Shown: positions 1 to 64,000 of the stretch, in pieces
Numbering within the stretch: position 1 is the first letter of the stretch
Layout of the letters: each line of letters opens with the position of its first letter
Source of the DNA: Dehalococcoidia bacterium
Lineage (GTDB): Bacteria > Chloroflexota > Dehalococcoidia > Lucifugimonadales > CATOSD01
Length of the DNA stretch: 64,000 nt
Direction of reading: 5' to 3'
NCBI GenBank assembly: GCA_965203135.1
Contig: CBDBBO010000001.1
Span: 1,878,760 to 1,942,759, forward strand
Program-made: the position numbers and the translations under genes
Notes under the pieces: model-generated
Database searches by the model: none
What the model was told of the DNA's origin: nothing
What the model saw: the letters and a program-made list of their open reading frames with translations, nothing else

Positions 1-2
1 GG

Positions 3-122
3 GTCCGCCTGTACGTCGAGCGGGAGAACACTGTCGCGCAGCAGACCTACGACAGCCTGGGCATGACCCGCTCGCACTACGACATGTTCGAGATAGACTT
101 CGCGTTCCCCGCCGACCGCTGA
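3..122 (+). CDS. C-terminal fragment of an acetyltransferase-like (GNAT-type) protein; 5' end lies outside the window
   Basis: Frame 3 is open from the window edge to TGA at 120-122 (VRLYVERENTVAQQTYDSLGMTRSHYDMFEIDFAFPADR). The ending resembles GNAT C-termini, but the fragment is very short. Confidence 0.35.
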   Translation, partial: VRLYVERENTVAQQTYDSLGMTRSHYDMFEIDFAFPADR

Positions 123-136
123 GAGGAGCACCCTCG

Positions 137-553
137 ATGGATGACAGCGTAAGAGACTTCCTCACCCGCAACCACAACGCGGTCGTGACCACGTTCCGGC
201 GCCGCGGCGCCGCGCAGCTCAGCATCGTGACCGTCGGCCCCTACGCCGGCGGCGCCGCCTTCACCACCACCGAGGGCAGGGCAAAGCTGGCCAACCTGCG
301 GCGCGACCCGCGCTGCTCGATTCTAGTGTCCGCCGCCAACTGGTCGAGCTACCTCGTCCTCGAGGGCCGCGCGAACGTGCTGGCCGCCGACAACACCGAC
401 CCCGACGAGCTGCGTGACGCCCTACGGGCCGTCTACGTCGCGGCCAGCGGATCGGAGCATCCCAACTGGGACGAGTACGACCAGGCCATGCGCGACGACC
501 GACGCGCGGCCATCGTCGTCGTCCCCGACCGCGTCTACGGCGCCGCTCTGTAG
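137..553 (+). CDS. PPOX-class (pyridoxamine 5'-phosphate oxidase-like) probable F420-dependent enzyme
   Basis: 138-aa ORF. The N-terminus (FLTRNHNAVVTTFRRRGAAQLSIV) and central RDPRCSILV are typical of split-barrel PPOX/F420 family proteins. Confidence 0.7.
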   Translation: MDDSVRDFLTRNHNAVVTTFRRRGAAQLSIVTVGPYAGGAAFTTTEGRAKLANLRRDPRCSILVSAANWSSYLVLEGRANVLAADNTDPDELRDALRAVYVAASGSEHPNWDEYDQAMRDDRRAAIVVVPDRVYGAAL

Positions 554-563
554 ACACTGAACT

Positions 564-601
564 CCCTTCCCCCTCGATGGGGGAAGGTCAGGATGGGGGT
601 G
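564..601. repeat. REP-like intergenic hairpin element, copy 1 (CCCTTCCCCCTCGATGGGGGAAGG + TCAGGATGGGGGTG)
   Basis: 9-bp stem CCTTCCCCC/GGGGGAAGG. Near-identical copies occur at 37160-37197 and, in the opposite orientation, at 58872-58936. It creates spurious ORF starts at 577 and 593. Confidence 0.7.
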
Positions 602-640
602 AACACGAGCCCCTTTCCATACTCGACCAAGGAGCACATC

Positions 641-1531
641 ATGGCAGTCGTCTTCGAAAAGAGGGACCCCGCATTCGACCGCATCATCGGCGACAGCCCG
701 CGTCTCGATCATCTCGCCACCGGGTTCGGCTTCACCGAGGGCCCCGTCTGGCGCGGCGACCACCTGCTTTTCTCCGACATCCCCAACAGCCGAATCGTGC
801 GCTACGAGCTGGCCGAAGAGGGACCGCGCGTCACCACCTTCCGCTACCCCAGCGGCAACTCCAACGGCATGACCCTCGACCGCGAGCGCCGGCTGGTGAC
901 CTGCGAGCACACCCATCGTCGCGTCTCGCGCACGGGCAACGACGGCAGACTCACCGTGCTGGCCAACAGGTACGACGGGCGGCGCTTGAACAGCCCCAAC
1001 GACGTGGTGGTCAAGTCCGACGGCAGCGTCTACTTCACCGACCCGCCCTTCGGCCTCGCCGGCCAGTCCCAGGGCAAGGAGCAGGAGGTCAACGGCGTCT
1101 ACCGCGTATCCCCGGACGGCTCCGAGGTGTCGCTCGTCACTGCGCAGATGGAGCGCCCCAACGGCCTCGCCTTCTCCCCCGACGAGAGCATCCTGTACGT
1201 GGACGACTCCGCGCTCGGCCACATCCTGGCGTTCGACGTGCAGAGCGACGGCCCGCTGGCCAATAGCCGCGTATTCGCCGAACTGAAGGGGGATGAGCAG
1301 GGCGTGCCGGACGGCATGAAGATCGACGTGGAGGGCAACGTCTACTGCACCGGCCCCGGCGGCGTGTGGGTGCTCGACTCGTCGGCGCGCCTGCTGGGCC
1401 GAATCATGCCGCCCGAGGTACCCGCCAACTGCGCCTGGGGCGACTCTGACCTGCGCGGCCTCTACCTCACCGCCCGCACCGGCCTCTACCGCGTCCGACT
1501 CGCCATCCCCGGCATCCCCGCCAGCGGCTAG
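641..1531 (+). CDS. SMP-30/gluconolactonase/LRE family protein
   Basis: ORF 593..1531. The preferred start is ATG 641, preceded by AAGGAG at 629-634. Motifs GFTEGPVW, SNGMTLD, NSPNDVVV, YFTDPPFG and PNGLAFSPDE are typical of the six-bladed propeller lactonases. Confidence 0.8.
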   Translation: MAVVFEKRDPAFDRIIGDSPRLDHLATGFGFTEGPVWRGDHLLFSDIPNSRIVRYELAEEGPRVTTFRYPSGNSNGMTLDRERRLVTCEHTHRRVSRTGNDGRLTVLANRYDGRRLNSPNDVVVKSDGSVYFTDPPFGLAGQSQGKEQEVNGVYRVSPDGSEVSLVTAQMERPNGLAFSPDESILYVDDSALGHILAFDVQSDGPLANSRVFAELKGDEQGVPDGMKIDVEGNVYCTGPGGVWVLDSSARLLGRIMPPEVPANCAWGDSDLRGLYLTARTGLYRVRLAIPGIPASG

Positions 1532-1542
1532 AGAGGCGCCCC

Positions 1543-1725
1543 CTACGGCGACGCCCTGAACACGTGCGACACCCGGCTCGACGACAGGTCCGTCTCAGCG
1601 AGCTTCTGCCCGCTCTCTACGGTGCTTTGCACCTGGGGCAGGATGATGTCCAGCTCCTCGTCCGACAGCGGAATCAGACCCATCTCGTCGATCATCCGCT
1701 TTAGCGTTTCCTTGGTTACCGCCAT
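1543..1725 (-). CDS. Small GatC/AtzG-like putative partner subunit of the adjacent amidase
   Basis: 60-aa ORF lying 33 nt downstream of the amidase on the same strand. It is helical and acidic and ends in ...VFRASP, as GatC-type peptides do. The assignment rests on context and weak resemblance only. Confidence 0.4.
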   Translation of the reverse strand: MAVTKETLKRMIDEMGLIPLSDEELDIILPQVQSTVESGQKLAETDLSSSRVSHVFRASP

Positions 1726-1758
1726 GATGCTCCTCCGTGGCCCGCTGGCTTCACCGGC

Positions 1759-3207
1759 CTACGCAAGCGCCGCCTCCACTGCCGGCGGCACCGACCGCCC
1801 CTGGCCCGCGCTCCGCTCGTAGCGTTGTGCCACCCTGTACAGTAGACTCTCCTCCCACGGCCGCCCGTACAGCTGCAGCCCGATGGGCATCCCCGCGCTG
1901 GAGAAGCCGCACGGCACCGACAGCCCGGGCACGCCCACCAGATTGCCGGGGCTCGTGTTGTGTCCCATCACCGCGGACGAGCCTTCCAGCGAGTCCACGT
2001 CGACCTGAGAATCGCCCAGCGCGATTGACGTATCGTCGAAGCGCCACGCCGGCGCCGGCGTCGTGGGCGTCACCAGGAAGTCCACCTCGTTCATCACCTT
2101 CAGCCACTCCCTCTGGATCAGCCGACGCGCCTGCTGCGCCCTCACGTGGTCCTTGGCGAGCACAAACTGGCCGCTCAGCATCCTGTGGCGTTCCTCCGGG
2201 CTGAAGTTCTCCCGCGCTTCTCTGAGCTGGTCCTCGTACGCCACGATCGAGTTGGCCCTCGAGGCCGCCTGCACCAGCGGCAGCAGCTCCAGGCGCTTCA
2301 TTTCAACCGGCCTCGCCTCCACGCCGAACTCCTCCAGCACCGCGATGGCGCGAGACACCGCCTCCGCGACCTCGGTGTCCAGCGGGTCGTAGAAGTGATT
2401 CTCCGGTATGCCCATCACCAGGCCCCGGATATCCCTGTCGAGCGCGCCCTCGTAGTCGTCGACAGGCACCGGCACGGTCGAGGGGTCGAGTGGCTCGTCG
2501 CCCGCGATTGCGCCCAGCACGATGGCGTTGTCACGCACGCACCGCGTGTGCGGGCCGACGTGGAAGTTCGCCGGATCGACTCCCTCCAGGCAGCCCAGAT
2601 TGCTCACGCGCCCATAGGTCGCTTTCATTCCCACGATGCCGCACACCGCCGAGGGCTGTCGAACCGACCCGCCCCCGTCCGTACCCAGCGACGCGAACGT
2701 CACGTAGGCCGCTACGTTCGCAGCCGAGCCGCCGCTGGAACCGCCCGCGTACCGCTCCGTGTCCCACGGATTGCGCACCCTGCCGAACCACGCGTTGTCG
2801 CTCAGAAAGCCCGCGCCGATCTCGTGCATGTTCTCCTTGCCGAGTATCACCGCGCCTGCCGCCCTGATCCGGCTCACCACCGGCGCGTCCTCGTCCGGCA
2901 CGTAGTCCTCCAGCGCCTTGCTGCCGTCGGTAGTCAGCACACCCTTAGTCTCCAGCATGTCCTTGAGGCCCACGGGGACGCCGTGCAACGGCCCCAGCCA
3001 CTCGCCCCGCATGAGCATGCTTTCCAGCTTCTGCGCCTGCTTGAGCGCCAGTTCGGGCGTGAGCGTGATGAACGACTTCAAGACAGGCTGCATACGCTCC
3101 GCGTGGTCTATGGCCGCCCGCGTAAGCTCGACGGGCGACAGCTTGCGGGACTTGACCAGGGGGGCTATCTCGTGGATGTGGTTGGACAGTGGGCCTAGTT
3201 CACTCAT
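1759..3207 (-). CDS. Amidase-signature family amidase
   Basis: GGSSGGSAA signature within YAGGSSGGSAANVAAY. Start ATG at 3207 (MSELGPL) has an AGGAAAG-like RBS; the longer ORF start at 3255 lacks one. Confidence 0.9.
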   Translation of the reverse strand: MSELGPLSNHIHEIAPLVKSRKLSPVELTRAAIDHAERMQPVLKSFITLTPELALKQAQKLESMLMRGEWLGPLHGVPVGLKDMLETKGVLTTDGSKALEDYVPDEDAPVVSRIRAAGAVILGKENMHEIGAGFLSDNAWFGRVRNPWDTERYAGGSSGGSAANVAAYVTFASLGTDGGGSVRQPSAVCGIVGMKATYGRVSNLGCLEGVDPANFHVGPHTRCVRDNAIVLGAIAGDEPLDPSTVPVPVDDYEGALDRDIRGLVMGIPENHFYDPLDTEVAEAVSRAIAVLEEFGVEARPVEMKRLELLPLVQAASRANSIVAYEDQLREARENFSPEERHRMLSGQFVLAKDHVRAQQARRLIQREWLKVMNEVDFLVTPTTPAPAWRFDDTSIALGDSQVDVDSLEGSSAVMGHNTSPGNLVGVPGLSVPCGFSSAGMPIGLQLYGRPWEESLLYRVAQRYERSAGQGRSVPPAVEAALA

Positions 3208-3400
3208 GGAGCTTTCCTTTCGTCCGCATCCGCGCCAATGGCTGGAAGTTAGCACTGGCCGCGTAGCGTGTCAAACGCCCGTAAACCCCGGAATGGCGCC
3301 GCGAACGCCCGCTGGCGGGTTCCGGTAGAACGATTCGGTGGTAGAATGTTCTGGCGGGCCGCCGCAGATGCGGCGCCGCGCAAGCCGGAGGCCACCCACG

Positions 3401-6301
<2,901 letters not shown>

Positions 6302-6404
6302 GCGTGCGCAAGTACGATTCCGGGTATTCCGCCCAACATCAACCCAGAAGGACTACAATTGACGTCGTAACTGCGTAAAGGACGAATCTCCCCGGAGCAA
6401 CGCT

Positions 6405-6749
6405 ATGATTGAAGAAGACGCAATCGAAGCAACGAACGAGGTCAAGAAATTGCTCCGCGATCTGCTGACGGAGAGATTCAAGGGCGAGCTGGAATTCGGC
6501 CCCATCGTTGTATTGCCGCGTTATGACCACGAAGGTGATCCGTACCTTCACTCGTACATCGTATTCGAAGGGGACCAGAGTAAACTGGACTCGCTCTGGC
6601 GGATCGGGTTGTCCAGTCGTATTTGGCCGCGCGCCGAGGAGCTAGGATACACGGCAATTCCAATACAGTCGTTCGTCTCAAGGTCAGAGTGGCCTGCTAT
6701 GAAGAGATGGCTGCTGCGCCATCCAAACGACTTTGCCAGGTATGTGTAG
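6405..6749 (+). CDS. Hypothetical 114-aa protein, upstream partner of HEPN-like protein A
   Basis: ORF in an AT-richer islet with no recognisable catalytic motif. It has the same length and relative position as ORF 9541..9885. Confidence 0.4.
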   Translation: MIEEDAIEATNEVKKLLRDLLTERFKGELEFGPIVVLPRYDHEGDPYLHSYIVFEGDQSKLDSLWRIGLSSRIWPRAEELGYTAIPIQSFVSRSEWPAMKRWLLRHPNDFARYV

Positions 6750-6832
6750 CCATTCTCCCTCCCTTGATTTCTTCGCAAGCGGAATTGATTGCTTGCGGCT
6801 GTCCATCATGATCACTCAGGTGCGGTACCGGC

Positions 6833-7327
6833 TTGAACCCTGATCACCTTCTCGCGATTGCCGAAGGCCTCGCTGGCGGTAGAGTCGGATCCCGGCGAGG
6901 GAGGCCGCGACAGGCCGAACTGCGAAGAGCCGTGAGTACTGCCTACTACGCCCTGTTTCATGCACTGGCAGGCGATTGTGCCGACCTGCTTGTCGGTTCC
7001 AGATCATCAACCCAGACAACAGAGGCATGGCGGCAGGCATATCGAGCCTTGGATCACGGGCAGGTCAGGAAGCAATGCACACAGCGGCGTCCCAAGCGTG
7101 TTCTGAGTCGGTTTCCTCAGCAGATTCGGTATTTTGCGGACCAATTCGTCATGATACAAGGGCTGCGCCACCTGGCCGATTACGATCCGTTCCATCGTTT
7201 TTCGAGGCCGGAGGTTTCACTTCTCGTTGAGGACGCAAGGACAGCCATAGCACAGTTGCAACAGGCTTCCCGCTTGGACCGCCGCGCATTCGCCGTTTTC
7301 GTCCTGTTCGACCTGAGAGGGGACTAG
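6833..7327 (+). CDS. HEPN-like (UPF0332/COG1895-like) protein A
   Basis: TTG start. Motifs RRAVSTAYYALFHALAG and IQGLRHLADYDP mirror RTAVNRLYYGLHHEACC and IRRMRNASDYTL in ORF 9110..9544. Confidence 0.45.
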   Translation: MNPDHLLAIAEGLAGGRVGSRRGRPRQAELRRAVSTAYYALFHALAGDCADLLVGSRSSTQTTEAWRQAYRALDHGQVRKQCTQRRPKRVLSRFPQQIRYFADQFVMIQGLRHLADYDPFHRFSRPEVSLLVEDARTAIAQLQQASRLDRRAFAVFVLFDLRGD

Positions 7328-7350
7328 AGCCCGGACTCGGGTTTGTTCGG

Positions 7351-8145
7351 CTAACCCGCAGCCGCCAGCCGCCGCTTCGCCTCCTGCCACAGCCCCTCCT
7401 TGTCGTCCAGCGGCAGTTCCTCGAACGACATCCCGCGCTCGCGGCACATCCCCTCCATAAGCGCGAACCGCCGATAGAAGCGCGCGTTCGCCTTCCGCAG
7501 CGCCTCCTCGGCATCCAGGTCCATCCAGCGCGCCGCGTTGACCGCCGCGAACAGCACGTCGCCGAACTCCGCCTCGCGCTCTGCGGCGCTTTCGCTCTCC
7601 GCCAGTTCGCCCACCTCCTCCGCCAGCTTGTCCAGCACGCCGGACACGTCCTCCCAGTCGAACCCGGCGTGCGCCGCGCGCTGCTGGATCGCCTGCGCCT
7701 GGGCCAGCGCGGGCATGCTCTTCGGCACACCGTCCAGAATCGACTCACCCGCCTGGCGCCGCTCGCTGCGCTTGATCGCCTGCCAGTTGGCCATCACCGC
7801 GTCCGCGTCGCCCGCGTCTGCGTCCCCGAACACGTGAGGGTGACGCCTGCGCAGCTTGTCGATGAGCCCACCGAACACGTCCTCCGGCGTGAACTCTTCC
7901 CGCTCACGCCCTATTTCCAGTTGGAACAGCACGTGAAGCACCACGTCGCCCAGCTCCTCCACCACGCCGGCTACGTCGCCACTATCGATGGCTTCGACCA
8001 GCTCGTAGCACTCCTCCAGTAACTGCGCTTTGAGGTCGTCGCGTGTCTGCTGCCTGTCCCACGGACAGCCGTCGGGGCCGCGTAGACGTCGCAGGATCGC
8101 CGACGCGCCGTCGAAGTCGTGAATGTAGTCGTCTGTGCCGCTCAT
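7351..8145 (-). CDS. mazG: Nucleoside triphosphate pyrophosphohydrolase MazG
   Basis: Tandem MazG domains (LLEECYELVEAI, EELGDVVLHV, second EEVGELAE, EFGDVLFAAVN). Start ATG 8145 has a GGAGG RBS. Confidence 0.9.
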   Translation of the reverse strand: MSGTDDYIHDFDGASAILRRLRGPDGCPWDRQQTRDDLKAQLLEECYELVEAIDSGDVAGVVEELGDVVLHVLFQLEIGREREEFTPEDVFGGLIDKLRRRHPHVFGDADAGDADAVMANWQAIKRSERRQAGESILDGVPKSMPALAQAQAIQQRAAHAGFDWEDVSGVLDKLAEEVGELAESESAAEREAEFGDVLFAAVNAARWMDLDAEEALRKANARFYRRFALMEGMCRERGMSFEELPLDDKEGLWQEAKRRLAAAG

Positions 8146-8261
8146 ATGCTCCTCCGGGCCATCCTCGCAAGACGCCGCCATGCCGTCTTCCGGCTGACCG
8201 GCTCCGCGTAGATGCTACCACAGCGCACGAAGCGGAACGGTGGAGTGAGCCGCGTTGCTGA

Positions 8262-9053
8262 GTGGCGCGGCCCCTAAAGGTGCTATCATTGCCGGACACC
8301 GTCCAGGGGGCACACGACATACAGACTTCAGGAAGAATACGCGCGACGGCATGGCTGAAGACGCTGGCGACTGTGCTATTCATCGCCGCGGTGCCGCTCT
8401 TTCTCATCGCCGGCAGCGTGCGCTTGGTCATCAACGTTCCCGCGTTGTACAGCTACGGCTTCGACAGGTACGACATTGCCGCTTACACTGGCATCGAGCG
8501 CGAGGACCTTCTCGACGTAGCCGCGCGCATCCGGACCTACTTCAACGACGACTCCGAATTCCTGATAGTGCCCACAACCGTGCGCGGCGTGCAGGTGCCC
8601 AGCCTGTACAACGAGCGCGAGATACTGCACATGTGGGACGTGAAGGGCCTGGTGCGCGGCGTCTACTGGGTGCACGAGGCGACGGGACTGTACCTGCTGG
8701 CGTTCGCCGCCTTCGGGTTCGCGCTGTACCGTCGGCCGTTCCTCGCGCGCCTGGCGTGTTACGCGGGCTACGGCGGCGGCCTGACGCTGGGAATCGTGCT
8801 GCTGGCCGGAGTCGGGTCGCTGGTGGGATTCGACAGGCTCTTCCTCGCCTTCCACCTCATCAGCTTCGCCAACGACCTCTGGCAGCTAGACCCGAGCCGC
8901 GACTACCTCTTGGCCATGTTCCCCGAGGCCTTCTTCTTCGACGCCACCATGCTCATTGCCATAGCCACATCCGTGCAGGGAGCGTTGCTGGTGGCCATCG
9001 CGGTGGCGTTGCCTCGCACGCCGTGGCTGCGGCCGGAAGGCGATTCAGCATAG
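8262..9053 (+). CDS. TIGR01906/DUF1461-type integral membrane protein (Lit-like)
   Basis: Multi-TM protein with the characteristic LYNEREILHMWDVKGLV motif and the expected N-terminal TM-plus-loop layout. Confidence 0.65.
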   Translation: MARPLKVLSLPDTVQGAHDIQTSGRIRATAWLKTLATVLFIAAVPLFLIAGSVRLVINVPALYSYGFDRYDIAAYTGIEREDLLDVAARIRTYFNDDSEFLIVPTTVRGVQVPSLYNEREILHMWDVKGLVRGVYWVHEATGLYLLAFAAFGFALYRRPFLARLACYAGYGGGLTLGIVLLAGVGSLVGFDRLFLAFHLISFANDLWQLDPSRDYLLAMFPEAFFFDATMLIAIATSVQGALLVAIAVALPRTPWLRPEGDSA

Positions 9054-9109
9054 GATGACGATTAGCAGGCAGAGGCTAACCGGGCGGGCTGACAACTAGT
9101 ACATGAAGC

Positions 9110-9544
9110 TTAAGCCCACACCGTAGGGCAATCACAGCCGTCCGGCGCCTCCCCTGGCGAAAAGTCCTCCAGCGCGCCAAGGAGGTCGTCTGCCACGATC
9201 AGAGCGAATCCCATTAACTCCGCCGACTCGAGGGTTCGTTGGCCAAGCCGAATCGAATTCCCCAGGGTGTAGTCAGAAGCGTTACGCATCCGCCTGATGT
9301 TGTCTAGCCTTCGCGCTATGTACTTTTCTAAGCGCCCTGCTTTAGCTCGGTAACGTTGAGCGAGTGCCGAATGCCTCCCATTACGCGGCAGCGGGCGGTC
9401 GTTCGGATACTCTCTGAAGTAGCGGCAGCAGGCTTCGTGATGCAGGCCGTAGTAGAGCCGGTTGACTGCGGTACGATGCTCTACCTCTGTGCTGGCGGAA
9501 TCTGCTAGTTGCAGTCCAAACCGGTAAAAGGCGAGCGGCCTCAT
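9110..9544 (-). CDS. HEPN-like (UPF0332/COG1895-like) protein B
   Basis: Carries the AVNRLYYGLHHEA and MRNASDY motifs. Its start overlaps the stop of the upstream 114-aa ORF by 4 nt (ATGA). Confidence 0.45.
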   Translation of the reverse strand: MRPLAFYRFGLQLADSASTEVEHRTAVNRLYYGLHHEACCRYFREYPNDRPLPRNGRHSALAQRYRAKAGRLEKYIARRLDNIRRMRNASDYTLGNSIRLGQRTLESAELMGFALIVADDLLGALEDFSPGEAPDGCDCPTVWA

Positions 9545-9885
9545 ATCCTTAGAGGAAAGATCATGTAGTTGATCATCCTCGAGGAGTCCGCTCTTTCTGC
9601 ATCGGTCCAGGAAGCCTCCAATGCAATCTCCGCCTCAACCATCGCCTTCCCTACTCGCGACCATTCATACCGGTCAATGTCCGCGACAAACGTGAGGTCT
9701 AGTGTCGGAGGTGCAGGTTCCCAGTGGCTATCATCGACGTCGACAGTGGCCGACTCGAGCGCAGGCCCGAGTTCCCTACATCCAATCTCGTACAGCTCTT
9801 CAAGTACGTGCTTCCTGAAGGGCGTGAGTAGTTCCATCGCCTCGGGTGTGATTTGAAGCTGAACTGTCTTGTCTTTGGCCGTCAT
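9541..9885 (-). CDS. Hypothetical 114-aa protein, upstream partner of HEPN-like protein B
   Basis: AT-richer ORF translationally coupled to 9110..9544. No recognisable domain. Confidence 0.4.
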   Translation of the reverse strand: MTAKDKTVQLQITPEAMELLTPFRKHVLEELYEIGCRELGPALESATVDVDDSHWEPAPPTLDLTFVADIDRYEWSRVGKAMVEAEIALEASWTDAERADSSRMINYMIFPLRI

Positions 9886-9969
9886 CGTGAACTGCCTCGA
9901 ACACTGGGAGATTTCTAGCCCATCTAGTTTCTTGCACGCCGCCTCAAAGTGTCAAGCCGGCGGGGCCGT

Positions 9970-9998
9970 TTGATTGGGCTGTTGGCCCCGTCTATAAT
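9970..9998 (+). promoter_or_regulatory. Sigma-70-like promoter TTGATT-N17-TATAAT upstream of the ComB-like gene
   Basis: TTGATT at 9970-9975, 17-nt spacer, TATAAT at 9993-9998, about 64 nt upstream of ATG 10062. Confidence 0.45.
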
Positions 9999-10061
9999 CC
10001 CCTGTGGCGGACAGCGAAGGTTTGGCAACCGCCGCAATTCGAACGAAACGGACGGACAAGC

Positions 10062-10754
10062 ATGGAAATCAGGATGGGCAGCCTCCTCAGGGACGCGCGA
10101 GAGGCCCGCGGGACAGTTATCATCATTGACGTGTTCAGGGCCTTCACCACCGCGGCGGTGGCGTTCTCTCGCGGCGCCTCCAGGATCGTGCTCGTCGCCG
10201 AAGTGGACGAGGCCCTCGCCCTCCGCGACAAGGGCGTGGGCGAAATCTGCATGGGCGAAGTCGACGGCAAGCGACCGCCCGGCTTCGACTACGGCAACTC
10301 GCCCCACGAGCTATCCGGCGCCGACGTGCGCGGCAAGACGCTCATCCAGTCCACCCGCGCCGGCACCGTCGGCGTGAGTGCCGCCGCCAACGCCGATGTC
10401 ATCTACGGCGGTTCGCTGGTGCTCGCTAAAGCTACCATCGCGGCCATCCGCCGCGACGCCCCCGAGCTCGTCACCATCGTCGCCATGGGCGCGGAAGGCC
10501 GTGAGCGGACCGACGAGGACGAGCAGTGCGCCCTCTACCTGCGCAATCTGTTCCTGGGACGCACATCCGACCACGACGCGGTGCGCAGCCTGGTGCTGGC
10601 CGGCCAGGAGGCTCAGAAGTACGGCGACCCACAGCGCCCCCACTTCGCTGCCGAGGACCGCGACATGGCCCTGCGCATAGACTCGGTGCCGTTCGCCATC
10701 AAGGTCACGCGCGAGGACGGCCTGCTCGTCGCCAGAAAGCACCCGGTCGACTAG
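10062..10754 (+). CDS. 2-phosphosulfolactate phosphatase (ComB) family protein
   Basis: VIIIDVFRAFTTAAVA, GFDYGNSP and STRAGT motifs are typical of the ComB family. Confidence 0.75.
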   Translation: MEIRMGSLLRDAREARGTVIIIDVFRAFTTAAVAFSRGASRIVLVAEVDEALALRDKGVGEICMGEVDGKRPPGFDYGNSPHELSGADVRGKTLIQSTRAGTVGVSAAANADVIYGGSLVLAKATIAAIRRDAPELVTIVAMGAEGRERTDEDEQCALYLRNLFLGRTSDHDAVRSLVLAGQEAQKYGDPQRPHFAAEDRDMALRIDSVPFAIKVTREDGLLVARKHPVD

Positions 10755-10815
10755 GAGCGAACTACGCGCCGTCGCCAGCGTCGCCGAGAACACTAACCGA
10801 AAGAGGAAGAATCGC

Positions 10816-11748
10816 TTGAAATACAGAAGACTTGGAAACTCCGGACTCAAGGTATCTGAGATAGGAATTGGCGCCAACAACTTCGGGCGCCGACTGGACG
10901 CGGAAGCCACGGCGGCGGTCATCGACCGCGCGCTGGATGTGGGCATCAACCTCATCGACACCGCCAACACCTACGGCGGAGGCAGACGCTCCGAGGAGTA
11001 CATTGGCCGGGCGCTGAAGGGCAAGCGCAAAGACGCCCTCATCGCCACCAAGGCCGCCATGAGGATGGGCGACGGTCCCAACGACAGCGGCGCCTCGCGC
11101 CTCCACCTCACGTCTGAGCTTGAAATCAGCCTGCGCACCCTGGACACCGACTACGTGGACCTCTACCAGGTCCACTTCCCCGACGACGACACTCCGATAG
11201 AGGAGACGATGCGCGCTCTCGACGACATGGTCAGCCAGGGCAAGGTCCGCTACATCGGCTGCTCCAACTTCACGGCCTGGCAGGTCTGCGAGGCCATCTG
11301 GACCTCCAGAACCTACGGCCTCGCGCCCTTCGTCAGCGTGCAGCCTCCCTATAGCATGATGCGACGCGCCATCGAGGCGGAGCTGGTGCCGTTCTGCAGG
11401 GAGTACGACATCGGCATTCTGCCCTTCTACCCTCTCGCCAATGGCTTCCTCACCGGCAAGTACAGGCGCGGCCAGGGCGCTCCAGAGGGCACGCGCCTGG
11501 CCGAGGACGACAGGGGCATGTTCACCGACAAGAACTTCGACCTGCTGGAGAGCCTGGAGACGTTCGCCTCCGAGAGGGGCCACACCGTGCTGGAGTTGGC
11601 TTTCGCCTGGCTGCTCGCCAATCCCAACGTCAGTTCCGTAATCGCGGGCGCGACTCGAATAGAGCAGGTGGAAAGCAATGCCGACGCCGCGAACTGGGAG
11701 TTGACGCCGGAGGAGAAGACCGAAGTCGACGCGCTGCTGGACGCTTAG
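10816..11748 (+). CDS. Aldo/keto reductase
   Basis: MKYRRLGNSGLKVSEIGIGANNFG, IDTANTYGGG, YVDLYQVH and RYIGCSNF motifs. Confidence 0.9.
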   Translation: MKYRRLGNSGLKVSEIGIGANNFGRRLDAEATAAVIDRALDVGINLIDTANTYGGGRRSEEYIGRALKGKRKDALIATKAAMRMGDGPNDSGASRLHLTSELEISLRTLDTDYVDLYQVHFPDDDTPIEETMRALDDMVSQGKVRYIGCSNFTAWQVCEAIWTSRTYGLAPFVSVQPPYSMMRRAIEAELVPFCREYDIGILPFYPLANGFLTGKYRRGQGAPEGTRLAEDDRGMFTDKNFDLLESLETFASERGHTVLELAFAWLLANPNVSSVIAGATRIEQVESNADAANWELTPEEKTEVDALLDA

Positions 11749-11749
11749 C

Positions 11750-12475
11750 TCAGGCGGCGCAGCAAAGACCTCGACACTGCGCGCGGCACTTGTCCAGGCA
11801 ATCGAGTAGCCCATACAGGCACCCGCGGCACCAGCACAGCACCACGCCTTCCTCGCGGTCCTCGCCGCGCACGCCCTCCAGTCCCTCGCGCAACAGCCAC
11901 GGCACCAACAGCAGCGCGGTGGCCGCGTCGAGCCACCACCAGCCCAGCAGCGCATTGGCTACGAGGCCGACCAGAAGCGTCAGCGACAGGTAAGAGCAAC
12001 CGATGGTCTCCTTGGCCTCGATAGCGATGGAGTTCAGTCCGCTCTGCGCGGCGATGCGCAACTTCCAGAGAGCGAGGATCGGCATGAGCGCGACGGACGC
12101 CGCTGCGACCGCGATGCCCACAAGCGACTCCTCGGCGCCGGTCCGCTGAGATAGCGTGTAGGTGGACTGGATCACGATCCCGACCGAAAGCACGATGAAG
12201 GTCCAGCCGATCAGCCGCACCACCCTGCCCTCGATCCTTTCGCCCCGCTCCTCGTCGACTACACTCAGCCGCCACAGCACCAGGCCCGCGGCGCCTACCT
12301 CCAGGTAGCTGTCCATCCCGAAGCCCGCCAGCGCCACGCTGCGGGCCATCGCCGCCGACCAGAGCGCCAGCACGCCCTCGACGACGTTGTACACCAGCGT
12401 AAACCAGAGCAGGGCCTTCGCTGTTCGCACTTTCAGAGCATCTCCTGCCCGTGAGAGTACCCTTGATTCTACCAC
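11750..12475 (-). CDS. Cation-efflux-like membrane protein (transmembrane domain only) with a Cys-rich C-terminal tail
   Basis: Six predicted TM segments with EAKET..C.YLS and WWWLD motifs, as in short cation transporters. The last 29 residues contain 9 Cys (CWCRGCLYGLLDCLDKCRAQCRGLCCAA). Confidence 0.55.
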   Translation of the reverse strand: MVESRVLSRAGDALKVRTAKALLWFTLVYNVVEGVLALWSAAMARSVALAGFGMDSYLEVGAAGLVLWRLSVVDEERGERIEGRVVRLIGWTFIVLSVGIVIQSTYTLSQRTGAEESLVGIAVAAASVALMPILALWKLRIAAQSGLNSIAIEAKETIGCSYLSLTLLVGLVANALLGWWWLDAATALLLVPWLLREGLEGVRGEDREEGVVLCWCRGCLYGLLDCLDKCRAQCRGLCCAA

Positions 12476-12587
12476 AAAGCCCGCAGTCCACTCGTGCTAT
12501 AATTGCGCCCGGCCCGGGCCGGTATCGCCCTCCCGCTCGCTTTGGAGGCCGAGGCCGAGCCTGACTAACCGTGCTGGAGGTGTGCCC

Positions 12588-13817
12588 TTGAAGCTGCTCT
12601 TGAAGGCGGACAGGCTGATCGACGGAACGGGCGCGCCGCCCATCCAGAACGGCGCCGTGCTAGTCGAAGACGGACGCATCGCCCAGGTAGGCGCGCGCGA
12701 AGAGATGCGCCTCGAACCGGGGGAGCAGATCGACGAGATCGAGGCGTCCGGCGGCTCCATCCTGCCCGGCTTCGTCGAGGCCCACACCCACATTCACTGC
12801 AGCGCCGAGGCCGACGCCTATCGCCACGTCACCACCGAGAGCGATGCCACCCTCATCATGCGCGGCGTACAGGCGGTCCGTTCCGCGCTCTCCTCCGGCG
12901 TCACCACCATGCGGGATCTCGGCAGCAAGAACCAGGTGATATTTCCCATCCGCGAGGCCATCGAGTCCGGCGTCATTCCCGGCCCCCGTCTGCTCGCGGC
13001 GGGCACGCCCATCACCACCACCGCGGGCCACTGCAACATGTTCGGCACCGAGGCCGACACCGCCGAGGAGGTGGTGAAGGCAATCAGGCAGCAGTTCAAG
13101 CTCGGCGCCGACTGCATCAAGATAATGTCCACCGGCGGCGGCTTCACCCCCGGCACCAACACTCGCGCGCCGCAGTACCCGGCCGAGACCCTCCGCGCCG
13201 CCGTCGAGGACGCCGAGCGACTCGGCCTCCGCGTCGCCGCCCACTGCCACGCCGCCGCGGGCGTCCGCAACTGCGTCGAGGCCGGCATACACAACCTCAT
13301 CCACTGCACCTGGCTCGCCGAAGACCCCGACGATGTCTACGACTACGACCCGGACGTAGTGGACGTGATGGTCGAGAAAGGCATCTACGTCGACCCGACG
13401 CTCGCGCTCGGCCGCCTCAACCAGATGCGAGGCCGCGAGCGCCCCGCCGGCCGTGCGTTCGGCGACCCTGAGCGGCGGTTCGAGATCCTTCGCGATATGT
13501 GGGACCGCGGCGTGAAGTTCGTAACCGGCATGGACGCGGGCATGACGAACGCCCGCTTCGACGACTTCGCCTACATCCCTGAGGTGATGGTGGACAACAT
13601 GGGAATCTCCCCAATGGAGGCGATCGTGTGCTCCACTCAGACCTCCGCCGACTGCCTCGGCATCCTGGAGGAGACGGGAACCCTCGAGCTCGGCAAGGCG
13701 GCGGACGTAGTGGCGGTCTCGGGTGACCCGCTCGCCGACGTTCGCGCCCTCCACGACGTCAACACCATCGTCAGCCGCGGGCGTGTGGTCAAGCGCGCCG
13801 GCGAGCTGCTCATCTAA
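12588..13817 (+). CDS. Metal-dependent amidohydrolase (imidazolonepropionase-like superfamily)
   Basis: LPGFVEAHTHIH, AAHCHAA and a C-terminal AADVVAVSGDPLADV motif. Preferred start is TTG 12588, 7 nt after GGAGG; the upstream part of ORF 12387 overlaps the divergent gene. Confidence 0.8.
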   Translation: MKLLLKADRLIDGTGAPPIQNGAVLVEDGRIAQVGAREEMRLEPGEQIDEIEASGGSILPGFVEAHTHIHCSAEADAYRHVTTESDATLIMRGVQAVRSALSSGVTTMRDLGSKNQVIFPIREAIESGVIPGPRLLAAGTPITTTAGHCNMFGTEADTAEEVVKAIRQQFKLGADCIKIMSTGGGFTPGTNTRAPQYPAETLRAAVEDAERLGLRVAAHCHAAAGVRNCVEAGIHNLIHCTWLAEDPDDVYDYDPDVVDVMVEKGIYVDPTLALGRLNQMRGRERPAGRAFGDPERRFEILRDMWDRGVKFVTGMDAGMTNARFDDFAYIPEVMVDNMGISPMEAIVCSTQTSADCLGILEETGTLELGKAADVVAVSGDPLADVRALHDVNTIVSRGRVVKRAGELLI

Positions 13818-13829
13818 CGGAGAAAACCC

Positions 13830-14636
13830 ATGGACTACCAGTTCATCCTGCTGGAAAAGAGCGACAGCATCGCCACCATAACGCTGAACAGGCCGGAGAA
13901 GCGCAACGCCCTCAGCGCGGACCTGCTGCGCGAGTTCAATCACGCGTTGGACGACGTTCAGGAAGACCACGACATCAACGCGGTCATCATCACCGGAGCG
14001 GGACGATCCTTCTCCGCCGGGTTCGACATCTCGCCCGGCCAGACCTACCCGGAGCGCCCCAGCACCGCGAACTGGGACGCGACACACCTACCCCCGCGCG
14101 CCATCATGAAGCTGTGGAACCTCAGGCAACCCACCATAAGCGCGGTGCACGGCCATGCTGTTGCCGCCGGCAACGTCCTCGCGATGACCGCCGACCTTGT
14201 CATCGCTTCTGAAGAGGCTGTTTTCGGTGAGCCGGAGATACGCCACGTGGCGCACTCCCCGGCCATCATGCTGCCCTACATCGCGCCCTTCCGCCACTTG
14301 CACTGGCTCTACTATACCGGGGACATGATCGACGCCCGCACGGCGGAAAAGTGGAACATGGTCAACAAGGTCGTGCCGGCGGACGAGCTGATGGAGGAGG
14401 CGCGCAGCGTTGCCGAGCGCATCGCCCGCGTGCCCCCGTTCGCGACCCAGATGATGAAGCGAAGCATCAAGGCCGCCTACGAGAACATGGGCTTCACCGA
14501 GGCGTTCGACCAGCATCTGATGCTGCGGATGATCGAGAGCATGACCCCGGACGCCGACAAGCAGGCGCTGGACGACATCCGCCAACAGCAGGGCCTGCAA
14601 TCGTTCCTCCAGGCCCGCGACGGCCCCTTCCGGTAG
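13830..14636 (+). CDS. Enoyl-CoA hydratase/isomerase (crotonase) family protein
   Basis: ITLNRPEKRNAL, ITGAGRSFSAGFD and AVHGHAVAAG motifs. Confidence 0.85.
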   Translation: MDYQFILLEKSDSIATITLNRPEKRNALSADLLREFNHALDDVQEDHDINAVIITGAGRSFSAGFDISPGQTYPERPSTANWDATHLPPRAIMKLWNLRQPTISAVHGHAVAAGNVLAMTADLVIASEEAVFGEPEIRHVAHSPAIMLPYIAPFRHLHWLYYTGDMIDARTAEKWNMVNKVVPADELMEEARSVAERIARVPPFATQMMKRSIKAAYENMGFTEAFDQHLMLRMIESMTPDADKQALDDIRQQQGLQSFLQARDGPFR

Positions 14637-14645
14637 TCCCCCGCC

Positions 14646-15497
14646 TCACACCACCCGCGGCAGCGCCTGGCCGTCCACGAAGTCGAGGATTGCGTTCGAC
14701 ACGGCGTCCGGGCGCTCCATGTACATGTTGTGGCCCGTGTCGTTGACCACCAGCACGTGGAAGTCCGCGATCTCCGCTTCCAGCTCGTCGAGCAGCGGGT
14801 AGCCCTTCTTGCGCTCGGCGCTGACTATGTACAGCATCGGCACGCCCAACTCGCGGAACGCCGGCCGCAGGTCCTCGTAGTCGCCGTCGCGCTCCTCCCA
14901 GGCCATCGAGGATTGCGCCCACTTCATGTCTATCGAGCCGTCCGGCAGCTCCATCGTCTCGAATTCCACCACGTCTCGAATCACGTCCGCGCGCCACCGG
15001 CCCGCGGCGCGGTGCTGCGTCAGGAAGTCAAGCATCTCGGGGCGGCTGGGCCACGTGCGCCGCGGACGCTGCGGCGAGTCCACGCGGGAAACGCGGCGCT
15101 GGAATGCCTCGTCCACGACTATCATCGGCTCCAGCAGCACCAGCCGGTTGAACAGGCCCGGCGACCGGTGGGCAACCAGCGTCGTCACCACGCCTCCGGT
15201 GGAGTGCGCCGCCACCACCGCGTCGCGCAGCCCGATGGCCTCGCAGAAGCCGCTCAGGTCCGAAATCCTGTCCGCGAACCGGTACCCCGACTCCGTCCAT
15301 GTGCTGTCGCCGCTGCCCCGGCAGTCCACGGCCAGCACCCGGAAGCGGTGCCGCAGGTCGCGCGCCACGGCGTCCCAGCTACGGCTCGTCCGCATGTCGC
15401 CGTGCACCAGCAGCAGCGGCGGACCGTCGCCGCCCCAGTCGGCGTAGTGCAGCCTTATCTCGCCAACCTCGACGTAGCGGCTTACTGGTACACCCAT
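14646..15497 (-). CDS. Alpha/beta hydrolase
   Basis: LLLVHGD and the nucleophile elbow VVAAHSTGG, with a C-terminal DTGHNMYME motif. Confidence 0.8.
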   Translation of the reverse strand: MGVPVSRYVEVGEIRLHYADWGGDGPPLLLVHGDMRTSRSWDAVARDLRHRFRVLAVDCRGSGDSTWTESGYRFADRISDLSGFCEAIGLRDAVVAAHSTGGVVTTLVAHRSPGLFNRLVLLEPMIVVDEAFQRRVSRVDSPQRPRRTWPSRPEMLDFLTQHRAAGRWRADVIRDVVEFETMELPDGSIDMKWAQSSMAWEERDGDYEDLRPAFRELGVPMLYIVSAERKKGYPLLDELEAEIADFHVLVVNDTGHNMYMERPDAVSNAILDFVDGQALPRVV

Positions 15498-15506
15498 CGC
15501 GCCCGG

Positions 15507-16439
15507 TTAGTCCAGCAAGTCGAGCTGTCGGAGAATGGCGGGAAGCTCGGCCTTCTCGTCGTCGGTCAGCGGCCTGAGCGGGCGCGACACCGTGTCGCTG
15601 TCCAGCACGCCCATCATCTTCAAGGACGACTTCATCGCCGAGAAGCTGGCCGCGTTCGCTCCGCCTCCCTTCGCCACGCGCGCCACGCCGTTGGCGATGA
15701 GCAGCTTCGCGTCGCACTCGCGCACCGTCTCGGTGTCTCCGCGCTCGCCCGCCTCCCAGCCGCGGGAGGAGATGGCCGGCACGAGATTCGCGATGCCGGG
15801 TATGACCCCGTGGACGCCGACCGAGCCGGAGGTGGTTATCCGAAACACCGTCCCCAGAAAGCGCAGCAGCTCTATCTCGCCCTGGTCGCACAGGATGTTC
15901 AGCTCGGCAAGCAGCTCGCCCGCGCCGGAGCTGTCCTTCACGCCGACGACCGCTCCCTCGCCCGCGAGCGCGGCAACCGTTCCCGGCGCCACGGCCGTCT
16001 TGACGGTTACGGGTATGTTGTACACCCACACAGGCCCGCCCACGCGGTCGGCTATGTAGCGGTAGTGGTCGGCGATCTCGTCCTGCGCGTTCGGGTAGTA
16101 GTAGGGCGGCGTGAACGCTATGCCGTCCAGTCCGGTTTCGCGCACCGCGTCCGCCAGCTCGATGGAGAGTTGCGTGCTGGGCTGCGACACGTTGCCGATG
16201 ACCGGCACGCGGCCATCCACTTCGTCCACGACCGTCTCGATGCTGGTCACGCGCTCCCTGTCCGACAGCGCCGCGAACTCTCCGGTGGTGCCGGACACCC
16301 ATATGCCATGCGCGCCGCTGTCGATGAGGTAGTTCACCAGCCGCCTCAGCGAAGAGGTGTCCACGCTCTCGTCGTCGTTGAGCGGCGTAAGTATCGGGAC
16401 GATTACGCCCTTGATCTGCTTTTCGTCAGTGTCGGTCAT
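15507..16439 (-). CDS. Dihydrodipicolinate synthase/N-acetylneuraminate lyase family protein
   Basis: GIWVSGTTGEF, YYYPNAQDE and GVKDSSG (Schiff-base Lys context) motifs. Confidence 0.85.
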   Translation of the reverse strand: MTDTDEKQIKGVIVPILTPLNDDESVDTSSLRRLVNYLIDSGAHGIWVSGTTGEFAALSDRERVTSIETVVDEVDGRVPVIGNVSQPSTQLSIELADAVRETGLDGIAFTPPYYYPNAQDEIADHYRYIADRVGGPVWVYNIPVTVKTAVAPGTVAALAGEGAVVGVKDSSGAGELLAELNILCDQGEIELLRFLGTVFRITTSGSVGVHGVIPGIANLVPAISSRGWEAGERGDTETVRECDAKLLIANGVARVAKGGGANAASFSAMKSSLKMMGVLDSDTVSRPLRPLTDDEKAELPAILRQLDLLD

Positions 16440-16485
16440 AGGTCTTCACTCCTTCTTTTGATCAGTTATCAGCGTATGGGTGAGC

Positions 16486-17214
16486 TTAGATTTCCAGAAG
16501 CTGGAAGCTAACGGCGTAATCGCAGCCGAAGCGTTCGCCAACCGCGTTGGCGTTCATGCGCAGGAAGAAGTCGGGGTCGAAGCTCTGACCGAGCCCCGCG
16601 ATGTAGGCGCGATGCTCCTCCAGCGATGCTACGCCCTGATCGATGAAGTCGGTGACGTCGACGGCGTGTGTGGGAGCGTTCGCGCCCGCAATGAGCACAC
16701 GCCTGACGCCGTTCCAGGGTTGGTGCCCCTCATCCAGAAGCTCGGGGAAGATCCAGCGGTTGCCGGCGTCCCGCGCTGCGTCGAGAGCCGCGAGACCGAC
16801 GGCCCGGTGGTCGGCCATATTGAAGGAAGTGCCGCCCCAGGTGGTATCGAAGTTGCCAATCACCAGGGTGTCGGGACTGTGCCGGCGAATCGCGCGGGAG
16901 ATGTCCCTGCGCAGCGGCAGCCCGTACTCGATTACGCCGTCGGTGTGGTCCAGGAACTCCACGGTCTCGACGCCGACCAGCGCCGCGCCGCTGCGCTCTT
17001 CGTCCTCGCGCAGAGGGCCGGCCTCCCCGGGACGCATCGCGTCTATGCCCGCCTCCCCGCGCGTCGCGAGCAGGTAGGCCACTCGCTTCCCCTGCGCCGT
17101 CCACCGCGCGACTGCGCTGGCCGCGCCGTACTCGATATCGTCGGGGTGCGCCATTACCACAAGCGCGGTGTCCCAGTCCTCGGGCAGCGGCAGGAGCTGC
17201 GGCGTCGTGTTCAT
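16486..17214 (-). CDS. PIG-L/LmbE family deacetylase
   Basis: VVMAHPDDIEYGAA metal-binding motif and HTDGV. Confidence 0.85.
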   Translation of the reverse strand: MNTTPQLLPLPEDWDTALVVMAHPDDIEYGAASAVARWTAQGKRVAYLLATRGEAGIDAMRPGEAGPLREDEERSGAALVGVETVEFLDHTDGVIEYGLPLRRDISRAIRRHSPDTLVIGNFDTTWGGTSFNMADHRAVGLAALDAARDAGNRWIFPELLDEGHQPWNGVRRVLIAGANAPTHAVDVTDFIDQGVASLEEHRAYIAGLGQSFDPDFFLRMNANAVGERFGCDYAVSFQLLEI

Positions 17215-17230
17215 CGCGGCGACGTTGCCC

Positions 17231-17494
17231 TCACCCGCCGGAGATGGCGGGCAGGAAATGCACCTCGCTGTTTTCCCCCACCTTCTCGAGCATTCCCATT
17301 GGAGTGATCTCGCCGTCTATGGCGACCGAGATGTTGGGCTTGATGCGGTTGCCTTCGACGAGCCGATCTTTCATGCCGGGATAAGCGCTGTCCAGGTTGT
17401 TGACTATCTGCCGCACCGTGGCGCCCTCCACCTGTACCTGGTGCTCGCCCGCGGTCAGCGACTGCATGAGTGAGGGGATGAAAACGGTTGCCAT
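17231..17494 (-). CDS. MoaD/ThiS-family ubiquitin-like sulfur-carrier protein (C-terminal GG)
   Basis: 87-aa protein MATVFIP...HFLPAISGG. Start ATG 17494 has an AAAGGGG RBS; the longer ORF start at 17761 is an upstream artefact. Confidence 0.7.
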   Translation of the reverse strand: MATVFIPSLMQSLTAGEHQVQVEGATVRQIVNNLDSAYPGMKDRLVEGNRIKPNISVAIDGEITPMGMLEKVGENSEVHFLPAISGG

Positions 17495-17510
17495 GTCGAT
17501 ACCCCTTTCG

Positions 17511-18002
17511 CTACGCCTCGCCGTCAGAGTTGGACGAGATGTCGGGCGGCGCTTCAGTGAAGGGCTCGCCGCGCGCCTCGGCGTCCAGCCTGCGCTCGTT
17601 CCACTCAGACCACCTGCGGTGTACTTCGTTGCGCGCCTCAGACCTGGCTTTGGCGTACGCCTCAGACTTGGCCTTAGCAACCGCTCTGTCCAATCGTTCC
17701 TGTTCTCGCTTCTTGAGCCAACGCTCCAGGTTTCCTCCGATAACCATAGCTGTACGTGCAACCTCCATGAGCGTTATGGTGACAGCGGCTGCCCCAACCC
17801 CAACCGAGGGGAGCCTGTCGATTATGCTCAATACCGTCTGAACAAAGCCGTCTCCGTTCAGGACCGTGATCTCATACCAGCATACCAGAGATATGCCTGC
17901 GATGTTCTGTATGGCGAACAGCGCGAAGTAGGCCGCCTGCCATCTCCCGGGAACGCTCCAGACCGACTCCCTGTCCGGTGCCGCCGAATTGTGTATAGCC
18001 AT
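17511..18002 (-). CDS. Hypothetical membrane protein (two TM segments plus a charged coiled-coil tail)
   Basis: 163-aa ORF in an AT-richer stretch between a terminator and the MoaD-like gene. No recognisable domain. Confidence 0.4.
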   Translation of the reverse strand: MAIHNSAAPDRESVWSVPGRWQAAYFALFAIQNIAGISLVCWYEITVLNGDGFVQTVLSIIDRLPSVGVGAAAVTITLMEVARTAMVIGGNLERWLKKREQERLDRAVAKAKSEAYAKARSEARNEVHRRWSEWNERRLDAEARGEPFTEAPPDISSNSDGEA

Positions 18003-18021
18003 CTCCTTGTGTGCTGTGCCG

Positions 18022-18063
18022 CGAACAAAAGACGGGGCGGGCCTATCAAAAAAACCCGCCCCG
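18022..18063 (-). terminator. Rho-independent terminator after the molybdo-hydroxylase operon
   Basis: On the minus strand: GGGGCGGG, a 13-nt loop, CCCGCCCC, then TCTTTTGTT. It lies 60 nt downstream of the large-subunit stop codon. Confidence 0.6.
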
Positions 18064-18121
18064 CGCTCTTGTGCCTATGTCGTCTCCGCTGGCGCAGCGC
18101 CGGCGGGACTTGTAGCCGGAT

Positions 18122-20386
18122 CTAGCCGCCGTTGTCCTTCGCGGCCGCTATGATGGCCACCGGGTTCATCGGCGTCTCGAAGAGCCGCGTGCCGGTCGCG
18201 CGCTGGATGGCGTTGGCTATGGCGGGTGTCGGCGGGATGATGTTGGACTCGCCCACGCCGCGCACGCCGTAGGGGTGGCCGGGGTTGGCGACCTCCACTA
18301 TCACGGTGTCTATCATCGGCAGGTCCAGGCTGGTGGGCATTCGGTAGTCCAGCAGCGTGGAGTTGACCATGCCGCCGCCCTCGTTCATGTAGTACTCTTC
18401 GTTGAGCGCCCAGCCTATGCCCTGCGCCGAACCGCCCTGCATCTGCCCTTCCACGTAGGACGGGTGGATGGCCTTGCCAACGTCCTGGACGACGGTGAAG
18501 CGCACCACATCCGTCTTGCCGGTGTCGGGATCGACCTCCAGGTCCACTATGTTGCCGGAGAACGAGCCGCCCGCCCCGGTGGGGCTGACGGACGCCGACG
18601 CCGATATGCCGCCGCCGGTGCGCCCCAGCTGGCCGGCCAGCTCCTTGAAGCTCATGTTCAGTTCGGGGTCGGCCGTGGACTTGATCACGCCGTCTTCCAT
18701 GCTCACGGAGTCGGCATCCACGTCCCATATGGACGCCGCGCGCTCTATCATCTGCTGCTTTACCATCTGCGCCGCCTCGTATGCGGCGTAGCCGGTGGCG
18801 AAGGTGGTGCGGCTGCCGCCCGTCACGGCGGTGAAGCCTATCGAGTCGGTGTCCACCACCGAGGGGCGGATATCCTCGGCGGGTATGCCGAGCACCTCCG
18901 CGGCCTGCATCGAGATGGAGGCGCGCGTGCCGCCGATGTCGGTGGAGCCTTCGGTCAGGTTCACGGTGCCGTCGGCGTTCACGGCCAGGTTGACGCTGGA
19001 GTCGAAGCCGATATTGAACCAGAAGCCTATGGCTATGCCGCGTCCCTGGTTCTCGCCCAGCGGCGCGCTGTAGTGCGGATGGTCGCGCATCGCCTCGAGC
19101 GTCTCCACCAGGCCCACGCGGTTGAAGGTGGGGCCGTCTACGCGGCGCGTGCCCTCTTTGGCGGCGTTCTTGAGCCTCAGCTCGATGGGGTCCATGTTCA
19201 GCTTGAGCGCCAGTTCGTCCACCGCCTGCTCGACTGCGAAGGCGGCATTGGGCGCGCCGGGCGCGCGGTAGGCGGCCGTCTTCGGCTTGTTCACCACCAC
19301 GTCGTAGCCGTCCACGACGCCGTTCTCCAGGTCGTAGGCCGCGAGCGCGCACATCGCGCCGGCGCCCACCGGGGAGCCGGGATACGCCCCCGCCTCGAAG
19401 GCCAGTTCCACCTCGGCGGCGGTCATCGTGCCGTCGCTCTTCGCGCCTATCTTCACGCGGCTATAGGAGCCGCAGGTGGGGCCGGAGGCCTCGAACACGT
19501 CGGCGCGGCTCATCACCATCTTCACCGCCTGGCCCGTCTTCCTGGACAGCAGCGCGGCCACCGGCTCCAGGTACACCGGTATCTTGCCGCCGAAACCGCC
19601 GCCTATCTCCATGGGCGTTACGCGGATTTGCGAGACGGGCAGGTCCAGAATCGAGGCGAGGGCGTCGCGCACGGTGAACGCACCCTGCGTGCTGCACCAG
19701 ACGTGCAGCCGTCCGTCGCTGTTCCACAGCGCGGTGGCGTTGTGCGGCTCGATGTAGCCCTGGTGCACCGTCTTGGCCCGGTACTCGCGCTCGACGATGA
19801 CGTCGGCCTCGCCAAAACCCTTGTCCGGGTCGCCCTTCCGGTGCTGGAAGTGCTCGGCCACGTTGCTGGCCGTGTCGGTCTGCTCGCCGAGCTCGGACGT
19901 GAACAGGTCGTCGTGCAGCAGCGGCGCGCCGTCGGCCATCGCCTCCTCGACGGTGGTGACGGGCGGCAGCAGTTCGTACTCGACCTCTATTGCGGCTAGG
20001 GCCTCTTCGGCCTCGTGCGCGGTGTTGGCGGCGACGCCGGCGATGGCGTGGCCCTTGTAGAGCACCTTGTCGCTGGCGAAGATGTTATCTCGCTCGCGCT
20101 TCTTGCCCACGTCGCCGTCGCTGGGCGGCAGGTCGGACGCCGTGACCACGGCGCGGACTCCGGGCATGGCGAGCGCCTTGCCCGGGTCTATGGACTTAAT
20201 GTTGGCGTGGGCGTGCGGGCTGCGCAGCACCTTGGCGTGAAGCAGGCCGGCGGTGGTGAAGTCCGCGCCGTACAGCGCGCGGCCCGTGACCTTGTCGTGG
20301 CCGTCGTGTCGAATGGGCCGCGTGCCCACGACCTTGTACTCCACGTTGGAGAGAACCATGTTCGGCTCATAGTCGGTGGTGGTCAT
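18122..20386 (-). CDS. Xanthine dehydrogenase-family molybdopterin-binding large subunit
   Basis: Start MTTTDYEPN at 20386 follows GGAGG and abuts the small-subunit stop. Aldehyde oxidase/XDH a/b-hammerhead and Moco-binding regions are present. The loop reads AAYRAPGAP, not a CODH signature. Confidence 0.9.
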   Translation of the reverse strand: MTTTDYEPNMVLSNVEYKVVGTRPIRHDGHDKVTGRALYGADFTTAGLLHAKVLRSPHAHANIKSIDPGKALAMPGVRAVVTASDLPPSDGDVGKKRERDNIFASDKVLYKGHAIAGVAANTAHEAEEALAAIEVEYELLPPVTTVEEAMADGAPLLHDDLFTSELGEQTDTASNVAEHFQHRKGDPDKGFGEADVIVEREYRAKTVHQGYIEPHNATALWNSDGRLHVWCSTQGAFTVRDALASILDLPVSQIRVTPMEIGGGFGGKIPVYLEPVAALLSRKTGQAVKMVMSRADVFEASGPTCGSYSRVKIGAKSDGTMTAAEVELAFEAGAYPGSPVGAGAMCALAAYDLENGVVDGYDVVVNKPKTAAYRAPGAPNAAFAVEQAVDELALKLNMDPIELRLKNAAKEGTRRVDGPTFNRVGLVETLEAMRDHPHYSAPLGENQGRGIAIGFWFNIGFDSSVNLAVNADGTVNLTEGSTDIGGTRASISMQAAEVLGIPAEDIRPSVVDTDSIGFTAVTGGSRTTFATGYAAYEAAQMVKQQMIERAASIWDVDADSVSMEDGVIKSTADPELNMSFKELAGQLGRTGGGISASASVSPTGAGGSFSGNIVDLEVDPDTGKTDVVRFTVVQDVGKAIHPSYVEGQMQGGSAQGIGWALNEEYYMNEGGGMVNSTLLDYRMPTSLDLPMIDTVIVEVANPGHPYGVRGVGESNIIPPTPAIANAIQRATGTRLFETPMNPVAIIAAAKDNGG

Positions 20387-20387
20387 T

Positions 20388-20867
20388 CTAGGCCTCCTGC
20401 ATCTTCTCCGCCGCGTCCTGCACGGCGCGAACGATCTTGTCGTACCCCGTGCAGCGGCACAGGTTGTTGGCAAGCCAGAAGCGTATCTCGTGCTCGGTGG
20501 GAGTGGGGTTCTGGTCCAGCAGCGCCTTCGAGGCCACGATGAAGCCGGGCGTGCAGATGCCGCACTGGAGAGCGGCATTCTCCAGGAACGCCGTCTGCAC
20601 GGGATGCAGTCCCTCGGGGGACGCGATGCCCTCGATAGTCGTGATCTCCTTGCCCTCCGCCTCGACGCCGAGCACCAGGCATGACGTGACGATTCGGCCG
20701 TCCAGTATCACCGTGCAGGCGCCGCAGTTGCCGTCGTTGCACCCCTCCTTGCTGCCCGTCAGCCCTATCACGTCGCGCAGGCACTCGAGCAGGCTTTGCC
20801 GGGGCTCGCACAGGAAGTCCACGTGCTCCCCGTTGATTGTGGTCTGTACGTAGGTCTTTGCGGGCAT
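20388..20867 (-). CDS. (2Fe-2S)-binding small subunit of the molybdo-hydroxylase
   Basis: CNDGNCGACTV and CGICTPG ... CRCTGY cluster motifs. Confidence 0.92.
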   Translation of the reverse strand: MPAKTYVQTTINGEHVDFLCEPRQSLLECLRDVIGLTGSKEGCNDGNCGACTVILDGRIVTSCLVLGVEAEGKEITTIEGIASPEGLHPVQTAFLENAALQCGICTPGFIVASKALLDQNPTPTEHEIRFWLANNLCRCTGYDKIVRAVQDAAEKMQEA

Positions 20868-21737
20868 CTATGCCTCCTTAGCTCTCTCGATAGCGGTGTT
20901 CAAAGCGCGTCGCGTCAGCACGTTGCACAGGTGCTTGCGGTACTCGATTGTGCCGCGCATGTCCGTGATTGGCCGCGCCGCCTCCTCGGCGATGTTCGCG
21001 GCTTCCTGTACGCTCTCGTCGTTGGCCGGCTTGCCCACCAGCGCCTCTCCCGCCTCCCGAACGAACAGGGGCGTTGGCGCGACCGACGCCAGGCAGACGC
21101 GGGCGGACTTGATGACGCCGTCTTCGAGTTCCACCGAGACTCCGGCGCCCGCGACGGCTATGTCCATCTCGTTGCGGGGAATGAACCGGATGTATCGCGC
21201 GCCCGAGTTGGGCGACGGCGCCGGGAAGTGAAGGGAGACCAGCAACTCGCCGTCTTCCAGCGCGTTCTGGCCCGGGGCGGTGCAGAAGTCTTCCACGGCC
21301 AGCGTGCGCTCGCCGTTGGGGCCTGCGATGTTGGCGGTCGCGCCCAGCGCGACCATCACCGGGATGGAGTCGCCGCTCGGCGCGGCGTTGCACAGGTTGC
21401 CGCCCAGCGAGGCGCGGCCCTGTATCTGCGTGCCGCCGATTAGCGAGGCCGCGTCTATCAACCCGGGGTAGGCCGCGCTTACGGCGCTGTCGCCGTAGAT
21501 TCGGTAGCACGGCACGGCCGCGCCCAGCGTGAGGCCGGAGTCTGCGTCGTAGCTCAGCTCGTTGAGTTCGGGAATGTTCTTGCCGTCCACCACCAGGTCG
21601 GCGTTCGAGCGTCCGACCCTGAGTTGAACGAGCAAGTCGGTGCCGCCGGCCAGAATGCTGGCGCGCCCGCCCGCCTGCGCGAGCAGGTCGATCGCGTCAC
21701 CGACCGAGTGGGGACTTTCGTAGTCAATCCACTTCAA
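20868..21737 (-). CDS. FAD-binding medium subunit (CoxM/XdhB-like)
   Basis: ILAGGTDL and GGNLCNAAPSGD motifs. Gene order M-S-L with abutting genes. Confidence 0.9.
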   Translation of the reverse strand: MKWIDYESPHSVGDAIDLLAQAGGRASILAGGTDLLVQLRVGRSNADLVVDGKNIPELNELSYDADSGLTLGAAVPCYRIYGDSAVSAAYPGLIDAASLIGGTQIQGRASLGGNLCNAAPSGDSIPVMVALGATANIAGPNGERTLAVEDFCTAPGQNALEDGELLVSLHFPAPSPNSGARYIRFIPRNEMDIAVAGAGVSVELEDGVIKSARVCLASVAPTPLFVREAGEALVGKPANDESVQEAANIAEEAARPITDMRGTIEYRKHLCNVLTRRALNTAIERAKEA

Positions 21738-22269
21738 AGGTCTACCTCCTTAATTCTGATGGGTCAAACTGGGTCTTTCTGTGTCAATCTGGTCAGACCG
21801 CGGGGATTGCCATTCCGCCACGCTTGCGCGCGGACGCGCAGAGACGGGCGGCAGGCGGCAAAAGTATAGCAAAGCGCGCTTGGCAGAACAACAGCGGGCG
21901 CCGCTGTTCGCTCCTGACCCAGGCGAGCTTCGCGCCCGGGTGTTGGAGCGTTCCCTGGAGTCTCGGCGGGGTGAAGAGCGGATCCACCGAAACCGCTTCA
22001 TCTCAGCTACTCGAGTTCATGTGTCGTCGCCAAGCCACAAGACGCACTCGTCTGACAAGACGCCCGAACGCGATGCCCCAGGTCTTTTGAAGGAGGAGGA
22101 ATGGTTGAAAGGTCGGCTCGGCTCTCTGCGGGGACCCACCCCTATAGCTGTACAGTGGCCCACGGATACTGCGGACGCAGGCGGTCCGTCGTGTCAATCT
22201 TGCGTTTCGGGGGCAGCGGGCCGCGCGGCGGTCCGTTGCCCCCGTTGTCGCCCGGCCCTACTCGTCCGG

Positions 22270-23244
22270 CTAGTTCCGGCGCCAGCCGGAGCCGAAGAGG
22301 TAGCCGTCGTAGCCCGCTACCCACACCCGCAGCGACTCGGACTCCACCCAGGCGCCCGCCTCGGTGGCATGGAAAGTCTCCGCGCCGAACAGCTCCTGGA
22401 CGTCCCTCCCGATCATCGAGATGTCGGAGTGCCCCACGATCTTCCCGTCCGGCCCGCCTATGAAGGCGAACCACCTGCCGTCCACCGTCTCTGCGGCGTT
22501 GTAGTAGGCAATTGCCTCCTCAAGGCCCGCCAGGGCGCTGCCGGGACTGGCGAAGTAGGACATGGTACCGGCCAGCCCCAGTTCCCGGTACTTGTCGACC
22601 GCCACGGACACCAGCATCCTGGTGAACTCGTCGGCGTCGATGTACCAGCCCGAGGCGAACAGCAGCCCGTCGTGCTTCACCACCCATACGTTCTTCAACT
22701 CGAAGTCGCCGGTGCCTATGCCCCCGCTCGCCGGGTTGCGGTACACGTAGGACACCCACTTGCCCTCCTCCGTGGCAGAGAGCATCTCCGGGCCGAACTC
22801 GTAGCCATTGGCGTCGGTGCCCACCCAACCCTTCACGTCCAGGCCCAGGCGTTCGGGATCGGGGTGCCCTACCACGAGGTCATTCTGGTCGATGATGAAG
22901 ACGTACCATTGGCCGTCCACGCTCCGGGGGCTGTTGTAGTGGGCGAGGGCGGCTTCCAGGCCTTGGGCCTCGTACCGGGCGACGGCGTTGTCTACGACGT
23001 GCCGGGTGTACTCGGCGGGGACCGCCTTGGACGGGACGGCGACGGCCGCTTCCCCGTTGATGGGTATGTTTCCTGGAGAGGACTCGGCCCGGGGCTGTGC
23101 GGCGGCCGTCTCCGTCGTGGCCATCTTCTCCACCTCGGCGCGGGTCTGCTCCTGCTTGCCGCCGCCCCCGCAGGCGGCGAGCAGCGCGGAAGCGGCGAGC
23201 AGGAGCGCCGCCAGTGGAATCGCGTAGCGTACCTTGCTGATCAT
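22270..23244 (-). CDS. Lipoprotein with tandem Cache-like (sCache_2-type) extracytoplasmic domains, paralog 1
   Basis: Start ATG 23244 follows AGGAG. Lipobox LLAAC. WYVFIIDQNDLVVGHPDP...GKWVSYVYRNP...GWY matches the single-Cache pattern. About 85 percent identical by eye to ORF 56564..57544. Confidence 0.75.
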   Translation of the reverse strand: MISKVRYAIPLAALLLAASALLAACGGGGKQEQTRAEVEKMATTETAAAQPRAESSPGNIPINGEAAVAVPSKAVPAEYTRHVVDNAVARYEAQGLEAALAHYNSPRSVDGQWYVFIIDQNDLVVGHPDPERLGLDVKGWVGTDANGYEFGPEMLSATEEGKWVSYVYRNPASGGIGTGDFELKNVWVVKHDGLLFASGWYIDADEFTRMLVSVAVDKYRELGLAGTMSYFASPGSALAGLEEAIAYYNAAETVDGRWFAFIGGPDGKIVGHSDISMIGRDVQELFGAETFHATEAGAWVESESLRVWVAGYDGYLFGSGWRRN

Positions 23245-23269
23245 GTCATTGCACTCCTGAGTCTTTCCT

Positions 23270-26200
23270 CTACAGCCCGCCGCTTCGCGTCCCCGGGATG
23301 ACGATTCCGTGGTTGTACGTCTTCTCGCCATCTACTGGGTTCAAGGGGTCGCAGCCGGGCGTGGTGCAGGCGTAGATGTTAATGCTCTCGTCGCCTTCGT
23401 CTTCGCCGTCGGCGGTGATGGCTATGGTTATTATGCCGCTGGTCTCACCCTCGCCGATGGTGATGAAGGACGGCATGGTATAGTCGTCGCTGGTAGCTGT
23501 TTGACCGCCGGCGGCCAGGGTTACGGTGGTGCCGTTCGCAGGCGCCGGGGCGGGCAGCGTCAACATCAACACCGCTTCTCCGCCTTCGTATGGGGTCATG
23601 CAGACCCTCAGGCCCGCCTCCCTGACTCCAATGTAGCGCCGGCAGCTTTCGGGGAGTCCGCCATCGTCAGAGCCCTGGACCTGAGCAGACGGACTGGTGT
23701 CGTTTGCCCGTGTCACCGTGATCGTGTAGGTCTTGGTCGTGCCGTTCTGAGTGGTCACAACTACGTCGATGGCCTCGGCAACGCCCGGGGTCAACGCGAT
23801 GGCGGAGCTTGGCGAGCCGGAGGCCACCGCGTCTCCTCCCACCGTCACCGTGGTGCTGGGGTCGTTTGCCGTGGGGGTCACGGTCACGCTGTCGACGGGG
23901 TTGTCCACGCTGGCCGTGTAGCCGGCGGTGTCCGCGGCGAAGTCCGGCGTGAGCGGCACGTCGTTCGTTCCGTCGGAGACGGTCAGTGCGCTCAGCGTGG
24001 CGTCGGATGACACGGTCGATACCACCGGCAGGGCTAGTGCCTCGCTGAAGGCGCGAGTGACGCTTACCGTGTAGGTCTTGGTGGTCCCGTCCTGGGCAGT
24101 CACTACGATGTCGATGACCTCGGCGACTTCCGGGGTCAGGGAGATGGCGGAGCTTGGCGAGCCGGAGGTCACCGCGTCTCCTCCCACCGTCACCGTGGCG
24201 TTGGGGTCGTTGACCGTGGGGGTCACGGTCACGCTGCCGACGGAGTTGTCGACGCTGGCCGTGTAGCCGGTGGTGTTCGAATCGAAAGTAGGTGTGAGGG
24301 GAACGTCGTTCGTTCCGTCGGAGACGGTGAGCGCGCTCAGGGTGGCGTCCGAGGACATTTCCCGCGTCACCGTGACCGTGTAGGTCATGGCGGTCCCGTC
24401 CTGGGCGGTCACCACGATGTCGATGACCTCGGCAACGCCCGCGGTCAGGGAGATGGCGGAGCTTGGCGAGCCGGAGGTCACCGTGTCTCCTTCCACCGTC
24501 ACCGTGGCGTTGGAGTCGTTGACCGTGGGGGTCACGGTCACGCTGTCGACGGAGTTGTCCACGTTGGCCGTGTAGCCGGCGGTGTCCGCGGCGAAGGCCG
24601 GTGTGAGCGGTACGTCGTTCGTTCCGTCGGAGACGGTCAGAGCGCTCAGGGTGGCGTCGGACGACATCACCGGCAAGGCGATGGCCCGTGTCACCGTGAC
24701 CGTGTAGGTCTTGGTCGTGCCGTCCTGGGCGGTCACCACGATGTCGATGACCTCGGCAACGCCCGCGGTCAGGGAGATGGCGGAGCTTGGCGAGCCGGAG
24801 GCCACCGCGGCTCCTCCCACCGTCACCGTGGCGTTGGAGTCGTTGGCTGTGGCCGTCACCGTGACGCTGCCGACTGAGTTGTCCACGCTGGCCGTGTAGC
24901 CGGCGGTGTCCGTGTCGAAGTTCGGCGTGAGCGGCACGTCGTTCGTTCCGTCGGAGACGGTCAGAGCGCTCAGGGTGGCGTCGGGGCTGCCGCCGCTCAA
25001 TCCCGGAGGGGCCTCGCCTACCACCTGGACCTGGGGAAGCTGGGCCTGCAGGCTCAGCGGCACCCTCTGCCCTTCTGTCCAGAAATTATCCCCTTTGGAG
25101 GGATCATCGTGCAAAAGGAACCCGGAATAGATCCACTGCATGTTCCTATACGTATCGGGGTCGGGTACGAACCATTGGACACGGACGGTATCGTCGAGGG
25201 AGACCAATTCGCTGCCGACTTGCATCCTCCCTTTTCGCAGGTTGGAATCCTCCGGCGTGAGGGCGGACAGACCTACCGTGGTGTAGCGCGGGGTTTCATC
25301 GGGGAGAACGGATCTGTTGAATTGTGTCCATCCGTAGGTATCAAGCCCAAAGGCGAATTCATCCTCGGTGAGGGCCACCGAGCAATCGTCTATCGAGCTG
25401 TTAAGGACGTCGATGACGCAGCCGAAATCCCCTGTCCCATCCCCGTAATCATTGTCCACCGTCAGGATGGCGGACCAGATGACGTCTTCGTGAGGGGTGG
25501 CGCTGGCCGTGGCGGACCACTGGCCGTCGCCCGCGCTGTTGGATGCCCGGACGCGCACGTCGTATTCGACGCCGTTGGTCAGGCCGGTGATCTCGGTGTC
25601 GATCCCCGTCCCGCCGTAGCCGGCGTCCAGCCAGCCGTTGCGAGGGTCGTCGAAGACGCCGGCCTGGTCGGGCGCGGAGGTGGTCTTGTACTGCACCTCG
25701 TATGCGGTGACATCCGCCCCGCCGTCGTCCTCGGGCGGGTTCCACCCGGCGACGAGTTTGGTGTTGCCGAGGGCGAGTACGAGGCCGACGGGAGCGCCGG
25801 GCACTGGGTTCCCCATGTCCCCAGTGGTCCCCGTGGGATTCGTGTTGGTCTTGTCGTCGGTGTCTCCGGAGTTCCCTATTCGCAGGCTCAGTGGAAACCG
25901 CTGCCCCTCGGCCCAACCGAATCCTCCATTGGCAGACTCATCGAGCAAACTGAACCCAAGGCCGTCCGGGTGCCAATGGACACTATCAGGATCGCCAAGG
26001 TTGAACACGGCACCTGTGTTGCCGACTTGGAGATACGCTTTCCGCAGACCGGAATCGGCCGGTACGCTCCTCGAGGAGTAGTCCGATGTAGTGGAGTACA
26101 ATCTCGTGGAGAAGTATGGGTTCAGAATCAGCTGGCTTCCCTTCGCCCTCTCTTCAGACACTCCGTCCTTGAAGTAATGCCATCTCCAGGTCTTGTCCTC

Positions 26201-26764
26201 AAACTGAAACTCATTCTCGGTGAGCGCGGTTGAGCACCTGTAGTCGTCATTGATGCCACAGCCGAAGTAATTGCTCCCACTATCAAAGGACGCCGTCAGG
26301 ATGGCGGCCCAGATGATGTCTTCGAGAGGGGTGGCGCTGGCCGTGGCGGACCACTGGCCGTCGCCCGCGCTGTTGGAGGCCCGGAGGCGCACGTCGTAGG
26401 CGACGTTGTTGGTCAGGCCGCTGATCTCTGCGTCGGTCCCCGTCACGCTGTCGCTGGCCGTCACCCAGCCGGATGCGGGGTCGCTGAGGTCGGCGGGCCG
26501 GTCGGCGGCGATGCTGTACTTGTACTGCACCGTGTATGAGGTAATATCCGCGTCGCCGGCCGGCGGGTTCCAGCCCGCGACGAGCATGGCGTTGCCCGGG
26601 GCGACGGCAAGGCCGACGGGGGCCCCGGGCGTGTCGCCGGACCCCTGTGCCGCCGCCGGAGGGTGCGCCGGCAGAAAGAGGGCCGCCACCGCGATCAGGA
26701 CGCCGAGGACGGCGGCGGTGAGCACGAGTCGGCGGCCGGTCTGTTGAGTTTCCGTTATGGTCAT
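23270..26764 (-). CDS. 1164-aa N-anchored surface protein: 2 x (FN3 + unknown Cys-pair domain), 4 x cadherin-like beta-sandwich, Calx-beta-like C-terminus
   Basis: N-terminal RR plus hydrophobic anchor. FN3-like segments (WNPP...YTVQYK...DVRLRASNSAGDGQWS). Four repeats of about 100 aa (DATLSALTVSDGTNDVPLTP...TYTVTVTR). Ends in RSGGL. Confidence 0.8.
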   Translation of the reverse strand: MTITETQQTGRRLVLTAAVLGVLIAVAALFLPAHPPAAAQGSGDTPGAPVGLAVAPGNAMLVAGWNPPAGDADITSYTVQYKYSIAADRPADLSDPASGWVTASDSVTGTDAEISGLTNNVAYDVRLRASNSAGDGQWSATASATPLEDIIWAAILTASFDSGSNYFGCGINDDYRCSTALTENEFQFEDKTWRWHYFKDGVSEERAKGSQLILNPYFSTRLYSTTSDYSSRSVPADSGLRKAYLQVGNTGAVFNLGDPDSVHWHPDGLGFSLLDESANGGFGWAEGQRFPLSLRIGNSGDTDDKTNTNPTGTTGDMGNPVPGAPVGLVLALGNTKLVAGWNPPEDDGGADVTAYEVQYKTTSAPDQAGVFDDPRNGWLDAGYGGTGIDTEITGLTNGVEYDVRVRASNSAGDGQWSATASATPHEDVIWSAILTVDNDYGDGTGDFGCVIDVLNSSIDDCSVALTEDEFAFGLDTYGWTQFNRSVLPDETPRYTTVGLSALTPEDSNLRKGRMQVGSELVSLDDTVRVQWFVPDPDTYRNMQWIYSGFLLHDDPSKGDNFWTEGQRVPLSLQAQLPQVQVVGEAPPGLSGGSPDATLSALTVSDGTNDVPLTPNFDTDTAGYTASVDNSVGSVTVTATANDSNATVTVGGAAVASGSPSSAISLTAGVAEVIDIVVTAQDGTTKTYTVTVTRAIALPVMSSDATLSALTVSDGTNDVPLTPAFAADTAGYTANVDNSVDSVTVTPTVNDSNATVTVEGDTVTSGSPSSAISLTAGVAEVIDIVVTAQDGTAMTYTVTVTREMSSDATLSALTVSDGTNDVPLTPTFDSNTTGYTASVDNSVGSVTVTPTVNDPNATVTVGGDAVTSGSPSSAISLTPEVAEVIDIVVTAQDGTTKTYTVSVTRAFSEALALPVVSTVSSDATLSALTVSDGTNDVPLTPDFAADTAGYTASVDNPVDSVTVTPTANDPSTTVTVGGDAVASGSPSSAIALTPGVAEAIDVVVTTQNGTTKTYTITVTRANDTSPSAQVQGSDDGGLPESCRRYIGVREAGLRVCMTPYEGGEAVLMLTLPAPAPANGTTVTLAAGGQTATSDDYTMPSFITIGEGETSGIITIAITADGEDEGDESINIYACTTPGCDPLNPVDGEKTYNHGIVIPGTRSGGL
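23708..24988 (-). repeat. Four tandem coding repeats of about 300-330 bp (cadherin-like domains) with high DNA identity
   Basis: Near-identical antisense ORFs at 24078, 24387 and 24711 in the ORF track; the protein repeats cover aa 593-1019. Confidence 0.85.
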
Positions 26765-26788
26765 GTCATTCCACCCCTTATTCTTTGC

Positions 26789-27007
26789 TTACAGTCCGCC
26801 CAATTGGGAGAAAGAGGACAGCTTGCCCCTGGATGCGTTCACAGGGACGGGCCTGAAGCGATCGTCCTGGGGCTCGTCCGCCGCTGCCGGTACCACCGGC
26901 AGAAAGACGGCCGTCAGCGCTACCAGGGCGCCGATGAGCGCGGCCGGGATCAAAAGCCTGTCCCGCGCTTGGTGCGGGGGTGGGGGGTCTGTACAGTAGG
27001 GTTCCAT
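26789..27007 (-). CDS. 72-aa leader-like ORF (poly-Pro, signal-anchor, GGL end) heading the locus-1 surface operon
   Basis: GGAGG plus 11 nt plus ATG, the same start context as genes at 51929 and 55341. MEPYCTDPPPPHQARDRLLIPAALIGALVAL... ends in LGGL, 24 nt before the large gene. Confidence 0.35.
   Translation of the reverse strand: MEPYCTDPPPPHQARDRLLIPAALIGALVALTAVFLPVVPAAADEPQDDRFRPVPVNASRGKLSSFSQLGGL
26976..26987 (-). repeat. Interrupted homopolymer (CCCCCCACCCCC on the coding strand) encoding the PPPP of the locus-1 leader
   Basis: GGGGGTGGGGGG on the plus strand. It is positionally equivalent to the uninterrupted C14/C15 tracts of locus 2. Confidence 0.6.
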
Positions 27008-27117
27008 GTGGTCTGGTTCCTCCTTTGGTATCCCCGTTCTTTCGACGGGTCAGGCTTTGGCGGAATCCGTAGCGGCTGCCGCCAACGGATTCACACGGCG
27101 GAGAAGTGTACAGGCAT

Positions 27118-27137
27118 TTGTGTGTTTTTCTTGTGTG
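27118..27137 (+). promoter_or_regulatory. Direct repeat TTGTGTG-N6-TTGTGTG in the locus-1 divergent promoter region (candidate wHTH regulator site)
   Basis: Two exact 7-mers with a 13-bp period and a third TTGTGTA at 27163-27169. A matching TTGTGGA-N5-TTGTGGA lies in the equivalent orientation at 51711-51729. Confidence 0.4.
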
Positions 27138-27162
27138 CTTCCCCGCTGAATATGTGAGAGTA

Positions 27163-27191
27163 TTGTGTAGTTTTTGCGTTTATGGTATAAC
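27163..27191 (+). promoter_or_regulatory. Possible promoter TTGTGT-N17-TATAAC giving a near-leaderless transcript for the locus-1 kinase
   Basis: The -10 element ends 9 nt before ATG 27200, and no Shine-Dalgarno sequence precedes the ATG. Confidence 0.3.
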
Positions 27192-27199
27192 CAGCCCCC

Positions 27200-30100
27200 A
27201 TGGACACACTCATACACGAATCGTCGGAGGTCGCCCTGGACCCGGGCGTCAGCCTCGAGGAGGCCGCCGGGCTGAAGCGGGAGATAGAGATGCTGCGGGC
27301 CCGCCTTTCCGAGTTGAGCGGGGCTACTCTGCGCATCATCGAGGATCCGGACCTCGACACTGTCCTGCAGGGAGTCATAGACGGGGCCCGCTCGCTGACC
27401 GGCGCACGGTACGGCGCGCTCCTCATCCTCGACCACCTTGGGGGCATCGAGGCTCTCATCACCTCCGGCATAACCTACGAAGAGGCTGCGGCTATCACAG
27501 TCGAGCCCAAGGGTTTGGGATTGCTGGGATATCTCAACGAGCTTCGGGGGCCGCTGAGACTGCGGGACATCGCCGCTCATCACAGGTCGATAGGTTTTCC
27601 CAAAGGCCACCCCCCGATGAAGAGCTTTCTCGGGACCCCGATCATCCATCGCGGCGAGAGGCTCGGCAACATCTACCTCACCGAGAAGGAGCACGGCGAG
27701 GAGTTCACGCCGGAAGACGAAGAGAGCCTCACCGTGTTCGCCTCCCATGCGGCGACGGCCATCTTCAACGCCCGAGCCTACCAGTTCGAGCGCCAGGCCA
27801 AGGCCGACCTGGAGGCGCTGAACGAGCGATTTCTCATGCTTTGCGAGGCCGTTCGCGTCCTCAGCGAAAGCCTCGACGTCGATTCCGTTCTAGACCGGAT
27901 TGTGACCAGCGCGAGGTCGCTCACCGGAGCGCGCAACGGCTTGATTACGACGCTCGACGAGTCCGGGCGGCTGGTGGACTTCTACACCTCCGGGTTCACC
28001 CCCGAAGATCGCGAGGTCCTGCTGGACGTGCCCCGAGGGCCGGAGATACTGGACCACTTTCACAACCTGCCGCGCCCGTTGCGCGTGCCGGACTTGACGG
28101 CCCATATCCGCAACCTCGGCTTTTCCGATGCGCTTCCTCCTCTGGCGACCGCACTGTCCGTGCCGGTCTATTTCCGCGACGTCCGCGTGGGCAACCTTTA
28201 CCTCGCCAACAAAGAGGGTGGAGCCGAGTTCACCGAAGGCGACGAAGAGTTGATGAGCGTGCTCGCCTCCCAGGCGGCGGTCGCCATCGCCAACGCTCGA
28301 GCCTACCAGTCCGAGCGCCAGGCCAAGGCCGACATGGAAGCGCTGAACGAGCGATTTCTCATGCTTTGCGAGGCCGTTCGCGTCCTCAGCGAAAGTCTCG
28401 ACGTCGATTCCGTTCTAGACCGGATTGTGACCAGCGCGAGGTCGCTCACCGGAGCGCGCAACGGCTTGATTACGACGCTCGACGAGTCCGGGCAGTTGGT
28501 GAACTTCTACCCTTCCGGGTTCACCCCCGAAGATCGCGAGGTCCTGCTGGGCGTACCCCGAGGGCCGGAGATACTGGACCATTTCCACAACTTGCCGCGC
28601 CCGTTGCGCGTGCCGGACTTGACGGCCCATATCCGCAACCTCGGCTTTTCCGATGCGCTTCCCCCTCTGGCGACCGCGCTGTCCGTGCCGGTCTATTTCC
28701 ACGACGTCCGCGTGGGCAACCTTTACCTGGCCAACAAGGAAGGCGGAGCCGAGTTCACCGAAGGCGACGAAGAGTTGATGAGCGTGCTCGCCTCCCAGGC
28801 GGCGGTCGCTATCGCCAACGCCCGAGCCTACCAGTCCGAGCGGCAGGCCAAGGCCGACATGGAGGCACTGGTGGACACCTCGCCCGTGGGAGTGATGGTG
28901 TTCGACGCGAAAACGCTGGACCTGGTGTCGTTCAACCAGGAGACCAGACGGATAGTGCGTGGGCTGAGCGGGCTGGGCCGCAGCCGGGAGGCGCTGTTCA
29001 GCGTGATGAGCTTCCGGCGTCCGGACGGGCGCAAGATTCCGCACGAGGAACTGCCGACGGCCCGAGCGATACGCGACGGCAACTCGGTGCGCGCCGAGGA
29101 GATAATCATCGATCTCCCGGGCGACCAGACGATCAGAACTATCATCAACGCCACGCCCGTCTTTTCGGAAGAGGGAGAAGTAGTCTCCGTCATCACCACC
29201 ATGCAGGACATGACGCCGCTGGAGAGGACGGAAAGGCTGCGCGCCGAGTTCGTCGGCATGGTGAGCCACGAGCTTAGAACGCCGTTGGCCGCCATCAAAG
29301 GCTCCGCCGCCACTGTGCTGGGCGCTTCGTCCGCCCTCGATAGCGAGGAGATGCGCCACTTCTTCCGGGTTATAGACGATCAGGCCGACCGTATGCGCGG
29401 CCTCATCTCGGACCTTCTCGACACGGCGCAGATAGAGGCGGGCACGCTGTCGGTCGATTCCGAGCCCGCTGATATGGCGGACCTGGTCGAGGAGGCGAGG
29501 CGCGCCTTCCTGCGCGGCGGAGCCACGAACGTCATCGAGGCCGACCTCCCGCCGGGCCTGCCCCGTGTCGAGGTGGACCGGCAGCGCATGGGGCAGGTGC
29601 TGAACAACCTCTTCGCCTACGCCTCCAGGCACTCGCCCTATATGTCCACCATCAGGATGAGCGCGTCGGTGGACGACGTGTACGTTTCCATATCAGTGGC
29701 GGACGAGAGCAGGGACGTGTCCGGCGAGCGTCTGCGCCAACTTTTCAGAAGGTTCTCTCCCGTGGACGGCGAAGACCGATACGGGCAGTCGGCGGGAGAA
29801 GGCCTAGGTCTGATCGTATGCAGGGGGATAGTGGAAGCGCACGGGGGCCGCATATGGGCCGAAAGCATCGGCCCCGGCCTGGGCACTCGGTTCACCTTCA
29901 CCGTTCCGTCCGTCGAGGAGGCCGCCCGCGGCGCGGCGGCAAACTCCGGCTGGCTCCTCGCCGACGCTGAGCGAACGGAGGGAGCGCGGACGCGCGTTCT
30001 GGTGTTGGACGATGAGCCGCACATACTGCTGCACCTTCGGAATACCCTGCGGGAAGCGGGCTACGCCTCTATGGTCACCGACAATCCGAAAGAGGCGCAC

Positions 30101-30745
30101 CGTCTCATAGAGACGGATAAGCCCCACCTGATCCTGCTCAACCCGACGCTGGCCGACCCTGTATCGGAGTACTGGACGGGCGAAATCGAGCTGATGGACG
30201 ACATCCGCGAGTTCACCGACGCGCCGGTCATCTTCATGTCGGGACAGGCCAGCGACGATGACATCGCACGCGCCTTCGACGTGGGGGCCGACGACTACAT
30301 CCTCAAGCCCTTCTCGCCGACCGAGCTGGTGGCCAGAATCAGGGCGGCCCTGCGCCGGCAATCGGCACAGGAGCCGACACAGACGCGCGAGCCTTATCTG
30401 CTGGGAGACCTGATGATAGACTACCAGGAACGCCGCGTGACGCTCGCGGGCAGGCCGGTGCAACTGACTTCCACCGAATACAAGCTGCTCTCGGACCTTT
30501 CCGCCAACGCCGGACGAGTTTTGAGCCACGACCAACTGCTGAGACGGGTCTGGGGCCCGGGCTACGAGGGCGACACACAGCCCGTACGCACCTTCGTCAA
30601 GAACCTCCGCCGCAAGCTGGGAGACGACCCGAGGAACCCCGCCTACATCTTCACCGAGCCCCGCGTCGGCTACCGCATGGCAAAGTCGGGGGGGGGGGGG
30701 GCACGCCGGACGCCGGACGCGAGGCGCATGACTCATGGCGATTAG
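27200..30745 (+). CDS. Soluble hybrid sensor GAF-GAF-GAF-PAS-HisKA-HATPase-REC-OmpR-type wHTH (locus 1)
   Basis: No TM segments. H-box MVSHELRTPL, G-boxes (GEGLGLIV), a receiver (VLVLDDEP...KPF) and a winged-helix tail (LTSTEYKLL...RVGYRMA). The receiver has Asn at the phospho-acceptor position (LILLNPT). Confidence 0.9.
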   Translation: MDTLIHESSEVALDPGVSLEEAAGLKREIEMLRARLSELSGATLRIIEDPDLDTVLQGVIDGARSLTGARYGALLILDHLGGIEALITSGITYEEAAAITVEPKGLGLLGYLNELRGPLRLRDIAAHHRSIGFPKGHPPMKSFLGTPIIHRGERLGNIYLTEKEHGEEFTPEDEESLTVFASHAATAIFNARAYQFERQAKADLEALNERFLMLCEAVRVLSESLDVDSVLDRIVTSARSLTGARNGLITTLDESGRLVDFYTSGFTPEDREVLLDVPRGPEILDHFHNLPRPLRVPDLTAHIRNLGFSDALPPLATALSVPVYFRDVRVGNLYLANKEGGAEFTEGDEELMSVLASQAAVAIANARAYQSERQAKADMEALNERFLMLCEAVRVLSESLDVDSVLDRIVTSARSLTGARNGLITTLDESGQLVNFYPSGFTPEDREVLLGVPRGPEILDHFHNLPRPLRVPDLTAHIRNLGFSDALPPLATALSVPVYFHDVRVGNLYLANKEGGAEFTEGDEELMSVLASQAAVAIANARAYQSERQAKADMEALVDTSPVGVMVFDAKTLDLVSFNQETRRIVRGLSGLGRSREALFSVMSFRRPDGRKIPHEELPTARAIRDGNSVRAEEIIIDLPGDQTIRTIINATPVFSEEGEVVSVITTMQDMTPLERTERLRAEFVGMVSHELRTPLAAIKGSAATVLGASSALDSEEMRHFFRVIDDQADRMRGLISDLLDTAQIEAGTLSVDSEPADMADLVEEARRAFLRGGATNVIEADLPPGLPRVEVDRQRMGQVLNNLFAYASRHSPYMSTIRMSASVDDVYVSISVADESRDVSGERLRQLFRRFSPVDGEDRYGQSAGEGLGLIVCRGIVEAHGGRIWAESIGPGLGTRFTFTVPSVEEAARGAAANSGWLLADAERTEGARTRVLVLDDEPHILLHLRNTLREAGYASMVTDNPKEAHRLIETDKPHLILLNPTLADPVSEYWTGEIELMDDIREFTDAPVIFMSGQASDDDIARAFDVGADDYILKPFSPTELVARIRAALRRQSAQEPTQTREPYLLGDLMIDYQERRVTLAGRPVQLTSTEYKLLSDLSANAGRVLSHDQLLRRVWGPGYEGDTQPVRTFVKNLRRKLGDDPRNPAYIFTEPRVGYRMAKSGGGGARRTPDARRMTHGD
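27788..28837 (+). repeat. Perfectly in-frame tandem duplication, 2 x 525 bp, of one GAF domain
   Basis: GAGCGCCAGGCCAAGGCCGAC... recurs at 27788, 28313 and (boundary) 28838. The copies differ at only a few codons. Confidence 0.9.
30688..30701 (+). repeat. G14 homopolymer tract at the 3' end of the kinase gene, 34 nt upstream of the DegV start
   Basis: CAAAGTC G14 CACGCC. It encodes the GGGG of the tail, after the wHTH has ended (GYRMA). Confidence 0.9.
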
Positions 30746-31583
30746 AATAGTCACCGACAGCTGTTCGGATTTGCCGCCCGAAGTGGCCCGGCGCAATGAC
30801 ATCAGCGTGGCGCCTCTCTACGTCAACATCGGTGGCGACACCTACCGCGATGGGGTGGACATCGGCGCCGACCGCTTCTACTCCCTCCTGGAACGGCTCC
30901 CCGACCTGCCCACCACTTCCCAACCCTCCGTCGGCGACTTCATGGACATCTACCGACGGCTGTTGGACGAAGGCCACCAGGTAGTGTCCATTCACGTCAG
31001 CGGCAAACTGAGCGGCGCCCTCAACTCCGCGACCCAGGCCAGGGCGTCGCTGGGCGACCCGCCCCAGATAGCCGTCATCGACTCCCGTCTGGCGGGAGGG
31101 GCGCAGGCGCTGCTTACGCTGAGCGCCGCCCAGTACGCCCGCGAGACGAGCGACGTAGGGGAAGTCGCCCGGAGAGTGGAACGTTCGATAGAGAGGAACC
31201 ACTGCTTCGTGGTGATAGACACGCTGAAGTACCTTCAACGGGGCGGGCGCATCGGCAAGGCGCAGGCGTTCCTCGGAGGCGCGCTCCGGTTCAAGCCCAT
31301 CGTCAGCGTCCGCGACGGCGAGGTTCACCCGGTGGAGCGTCCGCGAACTCGCCGACGGGCCATTGCCCGCGTCATCGGTCTCGCGCGCGAGATGGCCCCC
31401 GTAAGCCGCATACACGTGAGCTACACCACCGGGCGGGAGTTGGCCCACGCCGTAATCGAAGGTCTGGCCGACCTGGTGGAGCCGGACGGCATCACCGAGT
31501 CGCGGTTCGGGCCGGCGCTGGGCACGCATCTCGGCCCCGGCGCCGTCGCGGTAGCGTTGAGCCAACCTGATCCGGACGCATAG
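30735..31583 (+). CDS. DegV family (fatty-acid-binding) protein
   Basis: MAIRIVTDSCSDLP, TSQPS and LKYLQRGGRIGKA motifs. The start overlaps the kinase stop by 11 nt. Confidence 0.85.
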   Translation: MAIRIVTDSCSDLPPEVARRNDISVAPLYVNIGGDTYRDGVDIGADRFYSLLERLPDLPTTSQPSVGDFMDIYRRLLDEGHQVVSIHVSGKLSGALNSATQARASLGDPPQIAVIDSRLAGGAQALLTLSAAQYARETSDVGEVARRVERSIERNHCFVVIDTLKYLQRGGRIGKAQAFLGGALRFKPIVSVRDGEVHPVERPRTRRRAIARVIGLAREMAPVSRIHVSYTTGRELAHAVIEGLADLVEPDGITESRFGPALGTHLGPGAVAVALSQPDPDA

Positions 31584-31611
31584 CCGCCCGGCCCGTCCGC
31601 TGTCCCATCCT

Positions 31612-31662
31612 GTCACCCCGAGCGTAGCCGAAGGGTGTAAGATGCTTCGACAGTCTCAGCAT
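31612..31662. repeat. Pair of short intergenic hairpins (CACCC..GGGTG and ATGCT..AGCAT) of REP-like type
   Basis: Translates to the spurious ...AEGCKMLRQSQHD peptide. From recollection only, this pattern is seen in miniature palindromic repeats of uncultured high-GC bacteria. Confidence 0.3.
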
Positions 31663-31714
31663 GACATACGAGAAAATGCTGCAAGTAGCATGGTAATCCA
31701 AAGAACCCAGGCTG

Positions 31715-32278
31715 TCACGGAACGCACAACGGCTCGATCAGCTTGCTCTTTCGCACCACGACCGCGCGCGCAAAAGTGCTTCGCTCAACCTCCGTCCACT
31801 CCGACGCCGGCCTGTCGACTCCCGCGCTGACCGACGCCACCCACTCCCTCGGCAGCGCGATTTCCTCCGCCACGGCGCTCACCTCCGCCACCACCTCGGC
31901 GATCCGCCGCGGTCCGGCGCTGCTCGCCGCGCTCAGGGCCTCGGAGTACGCCCAGCCGTTGTCGGCGTAGTGCCCGCAAGCCTCGGCCATCTCCGCAGGC
32001 GTAACGCCCCTCGAGATCAGCCGCGACCGAGCCTCGGCCACGTCAACGTCAGTCACCGTCGAAAACTCCGTCGGCGCGATGCCCCTCCTGCCCGATCCTG
32101 CGCTGGTTGCGGCCGGGTCATCCCCAATCGCCACCAGCTCCGGCGCGGGAGCCTGGGCAGGCGGAGCGGAACCGGAGACGCACCCGCACAACAGCCCGGT
32201 GACAGCCACCGCCGCCAGGACTCTCACGAGGCTCCGCGCCGCCTGCGTTCGTGTCCACCTGCCGATGTCCCGGACCAT
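31715..32278 (-). CDS. Hypothetical lipoprotein
   Basis: Signal peptide with a LLCGC lipobox-like site after start MVRDIGRW (ATG 32278); an alternative ATG at 32332 lies inside the palindrome. No recognisable domain. Confidence 0.4.
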   Translation of the reverse strand: MVRDIGRWTRTQAARSLVRVLAAVAVTGLLCGCVSGSAPPAQAPAPELVAIGDDPAATSAGSGRRGIAPTEFSTVTDVDVAEARSRLISRGVTPAEMAEACGHYADNGWAYSEALSAASSAGPRRIAEVVAEVSAVAEEIALPREWVASVSAGVDRPASEWTEVERSTFARAVVVRKSKLIEPLCVP

Positions 32279-32322
32279 TGCGCCGACCTCCCGCGCCAAG
32301 CCTATTTCAGGAGAGTATACTA

Positions 32323-32365
32323 AGTTTACCATAGTTTATCCGTATAGCATAAACTATGGTAAACT
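32323..32365. promoter_or_regulatory. Perfect 17-bp inverted repeat (AGTTTACCATAGTTTAT N9 ATAAACTATGGTAAACT) between divergent genes
   Basis: AT-rich palindrome in a GC-rich genome. Each arm contains an ATGGTAAAC that opens the longest ORF on its strand. Confidence 0.55.
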
Positions 32366-32415
32366 CTGTAGAACTCCGAACAGTCGAACTCAAGAGAACT
32401 GTAAGACTTGCATCA

Positions 32416-33591
32416 ATGGACCCTGTACGCAACCCATACGCGCCCGGAGCGGGCACTCAGCCGCCGGAACTGGCCGGCCGTGACGAGCTGCGCGAACAGG
32501 TCCGGATAGCGTTGGAGCGTGCCAGAATAGGACGGTCGAGCAAGAACGCCGTGATGGTAGGGCTTCGCGGCGTAGGGAAGACGGTTCTGCTGGACCGGAT
32601 GCTGATGGACGCCGAGAGCGTCGGCATCTGCGCGGCGCGGGCGGAATCGCCCGAGAATCGGTCCCTGCCCTCGGTCCTGGCGCCTCAGTTGCGACAGGCC
32701 CTGCTGACATTATCGAACAGAGAATCGGCGCGAGACATGGCGCAAAGGGCGCTCAAAGCGCTGGCCGGATTCGTGGGCGCGCTGAAGGTGAAATACCAGG
32801 ACATCGAAGTCGGGCTGGATTTCGAACCCGAACCGGGACTTGCTGACAACGGTGACTTGGAGGCGGACCTTCAGGACCTGCTGGAGGCGTGCGGGGAAGC
32901 CGCCCGGGCGGATGCGAGTTGCATCGCCCTGTTCATAGACGAAATTCAGTACGTGAAAGAACACGAACTGGAGGCGCTGATCGCCGCACTACACAGAGCG
33001 GCCCAAAGGCAATTGCCCGTCGTGATGATAGGAGCCGGCCTTCCGCAAGTTCGGGGAAATATGGGGCGAGCCAAGACCTACGTCGAGAGGCTGTTCGAGT
33101 TTCCCGAAATCGGCCCGCTTTCGGGAGCGGACGCGCGCACAGCCATATCCAAGCCGGCCCTTGACGAGGATGTGGAGATAGAGTCGGACGCCCTCGACGC
33201 CATAGTCGCGAAGACTCAGGGCTACCCGTACTTCCTGCAGGAATGGGGCAAGCACGTCTGGGACGTCGCCGGGAGTTCGCCAATCACCCTCGAAGACGTG
33301 GAACTGGCGTCGAAACAGGCCATCGCCACCCTGGACGCAGGCTTCTTCCTCGTTCGATTCGAAAGGCTGACGCCCAGGGAGAAGAAATACCTCCGCGCTA
33401 TGGCAGGACTGGGCGCGGGACCGCATCCGTCCGGGAACGTGGCGAGCGCGATGGGTATCGGAGTACGATCCCTGGGACCGACGCGCGCCGCTCTGATAGA
33501 CAAGGGCATGATATGGAGCCCGACTTACGGACAGACGGCGTTCACCGTCCCGATGTTCGACGAATTCATGTGCCGCATCATGCCGCAGTGA
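32416..33591 (+). CDS. AAA/STAND-like ATPase (archaeal-ATPase/ORC-like P-loop protein)
   Basis: ELAGRDELREQV...VMVGLRGVGKTVLL (Walker A), ALFIDEIQYV (Walker B) and a C-terminal helical/wHTH-like region. AT-richer than the flanks. Confidence 0.65.
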   Translation: MDPVRNPYAPGAGTQPPELAGRDELREQVRIALERARIGRSSKNAVMVGLRGVGKTVLLDRMLMDAESVGICAARAESPENRSLPSVLAPQLRQALLTLSNRESARDMAQRALKALAGFVGALKVKYQDIEVGLDFEPEPGLADNGDLEADLQDLLEACGEAARADASCIALFIDEIQYVKEHELEALIAALHRAAQRQLPVVMIGAGLPQVRGNMGRAKTYVERLFEFPEIGPLSGADARTAISKPALDEDVEIESDALDAIVAKTQGYPYFLQEWGKHVWDVAGSSPITLEDVELASKQAIATLDAGFFLVRFERLTPREKKYLRAMAGLGAGPHPSGNVASAMGIGVRSLGPTRAALIDKGMIWSPTYGQTAFTVPMFDEFMCRIMPQ

Positions 33592-33603
33592 CAGCCCCCG
33601 CCC

Positions 33604-33972
33604 CTACCCCGTCGGTATCACCGCCCGCTTGTGCGTCGCCACCCCGATCTTCTTGTCGCCCTCGAACGCCTCTATCGCGAACGTCAGCCGGTTGCGCTCC
33701 ACCTCGGTCAGCTCCGACCGCACCCGCACCTTGCCGCCAAGCGCCGTCGGCGCCATGTGGCGCATCCCGTCCACCGCGTAGCCCACGGTGGTGTGGCCCT
33801 CCGGCAGGCTCGGCTCGGTGACGCGAATGCTGGCCTGCTCCATCAGCCCAAGCAGCGACGGCGTGGACAGCACGTCGGCTCCCTCCCTGCCCATTCGGTT
33901 GGTGGTCATGTCCCTTGTGACCTCGGTCTCCAGCAGGTAGCTCTGGCCGGGGCTGAACTTGTCCATCGTCAT
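33604..33972 (-). CDS. Hotdog-fold thioesterase (FlK-like family)
   Basis: 122-aa protein with TTNRMG...VLSTPSLLGLME...TVGY...HMAPTALG pattern. Confidence 0.65.
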   Translation of the reverse strand: MTMDKFSPGQSYLLETEVTRDMTTNRMGREGADVLSTPSLLGLMEQASIRVTEPSLPEGHTTVGYAVDGMRHMAPTALGGKVRVRSELTEVERNRLTFAIEAFEGDKKIGVATHKRAVIPTG

Positions 33973-34149
33973 CTGCGGTCTGCCTCCACGGGTCTTGGTC
34001 GTGCGTCATCCACCTTGCGGTTGCCGGGCTTGCGAGGACTGGCCCGGCGCAGGCCAACTATAGCACAGTTGGGAATACCCCAGCCCATCGGTGCCTTGTC
34101 CAGCCGCCGCCAGTACTAATCCGGTACGTTAGACGCGCCCAGGCCTTGT

Positions 34150-34177
34150 TTGCTTTGATGCCGCTTTGATGTAGAAT
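34150..34177 (+). promoter_or_regulatory. Possible promoter TTGCTT-N16-TAGAAT upstream of ftsH
   Basis: About 54 nt upstream of ATG 34231, which carries a GGAGG RBS. Confidence 0.35.
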
Positions 34178-34230
34178 TAGGTTGAGAAGGTTCGACCACT
34201 GCGGCCGCGGACTGACCCTACGGAGGCCCA

Positions 34231-36072
34231 ATGAACTCGCGCTGGATGCGTAACAGCTTCATCTACCTGCTGGTGATTGTGGCGATTATCGCCATCTTCT
34301 TCACGCTGTTTTCCGAACCCCTTGGCGGCTCGAGAGAGATACCCATAAACCAGGTCATTTCCCTCGCGGCTCGCAACGACATCCAGACCATCGAGGTCCG
34401 GGGCGAGAAGCTGACCATCGTCACAACCAACGCCGAAACCTTCACGTCCCGCAAAGAGGAAGGCTCCAGCATAGTAGAGGTCCTCGAGAGGGCCGGCATC
34501 GACCTGCTGTCGGCGAACATCCAGATAGTGGTCAAGGGCAGCAGCGGACTGGGCAACTTCATCGGGCTGTTCATCAACTTCCTGCCGCTCATCTTCTTCG
34601 GCGCCGTCCTGTTCTTCATGATGCGCCAGGCGCAGGGCAACACCAACCAGACCTTCAGCTTCGGCCGAAGCCGCGCGCGGATGCTCGTCGGCAACAGCCC
34701 GCCGGTCAGCTTCGCCGACGTCGCCGGCGTCGAGGAGGCCAAGGAGGAGCTGCAAGAGGTCGTCGAGTTCCTCAAGTTCCCCGAGAAGTTCATGACCCTG
34801 GGCGCGAAGATCCCCAAGGGCGTGCTCCTGGTGGGCCCTCCCGGCACCGGCAAGACCCTCATGGCGCGCGCAGTCGCGGGTGAGGCCGGTGTTCCGTTCT
34901 TCTCCATCAGCGGCAGCGAGTTCGTCGAGATGTTCGTAGGCGTGGGAGCGTCCCGCGTCCGCGACCTGTTCGACCAGGCCAAGCGCAACGCCCCGTGCAT
35001 CGTCTTCGTGGACGAAATCGACGCCGTGGGCCGCCACAGAGGCGCCGGCCTCGGCGGCGGACACGACGAACGCGAGCAGACTCTCAACCAGATCCTGGTC
35101 GAGATGGACGGCTTCGACACCACCACCAACGTCATCGTCATAGCGGCGACCAACCGCCCCGACATCCTGGACCCCGCGCTTTTGCGGCCCGGCCGCTTCG
35201 ACCGCAGGGTCACGCTCGACAACCCCGACATCAAGGGCCGCGCCGCCATCCTGGACGTGCACGCCAAGGGCAAGCCCCTGGCAGAGAACGTGGACATGGA
35301 CCGCGTGGCTCGCCAGACCGTCGGCTTCAGCGGGGCGGACCTCGCCAACCTCGTCAACGAGTCCGCCATCCTGGCCGCCAGGCGCAACAAGACCATCATC
35401 GGTCCCGAGGAGTTCGCCGAGTCCATCGACCGCGTGATCGCCGGGCCGGAGCGCAAGAGCCGCGTCATCAGCCAGAAGGAGAAGGAGCTCACCGCCTACC
35501 ACGAGGCGGGCCACGCCCTGGTGGGACACCTGCTGCCGCACGCCGACCCCGTGTCCAAGATCTCCATCGTCGCCCGCGGCCAGATGGGCGGCTACACTCG
35601 CTTCGTTCCCAAGGAAGACCGCTCCCTCATCACCAAGCGCCAGCTCGAGGCTCGCCTCGCCTACGCGCTCGGAGGCAGGGCCGCCGAGGAGATAATCTTC
35701 GACGAGACCACCACCGGCGCGAGCAACGACCTGGAGCAGGCTACCAACATAGCCCGCACCATGGTCACGCGGTTCGGCATGAGCGAAAAGCTCGGCCCCC
35801 GCACCTTCGGCAAGCGCGAAGAGTTGGTATTCCTGGGTCGCGAGATTTCCGAACAGCGCGACTACAGCGATCAGGTGGCCGAGACCATCGACAACGAGGT
35901 CTACAACCTCATCGACACGGCCAACCGCAACGCGCGCGACATCATCGTCGAGCACCGCGCCAAGCTGACCAAGCTCGCCAAGTACCTCATCGTCCACGAG
36001 ACTGTCGAAGAGGACGAGCTCATCGAGCTCCTCGACGCCAAGCCCCCTCTCCCCGACGCCGCCCCCGCTTAA
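34231..36072 (+). CDS. ftsH: ATP-dependent zinc metalloprotease FtsH
   Basis: N-terminal TM pair, [15 protein letters not shown], the SRH region and the HEAGHA zinc motif. Confidence 0.97.
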
Positions 36073-36095
36073 GGTAGAGTACGAGCAGTAGAAGC

Positions 36096-37088
36096 ATGAC
36101 AGTCTGGGTAGTCAGAGGCGGCAGAGATGGCGAGTACGAAGAACTCGCGCTCAACGAGGGTGTCGTCACGGTTAGCTTTGGGTTACATAAAAGCGTAGTT
36201 GACTTTGCTGACAGAGATGCACTACGCGCACAATTGCCCAGTCGGAGCGCAAACCAACTCTGGCATTTCGCCCATGAGATGCAGGAGGGCGACATGGTCG
36301 TGTTGCCCCGCAAGTGGCCCAAAGTGATCGCCGTTGGAGAGGTAACGAGTGTTTACACCTTCCGCCCCGATTTGGAGGACACCGGCCAACACACCCGAAA
36401 GGTTCAGTGGCAAGCCGATGACATACCTCGTTCTAACTTTGACCAGGACTTGCTGAACTCGATGGGCAGCCTATTGACTGTTTTCCAGCCGAAGGCGGAC
36501 CAAGCACAGAAGCGGATAGAGAGCGTTCTTAATGCTCACTTGAAGGGCGAGCCACCGACTGGAGGGGTTACTGAGGCTGATGATGGCGATGAGGGGACGG
36601 CCATCAGCCCTTTGGCGGAACAGATTGAAGACCGTATCGTTGCACACATTCGACAGAAGTTCATGGGCAGCAAGCTGGAGCGCCTCGTAGCTGCAATACT
36701 GGAAGCGTCAGGTTACGACGTACTGGAGACTCGGCCCGGTCCCGACTTGGGCATCGACATCGTGGCAGGCAAAGGTGACATGGGGTTCGGTGATCCCCGC
36801 TTGTGCGTACAGGTGAAGTCGGGCCACACGCCGGTTGACAGGCCCACTTATCAGCAATTGCAGGGAAGTATAACGGCTTTCGGGGCCGACCATGGCCTGC
36901 TCGTAAGCCTCGGGGACTTCACGAATGCAGTCCGCAGGGAAAACGAGAGGTCATTCTTCCAAATACGCCTCTGGGGACCCTACGAACTGGTCCAGAGACT
37001 TTTGGATACTTACAACGACCTGCCGCCGGACATTCGCGCCGACATCCCCTTGCAAGACCGAAAGGTGCTCATAGAAACGGAAGCCTGA
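36096..37088 (+). CDS. Mrr-like restriction endonuclease (PD-(D/E)xK C-terminal domain)
   Basis: C-terminal GPDLGIDIVAG...LCVQVKSG matches the Mrr_cat pattern. The gene is AT-richer and starts 24 nt after ftsH. Confidence 0.7.
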   Translation: MTVWVVRGGRDGEYEELALNEGVVTVSFGLHKSVVDFADRDALRAQLPSRSANQLWHFAHEMQEGDMVVLPRKWPKVIAVGEVTSVYTFRPDLEDTGQHTRKVQWQADDIPRSNFDQDLLNSMGSLLTVFQPKADQAQKRIESVLNAHLKGEPPTGGVTEADDGDEGTAISPLAEQIEDRIVAHIRQKFMGSKLERLVAAILEASGYDVLETRPGPDLGIDIVAGKGDMGFGDPRLCVQVKSGHTPVDRPTYQQLQGSITAFGADHGLLVSLGDFTNAVRRENERSFFQIRLWGPYELVQRLLDTYNDLPPDIRADIPLQDRKVLIETEA

Positions 37089-37159
37089 GACGATTGGTTG
37101 CAACCGACCTTGGCCAACGCCCTTCTGGGAAGTACGACTGAGAGCCTATCCGATAAGTC

Positions 37160-37197
37160 CCTTCCCCCTCGCAGGGGGAAGGTTAGGATGGGGGCGC
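37160..37197. repeat. REP-like hairpin element, copy 2
   Basis: CCCTTCCCCCTCGCAGGGGGAAGGTTAGGATGGGGGCG, between the convergent Mrr-like and VapC genes. Confidence 0.7.
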
Positions 37198-37210
37198 TGG
37201 GTCGGCAGCC

Positions 37211-37651
37211 TCACACCGGGATGACCCACACGTGACCGCGCTCGCTTTCTGCGGCCAGGCTTTGAATCCCCGTGTCCAGTGTCGCCAACCGACCCCGCCG
37301 CTGCACGGCGGCGGCCAGCAACAGTGCGTCGGTTATCTGCCTGTATCCCCTCAGCCGAACACCTATGGACTCCGGCAACCGCAGGATGGAAGTGTCCAGG
37401 GGCCAGAATGTGTGCTTGCCGGTACGGGTGAGCCGCCGCAGCACCGCGATGGCGTCGAGCGGAGTTACGTTGTGCCTGACCGCCGATGGATTGCACGACA
37501 CCCGTACGAACCCCGCCTCCGTTAGCGTGCAGGTCGCCCAGCCTTCATCCTTATGCGCGTCGAACCACGCCCACGCCGCCGCGTGGTGAACGTGATTGGG
37601 CCAGGCCAAGGCAATCAGAACGTTTACGTCCGGCAGCGAAATCACGGCCAA
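37211..37651 (-). CDS. vapC: Type II toxin VapC (PIN domain)
   Basis: LPDVNVLIALAWPNHVHH..., acidic PIN residues and a 10-nt overlap with the upstream antitoxin. Confidence 0.85.
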   Translation of the reverse strand: MAVISLPDVNVLIALAWPNHVHHAAAWAWFDAHKDEGWATCTLTEAGFVRVSCNPSAVRHNVTPLDAIAVLRRLTRTGKHTFWPLDTSILRLPESIGVRLRGYRQITDALLLAAAVQRRGRLATLDTGIQSLAAESERGHVWVIPV

Positions 37652-37863
37652 TCGCTCAGGGACCGGTAGACGTCCTCGCTGGTGATCGGCCCCGCGTCCG
37701 GGGCCACGTCGAAGACCGCGTCGCGCTCCGAACCGGCCGGTGATGTCTTGAATCCGCGACGCGCCAGGTCGGACAGCGCGCGCCCCACGCTGGTGCCGTT
37801 GCGCTGTGCGAGCGCGCGGGCAACAGCCAGCACGTCATCGTCGATTGTCAGTGTGGTCCGCAT
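37642..37863 (-). CDS. vapB: Type II antitoxin VapB (ribbon-helix-helix-like)
   Basis: MRTTLTIDDDVLAVARALA... is the typical N-terminus of VapB-type antitoxins. Confidence 0.75.
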   Translation of the reverse strand: MRTTLTIDDDVLAVARALAQRNGTSVGRALSDLARRGFKTSPAGSERDAVFDVAPDAGPITSEDVYRSLSDWP

Positions 37864-37947
37864 CTGGGCATCATAGCATCAGTACATCGTCGCGGCAAAC
37901 TGCGAAATTCCTTTACAATAGTGTGATAGTGTTGAAACAGGGAGTCC

Positions 37948-38916
37948 GTGGATTCCCCGAGCGGCTCTTTACCGAAGCACGCTCACCGGGGTCTTTGGAC
38001 GGCGACAGCCAGGAGGCAGGTCTCGCGCGCCCGCACTGTTCCACCGAACGGCCCCGACATGGGGTCTACATCCGCACCAGACGCGGCAGGCTCGCCGGAG
38101 TCCGGCCCGCCCGCGTGGAGAAGGCGCTTGGCCTCGCTGCGCCGTCGGCCCGCCGTGCTGGCTCTCGGCGCGCTTGCCGTGGCGGCGCTGCTGCTCGCCC
38201 TGGCGCTCTGGTGGACCGCCCGCCCGGATAGCCCGCAACTCACGTCTGCGGTCGCGGAGGCGGACGGCGCGGAAGCCGCGGACGCCGAAACTCCCGCCGC
38301 GGACGTTGCCGCGCGCGTATACCAGGCCATACTGCCGTCGCTGGTCATCGTGCAAACGGACAACCCGCGCCAGGAGAAGGCCTTTGGCATAGGGAGCGGA
38401 GTGGTGATCAACGGCGACGCCGAGGTGCTCACCTCGTTTCACGTCGTCGACGGCTCCACGATGATTGAGCTGATGTTCGCCGACGGCACCAGGTCGCCCG
38501 CCGCGGTCAGTAACGCGGACCCGGCCAGGGACATCGCGGTGCTCACGCCGGCAGCGCTGCCCCAGGTCGTCCTGCCCGCCACCATAGGCAGTTCCTCGGC
38601 GCTGCGGGTGGGCGACGAGGTATTCGCGGTGGGCAACCCCCTGGGCCTGGTGGGCTCGCTGAGCGCGGGCGTGGTGTCCGGACTCAACCGCGAGTCCACG
38701 CCGCCCGGCAGGCAGGAGGCGCTGGAGGGACTGATCCAGTTCGACGCGGCGGTGAACCCGGGAAGCTCCGGCGGCCCGCTGCTGGACCGGCGCGGCCAGG
38801 TTGTGGGCATCGTGACGGGGCTCATCAACCCGGGCGAGGACGACGTGTTCATCGGCATCGGGTTCGCGGTGCCCATCGACGTCGCCGCGGAAGCCGCCGG
38901 CGGCCCGTCGCAGTAG
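37948..38916 (+). CDS. Membrane-anchored trypsin-like serine protease (S1C/HtrA-like, no PDZ seen)
   Basis: TM anchor, HVV (His), DIAVL (Asp) and NPGSSGGPL (Ser) triad contexts. The start is uncertain: GTG 37948 after GGGAG, or ATG 38059. Confidence 0.75.
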   Translation: MDSPSGSLPKHAHRGLWTATARRQVSRARTVPPNGPDMGSTSAPDAAGSPESGPPAWRRRLASLRRRPAVLALGALAVAALLLALALWWTARPDSPQLTSAVAEADGAEAADAETPAADVAARVYQAILPSLVIVQTDNPRQEKAFGIGSGVVINGDAEVLTSFHVVDGSTMIELMFADGTRSPAAVSNADPARDIAVLTPAALPQVVLPATIGSSSALRVGDEVFAVGNPLGLVGSLSAGVVSGLNRESTPPGRQEALEGLIQFDAAVNPGSSGGPLLDRRGQVVGIVTGLINPGEDDVFIGIGFAVPIDVAAEAAGGPSQ

Positions 38917-38940
38917 TCGAGCGAAAGGTGTACGCAAAGC

Positions 38941-39942
<1,002 letters not shown>

Positions 39943-40843
39943 CCGGGAGGCTCCGGAGCGGGTGCTGAACCGGCTGGACTGGCACGTGCTGCGCCGGCTC
40001 GACGGCATCCTGCAAGGCGACTACCGCAGCCTGTTCATGGGTGGCGGCCTGGACTTCGCCGAGTTGCGCGAGTACCAGCCGCCGGACGACGTGCGCCACA
40101 TCGACTGGAACGTCACCGCGCGGATGGACATGCCCTTCGTGCGCCGCTACCTGGAGGACCGTGAGGTGACGGCGTGGTTCCTCGTCGACCTGAGCCCGTC
40201 GATGGCCTTCGGCGCGCGCGAGCGGCGCAAGGAGTCGGTGGTGGTGGACCTGGTGGGGATGCTTGCGCGCCTGCTCACGCGCAACGGCAACCGCGTGGGA
40301 GCCATTCTGTACGACAACGACGCGGAGCGAGCGATCCCTCCCCGCGGTGGCCGCGCGCAGGTGCTGAGGCTGATAAACGACATCCAGCGCCAGCAGTCGT
40401 CCCCCGGCGGCGCGATGACGGACCTCGCCAGGCTGATCGAGACAGCCCACAACACCATCAAGCGCCGCTCGCTCGTGTTCCTGGTGTCCGATTTCATCTG
40501 CGTGCCCGGCTGGGAGCGGAGCGTCGACCGGCTGAACCGGAGGCACGAGACGCTCGCCGTGCGGCTCTGGGATCCACGCGAGACCGAGCTTCCCGACGTC
40601 GGCGTCGTGCGAGTGGAAGACTCGGAGACGGGAGAACAGCTAAGCGTGGATACGAGCGACAGCGGTTTCAGACGCCGGTTCCGAGAGGCGGCCCAACGCA
40701 GGGAAGAGGAGCTTGCGCAGTCCTTCAGGCGCGCGGGCGTGGACGAGCTGACCCTCTCGACGGACGAGGACATGGTGCTCGCCATACTTCGGTTCGCGTC
40801 GCTGCGGAGCCGCGCGCGGCGGCGCGACAGGTAGGCGGCGGCT

Positions 40844-41833
40844 GTGGTGTCCTTCATCTGGCCCTGGGTCCTGGTCTCGCTGCTGGCGCTGCCTGCGTGC
40901 GTCTACGTGTACATGCGCCTGCACCGGCGACGCAGCGGCGACGCGGCCAGGCTGGGCACTATAGGCGAGGCGCCGCAAGGGAGCGCCGCACCGGCGGGAA
41001 AACTGCGCCACGTCCCGCCGCTCGTCATCCTGGTCGCGGTCGCCCTGCTGGCGGTGGCGTCGGCGCGCCCGCAGGTGACGCTGCCGGTCCCGCGCATGGA
41101 GGGCACCGTGATGCTGGCGATGGACGTGTCATCCAGCATGGCCGCCGAGGACGTGGAGCCTACCAGGATGGACGCCGCCAAACTCGTCGCGAGTACGCTG
41201 GTGGAGCGGCGGCCCGACCACTCCAACATCGGCGTCGTGGCCTTCGGCGAGGGCGGGCTGGTCGTGCAGCCGCCGACGGACGACGACGAGGCGCTGCTGG
41301 CCACGATAGAGCGGCTCGCGCCGTACAGTGGGACGTCCCTGGGCAGGGGGATGCTGACGGCGCTCAACCTGGTCGTGCCGGAGTCCGAGGCGCAGCCCGC
41401 CGACCAGGCCCTGCTGGATGAAGCGGCGCCCCGCGCGGCCTTCGCGCCGGCCATAATCGTGCTATTGACCGACGGCGAGAACACCGACCCGCCCGAGCCG
41501 CTGGAGGTCGCGCAGACGGCTATCGAGCGGGGGGTGCGCGTGTACACCGTCGGCATCGGCACGGAGGAGGGGGCGACAATCGAAGTCGACGGCTTCAACC
41601 TGTTCACCCAGCTCAACGAGCCGGTGCTGCAGGAGATCGCGCTGCTGACGGAGGGGGTGTACTTCATGCTGGACGACGTGGACGACACGCCGCTGGTGTA
41701 CGAGGAGTTGGAGACCGAGTTCGTGGTCGAGTCTGAGGAGGTTGAGGTGACGTCCTTTCTCGGAGGCGTCAGCGCCCTTCTGCTGCTCGCGGGCGGCCTG
41801 CTGTCTCTGTTCTGGTTCGGGCGAATGCCGTAG
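40844..41833 (+). CDS. VWA domain-containing membrane protein (BatA-like)
   Basis: N-terminal TM segments, MLAMDVSSSM (MIDAS) and a C-terminal TM segment. Confidence 0.8.
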   Translation: MVSFIWPWVLVSLLALPACVYVYMRLHRRRSGDAARLGTIGEAPQGSAAPAGKLRHVPPLVILVAVALLAVASARPQVTLPVPRMEGTVMLAMDVSSSMAAEDVEPTRMDAAKLVASTLVERRPDHSNIGVVAFGEGGLVVQPPTDDDEALLATIERLAPYSGTSLGRGMLTALNLVVPESEAQPADQALLDEAAPRAAFAPAIIVLLTDGENTDPPEPLEVAQTAIERGVRVYTVGIGTEEGATIEVDGFNLFTQLNEPVLQEIALLTEGVYFMLDDVDDTPLVYEELETEFVVESEEVEVTSFLGGVSALLLLAGGLLSLFWFGRMP

Positions 41834-41848
41834 CCCGGGGGTCGTGTC

Positions 41849-42925
41849 ATGGGCGTACTTTGGCCCGCATTTCTGCTGCTGCTCTTAGTCATACCGCTGA
41901 TAATCGCCGTGTACGTGCTGGCGCTGAAGCGGAGGAGGCGCTACGCCGTGCGCTACTCCAGCCTGTCCCTGATACGCCAGGCGATGCCCGGCGGACTACG
42001 TTGGAGACGCCACGTGCCCTTTGCGCTGCTGGCGCTGGCTCTCGCCCTTCTCATCCTGGCGCTCTCCCGCCCGTTCGCGGACGTGACGGTAGCCTCCAAC
42101 CGGTCCACCGTGATGCTTGCGCTGGACGTGTCGCTGAGCATGTGCGCCGACGACGTGTATCCCAACAGGCTCAGTGTCGCGCAGGAGGCCACCAGGCGGT
42201 TCATCGACGGCCAGGAGCCGGGCACGCGCGTGGGACTGGTCGCATTCGCCGGATTCGCGCAGCTCGTAGTCCCGCCCACCACCGAGCGTGAGGCGCTGCT
42301 CGAAACGCTCGGCAGCCTGACCACGGCGCGCGCCACGGCCGTCGGCAGCGCGATCGCACGCTCGCTGGACGCGCTGTCCGAGATCAACCCCGGCATCCCG
42401 CCGCTCAGCGTGTTCGTGACCCCTCGCGGCCAGGTGCCCGGAACCGAGGGGGAGTATGTCCAGCAGCCCGACGTGATAGTGCTGCTGACCGACGGCGCCA
42501 GCAACCGGGGCGTCCTCCCGCTGGTCGCCGCCCGAGCCGCCCGCGACCGGGGAGTCCGGGTCTACACCATCGGATTCGGCACCACCAACCCGGCGGTGAT
42601 GCGCTGCTCGCCCGACCAGCTCGGCGGCGACGAGTTCGCCAACCGCATAGCCAGCGGTGGCTTCGGCAGCTTTAGCAGGGGGTTTGGAGGCAGGAACTTC
42701 CTGATGCTGGACGAGCGCACCCTGGGCCTCGTCGCCCAGATAACCGACGCCGAGTACTACACCGCCGAGACCGCCGACGAGCTGCTCGAAGTCTTCTCCA
42801 CCATCCCTCTCCAGACCGAAAAGAAGACGGTTCGCATGGAGGTATCCGCCCTCCTCACCGCCGCCAGCGCCCTCCTCGCCCTCGCCGCCGCCGCCCTCGG
42901 CCTCCGCTGGTCCCCCCTCCCGTGA
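41849..42925 (+). CDS. VWA domain-containing membrane protein (BatB-like)
   Basis: N-terminal TM segments, MLALDVSLSM (MIDAS) and a C-terminal TM segment. Confidence 0.8.
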   Translation: MGVLWPAFLLLLLVIPLIIAVYVLALKRRRRYAVRYSSLSLIRQAMPGGLRWRRHVPFALLALALALLILALSRPFADVTVASNRSTVMLALDVSLSMCADDVYPNRLSVAQEATRRFIDGQEPGTRVGLVAFAGFAQLVVPPTTEREALLETLGSLTTARATAVGSAIARSLDALSEINPGIPPLSVFVTPRGQVPGTEGEYVQQPDVIVLLTDGASNRGVLPLVAARAARDRGVRVYTIGFGTTNPAVMRCSPDQLGGDEFANRIASGGFGSFSRGFGGRNFLMLDERTLGLVAQITDAEYYTAETADELLEVFSTIPLQTEKKTVRMEVSALLTAASALLALAAAALGLRWSPLP

Positions 42926-42988
42926 TGGGTGCCTCTCGCGCGTCGCCCCCGCATTTCCGCCGCTAAGCGCTGGTTGCAGGAAGCCACC

Positions 42989-43016
42989 TTGACGTCTGCC
43001 GGATATAGTCTATACT
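42989..43016 (+). promoter_or_regulatory. Promoter TTGACG-N16-TATACT with an overlapping small palindrome (TATAG-T-CTATA) upstream of phd-vapC
   Basis: Near-consensus hexamers 29 nt upstream of ATG 43045. A palindrome across the -10 element is typical of autoregulated toxin-antitoxin operons. Confidence 0.5.
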
Positions 43017-43044
43017 AGTCCAATACACCTCGCATGAAGACGCC

Positions 43045-43350
43045 ATGACCACCCAACGATCCGGTTCGCCCCGCGTGTGGACCGTCGCCGAGGCGAAGGC
43101 CCGGCTGTCCGAGATACTTCGCCTCTCGGAAGAAGAGGGCCCCCAGCGCATCGGCACGCGCAAATCGTTCGTCGTAGTCCCTGAACACGTCTGGCAGGAG
43201 CGGGAGACTAAGCCGCGCAAACCCCTTGGCCAGTGGCTGGTCGAGAACATGCCGCGCGGGACGAACCTCGAAATCCCCGAACGCGATGGCGGCGGCCGTC
43301 GTGAGATTCCATTCGTGGATTGGGATGAGGACGACTGGGGTGACAAGTGA
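43045..43350 (+). CDS. Phd/YefM-type antitoxin
   Basis: VWTVAEAKARLSEILR N-terminus and a 4-nt overlap with the downstream PIN toxin. Confidence 0.7.
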   Translation: MTTQRSGSPRVWTVAEAKARLSEILRLSEEEGPQRIGTRKSFVVVPEHVWQERETKPRKPLGQWLVENMPRGTNLEIPERDGGGRREIPFVDWDEDDWGDK

Positions 43351-43766
43351 GAGGCTTTCTTCTGGACACGAACGTCGTGTCGGAGATGACCAAGCTTCGG
43401 CCCAGTCCCCAAGTGATTGCATTTCTGGCCCAATCGGAGGATCTGTGGCTGGCGTCACTGGTGGTGCATGAGCTGGAGTTTGGGGTGCAGCTCATGCCAC
43501 CCGGACGGCGCAGGGAGCGACTGCGAACGGATATCTCAAGGCTGCTCAGGTGCTACGAGGACCGCATTCTGCCTATTGATCGGGTGAGTGCGGAGTGGGC
43601 CGCGCGGTTCCAGGCAGGGGCGGTCCTCTCCGGGCATCCCCCCGATCTCATCGACATACTCATCGCCGGAACTGCCAAGGCGCATGACTTGGCTGTCGTC
43701 ACCCGGAATGTCGGAGACTTTGAACACCTGGACGTCGATATCGTCAATCCCTGGAACGCCCCATGA
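43347..43766 (+). CDS. vapC: Type II toxin VapC (PIN domain, FitB-like)
   Basis: FLLDTNVVSE..., LIAGTAKAHDLAVVTRNVGDF. Confidence 0.85.
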   Translation: MRGFLLDTNVVSEMTKLRPSPQVIAFLAQSEDLWLASLVVHELEFGVQLMPPGRRRERLRTDISRLLRCYEDRILPIDRVSAEWAARFQAGAVLSGHPPDLIDILIAGTAKAHDLAVVTRNVGDFEHLDVDIVNPWNAP

Positions 43767-43823
43767 CCACCCTTACCGAAGCCGCCGTCGAACAGGCCAG
43801 CGCCCGTCTGCCGGGTTGTGGCG

Positions 43824-45776
43824 CTACTCGTCGAACCACACTCCGGTCATGCGGGTGCGGTGGTAGTAGTCGTGCACGCCTTTCAGGTTGCCGTTGATGA
43901 CGGTGTAGCTGACGACGTTGCCCGGGATGCGGTGAGTCACGTTCTCGTAGTAGGACTTCTGCACCGCGTCCACCAGGCGCTTCTGCTCGGCGGGGTCGAT
44001 GGTGCGCGAGTACTGCGTCTTCAGCTCCTCGATCTCGAGGTTGTCGTGCCAGCCGTAGGTCTTGTGATTGAGGGCCCAGTTGAACACGGGGTTGTTGGTG
44101 GGCACGCCGCAGCAGTCGGTGGGGAACAGGTCCCAGTACTCGCGGTCCTGGCGGAAGGTTATCGCCGTGGCCCAGTCGGGCTGCTGCAGGTCCACGCTGA
44201 AGCCGATCTCCCTGGCGGCAGCCGCGTTCACGATACCGCGGTCGAGGTGGGTGACGTAGCTGGTGTTGCCCATTATGACTATCTCGGTGTTCGGGTCCCA
44301 GCCGGTCTCCTCCACGAACTCCCGGAAGAGCCGCTGGGCCTTAGCCATGTCGTCCTGGTTGTACAGTTCCAGCCCGGCGTCGCTCTCGTTGGGCGTGCCG
44401 CAGATGAAGATGGCGCCGCACAGGCTCCACAGGTCCCGCGGGTTGTGGGCGGCCATCAGTGATTCGGCGTCCATCGCGGCCTGCATGGCCTGGCGCGCCT
44501 TCAGGTTGCTGAAGGGCAGCTTGGTGTGGTTCATCAGCAGCACCGGCGTGTAACCCGCCGGGTAGACGAAGGTGGACAGCCTGGGGTCTGCCTTTACTTC
44601 GGGCCAGAAGTCTGTCGGAGGGCTGGGGGTGTAGTGGATCCTGCCCGTCTTGAGACCGGCCAGAAGCACTGCGCTGTCGGGAATCTCCACGATCTCCAGC
44701 GCGTCCAGCAGCACTCTCTCGCCCTGAGGATAGATGCCGTTCGGGAAGCCTTCGCGGGGCGTGAGTTCGAAGCGGTCGCCGGGCGTCCAGTTGGCCAGCC
44801 GCCAGGGGCCGGATGCCGTGAAGTCGTCCACGCGGTCGCGCGGGCTGACTGTGCCCGCGATCTCGGATTTCATAATGAACGGCGCCTGGCCCAGTCCGAG
44901 AGAGGTCACCGCGAACGGCTCTTTCAGGTAGATCTCGAAGGTGAGGTCGTCGATCTTCGCCATGCTCCAGTCGGAGTTGTTGCCCGCCAGTGTGCGCTGC
45001 ATCAGCGCGATGCCGGCGGTGATGCGCTCGGCCCAGCGGAAGGTGGAGGCGATGAAGTCGTCGGACGTGAGCTGGTCTCCGTCCTCGAAGCTCATGTCGT
45101 CGCGCAGCTTGAAGGTCCAGGTAAGCTGGTCGTCGCTGATTTCCCAGCTGTCGAACATGTTGTTGTGCAGCGCGCCGTTGGTGTCGAGCCTGAACGGAAA
45201 CTCGTAGAGGTGCAGGGCCACTTGCTGGGTGACGAAGGCGGTGGTCCATACGGGGTCGATAGCCTCCACCGACGCGCCCAGTGCGAACGTGGCCTTGCCG
45301 CCTTCGCTTCCGTATGTGGGCGGGATGGGAGTAGCGGTGGGCGGTACGGCGGTAGCGGTGGGCGGCACGGTGGTAGCGGTGGGTGGCACGGTGGTAGCGG
45401 TCGGCACGGCAGTAGCGGTGGGTGGCACGGCCGTAGCCGCGGGTGGCACGGGTGTAACCGTAGACGGCACGGGCGTGGCAGCGGGCGCCTCGGCTCTGGC
45501 GGTGGCCGGCACGGGCGTGGCGGTGACCGTCGCAGTCGGGCTGGCCGTTGGGGCTTTGGTTGGAGTCGGCATCTGAGTGGCCGTCGGGATCGGGATGGGC
45601 GTTGGTGTCGCGGGTGGAGTCGGTACGGGCGTGGCAGTGGGCGCGGGCGTATTGACGACCGCCGTCGCTGGCGCGTCGGCCGAGGTCGAGTCGCCGCCGC
45701 ACGCCGCGAGGACGCAGACCGTCATCAGGCAGGACAGCCCGAGCCACAAAGTCCACCCGGAGTTAACGCGCTTCAT
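43824..45776 (-). CDS. ABC transporter substrate-binding lipoprotein, family 5, with a long Pro/Thr/Ala repeat linker
   Basis: Lipobox LAAC, about 120 aa of PT/PA repeats (PPTATAV units) and an SBP_bac_5-like body. No permease genes are adjacent. Confidence 0.85.
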   Translation of the reverse strand: MKRVNSGWTLWLGLSCLMTVCVLAACGGDSTSADAPATAVVNTPAPTATPVPTPPATPTPIPIPTATQMPTPTKAPTASPTATVTATPVPATARAEAPAATPVPSTVTPVPPAATAVPPTATAVPTATTVPPTATTVPPTATAVPPTATPIPPTYGSEGGKATFALGASVEAIDPVWTTAFVTQQVALHLYEFPFRLDTNGALHNNMFDSWEISDDQLTWTFKLRDDMSFEDGDQLTSDDFIASTFRWAERITAGIALMQRTLAGNNSDWSMAKIDDLTFEIYLKEPFAVTSLGLGQAPFIMKSEIAGTVSPRDRVDDFTASGPWRLANWTPGDRFELTPREGFPNGIYPQGERVLLDALEIVEIPDSAVLLAGLKTGRIHYTPSPPTDFWPEVKADPRLSTFVYPAGYTPVLLMNHTKLPFSNLKARQAMQAAMDAESLMAAHNPRDLWSLCGAIFICGTPNESDAGLELYNQDDMAKAQRLFREFVEETGWDPNTEIVIMGNTSYVTHLDRGIVNAAAAREIGFSVDLQQPDWATAITFRQDREYWDLFPTDCCGVPTNNPVFNWALNHKTYGWHDNLEIEELKTQYSRTIDPAEQKRLVDAVQKSYYENVTHRIPGNVVSYTVINGNLKGVHDYYHRTRMTGVWFDE

Positions 45777-45847
45777 ATTCCAGTAGTCTCACAGTCTGAC
45801 GCGGGTAAGGGAGAGTGTCCGGCTGCCGGACAGACGTCGGGAGAAGA

Positions 45848-45924
45848 TGGTAGCGCATAGGGGATTCGAACCCCTGATCTCCGCCTTGAGAGGGCGGTGT
45901 CCTAGGCCACTAGACGAATGCGCC
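45848..45924 (-). tRNA. tRNA-Glu (anticodon CTC), CCA encoded
   Basis: Hand-folded cloverleaf: acceptor GGCGCAT/ATGCGCT, anticodon arm CCGCC-CTCTCAA-GGCGG, T arm AGGGG-TTCGAAT-CCCCT. Confidence 0.85.
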
Positions 45925-45952
45925 ACGCATAGGCCCGCTTGGGGTGCCAAGC

Positions 45953-46026
45953 TGGCTGGGGATCGAGGATTCGAACCTCGGCCTACGGATCCAGAGTCCG
46001 TCGTTCTGCCACTAGACTAATCCCCA
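45953..46026 (-). tRNA. tRNA-Gln (anticodon CTG), CCA encoded
   Basis: Hand-folded cloverleaf: acceptor TGGGGAT/ATCCCCA with G73, anticodon arm ACGGA-CTCTGGA-TCCGT, T arm CGAGG-TTCGAAT-CCTCG. Confidence 0.85.
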
Positions 46027-46149
46027 GCACACCTGTATTTTATCAAGGGCTTTTCGCCAGTTCAAGCCCAACCACGCCCCCGCTTCCGCCCCCGTTTCGG
46101 CCCCCGAATCGGAACCCGGACGGATCGGCCCACCACACGGAGAACGCTC

Positions 46150-47151
46150 TTGAAGATAGGACTGTTCCTCAATACCCAGACCCCCGACAACGACGCGCTG
46201 CCGCAGATCATCACGGACGCCGCCGAGCAGGTGGCCGCCGCCCGCGACGCCGGATTCGACGTCATCTGCGCCGGCCAGCACTACCTCTCCGCGCCCTACT
46301 CGCAGCCCGCAACGCTGCCGTTCCTCGCACGCATGGCCGCCGAGTCCGGCGACATGGCCCTGTGCGCCGGCATCATCCTGCTGCCGCTCCACAACCCCGT
46401 TGACGTCGCCGAGACCGTCGCCACCATGGACGCCATCTGCGGCGGACGCTTCATCTTCGGCATCGGCCTGGGCTACCGGGACGAGGAGTACGCCGCGTTC
46501 GGCGTCCGACGCTCCGAGCGCGTCCCCCGCATGACCGAGGCGCTGGAGGTGATCCACAAGCTGTGGTCGGAGGACGAGGTCGAGTTCGACGGCCGCTTCT
46601 ACCACGTCCCCAGGTCCAACCCCACCACGCGACCCGTCCAGAAGCCGCACCCGCCCATCTGGGTCGCCGCCAACCACGACAACGCCATCCGCCGCGCCGG
46701 ACGCTGGGGCTACGCCTGGATGATCAACCCCCACGCCACCATGACCATGATCGCCGACCAGATTCCGCTCTACCGCGACGCGCTCGCCGAGAGCGGCCGG
46801 CCCGACCCGGGCGAGTTGCCGCTGGTCCGCGAGATGTACGTCGCCGCCGACAGGGAGACGGCGTTCGTGGAGAGCCAGCCCTACCTGGAGGGCAAGTACG
46901 CCGCCTACGCCTCCTGGGGCCAGGACAAGGCGCTGCCCGGCGAGGAGGACTTCACCTCGCCTTACGCGGAGCTGGCCCGCGACAGGTTCGTGCTCGGCGC
47001 CCCCGACGACATCGTGCGCGAGATCGAGCGTTACGAGCGCGACCTCGGCGTCACCCAGATCATCTTCCGCATGCAGTGGCCCGGGATGCCCCACGACCAG
47101 GTCCTGCGCCAACTCGACCTCCTCGCCCGGGAAGTAGTGCCGCGCATCTAG
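46150..47151 (+). CDS. LLM-class (luciferase-like) flavin/F420-dependent oxidoreductase
   Basis: MKIGLFLNTQ..., GRFIFGIGLGYR and PHPPIWVAA motifs. Confidence 0.85.
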   Translation: MKIGLFLNTQTPDNDALPQIITDAAEQVAAARDAGFDVICAGQHYLSAPYSQPATLPFLARMAAESGDMALCAGIILLPLHNPVDVAETVATMDAICGGRFIFGIGLGYRDEEYAAFGVRRSERVPRMTEALEVIHKLWSEDEVEFDGRFYHVPRSNPTTRPVQKPHPPIWVAANHDNAIRRAGRWGYAWMINPHATMTMIADQIPLYRDALAESGRPDPGELPLVREMYVAADRETAFVESQPYLEGKYAAYASWGQDKALPGEEDFTSPYAELARDRFVLGAPDDIVREIERYERDLGVTQIIFRMQWPGMPHDQVLRQLDLLAREVVPRI

Positions 47152-47789
47152 CGCCAGGTGTGAGCCTCTGGGCGGGGCGCCACGAAAAATCTGCACTATT
47201 CTGCTACATTCTGCCCATTTCGTAGCTGGGCGGGCCGTCCTCTTTCTGTTCATTCGCGTTTCATCGGTGTCAGGTTTGGCGCAAAATGGCGCAGAAGCGC
47301 GATGGTGGTGCCGGCCGGATGCTGGCCTTCTGAGGCCGCCAAATCGGCTGCCACAGCGCCTGCCGAGTAGAAGATAGCACGTGTGTGCTATAGAATCAAG
47401 AGGGTTCGGGGCCACAGGTGCGGGCAAACGCCCCAGATTCCTCGGCTGTGCTCGGAATGGAAGGGGCAGGGCCTCGGAATGGAATGGTCAGATACCCGCC
47501 GCTACGCCAGGGTGAATCCGCCGATTCGTTGGCGCGAGGCGGGACTGCTTGACATAAGATCGCGGGGGTGGGCCTGAGTGTGGGAATTTTTGTGACACAG
47601 CTGGGAAGGGATTGCGCGCTGATGAGAATGGGTGTGGCGTTTGGGTTACGCGGTTGGGAACGTTTGGGACACGATTTTCGGGGTGGTTGCGGCCAGCGGG
47701 CGAGAGGGTTTTGGGCCTTCATGCAACTTGCGGCTAAACGCGATGCTTTCGATCAGCCTTTGGCTGGTATAGAATTCTAACCTCCTCGG

Positions 47790-49184
47790 TCAGGGGCCAT
47801 CAGTGTCCTGTTGGGAAGTCCGCGCCTGCCTGCCGAGAGTCGTCAACCGGTATTTCTGTGCTCTGCTTCTCGGACTTTCCGGAAGCGTCATCTCGACCAG
47901 CCCCGCCTCAACGCCGGGTTGCAGGTAGGCGCTGGCAAAGTGTCCGCGGTCCGCCAAGCCGAGAGCGTCCATAAGCTCCGCCCGGCCCATCTCTCCGTGC
48001 AAAGCCGCGATGAGCCGTTTTACATGGGGGGTCACATGGGGGGTCACATGATGGGTCACATGGTGGGTGACTGCCACTTCTTGGCGCGGGAAGGTTACCG
48101 TCAGCCAATCGGGGGACACCTGTATGGCTGGTTCCGCGACGCCATGTTCCAGGCAGGCGTCGTGAATGCGGCGGATGCCACTGCCGATCTGCTCCACTAG
48201 CCTCATCCGGTAGAGCATACTGAAGAGCAAGGGGTTTCGCGGGACACTCTTGCTGCCTAGGTCTTCCTCACGCATCCCTGCGGGCAATCCACCCGGTGTC
48301 ACGATCTCCAGACGATCCTGGAAGATGTAGACTTGTACGTTGGCCGTACTGCGATAGTCGCGGTGAGCGATGGCGTTCACTAAAGCCTCCCGCAGGGCGC
48401 TCTCGGGTAGCTCCAGCCGTTCGTCTCGCCCCTGGGCGTGTGGAATGAGGGCGGAGTTCAGTTTGGCCTGGAAGTAGGCCATCACCTCCTGGTAGATGGC
48501 GTAGAGGTTTCCGCGAAACTCCTTGCGGTCGAGAATATGGGTCTTGGCGTTGCCCCGAAAGACGGCACAGGTCACTCCGGCCTGAAGAGTGTAGCGAGTA
48601 ATGTCGTCGGCCAACAGCCAAGCGCCAGCGTAGGTCATACCGGTGCTTTTGACCAGATGCAAGTTTTCCAAGACTGTCATCGGGTCCAACCCCGGGTCTA
48701 TGCCGGTGCGCTCCGCAAACTCGGCCCAGCGCGCAGGCGTGATCTCGACGGACGGGTCAAAGGCGCTGCAGGGGGTCTCGTCCAGCCGGATGAGACCCTC
48801 CTCGAAGAAGAAGTCCCGAATCTCGTCGCGGGACATCTGCTGGCAGGTCGCGCCCTCCCGGATGTAGAATCTGCCTCCGAAGGAGTAGGGCTTGCCGTGC
48901 TGCTCCGGCACCGTCACACATAGTACGTCTCCCATGTTCTCCACCTCAACGGCCACGGGTGGGTCCGACGAACGAGCGATGCTCTGAACCTGGGACTTCA
49001 GCCGGTTGTGGTCTCCCACGCCAACCACGGTTCCGGCATCGTCAACCCCGATCAGTATCACCCCGCCGGAGGCGTTGGCAAAGGCACATATCTCCCTGCC
49101 GAGGTCAGAGGGCATGGACCGCTTAAACTCGGTAGTGAATCCTTCCCCGAGAGCGATAAGATTGGCAATGGCTGGCATATTCAT
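47790..49184 (-). CDS. AlbA_2/Schlafen-like DNA-binding ATPase (often annotated as a RecG-like transcriptional regulator)
   Basis: N-terminal GEGFTTEFKRS...ICAFANASGGVILIGVDD (AlbA_2), a central HATPase_c_4-like region and a C-terminal wHTH-like region. It starts 6 nt after the locus-2 kinase stop. Confidence 0.7.
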   Translation of the reverse strand: MNMPAIANLIALGEGFTTEFKRSMPSDLGREICAFANASGGVILIGVDDAGTVVGVGDHNRLKSQVQSIARSSDPPVAVEVENMGDVLCVTVPEQHGKPYSFGGRFYIREGATCQQMSRDEIRDFFFEEGLIRLDETPCSAFDPSVEITPARWAEFAERTGIDPGLDPMTVLENLHLVKSTGMTYAGAWLLADDITRYTLQAGVTCAVFRGNAKTHILDRKEFRGNLYAIYQEVMAYFQAKLNSALIPHAQGRDERLELPESALREALVNAIAHRDYRSTANVQVYIFQDRLEIVTPGGLPAGMREEDLGSKSVPRNPLLFSMLYRMRLVEQIGSGIRRIHDACLEHGVAEPAIQVSPDWLTVTFPRQEVAVTHHVTHHVTPHVTPHVKRLIAALHGEMGRAELMDALGLADRGHFASAYLQPGVEAGLVEMTLPESPRSRAQKYRLTTLGRQARTSQQDTDGP

Positions 49185-49190
49185 TGTAGG

Positions 49191-51626
49191 CTATCGCCGT
49201 GTCTTTGCCCTTGTCAACGGCGGCGCTGGCTCCGGCGTTGTGTCTGCTGCTGGTTTTCCCTCCCCCCTCGCCATCCGGTAGCCGACGCGGGGTTCGGTGA
49301 AGATGTACCTGGGGTTGCCAGCGTCGTCCCCCAGCTTGTGGCGGAGCCTCCTCACCATGTCCCGCACCAGCCAGGGCTCGCCGACCTTCTCCGGACCCCA
49401 GACCCGCTGTAGCAGCACGGCGTGGGTCAGCGTGCGGGGGGCGTGGACCGTAAGCTCGTAGAGCACCGCGTACTCCGTGGCCGTAAGCTCCACCGGCTCC
49501 CCTCTCACCGTCACCCGGCGCAGCGCGTAGTCGATGACCAGCCCTCCGGCCTCGTAGGGTCCCGACGGCTCGGCCTGGAAGGGGTCCAGCCGCTTCCTGA
49601 GCGCCGCCCTGATCCTCGCCGCAAGCTCCGTCGGCGAGAAGGGCTTCACCAAGTAGTCCGCCGCCCCCATGTCGAGAGCACGGGCGACGGTCTCGTCCTG
49701 GCCGTACACCGACAGGAAGATGACCGGCACGTCCGCCGTCTTGCGGATGTCGTTCATCAGCTCGATTCCGTCGCTGCCCGGGAGAATCAGGTCCAGCAGG
49801 ACAAGGTGGGGCTTCTCCTCCTCCATTAGGCGGGGCACGTCGGCGGGGTCGCCGGTGGCGACGGGCGCGTAGCCCGCCCTGGTGAGCACGTCGCGGGCGT
49901 ACCGCAGGTCCTGGGGATTGTCGTCCACGGCCAGCACACGAACCTTGGGCGCGCGCCGCGAACCGGCAGCGGCGGTATCGGGAGCCGGAGTCGCGGACCG
50001 CTCCACCGCCGGCAGCGTGAAGGTGAGTCTCGCGCCCAGGCCCGGCCCGTCGCTCTCGGCCCAGATGCGGCCCCCGTGGGCCTCGACGATGCCCTTGCAG
50101 ATGGCGAGACCCAGCCCCGACCCGTCGACGCCAGATGCCGTCGCCGCGCCGGACGCCCGGGAGAACCTGCGGAACAGCTCCGGCAGAAGCTCCGCGGGTA
50201 TGCCCCGGCCCCGGTCGGCGACTGAGACCGCTACGTGGACCCCGTCCCGCACCGCGCTCACCAGTATCGGCGACCCCTCGGGGGAATACCCTGCGGCGTT
50301 GGAGAGCAGGTTGCCCAGCACCTGGACGATGCGCCGACGATCGGCCATCACCTGGGGCAGGTCCGCAGCCACCTCCACCTCCAGGGGGTTCCTCGCGTCT
50401 GCGCTCCGGAACAGGCCCCCGGCCTCCTCCACCAGCAGGCGCAGGTCGGCGGGCTCCGGGTCCACCGGCAGCGCGCCCGCCTGGATGCGGGCCACGTCCA
50501 GCAGGTCGCCTATGAGGCCGCGCATGTGCTCGGCCTGGTCCTGGATGATGCGGAAGAACTGGCTCATCTCCGCCGGGTCCAGCCGGGCCGATTCCGCGGC
50601 CAGGGTGTCGGCAGAACCCTTGACGGACATCAGGGGGGACCGCAGCTCATGGCTCACCATGGCCAGGAATTCGGCCCGCAGCCGCTCCTGCTCCTCCAGC
50701 GGCGTCATGTCCTGTAGGGTGACGACGAACGACGCGAGCACACCCTCCTCCGAGTGGATCGGGGAGGCGTTGAGCAGGACGCTGACGCTCCGTCCGTCGG
50801 GGACCCGCAGCACGATCTCCTCGGCCCGCACCGTCTCCTCGGCCCTCAGAGCCTCGGCCACCGGCAACTCCCGCAGCGAGGTCTCCCGCCCGTCGGAACG
50901 CACCAAGGTCAGCGCCTCCAGCAGGGCCTCGGTCGGCTGGTCATCGTCCCGTAGGCTGTCCGCGATGCGCAATGCCTCCCGGTTGAAGGACACCATTCTC
51001 CCCGTCCGGGCGTCGAGGACGACGACGCCCACCGGCGAGGTGTTCACAAGCGTCTCCAAGTCGGCCCTGGTCTGCCGCTCCTCCCGGTAGGCGCGGGCGT
51101 TGGCGATGACCAGCGCCGCCTGGGAGGCGAACATCACCAGGGTCTCCTCGTCGGCCTGGGTGAACTCCTCCCCGTCCTCCCTGTCGCCCACGAAGACGTG
51201 GCCCACCCGGACTCCCCGGTGGAACATGGGCGCCGCCAGGAAGCGATAGACCGGCCCCACCGTCATGGGGATGGTGAAATCGGCGAAACCCAGGCCCCGG
51301 ACGTGCTCCACCAGGTCGGGCAGGCGCAGGGGCTCGGAGATTTCGGTCAGGGACTGGAAGATGCGCAGCCCCTCCGGCATCAGCCAGAGCTGCTCCGACT
51401 CCTCGCCGCTCAGCCCGGAGGAAAGGAAGTCCCGCAACATGCCGTCGTCGTCGAGGAGGGTCATCACCCCGTGGCGAGCGCCGGTCAGGGAGCGGGCCGA
51501 GTCCAGCGCTCCCTGGAGCACCTGGTCGAAGTCTAGGCTCTCGTTGATGCGCCGGCTGGCCTCGCTCAGCCGCGACAGGCGCTCCCGCAGCGCCTCTATC
51601 TCCCGGTCCCGCTGGTCTGCACTCAC
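49191..51626 (-). CDS. Soluble hybrid sensor GAF-PAS-HisKA-HATPase-REC-OmpR-type wHTH (locus 2)
   Basis: GTG start after AGGAGG. H-box MVSHELRSPL. Canonical receiver (LVLLDLILPGSDG, KPF) and wHTH (LTATEYAVL...RVGYRMA). Confidence 0.9.
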   Translation of the reverse strand: MSADQRDREIEALRERLSRLSEASRRINESLDFDQVLQGALDSARSLTGARHGVMTLLDDDGMLRDFLSSGLSGEESEQLWLMPEGLRIFQSLTEISEPLRLPDLVEHVRGLGFADFTIPMTVGPVYRFLAAPMFHRGVRVGHVFVGDREDGEEFTQADEETLVMFASQAALVIANARAYREERQTRADLETLVNTSPVGVVVLDARTGRMVSFNREALRIADSLRDDDQPTEALLEALTLVRSDGRETSLRELPVAEALRAEETVRAEEIVLRVPDGRSVSVLLNASPIHSEEGVLASFVVTLQDMTPLEEQERLRAEFLAMVSHELRSPLMSVKGSADTLAAESARLDPAEMSQFFRIIQDQAEHMRGLIGDLLDVARIQAGALPVDPEPADLRLLVEEAGGLFRSADARNPLEVEVAADLPQVMADRRRIVQVLGNLLSNAAGYSPEGSPILVSAVRDGVHVAVSVADRGRGIPAELLPELFRRFSRASGAATASGVDGSGLGLAICKGIVEAHGGRIWAESDGPGLGARLTFTLPAVERSATPAPDTAAAGSRRAPKVRVLAVDDNPQDLRYARDVLTRAGYAPVATGDPADVPRLMEEEKPHLVLLDLILPGSDGIELMNDIRKTADVPVIFLSVYGQDETVARALDMGAADYLVKPFSPTELAARIRAALRKRLDPFQAEPSGPYEAGGLVIDYALRRVTVRGEPVELTATEYAVLYELTVHAPRTLTHAVLLQRVWGPEKVGEPWLVRDMVRRLRHKLGDDAGNPRYIFTEPRVGYRMARGEGKPAADTTPEPAPPLTRAKTRR

Positions 51627-51710
51627 CGAATCTTACCTCCTGGGTTGGGGGTGACGGGGCCGTTTCCGGCCCCGGACGCACTGGGGTCTTCACAGAATTA
51701 TACTCCACTG

Positions 51711-51729
51711 TCCACAACACTTTCCACAA
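51711..51729 (-). promoter_or_regulatory. Direct repeat TTGTGGA-N5-TTGTGGA next to a TATAAT box in the locus-2 divergent promoter region
   Basis: On the minus strand: TTGTGGAAAGTGTTGTGGA, followed 8 nt later by TATAAT (51702-51697). Orientation relative to the kinase gene is the same as for the locus-1 repeat. Confidence 0.4.
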
Positions 51730-51928
51730 AAGAAGGGGTCAAAACCACGTGGAGGCGATGGGGCGTCGGGTATAGTTTCTGCTGGGTCTGTGCGTCCCCA
51801 GCCCGAGGGAACGGCGCTGGCCGCCTGATCCCAGCGGGGAAGCTGGAAGCAGCCGCTCCGCTGGCGGGGTTGGGGGGATCATACCGACCGATGAAGCAGA
51901 CCGCTGCTTGATAGGAGACACGATAGCC

Positions 51929-54160
51929 ATGTTCGACTCAGGAAGCAACAGCAGTAGGGTGCGCCGCCTGCTGGGGGCGGCTATGCCTTCTACCCCCCCC
52001 CCCCCCCGATTCTCAGCCGCCGACAACCACGGGAGGCCCACGATGATGCGGGCCTCCTTCCTCCGCCTATCCCCGCTCCTGCTGTTGGCGGCCGCTCTCG
52101 TCGGGCTGGCGGTCTTTTTCGCGCCCGGCGCGCAGCCCGGCGCGCAGCCCGTCTCCGCGCAGGACAACTGTGACGCACCCGGCGGCGCCCGGAACGTAAA
52201 GGTGACCGCCGGCAACGCCAAGTTGACGCTGACCTGGGAGGAGCCGACGTCCTGGGGAGATTGGGATAGCGATGGCTATCGCTACTATATTGTCCATTGG
52301 CGGCGAGCCGACGCCGACCCTGAGCTTTCATTCAATCTGATCGATAACGGCCGGAGCAGGAGGCCGCCGACAACATCGTATGTGTTTACAGGCACCTATG
52401 AAGAGGAGCTCTCAAATCCTCGCAGGTTTCAAAATCACACAGTTGTGAATGGAACCAAGTACGATCTGGATGTTCAGACAGCTTACACCAATCGAGAATG
52501 CGGACACACTCGCGGCCAACAGGTGCAAGCGTCCGGCACCCCGGTGGAAACCCTGGAAATCCCATCCGCCGACGCCACCCTCAGCGGCCTGGAGCTGGCC
52601 AACGCCGCGGACGACAGCGACGCGCCGGTGGATCGGATAGGGTACATCAGCGAAGATCGCCTCTACCTCGCCCCGATGCTGCGGGAAGTCGATTTCATAA
52701 CTGTCAAGCCCACCGCCACGGCGGGAGACCTCGCGACCATCACGGTGCGGCGAGAGATGGGCGGGACGCCCGAGACCGTGGCCAGCGGCGCAATCAGCTC
52801 CAGAATTCACATCGCTCCCAAAGCGGACTCGAGCGTTCCTCACAACATCTTCGTGACGGTGACCGCGGAGAACGGCAGCGACACCCTGACCTACCATGTA
52901 AAAGTCTACCAATACCCTCCCGTCAGCTTCCAGGGCGTCACCGTGGAGGACAAGACCTACACCGAGGGTAGAGAAATCTCATTCCTGAACCTCAGCGAGA
53001 CTGAGAGGGACGCTCTCAAGCTGCCCCAGGCGGCCGGCGTATTTTATGCCGTAGACGTCACCTACGAGGCCACGGGCCTGCCCGCAGGGTTGACCATGGG
53101 CCACGACAGGCACATCCGCGGCACGCCCACGGCCAAGACCGACACCCCGGCCACTGTCACCTACAAGGTCACTGACGCTATTGGCGGCTCGGCTTCCCTC
53201 ACGTTCCAGGTGACGGTCAACCCGCCGGTGGCCTTCGACGCGGAAGACCTCAACACCTACTACGGGAGGGTCATCACCTACACCGCGGGCCAGGCGGCGC
53301 CCCTCACCGTCACACTGCCGCAGGCCACGGGAGGCACGGGGACGCTGACCTACGAACTGGTATTCCGCACCGCCGAGGCCGTTCCGCCGTCTGTCCCCGG
53401 CGCGGGCGTAAACCTGGATCCCTCCACCCGGGTCCTGACCATCGACGGGAACTCGAATGTCAACCGGATCGCTCTCCGGGACACGGGATACGCCATCAGC
53501 TACCGGGCGAGGGACGAAAATGGGGCGACGGCGTCGGCCGCCAGCAGCATCTCCGTGATCGGACCTCCGACCCTGTCGAACATAGAGGACCAGTCCTACA
53601 CCGCGGGCAGTGCCGTCTCTCTCACACTGGGGGCGGCCAGCGGGCCGTGGTGGAAGATGGTGGCCCCGTTGAGCTATGAGCTCGCGGGGCAGGTCGATGG
53701 CCTCGCCTTTTCCGGAGGGAGCAACCCCACCCTCTCCGGCACGCCCACGGTTGCGGGCGTCACGGCGATGACCTACACGGCAACGGACGGCAACGGCGTC
53801 AGCGCCAGCCGGAACTTCACCGTCACCGTGGTCAACGGTCCCAATGTCCCGACCGCCGCGCCCGCGTCCCTGGCAGCAGTCCAGGTAAGCCGGGACGCTG
53901 TGGCGACCTGGGACGCCGTGACGGGAGCGACGGCCTACGTGGTCCAGGTCATAGCCGACGGCGGCAGCTACCCGGACAGGCCGGTCAACTCCACGCCCGC
54001 CGGCGTCGCTCTCAGCTTCCTCGTAGGCAGCGTCAGCGGCGTCAGCATCGAAGGCCTCAGCGACGGCGACTACAAGGTGCGCGTCGCCGCCAGGAACGAT
54101 GACGGCGTGGGCCCGTGGTCGGCGGAGGCCAGCTTCACCGTGAAGGTGGGAGGGCTCTAG
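51929..54160 (+). CDS. N-anchored surface protein (FN3, cadherin-like, several He_PIG-like Ig domains, C-terminal FN3) with a poly-C tract in its leader
   Basis: AGGAG plus 11 nt plus ATGTTCGAC start context, shared with 55341. An alternative internal start at ATG 52043 follows GGGAGG. The signal-anchor is LLLLAAALVGLAVFFAPGAQ. Ends in VGGL. Confidence 0.75.
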   Translation: MFDSGSNSSRVRRLLGAAMPSTPPPPRFSAADNHGRPTMMRASFLRLSPLLLLAAALVGLAVFFAPGAQPGAQPVSAQDNCDAPGGARNVKVTAGNAKLTLTWEEPTSWGDWDSDGYRYYIVHWRRADADPELSFNLIDNGRSRRPPTTSYVFTGTYEEELSNPRRFQNHTVVNGTKYDLDVQTAYTNRECGHTRGQQVQASGTPVETLEIPSADATLSGLELANAADDSDAPVDRIGYISEDRLYLAPMLREVDFITVKPTATAGDLATITVRREMGGTPETVASGAISSRIHIAPKADSSVPHNIFVTVTAENGSDTLTYHVKVYQYPPVSFQGVTVEDKTYTEGREISFLNLSETERDALKLPQAAGVFYAVDVTYEATGLPAGLTMGHDRHIRGTPTAKTDTPATVTYKVTDAIGGSASLTFQVTVNPPVAFDAEDLNTYYGRVITYTAGQAAPLTVTLPQATGGTGTLTYELVFRTAEAVPPSVPGAGVNLDPSTRVLTIDGNSNVNRIALRDTGYAISYRARDENGATASAASSISVIGPPTLSNIEDQSYTAGSAVSLTLGAASGPWWKMVAPLSYELAGQVDGLAFSGGSNPTLSGTPTVAGVTAMTYTATDGNGVSASRNFTVTVVNGPNVPTAAPASLAAVQVSRDAVATWDAVTGATAYVVQVIADGGSYPDRPVNSTPAGVALSFLVGSVSGVSIEGLSDGDYKVRVAARNDDGVGPWSAEASFTVKVGGL
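51993..52007 (+). repeat. C15 homopolymer tract in the 5' leader of gene 51929..54160
   Basis: TCTA C15 GATTC. It encodes TPPPP and is in frame with the downstream signal-anchor at this length. Confidence 0.9.
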
Positions 54161-54207
54161 GCGGTGCGAAGGAGACGATGAGCGGATGAGCAGGGGCGCT
54201 CGGAGGT

Positions 54208-55299
54208 GTGATGATGCTGCGTAGACCTGGATTGCAGGCCGGACACGTTTGGCGCGTCGCGGTCGTCGCCGTGCTTGCCGCTGCGGCGCTCCTGCTCCTC
54301 CACGACGCGCCGCACGCCGCCTGGGCGCAGGCCCCACCGTCCGACGACGCCACCCTCAGCGCGCTGGAGATCGCGAACGCCACGACCGGCAGCGACGCGT
54401 CGGCGGGCACGGTGTGGCCCTTTGGCGCTCGCGCCTACGTCGCCGTGATGCTCCAGGAGGTCACCAGCGTCACCGTCCGGCCCACCGCCACGGCGGGCGA
54501 CCTCGCGGCCATCACGGTGCAGCTGGAGAGCGGCGGGACGCCCCAGACCGTGGCCAGCGGCGCGGACAGCTCCGCAATCACCATCACCCCCAAGGCCGAC
54601 TCCTCCGTGCCGCACAACATCCTGGTGAAGGTCACCGCGGAAAACGGCAGCGACACCCTGACCTACACGCTGAAGGTGTACCAGTACCCACCCGTCAGCT
54701 TTGACGCCGCCGTCCCTGCTCTGACATTCACGCAGGGCGCCAGGGTGGAGCACCGGCTCCCGTCGGGCAGCGACGACTACGAGGTGACCTACACCGCCAC
54801 CGGCCTGCCCGCGGGACTGTCCCTGTCGAGCGTCCATCGGGCCATCGTCGGCACGCCCACTGCCGTCACCGCGAGCCCCGCCACCGTCACCTATACCGCC
54901 ACCGGCGAGATAGGCAGCACGGCCTCCCTCACCTTCGACGTGTCGGTCGCCCCGCCGGTGACCTTCGACGATGCGGCCAGGAGGTTCTGCAGCTCCAGGA
55001 TCGTCGCGTTCACCGGCGGAGAGTGGCTGGACGCCGACGACGATGGAACGATCACCTATCCGGCGGCGTCGGGCGGCGCCGGGACACTCACCTACAGCCT
55101 GATTGAATCCGACTCGCAGCAGCCGCTGGCCAGCGTGGCTTCCGGGATCACCTTCGACACCGCGACCCGGAAGCTTGGCGGAACCCCGGCGGCAGCCGCG
55201 CAGAAGACATGGTCCGTGACCTACGCTGCCGAGGATCAGAACGGCAGCCGGGCCGCGTGCACCACCGCAGTACATGCCGGCGGCTTCGGCGGCCTGTAG
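54208..55299 (+). CDS. Secreted or anchored protein with cadherin-like and He_PIG-like domains
   Basis: Start is probably ATG 54211 or 54214, after GGAGG at 54202-54206. The cadherin-like segment is about 80 percent identical by eye to that of the upstream gene. Ends in FGGL. Confidence 0.75.
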   Translation: MMMLRRPGLQAGHVWRVAVVAVLAAAALLLLHDAPHAAWAQAPPSDDATLSALEIANATTGSDASAGTVWPFGARAYVAVMLQEVTSVTVRPTATAGDLAAITVQLESGGTPQTVASGADSSAITITPKADSSVPHNILVKVTAENGSDTLTYTLKVYQYPPVSFDAAVPALTFTQGARVEHRLPSGSDDYEVTYTATGLPAGLSLSSVHRAIVGTPTAVTASPATVTYTATGEIGSTASLTFDVSVAPPVTFDDAARRFCSSRIVAFTGGEWLDADDDGTITYPAASGGAGTLTYSLIESDSQQPLASVASGITFDTATRKLGGTPAAAAQKTWSVTYAAEDQNGSRAACTTAVHAGGFGGL

Positions 55300-55404
55300 G
55301 CGCGGGGACGAAACACAATTGAAAGGAGGACTCAGCAACCATGTTCGACAACAGAGAGAAAACAACCCGCCGCGGAGCGCCGCCGGGGGCGGCCATGCCC
55401 GTTA

Positions 55405-55418
55405 CCCCCCCCCCCCCC
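55405..55418 (+). repeat. C14 homopolymer tract separating a conserved leader ORF from the Calx-beta protein body
   Basis: GTTA C14 GAACG. The upstream frame (ATG 55341) and the downstream frame (55453..56559) differ by +1. Confidence 0.9.
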
Positions 55419-55452
55419 GAACGCAAGTTCTATCCGCTCCCCGCTCCTCCTG

Positions 55453-56559
55453 TTGGCGGCCGCGCTGATGGCAATGGCGGTCCTCTTTGCGCCCGGCGCA
55501 CAGCCCGCCCAGGCCCAGGCCGCCAAGCCCACCGTGTCCCTCTCCGCCTCGCCCAACCCGGTGCGCGAGGGAACCAGTGTGACGGTGACGGCGAGGATTT
55601 CCCGCACCCGGAACTCCGAAACGGTGGTCCCGGTGACGCTGCACGCCGGTTCTGCCGAAGAGGACGACCACGGCGCACTGACGAGCATCACCATCCCCGC
55701 CAACTCTGCCACCGGCACGGGCGTCATCACCACCACGATGGACAGCGACACGGATGACGAGGTCTTCCACGTGGGGCTCGACAACGTGGGCAAGGACGCG
55801 GATTACGCTTGGGGTGCCGTGTCGTGGTTGAGTATCACCATCCTGGACAGCGATCTCCGCCAGGTGTCCCTCTCCGTCTCCGCCAACCCCGCGGACGAGG
55901 GTACTGTCCCGCAGGTGATTGTGACCCTGACGTCACTGAGGTGGGGCACCCCAGCGTCCCTGGGGAGCGACGTGACGATCCCGCTGACGTTCACCGCCGG
56001 CTCGGCCGAGAGCGACGACTATTCCGATTTTCCGAGCGTCACCATCCCCGCCGGCTCGACGACCAACGGGACCAGCGGCTTCATCGTCACCACCGACGAC
56101 ACCGACGCCGACGACGAGACCTTCACCATTGCGCTGGACACGGCCAACGCGGCCTGGCCGTCGGGGGTGAAGCCGGGCGCGGTCTCCTCGGTGCTGGTCA
56201 GGATCACGGACAACGACGCGGCTTCGCCGGGGACGCTGAGCGTGGACACCGGTTTCGGAAACCCGGAGTGCGGGGCCACTATCAGCGTCACCTCCGAGAC
56301 GCCGGAGTGGGCGCTCGTGCTCAGCCCGGCCCCGTCCGCTGAGGAAAACACGCAATACCGGGTCCTGGCCGATGCGAACGGCCCCTGGCTGGGGGCAGTT
56401 CCGGTCCTTACCACCGGCAGCTCGGTCTTCACCTCCTTCAAGACCTATGCCGCACATCTGGAGGCCTCCCCCGGCTTCAGGGGGTTCGAATTCAGACTCG
56501 CCGACCACGCGGACGTCACGGCGAGCTGCACCTGGACGTTCCAGACCGGAGGAGTATAG
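55453..56559 (+). CDS. Surface protein with three Calx-beta-like repeats; its body is out of frame with its probable start (ATG 55341) at the C14 tract
   Basis: The track ORF starts at an internal TTG inside the signal-anchor (..SPLLLLAAALMAMAVLFAPGAQ). No in-frame ATG/GTG/TTG lies upstream. The leader MFDNREKTTRRGAPPGAAMPVTPPPP from 55341 is homologous to the leader of gene 51929. Ends in TGGV. Confidence 0.7.
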   Translation: MAAALMAMAVLFAPGAQPAQAQAAKPTVSLSASPNPVREGTSVTVTARISRTRNSETVVPVTLHAGSAEEDDHGALTSITIPANSATGTGVITTTMDSDTDDEVFHVGLDNVGKDADYAWGAVSWLSITILDSDLRQVSLSVSANPADEGTVPQVIVTLTSLRWGTPASLGSDVTIPLTFTAGSAESDDYSDFPSVTIPAGSTTNGTSGFIVTTDDTDADDETFTIALDTANAAWPSGVKPGAVSSVLVRITDNDAASPGTLSVDTGFGNPECGATISVTSETPEWALVLSPAPSAEENTQYRVLADANGPWLGAVPVLTTGSSVFTSFKTYAAHLEASPGFRGFEFRLADHADVTASCTWTFQTGGV

Positions 56560-56563
56560 GTAA

Positions 56564-57544
56564 ATGAGAGGCACGATGCGACGCATTGCACTGGCTGCGG
56601 GACTGCTGCTAATCCTCTCCGTCGCTCTCGCGGCCTGCGGGGGCGGCGAGGAGGCGCTGACCAGCTCTGAGGTGGAGCAGATCGTCAACGACGCCATCGA
56701 GGAGATGCCCAAGAATGAGCCCGCCCTGACGCGGGCCGACGTTGAGGAGATAGTGCGGGCGGCCATCGCCGCCATCCCGTCCAAGTCCGCCCCCGCCGAG
56801 TACACGCAATACTTCGTGGGCAACGCCATCTCACGCTACGAATCCCAGGGCCGGGACGCCACCCTCGCCCACTACAACAGCCCGCAGAGCGTGGACGGCC
56901 AGTGGTACGTCTTCATCATCGACCAGAACGATCTCGTCATCGGACACCCCGACCCCGGACGACTGGGCCTGGACCTGAAGGGCTGGGTGGGCACCGACGC
57001 CAACGGCTACGAGTTCGGGCCTGAGATGCTCTCGGCCACGGAGGAGGGCAAGTGGGTGTCCTACGTCTACCGCAACCCGGAGAGCGGTGGCATAGGCACC
57101 GGCGACTTCGAGCTCAAGAACGCCTGGGTGGTGAAGCGCGACGGGCTGCTGTTCGGCTCGGGCTGGTACATCGACGCGGACGAGTTCACCAGGATGCTGG
57201 TGTCCGTGGCGGTGGACAAGTACCGCGAACTGGGACTGGCGGGAACGATGGCCTACTTCGCCAGCCCGGGAAGCGTCCTGGCGGGCCTTGAGGAGGCCAT
57301 CGCCTACTACAACGACACCGAGACCATCGACGGCCACTGGTTCGCCTTCATAGGAGGGCCGGACGGGAAGATCGTGGGCCACTCCGACATCTCGAAGATC
57401 GGCGGGGACGTCCAGCACCTGTTCGGCGGGGAGACGTTCGAGGCCACCGAGTCTGGCGTCTGGGTCGAGTCCGAGTCGCTGCGGGTGTACGTGGCGGGCT
57501 ACGACGGCCACGTCTTCGGCTCCGGCTGGAGCCGGGACGAGTAG
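56564..57544 (+). CDS. Lipoprotein with tandem Cache-like domains, paralog 2
   Basis: Lipobox LAAC. About 85 percent identical by eye to 22270..23244 over roughly 265 aa. Confidence 0.8.
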   Translation: MRGTMRRIALAAGLLLILSVALAACGGGEEALTSSEVEQIVNDAIEEMPKNEPALTRADVEEIVRAAIAAIPSKSAPAEYTQYFVGNAISRYESQGRDATLAHYNSPQSVDGQWYVFIIDQNDLVIGHPDPGRLGLDLKGWVGTDANGYEFGPEMLSATEEGKWVSYVYRNPESGGIGTGDFELKNAWVVKRDGLLFGSGWYIDADEFTRMLVSVAVDKYRELGLAGTMAYFASPGSVLAGLEEAIAYYNDTETIDGHWFAFIGGPDGKIVGHSDISKIGGDVQHLFGGETFEATESGVWVESESLRVYVAGYDGHVFGSGWSRDE

Positions 57545-57991
57545 GGCCGCCGGTCTCAGGTAGTATGGCTCAACAGGGCGGAGAGGCGCAGGCCGTGGAG
57601 TCAGTCCAGCCAGCACGTCAGGAGGAAGCCCCGGCCTGCGGTCCTCTCGAAATTCTCCCTGTTCAAGGCCCCGCACGCGGGGCCTTCGCCATTGTCCACT
57701 TCCGCGCCCGAGGCGGATCCGGGAGACGGGGGATCCTCGTGGTTGTGGATACTTCTCGGCCTGCTCTTTGGCGTGGCGGGGGCAATCGGCATCGCCATAT
57801 TCGCGTGGCGCAGGCGGACGCGATAGGCGGCGGCGGGGTTCCGTTTGCTTTCGGCGCGCGGTCTATCCGGCCGTAGGCACGCCGCGCGCCCGGCCCCGTG
57901 TAGTACACTGTCGCCCAGCCACCACGGGGCGGTTACATTCGAACCGCTCCCTGGTGTGGCTGAGAGTGTTGCGCAAAAGGAGTCCCCCACC

Positions 57992-58861
57992 ATGAAACTA
58001 GGCGTAGTCTTCCCCCAGACCGAGATAACCTCAGACCCCGCCGCCGTAAAGGAGTACGCTCAGGCCGCCGAGTCGCTCGGCTACAACCACCTGCTCGCGT
58101 TCGACCACGTGCTCGGCGCCAACGCCGCCACCCGCCCCGGCTGGAGCGGCGCCTACCGCCACACCGACCAGTTCCACGAGCCGTTCGTCCTCTTCGGCTA
58201 CCTCGCCGGCGTCACCGAACGCATCGAGCTAGTCACCGGCGTCATCATCCTGCCGCAGCGCCAGACCGCGCTCGTCGCCAAGCAGACCGCCGCGGTGGAC
58301 GTGCTGAGCGGCGGACGGCTGCGCCTGGGCATCGGCGTTGGCTGGAACGCGGTGGAATACGAGGCGCTCGGCGAAAACTTCCGCGACAGGGGCCGCCGCT
58401 CCGAGGAGCAGATCGAGCTGATGCGTCGCCTCTGGACCGAGGAGTTGATCACGTTCGAGGGCCGCTGGCACAAGGTCACCGACGCCGGCATCAACCCGCT
58501 GCCGGTGCAGCGCCCCATCCCGGTGTGGCTCGGAGGCCGCGCGCCGCAGACCATCAGCCGCATCGCGCGCATGGGCGACGGCTGGTTCCCGCTGTTTCCG
58601 CCGGACGACGAGGGCCGCACCCTGATAGACGACATGCGTGAGCAGACGAGCGCGGCGGGTCGCGACCCCGACTCCATAGGCATAGAGAGCTGGGTGTCGA
58701 TAGGCCGCGGCTCCCCCGACGATTGGGCCGCCGCCGTCGATAGCTGGCGCGAGCTCGGCGCGACGCACATATCGGTCAACACCATGAACGCCGGGCTGTC
58801 CACGCCCGCCGAGCACATCGACGCCATACGCCGCTTCAAGGAGGTGGTAGGCGGCGCGTAG
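57992..58861 (+). CDS. LLM-class F420-dependent oxidoreductase
   Basis: Start ATG 57992 follows AAAGGAG. MKLGVVFPQTE..., GGRLRLGIGVGW and PIPVWLGG motifs. Confidence 0.85.
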   Translation: MKLGVVFPQTEITSDPAAVKEYAQAAESLGYNHLLAFDHVLGANAATRPGWSGAYRHTDQFHEPFVLFGYLAGVTERIELVTGVIILPQRQTALVAKQTAAVDVLSGGRLRLGIGVGWNAVEYEALGENFRDRGRRSEEQIELMRRLWTEELITFEGRWHKVTDAGINPLPVQRPIPVWLGGRAPQTISRIARMGDGWFPLFPPDDEGRTLIDDMREQTSAAGRDPDSIGIESWVSIGRGSPDDWAAAVDSWRELGATHISVNTMNAGLSTPAEHIDAIRRFKEVVGGA

Positions 58862-58871
58862 TGGTCGCGGC

Positions 58872-58936
58872 GTCACCCCCATCCTGACCCGTTCGGCAGG
58901 CTCAGGGCAGGCTCTTCCCCCGTCGAGGGGGAAGGG
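58872..58936. repeat. REP-like hairpin element, copy 3 (inverted, with a 24-nt insert)
   Basis: CACCCCCATCCTGACCC ... TTCCCCCGTCGAGGGGGAAGGGA, between convergent genes. Confidence 0.65.
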
Positions 58937-58957
58937 ACTCTTGGGAAGGGTCTGCCC

Positions 58958-60250
58958 CTACGGCTCCCACAACTCCGAATCAGGGTAGTAGTCGCTCCAC
59001 CCGAACCAGAAGGCGTTGAACGACGGGTAGTCATCCAGCCGTTCGCCCTCCAGCTCGCCCGCGACTGCCACGCCGGTCAGCTTGCTCCACGTCGAGCCGG
59101 TCTCGGCGTCCACCATCTCGTCCGAGGCGTCCCCCTGCTCGAACGTCAGCACGCGGTCGCCCACCCGCAGGCCGAACGCGCCCACCGAGCGGCTGGCGTC
59201 GTCCCGCACCACCACGATCTCCGCGCCCTCGAACACGTCGTTCACCACCTGCGCGCTGTCCAGGTCGGCGTGAGCGTAGGCCCTCTGCGAGTTGTCGCCT
59301 ACCAGGCCCAGCACGAGCTCCTTGATGGACAGCCGCTCGTCGCTGTTCGCCTCCGGCATGATCCCGGTCCTGCCGCTGATGTAGTAGCTCGCGTACGGGT
59401 CGTAGGGTCTGCTTCCGGTGTCCAGCGCCAGCGTGTCCGGGTGTTCCGCCTTCCAGTCGCCCCAGGTGGTCAGCCGCGACGGCACCAGCGTCAGACGCTC
59501 CCCCAGCAGTGGCCCCTCGACCGCGTCGCCCAGGAACTGGCTCCACAGCGTCTCCGTCTCCCTGTCGTACATCACCAGCGCGTTCATGATGAGCTTGCCG
59601 GACACCCCGAACGTCAGCGTCTCCGCCTTCACCGTGCGGGCATACACTATGCCCGTGAAGCAGAGCGGTCACCACGTCACGGCGACCGGCTCGCCTCCCA
59701 CCGTGTCGTTGACGATTTCGTGTCCGCTCAGGAACGCGGTGGAGTAGGCCCTGTGGTCGCCTCCGACCGACAGCCCGATGATAAGGTGTCCGTCGCTCAT
59801 CAGATCGGACGCCTGCTCGGCGTCCAGGAACTCGGGGTCGTCGATGGATGGTATGGCGTCGAACGGCAGCACGGTGCGAATCACCAGCTCGCCGTCGTCC
59901 GGCTGGGGCGTGGCCGTCGGGCGCGGGCGCGTCGCGGTCGGCTGAGCGCCGCCGCTCGGCTTGGACGGCTCCTGGGCAGGACCGAGGCGCGTGGGAGGCA
60001 GGTCGCCGTTCGCCGGCGCCGCGGCGCCCGGGGCCACGCTGGCGCCGGTGGGCGTCGTCTCCGGCGTTCCGGTGTCGGCGGAACACGCCGCCAGCAGCGC
60101 CAGCGCGCAGGCGAGGGCCGCGAGCGCGCAGGCGAGCAGGGCGAGCGTGCGACTTGGACTCAGGGCGCCAGGGTTGTCGGGTCGCGTCTCAGACCGTCCG
60201 CTGTTGTTTTGCGCCCTGCCCGTTTTGCACGTCCTTGCCGACCTCAACAT
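58958..60250 (-). CDS. DUF3179-family lipoprotein interrupted by an in-frame TGA (59669-59671) at the first Cys position of the CPLC motif: candidate selenoprotein, or a pseudogene
   Basis: ORFs 59669..60250 and 58958..59647 share one frame. The junction reads ...GGEPVAVTW-TGA-PLCFTGIVYARTV...TLTFGVSG, and a hairpin follows the TGA. Confidence 0.6.
59627..59660 (-). promoter_or_regulatory. Candidate bacterial SECIS-like hairpin 8 nt downstream of the in-frame TGA
   Basis: mRNA sense: CUUCAC-GGGCAUA-GUG-UAUGCCC-GCACG-GUGAAG. This gives a 6-bp lower stem, a 7-bp upper stem and a G-containing apical loop. Confidence 0.45.
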
Positions 60251-60677
60251 CCGTGAGAACCTGGACGACTGGATCGCCGGTACTCACGTAGGCGTCTTTC
60301 TCGTCCAAGTCCACCGGTAGAGCCTCGTTTGTCTTCAGCGTTTCAAACTGGGTCTCCCACTTGGGCGCCCCGAACAGATTCGTAGTGGGTATCGGCTTCC
60401 CTCCCACGTTGACCTTTTGGCTGCGGTACGTGGATGCGACGGCGATGCGCTCTTGCACGTCTGTGACTCTGACGCTGGCCTTCTCCAACTCAACCGAGCC
60501 TAGCACTTCTCCGGTGTCAGGGTCTGTTATTTCAGTTCCCTTAGCGCCGAGAATCTTGAAGACCATCCCGATCGTTACTCCATCAAGCAGTCCCTTGTTG
60601 ATGGCGACTTCCCGTGAACTGATAACGCGAGCGATTTTTCCGCGAATGAGTTGACCCTGATTATCCATTCCTGGCAC
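60189..60677 (-). CDS. Hypothetical 162-aa soluble protein (AT-richer cassette)
   Basis: No recognisable motif. Its start overlaps the upstream membrane ORF by 17 nt, and its 3' end overlaps the DUF3179 start region. Confidence 0.45.
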   Translation of the reverse strand: MPGMDNQGQLIRGKIARVISSREVAINKGLLDGVTIGMVFKILGAKGTEITDPDTGEVLGSVELEKASVRVTDVQERIAVASTYRSQKVNVGGKPIPTTNLFGAPKWETQFETLKTNEALPVDLDEKDAYVSTGDPVVQVLTDVEVGKDVQNGQGAKQQRTV

Positions 60678-61125
60678 TTCTCCTTTCTATCTCCTCCACA
60701 TCTTCAGGAACGATGTCTCGCCAGTCCTCAATTGCATTCCGTCCCGTTTCGATTTGCTCGTTCACCAAGGCTTGGATCAAGTCCAATCTGTGGTCGGATT
60801 CCTCTTGCTTCAGTTCTTCAATTCTAGCAGACAACCTATGCAGGCTATTGTACAAGGTAGTCACTCGCCTGAACGCTGCCCGCGCGTGCGGCCTTATCAC
60901 GTCAAGAGCGGCGGCCCTGGCTGAGTTCTTTCCGAAGATGTAAGACCCCAACAGTCCTGTGACGGCAATCAGAGTCTGGAATAGTGCGTTCTCAACCGGC
61001 GTCGTGCCCCTGATGAAGCTGAGGACGACGAATCCGATAATCGTGGCCGCAGCTATGAACATGAGAATGAGTGGGACGGCAAGCGTATCTCTCATAGTTT
61101 CCATTGTATATGAGATTACAGCCAC
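60661..61125 (-). CDS. Hypothetical membrane protein (two TM segments plus a coiled-coil tail; AT-richer cassette)
   Basis: 154-aa ORF overlapping the esterase stop by 10 nt. Confidence 0.45.
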   Translation of the reverse strand: MAVISYTMETMRDTLAVPLILMFIAAATIIGFVVLSFIRGTTPVENALFQTLIAVTGLLGSYIFGKNSARAAALDVIRPHARAAFRRVTTLYNSLHRLSARIEELKQEESDHRLDLIQALVNEQIETGRNAIEDWRDIVPEDVEEIERRSARNG

Positions 61126-62015
61126 TTACCCTTGAGAAACTCGCCGATGGCCTCGATACCCCGCTGGCCCTCGGGCAGTATCGGCGCGAACAGGTGCCAC
61201 ACGTGCACCATCTCCTCCCATACGTCGAATGTCACGTCGATCCCGGCAGCGCGAGCGCGCTCGTCCAGGCGGACGGAGTCGTCGTACAGCGTCTCGGACG
61301 TGCCCACCTGTATCAGCAGCGGCGGCAGACCCCGCAGGTCGGCGTATATGGGCGCGGCCAGCGGCGTTCGCGCGTCCGCGCCCGCCAGGTACGCGGACGC
61401 CGAATCGAGCAGGCCCTCGCGTCCCACCATCAGATCACGCTTGGCCCGTGACGTCATGGACTCGCCAGACGCCTCCAAGTCGACCCACGGCGACAGGCAC
61501 ACCCCCGCCGCCGGTAGCGGGTCGCCCGCGTCGCGCAGCGCCACCATCGCCGCGACTGTCAGGCCCCCGCCCGCCGAGTCGCCGCCGATGGCCGCGCGCC
61601 CCGGCTCGACGCCCTGCGCCAGCAGCCAGCGGTACGCCGCCGTCGCATCGTCCACAGCGGCCGGAAACGGGTGCTCGGGGGCGAGCCGGTAGTCGAGAGA
61701 GAGCACACGCCCGCCGGAGGCCGCCGACAGACGACCCGCGAGCTCGCGATGGCTGGCCGGGGAACCGGCGTTGTAGCCGCCGCCGTGCAGGTACAGCACA
61801 GCGCGGTCGGCGCTTGCGCCCGGGGCGGACACCCACTCGGCCGGCACACCGCCGGCGTCCACCTTCTCAGAGGACACGCCGGGGGTCGCGCCGAGCGAGC
61901 CGAAGAACGCGTCCATGCCCGCGCGGCGTTCGGCGACGCCGGGGCGTGCCACGCCGGAGGCCTGCCGCCGCATCTCCAGCATGTGGAGCACCTTGTCCAG
62001 TTGTGGGGATGGCAT
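61116..62015 (-). CDS. Alpha/beta hydrolase (HSL-type esterase/lipase)
   Basis: LHGGGY oxyanion motif and GDSAGGGL nucleophile elbow. Start ATG 62015 follows AGGAGG. Confidence 0.85.
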   Translation of the reverse strand: MPSPQLDKVLHMLEMRRQASGVARPGVAERRAGMDAFFGSLGATPGVSSEKVDAGGVPAEWVSAPGASADRAVLYLHGGGYNAGSPASHRELAGRLSAASGGRVLSLDYRLAPEHPFPAAVDDATAAYRWLLAQGVEPGRAAIGGDSAGGGLTVAAMVALRDAGDPLPAAGVCLSPWVDLEASGESMTSRAKRDLMVGREGLLDSASAYLAGADARTPLAAPIYADLRGLPPLLIQVGTSETLYDDSVRLDERARAAGIDVTFDVWEEMVHVWHLFAPILPEGQRGIEAIGEFLKGKWL

Positions 62016-62262
62016 CGTGTGATCACCTCCTCGATGGTAGTCCTCTCGTCGAATTCTAACACGTATGCCGCGAGAAGAATCGCTTCCTGTATACGGCGTC
62101 TGGTTGCCAAGTCTTGACATCGCCTTTAATCGTTGCTAACGTTCCCCCAATCGTCTTCTGGTCGACGGGGGAGGGCCGTTTGGCCGCGTCTTGAGACTGC
62201 CCTGGAGAGGTGGGCGCAAGGGACGCCTCCGTTCTGAAACCGTAACCGGACAGGAGGACAAA

Positions 62263-64000
62263 TTGAAGAGAGCACGGTCTAAACTGGTAGTTTACGCGAT
62301 GTTCGCGTCGCTGGCCGCCCTTGTGCTGGCCGCGGTCGCCTGTGCATCCGCGGAAGAAGAAGCACCGCCCACGCCGACGCCTGTCGACGTTTCCGGCATA
62401 ATCTCGCAGGTGATGGCGGCCCAGCAGCCCGGAGTCACCACCGAGGACGTCACCGCGGCGATCCAGGCGGCGTTGGCTCAGCAGGAGGGTCTCACCTCCG
62501 CTGACGTGGCCGACGAGATAGCCAAGGCGCTTAGCGCACGGCCCGGCGTCTCGTCCGAGGACGTTGCATCGGCTATCGCCAGCGCGCTCGACGCACGCCC
62601 CGGCGTCACAACCCAGGACGTCGCCAACGAGATAGCCAGGGCGCTCAGCGCCCAGCCCGGCGTCACCGAGGCCCAGGTTGCCGAGGCTATTGCGGCGGCG
62701 CTGGCCGAGCGCCCGGGGCTCACCGAGGAGAAAGTCTCCGAGATCGTCGCGATGGCGATGGAGGAGCAGCAGGCCCAGATTGTGGCCGCGGTCACCGAGT
62801 CGATCAACGTCAGCTTGGACGCGCCCGTCATGATGGACATGGGGGAGGCCCAGTATGGCGGCACGTTGGTCACTCTGGAAACCGGCGACCTCCAGGCCAT
62901 AGACTTCCACCGAGTTCGCAGCATCGGAACCATGCAATGGTTTTCGAACATCCACCTGAACCTACTCGAGGTGGACACGCAGTCTCGCGACAAGATTATC
63001 GGCGACGTTGCGGAGTCCTGGGTGGTCAGCGACGACGGCACCCAGTGGACCTTCAACATCCGCGAGGGACTGACGACTCACCAGGGCAACACGTTCGACT
63101 CCGAGGACGTGCGCTACAACGTGTGGCGCTGGCTCAACCAGCCCAACGACGTTGTAATGTTGCGCGCCGGCTGCCTACGCAACACCACCATTGGCGTGGA
63201 TGCGCCGGACGCTCACACCGTGGTCCTTACCACGGGATCCGAGGCCGGGCCCGCGCCCGCCGCATCCTTCCTGAACTGCATCAGCCAGGCGTACCTGCTG
63301 CTTCAGCCCAAGGGCAACATGACCGCAGTGGACGAGCCGGGAGCAGACCGCGACCTGGAAGTCGAAGAAGTCGACGGCATAGGTCCCTTCATCTGGGATG
63401 AGTACTCGCGCGGCAACATCATCAAGTCGTCCAGGTTCGAAGACTACTACGAGAAAGACCCCGACCTGCCCTACCTGGACGGCTACCACTTCGCCATCGT
63501 GTCGGATGCGGCGACGCGAATAGCCGCCTTCCGCACCCAGCGGGCCGACTTCTTCCCCACGTTCAGCACGCCCCGCAAGCCGGAGGCCGACCAGCTCAAG
63601 GACCAGTACGGTGACGCGATAACCTACGTTCGCGTTCTCGCGCCCGGCAAGCGCGGCCTGCAGATAAACAACAACAGGCCTCCGTTCGACAACCCTAAGA
63701 TTCGCCATGCCATGCACCTGGCCATTGACCGCCACGCGGTCAACGCTCTCCATCACGACGGCGTGGGCTTCCTGGCAGCGACGTACCTGGGTCTGTGGGA
63801 CTGGATATACTCGTTCGACGACTACTACACCTGGCCCGGATTCCGCTCCTACCCCGAAGGTAGGTTCGAAGAGGACCTCGCCGAGTCCAAGCGCCTCCTC
63901 GAGGCTGAAGGCTACAGCGAGGCGAACCCTCTGAAGGTCTCCATCATGGCGGGGACAAATGAGGCCGACGAGATTACGATTGCGGACGGCCTGGACGACT
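62263..64000 (+). CDS. ABC transporter substrate-binding lipoprotein, family 5 (3' end outside the window), with an N-terminal repeat linker
   Basis: Absent from the ORF track because no stop falls in the window. TTG 62263 lies 5 nt after GGAGG. Signal plus lipobox AAVAC, then about six repeats of ..PGVT.EDVA..IA.AL.., then an SBP_bac_5-like body (WTFNIREG...). Confidence 0.8.
   Translation, partial: MKRARSKLVVYAMFASLAALVLAAVACASAEEEAPPTPTPVDVSGIISQVMAAQQPGVTTEDVTAAIQAALAQQEGLTSADVADEIAKALSARPGVSSEDVASAIASALDARPGVTTQDVANEIARALSAQPGVTEAQVAEAIAAALAERPGLTEEKVSEIVAMAMEEQQAQIVAAVTESINVSLDAPVMMDMGEAQYGGTLVTLETGDLQAIDFHRVRSIGTMQWFSNIHLNLLEVDTQSRDKIIGDVAESWVVSDDGTQWTFNIREGLTTHQGNTFDSEDVRYNVWRWLNQPNDVVMLRAGCLRNTTIGVDAPDAHTVVLTTGSEAGPAPAASFLNCISQAYLLLQPKGNMTAVDEPGADRDLEVEEVDGIGPFIWDEYSRGNIIKSSRFEDYYEKDPDLPYLDGYHFAIVSDAATRIAAFRTQRADFFPTFSTPRKPEADQLKDQYGDAITYVRVLAPGKRGLQINNNRPPFDNPKIRHAMHLAIDRHAVNALHHDGVGFLAATYLGLWDWIYSFDDYYTWPGFRSYPEGRFEEDLAESKRLLEAEGYSEANPLKVSIMAGTNEADEITIADGLDD

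Follow-up and report, generated by a model that had tools for sequence, protein, structure and literature searches.

The window, that is the whole 64-kb stretch of DNA analyzed, contains two loci in inverted orientation to each other. Both consist of a gene for a soluble GAF-PAS-kinase-receiver-wHTH fusion, a divergently transcribed operon for exported cargo proteins and a gene for a lipoprotein with two Cache-like domains. An ORF check of the window found all reading frames of both loci where the earlier note had placed them, and the common architecture described there was borne out by the Pfam domains as named and by a protein identity of 50-75% between paired genes. The features are as follows:

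22270..23244, minus strand: locus 1 Cache lipoprotein, 324 aa from an internal ATG, lipobox LLAAC, two Cache-fold modules
23270..26764, minus strand: locus 1 cargo protein, 1164 aa, signal peptide, two fn3 domains and four Cadherin-like (PF12733) beta-sandwich repeats, ends SGGL
26789..27007, minus strand: 72-aa ORF, Shine-Dalgarno (SD) sequence 27017-27025, ATG 27007, interrupted C6AC5 run 26976-26987, ends LGGL
27008..27199: locus 1 divergent control region, TTGTG copies starting at 27118, 27131 and 27163
27200..30745, plus strand: locus 1 regulator fusion, 1181 aa, three GAF, PAS, HisKA (SHELRTPL), HATPase_c, REC, Trans_reg_C
30688..30701, plus strand: G14 run in the 3' tail of the locus 1 regulator gene, coding for KSGGGGA
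49191..51626, minus strand: locus 2 regulator fusion, 811 aa, GAF, PAS, HisKA (SHELRSPL), HATPase_c, REC, wHTH
51627..51928: locus 2 divergent control region, promoters, CACAA copies and conserved 5' leader
51912..52048, plus strand: L2_a leader cassette, SD 51912-51918, leader ATG 51929, C15 run 51993-52007
52043..54160, plus strand: L2_a cargo protein, 705 aa, signal peptide, cadherin-like, He_PIG repeats, C-terminal FN3, ends KVGGL
54211..55299, plus strand: L2_b cargo protein, 362 aa, signal peptide, cadherin-like, He_PIG, ends FGGL
55300..56559, plus strand: L2_c cargo frame (stop to stop), two Calx-beta-like modules and a C-terminal domain, ends QTGGV
55323..55418, plus strand: L2_c leader cassette, SD 55323-55330, leader ATG 55341, proximal ATG 55395, C14 run 55405-55418
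56564..57544, plus strand: locus 2 Cache lipoprotein, 326 aa, lipobox LAAC, two Cache-fold modules

The Cache proteins of the two loci share 74.6% of their amino acids (87% at the nucleotide level), the kinases 50% (66%), and the L2_a and L2_b cargo proteins are 47% identical. The module is represented here by two ancient paralogues, and its two kinase types are found together in other genomes as well, e.g. in OZ242014.1.

Each locus encodes a single cytoplasmic GAF-PAS-HisKA-HATPase-REC-wHTH polypeptide, as had been claimed: Pfam finds the complete domain set, with one GAF domain in the locus 2 protein, and membrane segments are absent (maximum hydropathy 1.46 in the locus 1 protein). The GAF domains of the latter follow a 525-nt repeat unit, and its wHTH domain is of the OmpR type. 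In its receiver domain asparagine replaces the acceptor aspartate, a change conserved in the related loci L025, L022 and L065; the protein is therefore no standard phosphorelay. The locus 2 receiver has the canonical aspartate (LLDLILPG); this gene starts with GTG, 8 nt downstream of AGGAGG, and its fusion architecture recurs in over 120 clusters with at least 74% identity, several of them per genome. The G14 run of the locus 1 gene, which also occurs in the orthologue L019, directly precedes the overlap with the start of a DegV gene at 30735.

TTGTG direct repeats, previously noted in the divergent promoters, are present at both loci; one copy forms the -35 element of a kinase promoter and the rest are merely partly conserved in orthologues. 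The locus 1 kinase gene has a candidate promoter consisting of TTGTGT, 17 nt and TATAAC (27186-27191), 8 nt before the ATG. L025, L022 and L019 retain the TTGTG copy nearest to this gene, and L025 also retains the upstream pair in part. In locus 2, the kinase promoter on the minus strand comprises TGGAAA (-35, 51726-51721) and TATAAT (-10, 51702-51697), with CACAA copies at 51713-51717 and 51725-51729. A candidate -10 element of the operon, TATAGT, is located at 51771-51776. The 5' leader of locus 2 is long and conserved; covariation analysis with RNAalifold gave no net support for a structure in it.

The cargo content differs between the loci, one 1164-aa protein being encoded in locus 1 and three smaller ones in locus 2. 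The modules named before (FN3, cadherin-like, He_PIG-like and Calx-beta-like) are seen by Pfam, the last only weakly: L2_c yields a single Calx-beta match (E=0.0047), and L2_a matches He_PIG, fn3 and, weakly, Cadherin-like. The C-terminal part of the locus 1 cargo protein is Calx-like, and its gene contains 324-nt tandem repeats at 24066-24983. Cargo proteins of related loci differ in their domains (fn3, cadherin, cadherin-like, He_PIG, LRR), and the features common to all cargo proteins are limited to a signal peptide and a C-terminal GG[LVIM]. Since AxA-type cleavage sites are present in the signal peptides (132 of 148 tailed ORFs), the cargo is probably secreted after signal peptide cleavage, and the proposed N-terminal anchoring of these proteins is unlikely.

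The GG[LV] C-terminus, already recognized in the earlier note, is found in all five operon ORFs, the 72-aa ORF included, and in none of the approximately 40 other ORFs of the window. Among 80 related loci, fetched around Cache homologues with 10-kb flanks, GG[LVIM] ends 155 of 523 ORFs on the same strand as the Cache gene and one of 320 on the opposite strand, with GGL as the commonest C-terminal tripeptide overall. The immediate same-strand neighbours of the Cache gene carry the tail in nearly all loci with an upstream ORF. The tail is encoded by GGC GGG CTG TAG in the locus 1 cargo gene, and in L2_c the codons GGA GGA also serve as the SD sequence of the Cache gene. All four glycine codons occur at both glycine positions, so it is the protein sequence that is under selection, as opposed to an overlapping ribosome-binding site. 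In relatives of L2_b the tail is restricted to small signal-peptide proteins, and short unrelated contigs carry tandem arrays in which each complete ORF ends in GGL. The reverse test, whether each tailed gene has a Cache gene nearby, covered the 10-kb flanks and the 64-kb window.

The lipoproteins with two Cache-like domains were likewise recovered. Both match Pfam sCache/dCache models with scores at about gathering level, and the fold is supported by an AlphaFold2 model of moderate confidence (pLDDT 74) and by Foldseek, albeit with low TM-scores against known Cache domains. The protein is anchored to the membrane, carries its two Cache-fold domains on top of a helical stalk and is devoid of an output domain; helical LTRAEVEEIVR linker repeats are present in the locus 2 protein. 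The start at 23331 assumed earlier for the locus 1 protein is probably too far upstream. Homologues that are 60-85% identical number more than 1400, and the lipobox is invariant, its cysteine being present in all of 32 homologues compared. The Cache gene does not invariably end the operon as was thought, since in relatives it is often followed by further cargo genes.

The same arrangement occurs in many metagenome-assembled genomes (MAGs) of sponge- and coral-associated Dehalococcoidia, several with at least four copies per genome. A few sponge-associated Acidimicrobiia also carry it, and the actinobacterium Ca. Poriferisocius possesses the entire module including the poly-C cassette. The order kinase, cargo operon, Cache gene is syntenic in at least 21-28 of the 80 related loci, so that the triad does co-occur in other genomes. 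The number of cargo genes per module ranges from one to about nine; cargo diversifies while the Cache protein, the sole non-cargo family present in all 80 loci, remains 60-85% identical. The view of a duplicated, diversifying module is therefore upheld, but not that of the kinase fusion as its constant part: the fusion is an optional partner, and the conserved core is the GG[LVIM]-tailed, Sec-exported cargo together with the two-Cache-domain lipoprotein. The two loci each represent a single copy of a surface-protein module that is lineage-specific and multi-copy; the term "surface coat" for it is inferred only. No description of such a module was found in the literature searched.

The explanation that we favour, and to which we would give an even chance as a whole, adds to this module control by the regulator, switching at poly-C runs and binding of the tail by the Cache protein. 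If true, animal symbionts could possess an undescribed system for presenting proteins at their surface and for switching them.

Switching would reside in the leader cassettes that precede many of the cargo genes, in which a strong ribosome-binding site is followed by a short leader ORF, a hypervariable run of C8-C34 and the signal peptide. The start context put forward earlier is confirmed as GGAGG, 10-11 nt and ATG at three leaders and is conserved in relatives, as are the cassette flanks. The distance from leader ATG to run is always 1 mod 3, which indicates that the leader is translated. A poly-proline leader shared by the loci had also been noted; the leader is indeed conserved, but its prolines are the translated poly-C run and the true start mostly lies behind the run. 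Homopolymers of at least 12 bases number just three in the whole window, and each of them belongs to one of these loci (0.05 expected), in line with the long G/C runs reported before. In L2_a, a conserved RRLLGAAMPST and a proximal ATG (51983) are followed behind the run by a second SD sequence (GGGAGG, 52031-52036) and the main ATG (52043); the gene-caller product (P0265) starts MMRASF and, as assembled, the leader is in frame with the main ORF. L2_b (P0242) has an ordinary SD sequence and lacks the cassette. The 72-aa ORF, with a signal-peptide-like segment after its interrupted run, looks like a duplicated, degenerate cassette; in the orthologous locus L025 the same MKPYC leader leads directly into the adhesin.

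Slippage at the run would alter the junction between leader and cargo ORF, leaving them fused, ending the leader just upstream, or putting it out of frame, and individual cargo genes would thereby be switched or tuned stochastically. In most cassettes, a ribosome-binding site and ATG of their own downstream of the run imply that the run is no simple on/off switch there. In L2_c neither lies between run and signal-peptide core; the first in-frame start, TTG 55453, is within the hydrophobic core, and as assembled a usable start would arise only upon a shift into the cargo frame, +1 relative to the leader. It is quite possible, if not the reading we prefer, that the runs are programmed recoding sites instead of heritable phase-variation switches, be it by RNA polymerase slippage, by +1 ribosomal frameshifting on CCC codons, or by EF-P-dependent stalling at the poly-proline leader that gates cargo translation. 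CCC-C is a classic +1 slippery site, poly-proline stalls ribosomes, and with 14-34 C the runs are longer than the RNA-DNA hybrid. The translated leader with its strong ribosome-binding site and conserved frame fits this reading, as do the stop codons met after the run in both non-cargo frames. Furthermore, the five cassettes without a post-run start are all in the +1 configuration, their leaders ending PPPP-E-P-x-F-stop at a conserved TAG, which agrees better with programmed frameshifting or slippage than with random switching. On the other hand, the cargo frames in 28 cassettes (+1 in 14, in frame in nine, -1 in five) do not deviate significantly from randomness (p=0.11), and run length, 7 to 34 across cassettes, varies freely among close relatives, as heritable slippage predicts. 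L083 and L086, for instance, are identical over 1795 nt save for C18 versus C22, although assembled homopolymer lengths are error-prone.

After export and signal peptide cleavage, the cargo would be held at the surface by the lipid-anchored Cache protein binding its free GG-hydrophobic carboxyl tail, a receptor-tag arrangement as opposed to a covalent sortase-type anchor. This proposal is based on co-occurrence and on the usual ligands of Cache folds. We consider it somewhat doubtful that the Cache protein is instead an ordinary extracytoplasmic binding protein for small molecules, e.g. a host-derived amino acid or organic acid, acting as co-sensor or uptake accessory, with the tail capping the last beta-strand or being read by a protease, transpeptidase or wall/S-layer component encoded elsewhere. 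Its nearest folds are indeed small-molecule sensor domains that bind amino acids and carboxylates, such as those of PctA, CtaA, Mlp24, TlpB and Adeh_3718, and some dozen of the remoter homologues have no tailed genes next to them. Where the kinase is split, the lipoprotein could be employed as an accessory sensor; accessory lipoprotein-kinase pairs are known, LpqB-MtrB being one. The kinases of the window, however, lack membrane segments and could not receive a signal from an extracellular lipoprotein, and transporter genes do not recur in the loci. The invariance of the tail on unrelated terminal domains argues for recognition rather than capping, and the 80 neighbourhoods yielded no candidate enzyme that might process it and no recurrent sortase or peptidase.

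With regard to control, the cytoplasmic GAF/PAS sensor may set the activity of the fused OmpR-type domain, which would act on the shared intergenic region and thus on the cargo operon and probably also on its own promoter; this region contains the promoter elements and the TTGTG repeats. The fusion lies divergent and adjacent in 21 of the 80 loci and within 10 kb in 29; a NarL-type regulator is found in 19 others (12 with a HisKA_3 kinase), and 32 have no regulator within 10 kb. These absences, the differing regulator types, the weakly conserved TTGTG repeats and the DegV gene that always follows the locus-1-type regulator would fit a regulator that is a mere neighbour with targets elsewhere, the architecture reflecting block duplication only. 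We regard this as improbable because divergent adjacency persists in 21 loci with kinases just 50-60% identical and different cargo, and because a second, unrelated regulator type occupies the same position in other loci, as functional linkage predicts. About 60% of the loci have a two-component regulator gene that is transcribed oppositely.

Although poly-C runs are frequent break points of assemblies and are expanded in a messy way in some metagenome contigs, it is hardly conceivable that one locus or the homopolymers are artefacts of duplication, chimerism or sequencing error, and for the loci themselves this is already refuted by their nucleotide identity of merely 66-87%, by junctions exactly reproduced in independent runs and by the recurrence of both locus types and the cassette in dozens of assemblies from different technologies. 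Contigs from independent runs match the divergent junction of locus 1 with zero mismatches, and those of a separate run on the same sample (X2) cross the L2_a tract with C15. RNA contigs related to the loci in a coral metatranscriptome weakly suggest expression.

The window is a chromosomal segment with a G+C content of 65% and carries housekeeping genes (a CoxLMS-type dehydrogenase, DegV, FtsH, MoxR/BatA, ABC solute-binding proteins and luciferase-like monooxygenases) together with two loci of one design, locus 2 (49191-57544) being the mirror image of locus 1 (22270-30745) in layout.

Genes of the two loci. Cargo denotes exported adhesin-like repeat proteins; L2_a, L2_b and L2_c are the cargo genes of locus 2.
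22270-23244, minus strand: locus 1, double-Cache lipoprotein
23270-26764, minus strand: locus 1, cargo protein of 1164 aa
26789-27007, minus strand: locus 1, ORF of 72 aa
27200-30745, divergent from the minus-strand genes: locus 1, regulator fusion of 1181 aa
49191-51626, minus strand: locus 2, regulator fusion of 811 aa
52043-54160, plus strand: locus 2, cargo L2_a
54211-55299, plus strand: locus 2, cargo L2_b
55300-56559, plus strand: locus 2, cargo frame L2_c
56564-57544, plus strand: locus 2, double-Cache lipoprotein

At the protein level, the two Cache lipoproteins are 74.6% identical, the kinases 50% and L2_a and L2_b 47%. Since nucleotide identity between the loci amounts to just 87% for the Cache genes and 66% for the kinase genes, an assembly duplicate is excluded. 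Furthermore, the divergent junction of locus 1 is matched without a single mismatch by contigs of independent runs, and the leader of L2_a is spanned, with an identical run of 15 C, by contigs of X2, a separate sequencing run of the same sample. Identity levels and reproduced junctions thus establish the two loci as genuine paralogues that are present as assembled. The duplication is old, because each kinase type has its own orthologues in other genomes. OZ242014.1, for example, contains one related locus of the locus-1 type (L025, 84% identity) and two of the locus-2 type (L027, 82%, and L021, 73%). The observation of the earlier note is confirmed, and its interpretation is in part supported. 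Its domain calls are upheld by Pfam, except that Calx-beta is a weak match and Cache scores around the gathering threshold. Calx-beta (PF03160) stays below threshold, reaching 17.4 bits where 27 are required (E=0.0047), and appears in L2_c only; a Calx-like motif can be recognized by eye in the segments that had been so labelled, i.e. in L2_c and at the C-terminus of the locus-1 adhesin.

Both regulators are GAF-PAS-HisKA-HATPase_c-REC-wHTH fusions without membrane segments. HisKA (PF00512, E 1e-16 to 1e-18; His boxes SHELRTPL and SHELRSPL), HATPase_c (PF02518, E=4e-19 and 2e-26), REC (PF00072) and the winged helix Trans_reg_C (PF00486, E=1e-22 and 8e-17) are present in the two proteins. The locus-2 receiver has the canonical acceptor Asp (LLDLILPG). 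The locus-1 receiver (29990-30100) carries Asn in its place together with an insertion (HLILLN-PTLADPVSEYWTGEIEL), and the same holds for orthologues in the related loci L025, L022 and L065 (62-84% identity), whereas all locus-2-type proteins retain Asp. With the acceptor residue replaced, the locus-1 type is a pseudo-receiver protein that lacks a standard intramolecular phosphorelay. In the hybrid two-component systems of Bacteroides, a single chain with membrane segments links a periplasmic sensor to an output of the AraC type. The fusions resemble them in uniting kinase, receiver and DNA-binding domain in one polypeptide that adjoins the regulated locus, and differ in being soluble, in their GAF/PAS sensors and OmpR-type wHTH and, for the locus-1 type, in the missing acceptor Asp. 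The three GAF domains of locus 1 (27650-28870) form a repeat with a unit of 525 nt; copies 2 and 3 look near-identical as protein, and a direct-repeat tool reports 77-86% nucleotide identity between copies.

The regulator would control the divergently transcribed cargo operon. The locus-2 kinase has a sigma-70-like promoter (51726-51697, minus strand) whose -35 element overlaps one CACAA copy, and a conserved TATAGT at 51771-51776 is likely the -10 element of the locus-2 operon. In locus 1, TTGTGT, a 17-nt spacer and TATAAC end 8 nt before the kinase ATG, an arrangement kept in L025, L022 and L019. The TTGTG repeats ascribed to the divergent promoters do exist, but further copies are just partly conserved; these are spaced by 12-13 nt, a distance compatible with an OmpR-type dimer.

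Databases contain more than 1400 relatives of the Cache lipoprotein with 60-85% identity, several of them on single long contigs. A scan of one genome per species returned 336 Cache relatives, and the best 80 loci of these were analyzed. Dehalococcoidia MAGs account for nearly all of them and sponge-associated Actinobacteriota for three (Ca. Poriferisocius, the Sva0996 group and an Acidimicrobiaceae bin from Aplysina); as many as four lie on one chromosome. The runs that bear such sequences are sponge, coral and marine metagenomes. The module is widespread in an ecologically important uncultured group. A full-length fusion occurs within 10 kb in 29 of the 80 loci and is adjacent and divergent in 21, so the triad of fusion, cargo and Cache lipoprotein is syntenic elsewhere, the fusion being a frequent but not an obligatory partner. 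More distant loci have, at the same position, a split HisKA_3 kinase (12 loci of the set) and NarL/GerE regulator (19 loci). The fusion family itself comprises more than 120 clusters at ≥74% identity, always with identical architecture and with several members per genome. When ORFs were clustered across the 80 neighborhoods, the Cache lipoprotein was the sole non-cargo family found in every one of them.

The second recurrent element is a C-terminal tail. All five operon ORFs in the window end in GGL or GGV, compared with none of about 40 other window ORFs, which bears out the shared GG[LV] C-termini already noticed on inspection of the sequence. In the 80 loci, GG[LVIM] terminates 155 of 523 ORFs on the strand of the Cache gene versus 1 of 320 on the opposite strand. 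No other C-terminal tripeptide is nearly as frequent as GGL (116 cases); the one in second place, with 22, is the Cache protein's own end. In relatives, tailed genes occur on either side of the Cache gene, so the rule that the operon ends with the Cache lipoprotein applies to the window but not beyond it. Both Gly positions of the tail are encoded by all four Gly codons, which places the constraint at the protein level. Residues at -4 are mostly hydrophobic, those at -6 often Val, and the domains preceding the tail are mutually unrelated (FN3, He_PIG, LRR and unknown folds). An N-terminal signal peptide with an AQA-type site is present in 132 of 148 tailed ORFs; the proteins thus look secreted, in contrast to the N-anchoring that had been assumed. 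Among 150 diverse relatives of L2_b, 16 are tailed, all of them small signal-peptide proteins, while the giant He_PIG repeat proteins have no tail. A search starting from the tailed proteins reached contigs of 2-4 kb only. Two short unrelated contigs carry arrays whose complete ORFs all terminate with GGL.

Trivial origins of the tail were considered. An overlapping ribosome-binding site would produce Gly-Gly as a by-product, and in L2_c tail codons and ribosome-binding site do coincide; this explanation is rejected because all four Gly codons occur, GGA being modestly enriched, and because tails are also found on array-final genes and on genes preceding long gaps. TAG is the stop codon of 77% of tailed ORFs as compared to 44% of other ORFs in L001-L080, and of four of the five in the window. 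Recoding or read-through of TAG is nonetheless dismissed, as TAG is frequently used as a stop elsewhere and, in the window, the following gene begins 4 nt later. A CaaX-like box fails since Cys occupies position -4 in only 6 of 156 tails.

Short C-terminal motifs on many unrelated exported proteins of one genome, co-occurring with one dedicated partner gene, are otherwise typical of sorting signals such as LPXTG/sortase, PEP-CTERM/exosortase (PMC1569441), GlyGly-CTERM/rhombosortase and PGF-CTERM/archaeosortase. The module shares these traits, but its tail is followed neither by a transmembrane helix nor by a basic cluster, and its partner is a Cache-fold lipoprotein instead of a membrane protease or transpeptidase. 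In fact, the signal features of sortase, exosortase and rhombosortase substrates are absent, as the proteins end one residue past Gly-Gly without hydrophobic helix or basic tail. Neither a processing enzyme of the sortase, exosortase or rhombosortase type nor any sortase-like or peptidase family is found among the recurrent neighbors in the 80 loci. A different analogy is offered by free-carboxylate tags that are read by receptors, such as the PTS1 'SKL' signal and Pex5, PDZ ligands, and DegS with the YxF ends of OMPs. Like these, the tail presents a terminal x-x-hydrophobic-COOH after any domain that could be read by a carboxylate-binding receptor; the fold of the putative receptor differs, and its site is extracellular.

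The candidate for this role is the Cache lipoprotein. Its sCache_3_2 match amounts to 28.6 bits in locus 1 and 27.5 bits in locus 2 at a Pfam cut-off of 28.4; sCache_2 and dCache_2 remain below their cut-offs, and a sequence search of the PDB yielded no relative. For the locus-2 lipoprotein, AlphaFold2 was run with 32 homologues; Foldseek assigned the resulting model (pLDDT 74) to the ligand-binding domains of PctA, CtaA, Mlp24, TlpB and Adeh_3718 at a probability near 1, with low TM-scores (0.2-0.55), so that the match holds per domain. As modeled, the locus-2 lipoprotein has the Cache (PDC) fold. Its 326 residues end after the second Cache module, without a linked transmembrane segment or cytoplasmic output domain; it is a Cache-fold lipoprotein and not a Cache receptor. 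The signal peptide closes with a lipobox (LLAAC/LAAC) whose Ala-Cys is invariant in the 32 homologues, and lipidation is predicted from sequence. In a coral metatranscriptome (run X12), contigs related to the Cache gene (56675-57500) are about 1000-1700 deep, much deeper than those related to cargo, which may reflect strong expression or the pooling of many conserved paralogues.

We propose that the Cache lipoprotein would retain exported cargo by binding its free GG-hydrophobic carboxyl end. This proposal is put forward because the lipoprotein is the one invariant partner and far better conserved than any cargo, because the tail is the sole invariant part of the cargo and because Cache domains typically bind carboxylates and amino acids, their usual ligands. 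That the tail-Cache pair constitutes a new sorting or retention system is possible, and we hold this view with low confidence.

A third element is found at the 5' end of cargo genes. The window contains three homopolymers of at least 12 bases where 0.05 are expected.

Homopolymer runs in the window.
51993-52007: C15 run in the leader ORF of L2_a
55405-55418: C14 run in the leader ORF of L2_c
30688-30701: G14 run at the 3' end of the locus-1 regulator gene

What had been described as a poly-Pro leader before the signal anchor is indeed a shared leader, but it represents a poly-C run in a conserved DNA cassette upstream of the signal peptide. Across loci the runs are 7-34 C long. The cassette consists of AAGGAGG, 8-12 nt, ATG, a leader ORF of the type M-x(10-17)-RRLLRAAMP(S/V)T and the C run, after which either a second ribosome-binding site and ATG precede the signal peptide or signal-peptide codons follow without a start. 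The distance from leader ATG to run is always 1 mod 3 (55, 58, 61, 64, 67 or 73 nt), and the leader is therefore maintained as a reading frame. Run length varies: L083 and L086, related loci from two samples, agree over 1795 nt with 0 mismatches and differ in having C18 and C22, a difference that could also be an assembly error, and contig ends often fall at the runs. A pattern scan of metagenomes added just 12 further cassettes, and the 82-aa leader plus signal peptide, used as protein-database query, gave one uninformative match.

Relative to the leader, the cargo frame is +1 in 14 of 28 cassettes, in frame in 9 and -1 in 5, a distribution that does not deviate significantly from random (p=0.11, n=28). 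The +1 frame is found in every one of the five cassettes that lack a start past the run (L003, L015, L054, L067 and L2_c of the window, 55341-55430). In most of these, the leader ORF ends with PPPP-E-P-x-F at a conserved TAG four codons past the run; this codon is mutated in L067 and L2_c (TGG, TAT). The first in-frame start of L2_c is a TTG within the hydrophobic core. With its cargo frame at +1 and no start after the run, L2_c as assembled has no usable canonical start. Such +1 cassettes may point to programmed +1 frameshifting or slippage rather than to an off state. In L2_a the main start at 52043 corresponds to the 705-aa product of the gene caller, and the leader is in frame as assembled.

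A hairpin, GCCGCC...GGCGGC, occurs just before the proximal ATG (51960-51985, 55372-55397 and relatives). It is kept in both leader versions despite differing peptides (RRLLRAA and RRGAPPGAA), and in L027 both arms are changed with wobble pairs kept and amino acids altered. This suggests a constraint at the nucleic-acid level within the leader ORF; RNAalifold found no net covariation in eight orthologous leaders, and an Rfam search of the window detected no known RNA element in the leaders and two tRNAs only. The final codons of the locus-1 regulator gene contain the G14 run (KSGGGGA...). The overlapping DegV gene starts 34 nt further on, at 30735, and the orthologue L019 has this run as well. 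When read from the minus strand, the run is similar to the cargo cassette (..C14-GACTTTGCC), and a change in its length would alter the tail of the regulator and its overlap with DegV. Another conserved C-run context, ..GTAGTCCTG-C10/C16-GCTTCCGGGCAACAA.., is located just downstream of the Cache gene in L044, L046 and L053 (~10960).

The poly-C runs would switch or tune cargo expression, either by slippage or frameshifting during expression or by heritable slippage, as in contingency loci. Such loci include pilC and opa of Neisseria and the vlp genes of Mycoplasma hyorhinis; the fim promoters of Bordetella contain C-runs and are controlled by the BvgAS two-component system. The module resembles contingency loci in the long C homopolymer at the 5' end of exported surface-protein genes, in run lengths that vary between otherwise identical sequences, in several paralogues each with its own copy behind a conserved 5' region and in the nearby two-component regulator. 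It differs in that a distinct, conserved leader ORF encloses the run ahead of the signal peptide, that most cassettes have a second start past the run and that runs reach 34 C. Moreover, the organisms are uncultured Chloroflexota and actinobacterial symbionts and not pathogens, and switching is here predicted from sequence. Another contingency locus is Gardnerella nanH3, where a poly-C run of 8-14 lies beside the signal-peptide coding region (bioRxiv 10.1101/2020.09.16.300947).

The full set is present in L076 (NZ_OZ241977.1; 8106-10765 and 12550-20142), a locus of the actinobacterial sponge symbiont Ca. Poriferisocius sp., with a run of C34, a pair of tailed proteins and a Cache lipoprotein; related poly-C cassettes also occur there before large proteins ending in TITLPRT. 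The distribution of the cassette thus spans phyla and extends beyond tailed cargo.

Each part of the module belongs to a known kind: two-component regulators, repeat proteins of the adhesin-like sort known from sponge symbionts, and contingency loci with homopolymers. In the literature searched and in curated family libraries, neither the module nor its tail, lipoprotein family or cassette is described, NCBIfam has no family for the Cache lipoprotein or for cargo, and the module is apparently undescribed. Sponge symbionts are uncultured, and their eukaryote-like adhesion proteins are thought to mediate host recognition and escape from phagocytosis. In sponge MAGs, cadherin and FN3 genes are enriched and laterally transferred, and these lineages have few classical secretion systems (Robbins et al., 2021; PMC8163846). 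Domain families, habitat, phyla and cross-phylum sharing agree with our findings, but that study reports domain counts, without a common GG-hydrophobic tail, Cache partner, leader cassette or linked regulators. A bolder reading, possible but held with low confidence, takes GG[LVIM] as a new tag for sorting or for retention at the surface and the membrane-anchored double-Cache lipoprotein as its dedicated reader; the Cache fold would then serve as receptor for protein C-termini and not for small molecules. With poly-C leader cassettes by which each cargo gene would be stochastically switched or recoded, tag and receptor would make up a horizontally shared, variable system of surface display, through which symbionts of two phyla in sponges and corals would show eukaryote-like adhesion proteins to their host.

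The module offers testable handles: the cargo set is recognizable by a three-residue tail, one conserved protein is the candidate for the receptor or anchor and is amenable to expression and assay, and dedicated regulators are available. If the tail-Cache pairing holds true, the known protein-sorting signals would be joined by a further type, and the Cache fold would acquire a role not described so far. Through the hypervariable runs, cells of a clonal symbiont population would come to differ in their surfaces, and if the runs switch expression, contingency-locus biology would extend from pathogens to mutualistic Chloroflexota.

Further genes were noted in and around the loci. A Schlafen/AlbA_2-HATPase_c_4-Fic-like-C protein (47790-49184, minus strand) directly adjoins the locus-2 regulator, and a STAND/AAA_16 NTPase (32356-33591, plus strand) is encoded between the loci; both are possibly defence-related and without connection to the module. 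Two tRNA genes also lie between the loci (45851-46026, minus strand). Downstream of the Cache gene, 13 loci encode a helix-turn-helix family of ~87-100 aa ending in LAHIFTD and five a 158-aa META-domain protein ending in VFERVG; both families are absent from the window and are exemplified by L003 13209-13682 and L021 11155-11412.

Follow-up and report, generated by a model that had tools for sequence, protein, structure and literature searches.

The stretch of DNA analysed here, a 64-kb window from a sponge-associated Dehalococcoidia bacterium, carries two genes for putative surface proteins whose 5' ends share a homologous leader with a long C homopolymer (Table 1). The main open reading frame of gene 1 has Pfam matches to He_PIG (1.7e-13), fn3 (5e-8) and Big_9. 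NCBIfam has no family for the proteins, and look-ups of the exact products, covering both forms of gene 1 as well as P0006, gave no match. The start at ATG 52043 stands behind GGGAGG (52031-52036) with a 6-nt spacer, and the database homologues begin MMRAS..., so that the alternative start proposed in an earlier note on this DNA is the conserved start of the family. Upstream and divergent lies a hybrid regulator gene, and a homologue 67-81% identical to it adjoins the leader in L015, L005, L009, L046, L021, L011, L025 and L147. It is a candidate for the transcriptional regulator of the locus.

Table 1. Features of the two leader-carrying genes and their surroundings (positions in the window)
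Feature	Position	Strand	Basis or remark
Hybrid GAF-PAS-HisKA-HATPase-REC-OmpR-type regulator, divergent	49191..51626	-	Pfam
Promoter-like TATAGT, then CTGCTGGGTCTGTGCG	51771..51800	+	By eye, inference only
Leader SD AGGAG, 11 nt 5' of ATG 51929	51913..51917	+	Sequence
Leader ORF as far as the tract, MFDSGSNSSRVRRLLGAAMPS(T)	51929..51992	+	C-terminal block RRLL(R/G)AAMPxT; inner ATG 51983
C15 homopolymer	51993-52007	+	Sequence read directly
CGA where the closest homologues have the early stop TGA (GCCGCTGA)	52021..52023	+	Compared with L005, L011, L025, L024, L026, L022, L147
Main SD GGGAGG (52031-52036) paired with GGGCCUCC (52050-57); ATG 52043 and ATG 52046 in the loop	52031..52057	+	Predicted hairpin
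Main ORF of gene 1: Sec-type signal peptide MMRASFLRLSPLLLLAAALVGLAVFFAPGAQP..., then Ig-like/fn3/cadherin-like body ending GGL	52043..54160	+	Pfam, homologues
TGA overlapping ATG 52043 (ATGA), leader stop at C14/C17	52044..52046	+	Frame reading
TGA ending the out-of-frame leader read-through at C13/C16	52171..52173	+	Frame reading
Cassette copy 2: SD AGGAGG (55324-29), leader ATG 55341, C14 at 55405-55418	55324..55418	+	Homology
Gene 2 body, Calx-beta-like	55419..56559	+	Without own SD/ATG 3' of the tract

The C tract

Homopolymers of 8 bases or more occur at three places only in the window, the C15 at 51993, the C14 at 55405 and a G14 at 30688. C or G runs of at least 14 thus number 3, against 0.01 expected from dinucleotide-preserving shuffles, and the C15 is far longer than both chance and the genome norm. 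It sits within the leader open reading frame, 36 nt upstream of the main ATG of a surface-protein gene, a site where a change in length alters the frame outcome and may thereby alter expression. At contingency loci, changes in repeat length arise at a rate that exceeds the basal one by a factor of 100-10,000 (PMC11868660).

Is the tract real? An assembly artefact had been a concern of the earlier note. A 903-nt contig from an independent run, X2, corresponds to 51978-52880 and has 0 differences from it, the C15 included. The C15 is real and not an assembly artefact of the GenBank record. The three runs consulted (X1-X3) are contigs and not reads, and at 98% identity one contig per run spans or abuts the tract; among them C15 is the sole length seen at gene 1. 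In run X1 the contigs end within both tracts, which fits heterogeneity in length and is not diagnostic of it.

Purity is the other feature of the run. In the ordinary genes of the window CCC makes up 41% of Pro codons, and CCC-CCC is used in 0 of 20 Pro-Pro pairs; among the family copies, tract lengths are not restricted to multiples of three. These findings point to selection for the pure C homopolymer in the DNA itself.

The leader open reading frame

From ATG 51929, and at C15, the reading is MFDSGSNSSRVRRLLGAAMPSTPPPPRF... in frame with the main body, as the earlier note had described, and it ends at the stop codon 54158-54160 to give 743 aa; the leader is homologous across copies. Gene callers have annotated such fused leader-main products in the homologues P0001, P0002 and P0004. 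Nearly all homologous copies have an SD before the leader ATG, at least six unrelated leader N-termini meet in frame at RRLLRAAMPxT, and the block shows synonymous CTG/CTT/TTG and AGG/CGG changes among copies. The leader open reading frame looks translated, given an SD and ATG 19-25 codons upstream of the tract, N-termini that converge in frame and changes that are synonymous. The earlier note spoke of a leader of the adhesin gene. This leader is better regarded as an upstream open reading frame in its own right, with an SD of its own and placed before many different genes, than as part of the mature adhesin.

The tract is inside the mRNA and not in a promoter, since 42 nt separate the stop codon of the preceding gene from the gene 2 leader, and neither tract has a sigma-70-like site beside it. 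A more distant TATAGT plus CTGCTGGGTCTGTGCG element is, by eye, conserved ~150 nt 5' of the leader open reading frame in copies that are first in their locus (gene 1 of the window, L005, L011, L015, L147 and L026). It suggests that transcription probably starts upstream of the leader; a simple sigma-70 scan made no call at this element. Rfam gave 0 matches at the gathering threshold in the window and 0 at E<=1 in 51600-52200, and a conserved G-rich upstream partner for the C tract was looked for and not found. Two other candidate features were considered. The RRLL of the fused leader was rejected as a Tat signal, because what comes next is not a hydrophobic region but the polyproline plus a 15-residue spacer. 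An inverted repeat, TA-Cn-GAAC...GTTCTA, considered as an operator or recombination site, occurs in one post-tract class only and is absent from gene 1.

Exit frames and the predicted start-site hairpin

What happens to ribosomes that have read through the tract? The C15 specifies Pro codons in every frame, and the length of the tract fixes the frame in which ribosomes from the leader ATG leave it. At C15, the present state, and likewise at C12 and C18, leader and preprotein form one continuous reading frame. At C14 and C17, and not at the present C15, the leader ends at TGA 52044, over ATG 52043, an upstream frame that stops on the downstream start being the layout of translational coupling. 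At C13 and C16 the leader frame crosses the main start out of frame. In gene 1 the early stop of the homologues has become CGA, so that this frame continues to TGA 52171 and the third state of gene 1 is atypical. The earlier note expected a slip of one base to truncate the protein, but the outcome is less simple. The alternative proposal of that note, that a change in length would alter the N-terminal form and not merely lose the gene, agrees with the predicted frame outcomes.

The main SD of gene 1 is part of a hairpin in both the minimum free energy (MFE) and the centroid folds, and the same hairpin appears in the MFE fold of ~20/23 copies. By thermodynamic prediction the median probability that the main SD is unpaired is 0.01, versus 0.41 at 18 control starts (p = 6e-7). 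The main SD is thus predicted to be locked in a hairpin in almost all copies. The arms of the hairpin double as the SD and as conserved Ala-Ser codons. Covariation in the named hairpin is not significant, with 75% of cells paired, a value that shuffles reach in 108/500 cases; RNAalifold picked another, weak pairing and not this hairpin, and folds of whole leaders showed no extra stability over shuffles (z = +0.4 and +0.8).

Gene 2

The leader at 55341 is homologous to that of gene 1 and, as had been noted earlier, is out of frame. At its present C14 it yields 138 aa, and at C15 it would yield 42 aa; C13 and C16 put it in frame. Gene 2 lacks an SD and ATG after the tract and should be producible only as a leader fusion. 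With the internal start lost, the gene would simply alternate between ON, at C13/C16, and OFF, at C14/C15, and it would now be OFF. The tract is C14 in the contig of run X2 versus C13, the presumed ON length, in that of run X3 from another sample, with no other difference between the two; the type of run X3 is unrecorded, and an RNA origin of its C13 is possible in principle.

A family of leaders in sponge symbionts

About 35 homologous leaders from sponge Dehalococcoidia/SAR202 MAGs were compared. Genome loci with the arrangement number 26, nearly all of them in such MAGs; leader matches amount to ~100 contigs per sponge-metagenome run, and a metagenome scan with the loose pattern GAGGGCGGCCATGCCNNNTAC gave at least 7 real loci among the matches listed, the others being mostly chance. 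The organisms that carry the poly-C leader are dominant, uncultured sponge symbionts. The leader is part of a portable cassette, consisting of an SD and ATG, a 19-25-codon open reading frame ending RRLLRAAMPxT, a pure C tract, and then the main SD and ATG. In 266 kb of cassette loci, C runs of at least 8 lie nearly all in a TA-Cn-GA context. Homologous tracts range from C8 to C23 in long-read assemblies; the short-read assemblies L002, L010 and L019 are visibly garbled at the tracts.

The family has provisions for each of the three exit frames. Where an internal start is present, a TGA overlaps the main start (ATGA or TGATG) in 25/25 copies and in nine sequence contexts, the fusion frame is open in 24/25, and the third frame has an early stop in 20/25. 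The 25 copies are homologous, and so counts such as 25/25 are not independent events. The early stop of the third frame is kept in two post-tract sequence classes (GTTCTAG and GCTGA). The present states of 18 copies, taken from assemblies judged to be long-read from the naming of the records, were 6 coupled, 5 early-stop, 4 fusion and 3 OFF, and one locus, L147, holds all three states. No exit frame is fixed across the family.

Relatives had been suggested as a test case, an interrupted tract in them, together with a single length in all reads, speaking against slippage. The tracts of relatives run without interruption and come in many different lengths, and there are contigs, identical elsewhere, that differ at the tract alone. 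L048 (C18) and L145 (C22), from two different metagenomes, have 0 mismatches over 1795 nt, and L013 (C9) and L124 (C10) have 0 mismatches over 2818 nt. Together with C14/C13 at gene 2 these are length polymorphisms within conserved flanks, gene 1 itself being represented only by C15; the one-base differences (C9/C10, C13/C14) are possibly homopolymer sequencing or consensus errors.

A translational switch?

Tract length varies by copy and by sample and sets the outcome of leader translation, which most likely points to an expression switch driven by slippage. On balance, the C15 is probably a slipped-strand contingency switch that acts through the frame of the leader, with three states at gene 1 and ON/OFF at gene 2. 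Slipped-strand mispairing during replication would alter the length of the tract, and the length in turn sets the frame of the emerging ribosomes. With the main SD and ATG (52031-52045) predicted to be held in a stable hairpin, translation of the main frame may depend on ribosomes arriving from the leader. At C12, C15 or C18 the product would be the leader-preprotein fusion. At C14 or C17, ribosomes terminating at TGA 52044 would unfold the hairpin and start anew, and the product would be the native signal-peptide form; at C13 or C16 they would pass the start out of frame, as far as TGA 52171. In most homologues the third frame ends at an early stop before the hairpin, presumably an OFF state.

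A more elaborate reading is possible and is offered tentatively. The cassette might be a portable, three-state translational device set before dozens of different surface-protein genes for host interaction, and combining a leader whose nascent chain is conserved with a hypermutable poly-C/polyproline tract, a terminator for each exit frame and a hairpin that locks the SD. Length would then decide whether the gene is OFF, makes the native signal-peptide form by termination-reinitiation at the ATGA, or makes a form with an N-terminal extension, with EF-P-dependent translation of polyproline as an added physiological input. The literature searched for phase variation, poly-C tracts and contingency loci in sponge symbionts, SAR202, Dehalococcoidia and Chloroflexota held nothing relevant, and no description was found of phase variation through the frame of an upstream open reading frame combined with translational coupling.

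Alternative explanations

Could the prolines matter, and not the frame? The 4-7 Pro behind RRLLRAAMPxT might stall ribosomes unless EF-P and Pro-tRNA suffice; flow through the leader would then tune the downstream gene, as in Pro-codon leader peptides, and length changes would be a neutral by-product. The tract is Pro whichever frame is read, the 8-10 conserved residues adjoin the stall site with the N-terminus left free, as in arrest peptides, and the synonymous changes in RRLLR suggest selection on the peptide. The leader is also short (19-25 codons), apparently translated, has 3-7 Pro where at least 3 would be called for, and a conserved nascent chain, and the predicted sequestration of the main SD makes it plausible that leader translation matters. 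However, selection on a peptide predicts mixed CCG and CCC codons in multiples of three, whereas each copy is a pure C run whose length follows no such rule, and CCC-CCC is avoided in ordinary genes. Neither the number of prolines nor the frame is conserved, C8-C23 covering every class modulo 3 with three frames in use; there are specific provisions in all three exit frames, and the tract ends 23 nt 5' of the hairpin, beyond the reach from which a stalled ribosome could open it. An arrest leader is unlikely as the whole explanation. It could act alongside the switch, as an additional layer. Long homopolymers are slippage sites, and CCC-C is prone to +1 shifts, the frame being kept by EF-P and m1G37. 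The frame might accordingly be set at the RNA level, by RNA polymerase slippage on the C run or by a ribosomal +1 shift on CCC-C, so that each copy would give a fixed mixture of early-stop, coupled and fused products at any DNA length. Provision for three frames would suit such a mixture equally, and the C13 at gene 2 comes from run X3, with its unrecorded type. Yet DNA assemblies differ in length at identical loci and paralogues extend from C8 to C23. Bacterial RNA polymerase slippage, moreover, is established on A/T and not on C/G runs. An RNA-level origin of the frame is quite unlikely.

The preferred substrate of Rho is C-rich, G-poor, unstructured RNA. The tract, C-rich and in a transcribed leader, could be a Rho loading site masked by leader translation, and an early leader stop would expose it and abort transcription; Rho attenuation controlled by upstream open reading frames is well documented (PMC12360218). 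But 15 nt is short for a rut site and ribosomes would cover the tract in every frame, which leaves Rho-dependent polarity very unlikely as the effector. As an output step it is compatible with the switch. Nor is the run easily taken as debris. Homopolymer lengths are error-prone, L002, L010 and L019 are garbled, and an SD and ATG belong to the main gene itself. On this view the tracts would have arisen in a repeated 5' region, as debris of mutation or as artefacts of sequencing, and ATG 52043 would be the true start. Against this, the C15 recurs in an independent run, tracts are neither absent nor interrupted in most relatives, and many genomes, in two post-tract classes or more, have kept the tract with its TA/GA flanks, the leader open reading frame, the early stops and the overlap at ATGA; for class-A genes, gene 2 among them, there is no alternative start. 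A lack of function is highly improbable. A tract between -35 and -10, its length setting promoter strength as in Bordetella fim and Neisseria opc/porA, is barely credible. One post-tract class does have (A/C)GTTCTA(G/A) 3' of the tract, weakly like an extended -10, but gene 1 belongs to the other class (GATTCTCAGCC), without a -10-like motif. A simple consensus scan, which is weak evidence, found no sigma-70-like pair around either tract; with C8-C23 the spacers would range from ~17 to 32 nt, an SD-led open reading frame conserved in frame contains the tract, and only 42 nt separate the gene 2 leader from the previous gene.

Significance

If the slipped-strand switch is what the C15 represents, what would it mean? 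To our knowledge, contingency loci come almost solely from cultured host-adapted pathogens and commensals, and this would be the first such system in Chloroflexota and in sponge symbiosis. Sponge mutualists would vary their Ig-like, cadherin-like and fn3 'eukaryote-like' surface stochastically, be it against recognition by the host, against phagocytosis or against phages. From metagenomic reads, tract lengths could then be counted as a direct readout of selection within the host, which would bring a question of sponge symbiosis within reach of a direct test. Switching through the frame of an upstream open reading frame and termination-reinitiation would also be an unusual design. A practical consequence is that C tracts lead to fragmented assemblies and inconsistent gene calls in MAGs (fused products, 29-36-aa open reading frames and apparent frameshifts).

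Comparison with known systems

Neisseria opa (CTCTT) and pilC (poly-G) carry their repeats in the region coding for the signal peptide. As there, a simple repeat is found here near the 5' end of surface adhesin genes, in the leader or signal region, the genes form a multi-copy family whose 5' end is conserved, and repeat length would determine frame and thereby ON or OFF; gene 2 (55341) has exactly this layout. In contrast to opa and pilC, the repeat lies in a separate upstream open reading frame with its own SD, and in most copies another SD and ATG come after it, so that two of the three frames may yield a product; the bearer is an uncultured Chloroflexota sponge symbiont and the switching is predicted. 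Haemophilus influenzae lic1A, with CAAT repeats and three expression levels, is similar in that the repeat is just 3' of alternative starts and the three frames have different outcomes. The lic1 alternatives, however, are in-frame ATGs 5' of the repeat, whereas the ATGA overlap, the fusion and the early stop are all 3' of it here, together with a hairpin predicted to sequester the SD. Long, length-polymorphic poly-C tracts 5' of surface-protein genes are shared with Bordetella pertussis fim2/fim3 and Neisseria opc/porA, but those tracts separate promoter elements and affect transcription, and the present one is within an apparently translated open reading frame in the mRNA.

The Pro-codon leader peptides MgtL and MgtP control Salmonella mgtA and mgtCBR (Gall et al. 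2016, cited in PMC12360218). They resemble the leader described here in being short upstream open reading frames with consecutive Pro codons, where the speed of translation controls the downstream gene via leader RNA structure or Rho. Their Pro codons are few, mixed and fixed in number and involve no change of frame, unlike the pure, variable C run with its provisions for three frames. In E. coli rpmI-rplT and in the coat-replicase region of phage MS2 the downstream SD and start are in a hairpin, as predicted here, which ribosomes arriving from upstream open; the upstream frame ends at or over the start, and dependence on upstream translation is to be expected here as well. The upstream frame of those systems is fixed; in the predicted coupling of the sponge symbionts, a hypermutable tract would decide whether ribosomes arrive at the overlap at all.

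A polycytidine tract in the leader of an adhesin gene

An earlier note had described an uninterrupted C15 in the leader of a secreted Ig-like adhesin gene (gene 1), and its exact position is confirmed in the sequence (table). Homopolymers of 8 bases or more number only three in the 64-kb window (65.5% G+C), and dinucleotide-preserving shuffles of the window give an expectation of 0.01 runs of at least 14 bases vs the three tracts present. With C15, the frame from ATG 51929, MFDSGSNSSRVRRLLGAAMPSTPPPPRFSAADNHGRPTMMRASFLRLSPLLLL..., is open to 54160 (743 aa), in frame with the signal-anchor and the body as had been claimed; the body carries He_PIG, fn3, Big_9 and cadherin-like Ig-type domains. 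The second start proposed in the note, ATG 52043, does follow a Shine-Dalgarno (SD) sequence, and the leader of the gene at 55341 (gene 2) is indeed homologous, and out of frame at C14. Could the tract be an assembly artefact? A 903-nt contig from X2, an independent run, is identical to 51978-52880 with 0 differences, C15 included; the tract is therefore no artefact of this assembly. Contigs of another run, X1, break within both tracts.

Features of the window (window coordinates)
Feature	Position	Strand	Remark
C15 homopolymer	51993-52007	+	gene 1 leader
C14 homopolymer	55405		gene 2 leader
G14 homopolymer	30688-30701	+	last ~20 codons of a hybrid GAF-PAS-HK-REC-OmpR regulator ORF, past Trans_reg_C; 34 nt upstream of DegV gene ATG 30735
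Main SD, GGGAGG	52031-36	+	6 nt ahead of ATG 52043
Predicted hairpin arms	52032-39; 52050-57		GGAGGCCC; GGGCCUCC
Hybrid regulator	49191-51626	-
Hybrid regulator	27200-30745	+	contains G14
Gene 1, GGL end	54158
Gene 54211-55299, GGL end	55297
Locus-1 cadherin-like adhesin, GGL end	23270	-
72-aa ORF	~26789-27006	-	GGL end at ~26789
Cache-domain gene	56564-57544	+	directly 3' of gene 2
Ten tandem 21-nt units	45297-45563		within N-terminal part of SBP_bac_5 gene (-)
40-nt palindromic element, CCCTTCCCCC...GGGGGAAGG	560-599; 37155-37194		two copies, 90% identity

A recurrent cassette

The tract belongs to a cassette of SD and ATG, leader ORF and pure C tract, usually followed by the SD and ATG of the main gene. 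About 100 contigs per sponge-associated run map to 51916-52130 at 85% identity, where depth is 100-600 vs ~10 in the flanks. A pattern scan of GTDB species genomes yielded 26 loci, nearly all from MAGs labelled Dehalococcoidia or SAR202 and several of them single-chromosome records; the regulator-to-leader region of the window is ~81% identical to two of these, which suggests a sponge-associated member of the Dehalococcoidia (Chloroflexota) as its source. C runs of at least 8 in 266 kb of these loci occur almost all in the context ...GAGGGCGGCCATGCCnnnTA-Cn-GA.... The cassette is also present in bins labelled otherwise (L013/L124, OM1; L018, Caldilineaceae), which could represent horizontal transfer or mis-binning. 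A contig of the sponge metagenome X4 matches gene 1 at ~93% identity from ATG 52043 on, with unrelated sequence upstream; it may represent an orthologue that lacks the leader cassette.

Every copy has an ATG 19-25 codons ahead of the tract, preceded by a good SD. At the N-terminal end, leaders of at least six unrelated classes can be told apart (MFDxGSNS..., MSLSxAFSA..., MSIIRxxLD..., MRKPTQTH..., MKLTxA..., MTDHSHRG...), and all meet in frame at (R)RLLRAAMPxT, replaced by RARAADPLT in two extra copies of locus L008. Synonymous CTG/CTT/TTG and AGG/CGG changes are found inside this block. Convergence in frame together with synonymous change is the mark of an upstream ORF that is translated. 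Downstream of the tract, most copies (class B) carry another SD and ATG, the ATG opening a conserved signal peptide, MMRAS(V/F)FRLSPLLLLAAAL.... Database homologues have been called both from the internal ATG (P0007, P0008, P0010) and as leader fusions (P0001, P0002, P0004). A minority (class A: gene 2, L009 and the second copy in L011) has no internal start. Class-A genes can be produced only as leader fusions, and the leader-fused signal peptide is therefore probably functional.

Exit frames and tract variation

The three tract-exit frames were traced in each of 25 class-B copies. One ends in a TGA overlapping the main start (ATGA or TGATG; "coupled") in 25/25 copies, across nine distinct local sequence contexts; another is open into the main ORF (fusion) in 24; the remaining frame meets an early stop 13-58 nt upstream of the main start in 20. 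The early stop is retained in two unrelated post-tract sequence classes, as TAG in GTTCTAG and as TGA in GCCGCTGA. In gene 1, C12, C15 and C18 give the fusion (742-744 aa), and C14 and C17 a leader peptide of 38-39 aa whose stop, TGA 52044, overlaps ATG 52043. C13 and C16 give an out-of-frame read-through of 80-81 aa (stop TGA 52171), since CGA stands in place of the ancestral early TGA (52021-23). The note's prediction that a one-base slip truncates the protein needs amending: at C14 the leader stop overlaps ATG 52043, and at C16 the leader reads out of frame past that start. As a whole its interpretation was largely right and incomplete. Gene 2 encodes 405-406 aa at C13 and C16, 138 aa at C14 and 42 aa at C15.

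Several observations speak for a mutable tract and for selection on that mutability. CCC makes up 41% of Pro codons in ordinary window genes, where CCC-CCC accounts for 0/20 Pro-Pro pairs; despite this, every leader has a pure C run. Among relatives, a comparison the note had called for, lengths run from C8 to C23 in every class modulo 3, in assemblies taken as long-read from their single-chromosome or megabase-contig records. The 18 copies from assemblies so taken comprise 6 coupled, 5 early-stop, 4 fusion and 3 class-A OFF states. Tract length is the sole difference between L048 (C18) and L145 (C22), from two JGI metagenomes (1795 nt, 0 mismatches), and between L013 (C9) and L124 (C10), from independent assemblies (2818 nt, 0 mismatches). 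For gene 2, locus-specific contigs have C14 in X2 (sample S1) and C13, the in-frame length, in run X3 (sample S2), and are otherwise the same. In L147, a 21-kb locus on a 4.4-Mb contig, each of three cassettes (10001-17700) is in a state of its own: fusion at C12, early stop at C10 and ATGA-coupled at C8. Gene callers annotated leader peptides there as 29-aa and 36-aa ORFs.

One sequence class has an inverted repeat that is split by the tract, (T)TA-Cn-GAAC-nnnn-GTTCTA(G) (post-tract region of L001, L008, L009, L012, L016-L021, L048 and L070). Frame switching alone does not account for the TA and GA that invariably flank the tract on its 5' and 3' sides.

Proposed mechanism

A predicted hairpin, pairing the two arms listed in the table and holding both ATGs in the loop, would mask the main start. 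It is seen in the MFE and centroid folds of gene 1, and an equivalent in the MFE of ~20/23 copies (~-20 kcal/mol for 62 nt). In the ensemble, the SD is unpaired with a median probability of 0.01 in the copies vs 0.41 for 18 control starts of the same window (Mann-Whitney p = 6e-7, with copies not independent). A formal covariation test was not significant, so the hairpin stays a prediction. Rfam gave no family match. No sigma-70-like promoter pair was found around either tract; first-in-locus leaders have, ~150 nt upstream, a promoter-like TATAGT followed by a conserved block, and the gene 2 leader starts 42 nt past the preceding stop, which places the tract within the transcript.

From this anatomy and the comparative data we infer a switch. 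Replication slippage would alter Cn, as suggested by the tract-length evidence and by established knowledge of simple sequence repeat (SSR) loci, which mutate at 100-10,000 times the basal rate (PMC11868660). Leader ribosomes would then have three possible frames in which to leave the tract. In the early-stop frame they would release ahead of the hairpin, the SD still masked and the gene OFF or low; in the ATGA frame they would melt the hairpin, terminate on the start codon and re-initiate, giving the native preprotein; in the fusion frame they would translate directly into the gene, adding a 38-residue N-terminal extension before the signal peptide. Might slippage in DNA be the only input? 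EF-P is likely a second one, because the tract encodes polyproline. Rho polarity possibly contributes as well, and so might RNA-level frame shifts (transcriptional or +1 ribosomal).

Neighbouring features

Each of the two adhesin loci is paired divergently with a hybrid sensor kinase/response regulator whose DNA-binding end is of the OmpR type. Many MAGs show the same arrangement (L005, L009, L011, L015, L021, L025, L046, L147), and the regulator gene is of very high copy in X2 and X3 (depth 100-1000 vs ~10). The G14 is followed by stops in all three frames within 30729-30750, and a change in its length would therefore affect only the regulator tail and the DegV-start overlap. The Cache-domain gene is 82-93% identical to cassette-adjoining genes at six other loci and reaches a depth of ~1900 at 56808-57174 in X3, which suggests a conserved module partner. 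Four secreted window proteins end in ...GGL-stop, as do most database homologues (...VGGL, ...AGGL; P0002-P0010); the motif might serve this family in C-terminal sorting or processing. Between the locus-1 adhesin and its regulator lies the 72-aa ORF, which starts MEPYCTDPPPPH... and has a hydrophobic segment; its prolines come from an interrupted C6-A-C5, possibly a relative of the tract that has decayed or been stabilised.

Comparison with known systems

In the searchable literature, neither such an upstream-ORF switch nor a phase-variable locus in sponge symbionts or Chloroflexota was found described. The cassette shares its layout, and the function proposed here, with SSR contingency loci of surface-protein families. 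Class A resembles Neisseria opa and pilC, the multi-level output resembles Haemophilus influenzae lic1A, and the poly-C resembles Bordetella fim. Unlike in all of these, the repeat here lies in a separate upstream ORF, and would act by termination-reinitiation, fusion or early release before a masked SD.

Follow-up and report, generated by a model that had tools for sequence, protein, structure and literature searches.

How can a gene for a secreted protein be expressed when its body lies out of frame with the start codon that ought to open it? The 55341 locus raises this question within the window, the whole 64-kb stretch of DNA analysed here, in which a Shine-Dalgarno (SD) sequence and an ATG introduce a short leader that ends in fourteen consecutive cytosines. 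Beyond the tract, in 65% GC DNA, a body ORF of 379 codons without internal stop continues in the +1 frame relative to ATG 55341 (Table 1). The first-pass annotation, made from the DNA letters and their translations, had read this as a Calx-beta surface-protein gene split from its conserved start and caught in a phase-variable OFF state. Our analysis suggests that the C14 run is probably a hypermutable tract at the 5' end of the coding sequence for a secreted, adhesin-like protein of Calx-beta fold, where it would act as an on/off contingency switch.

Table 1. Features of the 55341 gene, its downstream neighbour and the paralogue 51929 (positions in the window).
Feature	Position	Strand	Remark
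SD GGAGG	55325..55329	+	11-nt spacer before ATG 55341
Leader coding segment MFDNREKTTRRGAPPGAAMPV(T)	55341..55404	+	Second in-frame ATG at 55395
C14 homopolymer, proposed slippage tract	55405..55418	+	A and G as flanking bases
Signal-peptide segment NASSIRSPLLLLAAALMAMAVLFAPGAQPAQAQA	55420..55521	+	+1 frame; without own start before TTG 55453
Mature body: two Calx-beta-like beta-sandwich domains and a third, C-terminal beta domain	55522..56559	+
Stop TAG of body	56557-56559	+
Neighbour gene, Cache-domain	56564..57544
Leader of paralogue 51929, peptide MFDSGSNSSRVRRLLGAAMPS(T)	51913..51992	+	SD AGGAG 51913-51917, ATG 51929
C15 tract of paralogue, position homologous to C14	51993..52007	+	Leader fused in frame to main ORF in assembly
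Internal SD GGGAGG and ATGATG of paralogue	52031..52048	+	SD 52031-52036, ATGATG 52043-52048; usual main-ORF start of family

The coordinates first given for the SD, its spacing, the tract and the frame of the body all proved correct. From the upstream stop TAG (55297-55299) up to TTG 55453, the body frame is free of ATG, GTG and TTG codons, bearing out the earlier statement that it lacks a start before a TTG in mid-anchor; its only near-cognate codons there are ATT 55318, ATC 55432 and CTG 55450, and a purine-rich SD precedes none of them. After the tract, the ATG-frame ORF (55341..55757), already described as nonsense, indeed resembles no homologue N-terminus. The +1-frame signal peptide aligns with the MMRASxFRLSPLLLLAAAL... 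of homologue N-termini, its amino-acid homology reaches right to the tract edge, and its cleavage motif is, judged by eye, of the AQA type. The tract itself reads as poly-Pro in each of the three frames. When its length is set in silico to C13 or C16, a single continuous ORF of 405 or 406 aa results, as had been predicted, and C14 and C15 give none; a change in repeat number toggles, in silico, between a full-length and a truncated ORF. Two other ways of starting the body were rejected. A later start at TTG 55453 or ATG 55468 (the database gene call, P0001) has no SD before either codon and conflicts with the family conservation (SIRSPLLLL), which extends upstream to the tract; read-through from the upstream gene, which shares the frame and ends at TAG 55297, appears to be a coincidence and would make the signal peptide internal.

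The C14 tract is far beyond chance. Throughout the 64-kb window, C and G runs end at 6 nt, with the exception of C14 (55405), C15 (51993) and a G14; none of 7-13 nt occurs, and only 0.002-0.01 runs of 14 nt or more would be expected by chance. Within a 5' reading frame, mononucleotide runs of about 8 nt or more are those of hypermutable length, a size that the C14 tract clearly exceeds. The G14 run of the window lies at 30688 (30688-30701).

The protein behind the tract was labelled Calx-beta, a designation that, on the evidence of a structural model, holds at the level of the fold and not at that of Pfam. The match to the Pfam Calx-beta profile (PF03160; E 0.0047) falls short, at 17.4 bits, of the gathering threshold of 27, and a profile search of PDB sequences with the body protein gave no match. 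The AF2 model (pLDDT 86), in turn, finds the tandem Calx-beta CBD12 of NCX1 and CALX as its top Foldseek matches in the PDB (E 3.9e-10 to 1e-8; TM about 0.5 on target), and PF03160 is carried by more distant homologues (including P0022, P0023 and P0028). Neighbouring cargo proteins have He_PIG, cadherin-like and fn3 domains.

Alignment upheld the homology proposed between the leader of the 55341 gene and that of the paralogue 51929. The paralogue has an internal SD and ATGATG past its tract that the 55341 gene lacks; compared with both the paralogue and the orthologue L001, about 44 nt carrying these signals are missing. L001, the only near relative found, comes from a different species (88% DNA identity) and bears C17 in a form with the internal start. 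The SD and first part of the leader are identical to those of L001 at 58/60 nt and the body at 88% of nt, and the dN/dS of the body (0.59 versus the 83%-identical orthologue) indicates weak purifying selection only.

A conserved cassette of SD, ATGTTCGAC leader, poly-C (C9-C23) and signal peptide recurs in related loci, preceding many secreted adhesin-like genes in MAGs of Dehalococcoidia and Tepidiformaceae, several of them from the sponge Aplysina. A genome scan with the pattern C12+GAWYNYMA returned at least 119 stretches and at least 121 matches, mostly unrelated or artefactual, and only those with leader and signal-peptide context were used; matches of C26-C71 at contig ends were discarded as artefactual, as was L008, whose tract is followed by what we take, by eye, to be Illumina adapter sequence. 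Among the matches listed, tract lengths are C9, C10, C13-C19, C22 and C23 (L001, L002, L003, L005, L016, L040, L091, L101 and L126-L133), and the leader SD with its 10-11 nt spacing is kept in L001, L003, L005, L040 and L091. The window holds two cassette loci, OZ241880.1 at least four (L003 and L016) and the Tepidiformaceae genome OZ220489.1 at least five; a surface product together with several loci per genome is what is expected of a phasome.

Most relatives are of a long form, with their own SD and ATG(ATG) 35-45 nt after the tract (homologues mostly begin MMRAS...); the short form, which has no internal start after the tract, is the minority type to which the 55341 gene belongs. The start that the first-pass annotation called conserved is, in most relatives and in 51929, that of a leader ORF; such leader ORFs are called as separate genes of 35-50 aa. 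Among 15 long forms, the leader is fused to the main ORF in seven, ends in a stop overlapping the main ATG in three and stops early in five, a split not different from uniform. Since all three frame outcomes are populated, tract length modulo 3 is not fixed. Out-of-frame short forms are the window gene (C14), L005 (C16, its 506-codon body otherwise intact) and L016 (C16). P0072, P0080 and P0062 are in-frame short forms, the first two also called as proteins, and in L004/P0011 the tract has collapsed to C4, in frame, so that leader and signal peptide are continuous. Chance could account for the finding that 3/3 of the long-tract short forms recovered at the DNA level are out of frame (P about 0.3), as could some other expression route.

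Variation in length is seen across orthologues and paralogues (C9-C23) and, with constant flanks, within one related family member. In the latter, L127 (C18) and L129 (C22), assembled independently from two JGI samples, agree at 1791/1791 aligned nt and differ by one 4-nt gap in the tract, which moves the leader from a stop overlapping the main ATG to a fusion; both come from short-read assemblies, which are unreliable at C18-22. Paralogues in one genome include C19 and C16 in the ON frame and C14 and C15 in the OFF frame, as called from sequence. In L005 and the Tepidiformaceae paralogues, the two wrong frames meet TAA or TAG 2-6 codons past the tract; the stops of L005 read CAA and TAT in the window gene. 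L005 shares with the window gene the motif GAAC..AAGTTCTA that follows the tract, and L004 has it too, in frame though lacking a tract. The spread of lengths among homologues, the L127/L129 pair, the mixed frames of paralogues and the tract-less L004/P0011 thus lend support to the slipped-strand switch first suggested for this locus.

Under this model, translation would begin at ATG 55341 with its SD, or else at ATG 55395 in the same frame, and the ribosome, having crossed the poly-Pro tract, would have to exit in the signal-peptide frame. Slipped-strand mispairing during replication would alter the length of the tract: lengths of 3n+1 (13, 16, 19) would give the full pre-protein (ON), and with lengths such as 14, 15 or 17 translation would yield a short nonsense product and nothing would be secreted (OFF). 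The assembled window sequence is of a non-productive length. The frame of the tract would be decisive for the 55341 gene because, as a short form, it has no internal start. In most members, with an independent start after the tract, the tract may tune rather than switch expression, and its primary role in the family could be regulatory. In this lineage of sponge-associated Chloroflexota, the 55341 gene would be one of a set of surface-protein genes with a portable cassette in common (SD, MFD...AAMP leader, poly-C and signal peptide), and cells with differing combinations of surface proteins could therefore arise in one population. We infer that tract length changes frequently within the population to which the window organism belongs, that no protein is made outside the ON frame, and that switching is under selection, for example through interaction with host or phage.

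The frame gap might instead be bridged during expression, the DNA tract being stable and the productive frame reached by RNA-polymerase slippage or by +1 slippage of tRNA-Pro on CCC-C, in which case expression of the 55341 gene would be constitutive but reduced, and perhaps regulated. Translation of the poly-Pro that all three frames encode is prone to stalling and depends on EF-P, and tRNA-Pro has been documented to slip by +1 in such a context. The very frame that a +1 shift on CCC-C reaches is that of the body, L005 would need the same shift, and none of the three long-tract short forms is in frame; moreover, a homopolymer longer than the RNA:DNA hybrid permits isoenergetic transcript realignment, and homopolymers of at least 8 nt are listed as slippage motifs (PMC3711429). 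L016, however, would require the opposite shift (-1 or +2), and in-frame short forms exist (P0072, P0080, P0062), as does the tract-less, in-frame L004. Unlike the usual recoding site, whose length is fixed, the tracts here run from C9 to C23; what we find is not a fixed slippery site with both frames conserved but C4-C23 in all three frame relations, and the DNA tract is not stable, because its length differs between samples and loci. Recoding is thus unlikely to be the answer, and it can coexist with DNA switching: slippage of RNA polymerase or ribosome on C14 could then do no more than make the OFF state leaky. An artefact of assembly or polishing, with a true tract that is stable at C13 or C16 and a gene that is ON, we regard as very improbable. 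Long homopolymers are the main context of indel error in long-read consensus, the OFF call at 55341 comes from one assembly consensus at a 14-mer that could be off by one, and tracts are unreliable in some records: they are garbled in L125 and L131, contigs L132 and L133 end inside them, and contig L002, at 2.07x coverage, is frameshifted by another 1 nt in a G5 run directly following its ATGATG. Such loci may for this reason be under-represented in short-read MAGs, since short-read contigs can end inside tracts. A 1-nt error would nevertheless change the called state and not the existence of a 13-16-nt C run as substrate for slippage; length differences of up to 14 nt between homologous loci and 4 nt between samples go beyond ±1, and the tracts occur in Illumina-only and in long-read assemblies alike. 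Of the OFF state originally proposed, the out-of-frame consensus C14 stands, qualified by a possible 1-nt error or leakiness.

A different reading takes leader and poly-C as primarily a cis-regulatory leader whose length variation is tolerated noise: a stalling poly-proline peptide that responds to EF-P or prolyl-tRNA, a C-rich site for Rho loading that is uncovered whenever the leader goes untranslated, or translational coupling to the main ORF. Because most members keep an independent start after the tract, their leader has the character of an upstream ORF; one of its frames ends in a stop that overlaps the main start (ATGA), and it is called as a small gene. It is also more conserved than the cargo, and its poly-Pro is indifferent to frame. 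This reading fails at 55341, where no start follows the tract, and L004 would appear to work without a tract. Many leaders have a GC hairpin before the tract (GCCGCC-loop-GGCGGC, different yet paired in L001 and L002), which we considered as a covarying element and rejected: it is absent from four leaders, has modest z-scores (-3.6 to +1.6) and overlaps the conserved RRLLRAA codons. No Rfam family matched in 51500-56000 at E up to 1, and the built-in stops right after the tract in two frames are a signature of on/off design; a primarily cis-regulatory role of leader and tract is, to our mind, decidedly unlikely. Least credible of all is that the 55341 gene is a decaying pseudogene, dead since the loss of its own SD and ATGATG and indifferent to the frame of its tract. 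The missing segment of about 44 nt, the fairly high dN/dS and the mutation of the post-tract stops of L005 to CAA and TAT would fit such decay. The 379-codon ORF, however, is uninterrupted despite the high GC content; the short form is no one-off deletion, for GAAC..AAGTTCTA recurs in L005 and L004 and in-frame short forms are called as proteins; and leader and SD are nearly identical to those of the orthologue. A slippage-driven on/off switch therefore remains our preferred reading of the 55341 gene, likely a known mechanism in a new lineage and a new cassette.

It is tempting to speculate further that the leader/poly-C/signal-peptide cassette constitutes an unrecognised multi-gene phasome of three-state loci, possibly shared horizontally, in sponge-associated Chloroflexota, a proposal that we hold to be possible but doubtful. 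A co-resident symbiont of another phylum, Acidimicrobiia L059, carries C14-GAACCTAAGCTCTAG, which reads PNLSSS..., a near-identical post-tract motif, and in Bryobacterales an analogous design is found in MKF-polyGly lipoprotein genes. If true, dozens of adhesin-like surface proteins with eukaryotic domains would be under the control of C13-C23 tracts in each genome; starts flanking the tract would give each locus three states (extended fusion, coupled, uncoupled) rather than two; and stochastic surface variation would be a general adaptation to a phagocytosing, phage-rich animal host. Sponge symbionts must escape a filter-feeding host and survive dense phage populations, and adhesion domains resembling those of eukaryotes (fn3, cadherin, Ig-like, Calx-beta) abound in their genomes. 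Should these genes sit behind hypermutable C tracts, surface heterogeneity at the level of the population would offer a testable explanation for persistence, and existing metagenome reads could be mined for tract-length spectra. Annotation pipelines would also be mis-calling such loci systematically, as N-terminally truncated ORFs and orphan 35-50-aa 'genes'. Slipped-strand contingency loci are textbook knowledge in a small number of pathogens and commensals of vertebrates. Chloroflexota, symbionts and environmental bacteria go unmentioned in a 2025 review of the field, and our search of the literature, in line with the first-pass annotation, found no paper on such loci in Chloroflexota or sponge symbionts.

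Several of the closest known systems are translational. The poly-G tract of Neisseria pilC and the poly-G/C contingency loci of Campylobacter jejuni and Helicobacter are cases of translational phase variation, in which, as here, a G/C run lies just past the start codon of a secreted or surface gene, one third of lengths are productive, several genes per genome are involved and tract length varies between otherwise identical sequences. Homopolymeric-tract translational phase variation has been reviewed (PMC11868660) and surveyed more generally (PMC2831843). The present tracts differ in being longer (13-23 versus the usual 8-13) and in lying within a conserved leader cassette common to unrelated cargo; switching in them is predicted from sequence, and their host is an uncultured, high-GC, sponge-associated Chloroflexota and not a vertebrate pathogen or commensal.

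In Haemophilus influenzae lic1 and lic2A, a CAAT repeat downstream of several ATGs gives graded expression. Likewise, a start on either side of the tract is found in the long forms, 51929 included, which fall into three frame classes: a fused extension, a leader stop overlapping the main ATG and an early leader stop. Here, however, the repeat is a homopolymer and not a tetranucleotide, and graded output would be our inference; the second start, preceded by an SD of its own, comes after the tract, and the main ORF of the long forms may therefore be made in all three states. A poly-G replication-slippage switch in the sortase-dependent pilus locus of Bifidobacterium breve was reportedly described with deep sequencing by Penno et al. 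in 2022. It shares with the present case a G/C homopolymer, a role in surface adhesion and a non-pathogenic, host-associated, high-GC bacterium; unlike it, the pilus switch belongs to an Actinomycetota, concerns a single locus without a shared leader cassette and was demonstrated experimentally, whereas the Chloroflexota case is comparative.

Poly-C tracts also vary in promoter spacers, as in Bordetella pertussis fim2/fim3 and Neisseria opc. There, as here, surface-protein genes have a poly-C run of about 13-15 ahead of their main start, and the long forms have GATTTT after the run, at the would-be -10 position. We rejected a promoter-spacer model for the 55341 gene: no sigma-70-like -35/-10 pair surrounds either tract, and such a model cannot express a gene that has no start downstream of its tract. 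Unlike those spacers, the segment upstream of the tract here comprises an SD, an ATG and an open reading frame whose peptide is conserved.

The anatomy described for the 55341 gene in the first-pass annotation, a Shine-Dalgarno (SD) sequence and leader ATG parted by C14 from a body in the +1 frame, was re-found in the sequence (see the table), as was the single 405/406-aa ORF that arises in silico when one C is removed or two are added (C13 or C16). The first ATG, GTG or TTG of the body frame is indeed TTG 55453, within the hydrophobic core, and no purine-rich SD precedes ATT 55318, ATC 55432 or CTG 55450, the sole near-cognate codons in that frame. The proposed leader homology to the in-window paralogue 51929 agrees with our alignment, which additionally places an in-frame C15 at the homologous position.

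Features of the 55341 locus and of related runs and genes (positions within the window)
Feature	Position	Strand	Detail
SD GGAGG	55325-55329	+	11 nt, then ATG 55341
Leader start ATG	55341	+	frame translates as MFDNREKTTRRGAPPGAAMPVT
Second ATG	55395	+	same frame as ATG 55341
C14 run	55405-55418	+	
ORF of ATG frame	55341..55757	+	beyond tract unlike any homologue N-terminus
Body frame (+1)	ending TAG 56557-56559	+	open 379 codons; reads NASSIRSPLLLLAAALMAMAVLFAPGAQPAQAQA
Preceding stop in body frame	TAG 55297-55299	+	stop codon of gene upstream
C15 run, paralogue 51929	51993-52007		
Internal start, paralogue 51929	GGGAGG 52031-52036, ATGATG 52043-52048	+	
Secreted-protein cluster member	51929..54160		He_PIG, Big_9, fn3 domains
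Secreted-protein cluster member	54208..55299		He_PIG + cadherin-like domain
Secreted-protein cluster member	56564..57544		Cache-domain protein
Hybrid GAF-PAS-histidine-kinase-receiver-OmpR gene	49191..51626	minus	adjoins secreted-protein cluster
G14 run	30688-30701		final codons of 1181-aa hybrid GAF-PAS-HK-receiver-OmpR gene (27200..30745); 34 nt 5' of DegV-family gene start ATG 30735

The long C tract is not a chance occurrence. The window (65.5% G+C) holds 61 C runs of 5 nt and four of 6 nt; lengths of 7-13 are unrepresented, and three long outliers stand apart (the C14, the C15 and a G14), the expected number of runs of at least 14 being 0.002-0.01. Each frame of the G14 merely exchanges a short C-terminal kinase tail (stops at ~30731, 30745 or 30750); thus, it cannot switch the kinase off, and might instead alter the tail or affect coupling or expression of the DegV gene. 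Within the same kinase gene, a GAF-domain segment of ~175 residues is duplicated almost perfectly, AYQ(F/S)ERQAKAD(L/M)EALNERFLMLCEAVRVLSESLDVDSVLDRIVTSARSLTGARNGLITTLDESG... being present twice.

The Calx-beta label first given to the encoded protein holds by fold and not by Pfam, which returned sub-threshold matches only (Calx-beta, E 0.0047; DUF5006, E 5e-4); a profile search of PDB sequences gave no match. An AlphaFold2 model built from 30 homologues is all-beta (mean pLDDT 86), and the PDB structures closest to it are those of NCX1 and CALX, in their tandem Calx-beta domains (CBD12; E 3.9e-10 to 1e-8). The protein accordingly consists of two Calx-beta-like sandwiches followed by another beta domain at the C-terminus, all preceded by a putative signal peptide, judged by eye to be cleavable-looking, with an AQAQA motif. 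Its gene belongs to the cluster of secreted-protein genes listed in the table.

A protein search with the repaired (frame-restored) window protein found 61 homologues, the top non-self match being 85% identical, and most share the N-terminus MMRASxFRLSPLLLLAAAL, which corresponds to the internal SD and ATGATG of paralogue 51929. Scanning the DNA around five homologues for homopolymers (loci L001-L005 of other assemblies) revealed a recurring order: AAGGAGG, 10-11 nt, ATGTTC(G/A)AC, ~20 leader codons often finishing RRLLRAAMPxT, poly-C, GATTTTCA..CTGA..GGAGG..ATGATG and a signal peptide. Tracts measure C9 and C17 in L001 (C17 in the orthologue of the window gene), C13 in L002, C14, C13 and C15 in L003, and C16 and C19 in L005; among the matches listed, a genome-collection scan added L016, L040, L091 and L101 (C16, C16, C16 and C23). 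L003 and L016 belong to one 3,099,459-bp chromosome, OZ241880.1, of a Dehalococcoidia bacterium MAG. The window locus is 77-88% identical in DNA to the loci of these MAGs, which suggests a Dehalococcoidia-like member of the Chloroflexota as its source. The conserved pre-tract motif retrieved nine further metagenome loci (C10-C22), several on MKWU01 contigs, an Illumina-only assembly of the microbiome of the sponge Aplysina aerophoba (PMC5649159). A profile of leader and signal peptide retrieved many 35-50-aa 'proteins' that are leader ORFs ending right before the main ATG, one match being named by NCBI as a 'Chloroflexi bacterium' MAG.

A GC-rich hairpin lies directly 5' of the tract in the window (55362-55394 and 51955-51985, GCCGCC-loop-GGCGGC) and in homologous leaders (L001, CGCCCC-tt-GGGGCG; L002, GCCTTC-tgcg-GAAGGC; also L005, L040 and L091); some leaders are without it, and it coincides with codons for the conserved RRLLRAA, so that any role for it is tentative. 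A further Dehalococcoidia family (L028, L029, L085, L098) reads TTCTA-Cn-GATTTTCAC, with C16, C18, C21 and C14, and GGGAGGTGACGGCATGAGG ~60 nt on; it has the TTCTA/GATTTTCA core in common with the cassette and no obvious MFD leader.

Fifteen loci, paralogue 51929 included, are long forms, with a separate SD and ATG for the main ORF 3' of the tract. The leader is fused to the main ORF in 7/15, ends at a TGA overlapping the main ATG in 3/15 and stops at a conserved TGA ~13 nt past the tract in 5/15, a split indistinguishable from uniform; thus, the tract is not kept to one length class modulo 3. For 51929 itself, C14 or C17 would end the leader at the TGA overlapping ATGATG, and C13 or C16 would carry it on in the wrong frame because the conserved post-tract TGA is CGA there.

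Short forms are readable solely from the leader ATG, and the window gene is one, being without ~44 nt (SD and ATGATG included) found in paralogue 51929 and the L001 orthologue. Its post-tract motif, GAACGCAAGTTCTA, recurs in L005 (GAACCTAAGTTCTAG) and L004 (CCTAGGTTCCAG), which argues that the short form is not a one-off lesion. In L004 the tract is down to C4 and the leader continues into the signal peptide (protein record P0011: MSGNREKMNRLSPRRLLRAAMPLGSSLAIRRPSPLLLL), and the short forms P0062, P0072 and P0080, in which roughly three Pro codons occupy the site of the tract, are annotated as in-frame proteins. All three long-tract short forms are out of frame (window, C14; L005, C16, its 506-codon body otherwise intact; L016, C16), for which the chance probability is ~0.3. 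In L059 (Candidatus Aldehydirespirator sp., Acidimicrobiia), a C14 at 6170 on the minus strand precedes GAACCTAAGCTCTAG (PNLSSS...) and a signal peptide; this motif is nearly that of L005 despite the different phylum, and the likeness could reflect transfer or convergence.

Tract length differs between otherwise identical loci. Two separate JGI samples yielded L127 and L129, and the 1795 columns of their alignment are free of mismatches, the one gap falling in the tract (C18 versus C22); this difference shifts the locus from a leader stop overlapping the ATG to a fusion. A related design, ATGTCTA-Cn-GAACATAAGAAGG, occurs in at least five copies on the Tepidiformaceae chromosome OZ220489.1, where C19 and C16 are in frame and C14 and C15 out of frame; both wrong frames reach TAG or TAA in 2-6 codons, and L005 likewise has built-in stops. 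Such stops are hallmarks of evolved on/off tracts. Short-read assemblies handle these runs poorly (L125 and L131 are garbled; the L132 and L133 contigs end in the tract), and gene callers break loci in two (P0001, P0006, P0010, P0063-P0080), predicting an orphan leader 'gene' of 35-50 aa and a main gene that lacks its N-terminal end. Mis-annotation of the cassette is thus systematic, and under-sampling probable.

No stop interrupts the body. Comparison with its orthologue (83% aa identity) gives a dS of 0.20 and a dN/dS of 0.59, a weak yet real constraint of the sort often found in surface proteins. The SD and first part of the leader are better kept (58/60 identical) than the body (88% nt). 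An old pseudogene therefore seems unlikely. The slipped-strand phase variation proposed in the first-pass annotation is favoured by the C18 and C22 alleles, the varied frames across loci and the built-in stops, and a candidate contingency switch is the best-supported reading of these comparisons: a length of 3n+1 would connect the leader start with the signal peptide, and the remaining lengths would yield a short nonsense product.

Long-read consensus may miscount a tract by one, and the assembled length could be wrong; such an error would change the called state, yet a slippage-prone tract would still be present. Homopolymer calls in these assemblies can indeed be wrong, as in L002 (453-475, on a 2.07x-coverage contig), where a 1-nt shift of the main ORF lies within the G5 run right after ATGATG, probably a consensus error. 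RNA-polymerase realignment and +1 tRNA-Pro slippage on CCC-C are both plausible on a run of 14 C, and the body lies exactly in the +1 frame; thus, the OFF state may be leaky. Homopolymers of eight or more are listed as slippage motifs (PMC3711429), and we regard slippage as rather improbable as a rival of the switch; it may otherwise act as a modifier. A regulatory leader, acting through a poly-Pro/EF-P stall, Rho loading on poly-C or translational coupling, suits the long forms, but would leave the window gene incapable of expression. A promoter-spacer model was rejected on the same ground and because no sigma-70-like pair lies around the tract. No known RNA family matched the locus.

The candidate switch shares its design, a tract in the 5' or signal-peptide coding region, with classical homopolymer phase variation as exemplified by Neisseria pilC, Campylobacter and Helicobacter, and is reminiscent of multi-start repeat loci such as Haemophilus influenzae lic1 and of the Bifidobacterium pilus poly-G switch. 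Bryobacterales MAGs (L024, L034, L100, L116, L117) carry, in reverse complement, ATGAAATTC-Gn-ATTTTCCTCCTG... (MKF-polyGly-IFLLSALLLAGLAACGG), with G12-G21 at codon 4 of a lipoprotein signal peptide; the arrangement recurs across several genomes and paralogues and represents an analogous, independent design within Acidobacteriota. Homopolymer phase variation has been reviewed (PMC11868660) and surveyed (PMC2831843); our literature search, its coverage thin for subscription journals, found no account of such a design for Chloroflexota or sponge symbionts, in line with the first-pass annotation, which was aware of none for this kind of organism or gene family. The candidate switch makes surface variation in sponge symbionts directly testable with existing read data. 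Compared with the classical loci, the tracts run longer (13-23), the lineage, sponge-associated Chloroflexota, is an uncultured one, the tracts lie in a conserved portable leader cassette common to unrelated cargo proteins, and most copies have a second start 3' of the tract. The proposed mechanism is of a known type; the lineage and the cassette would be what is new.
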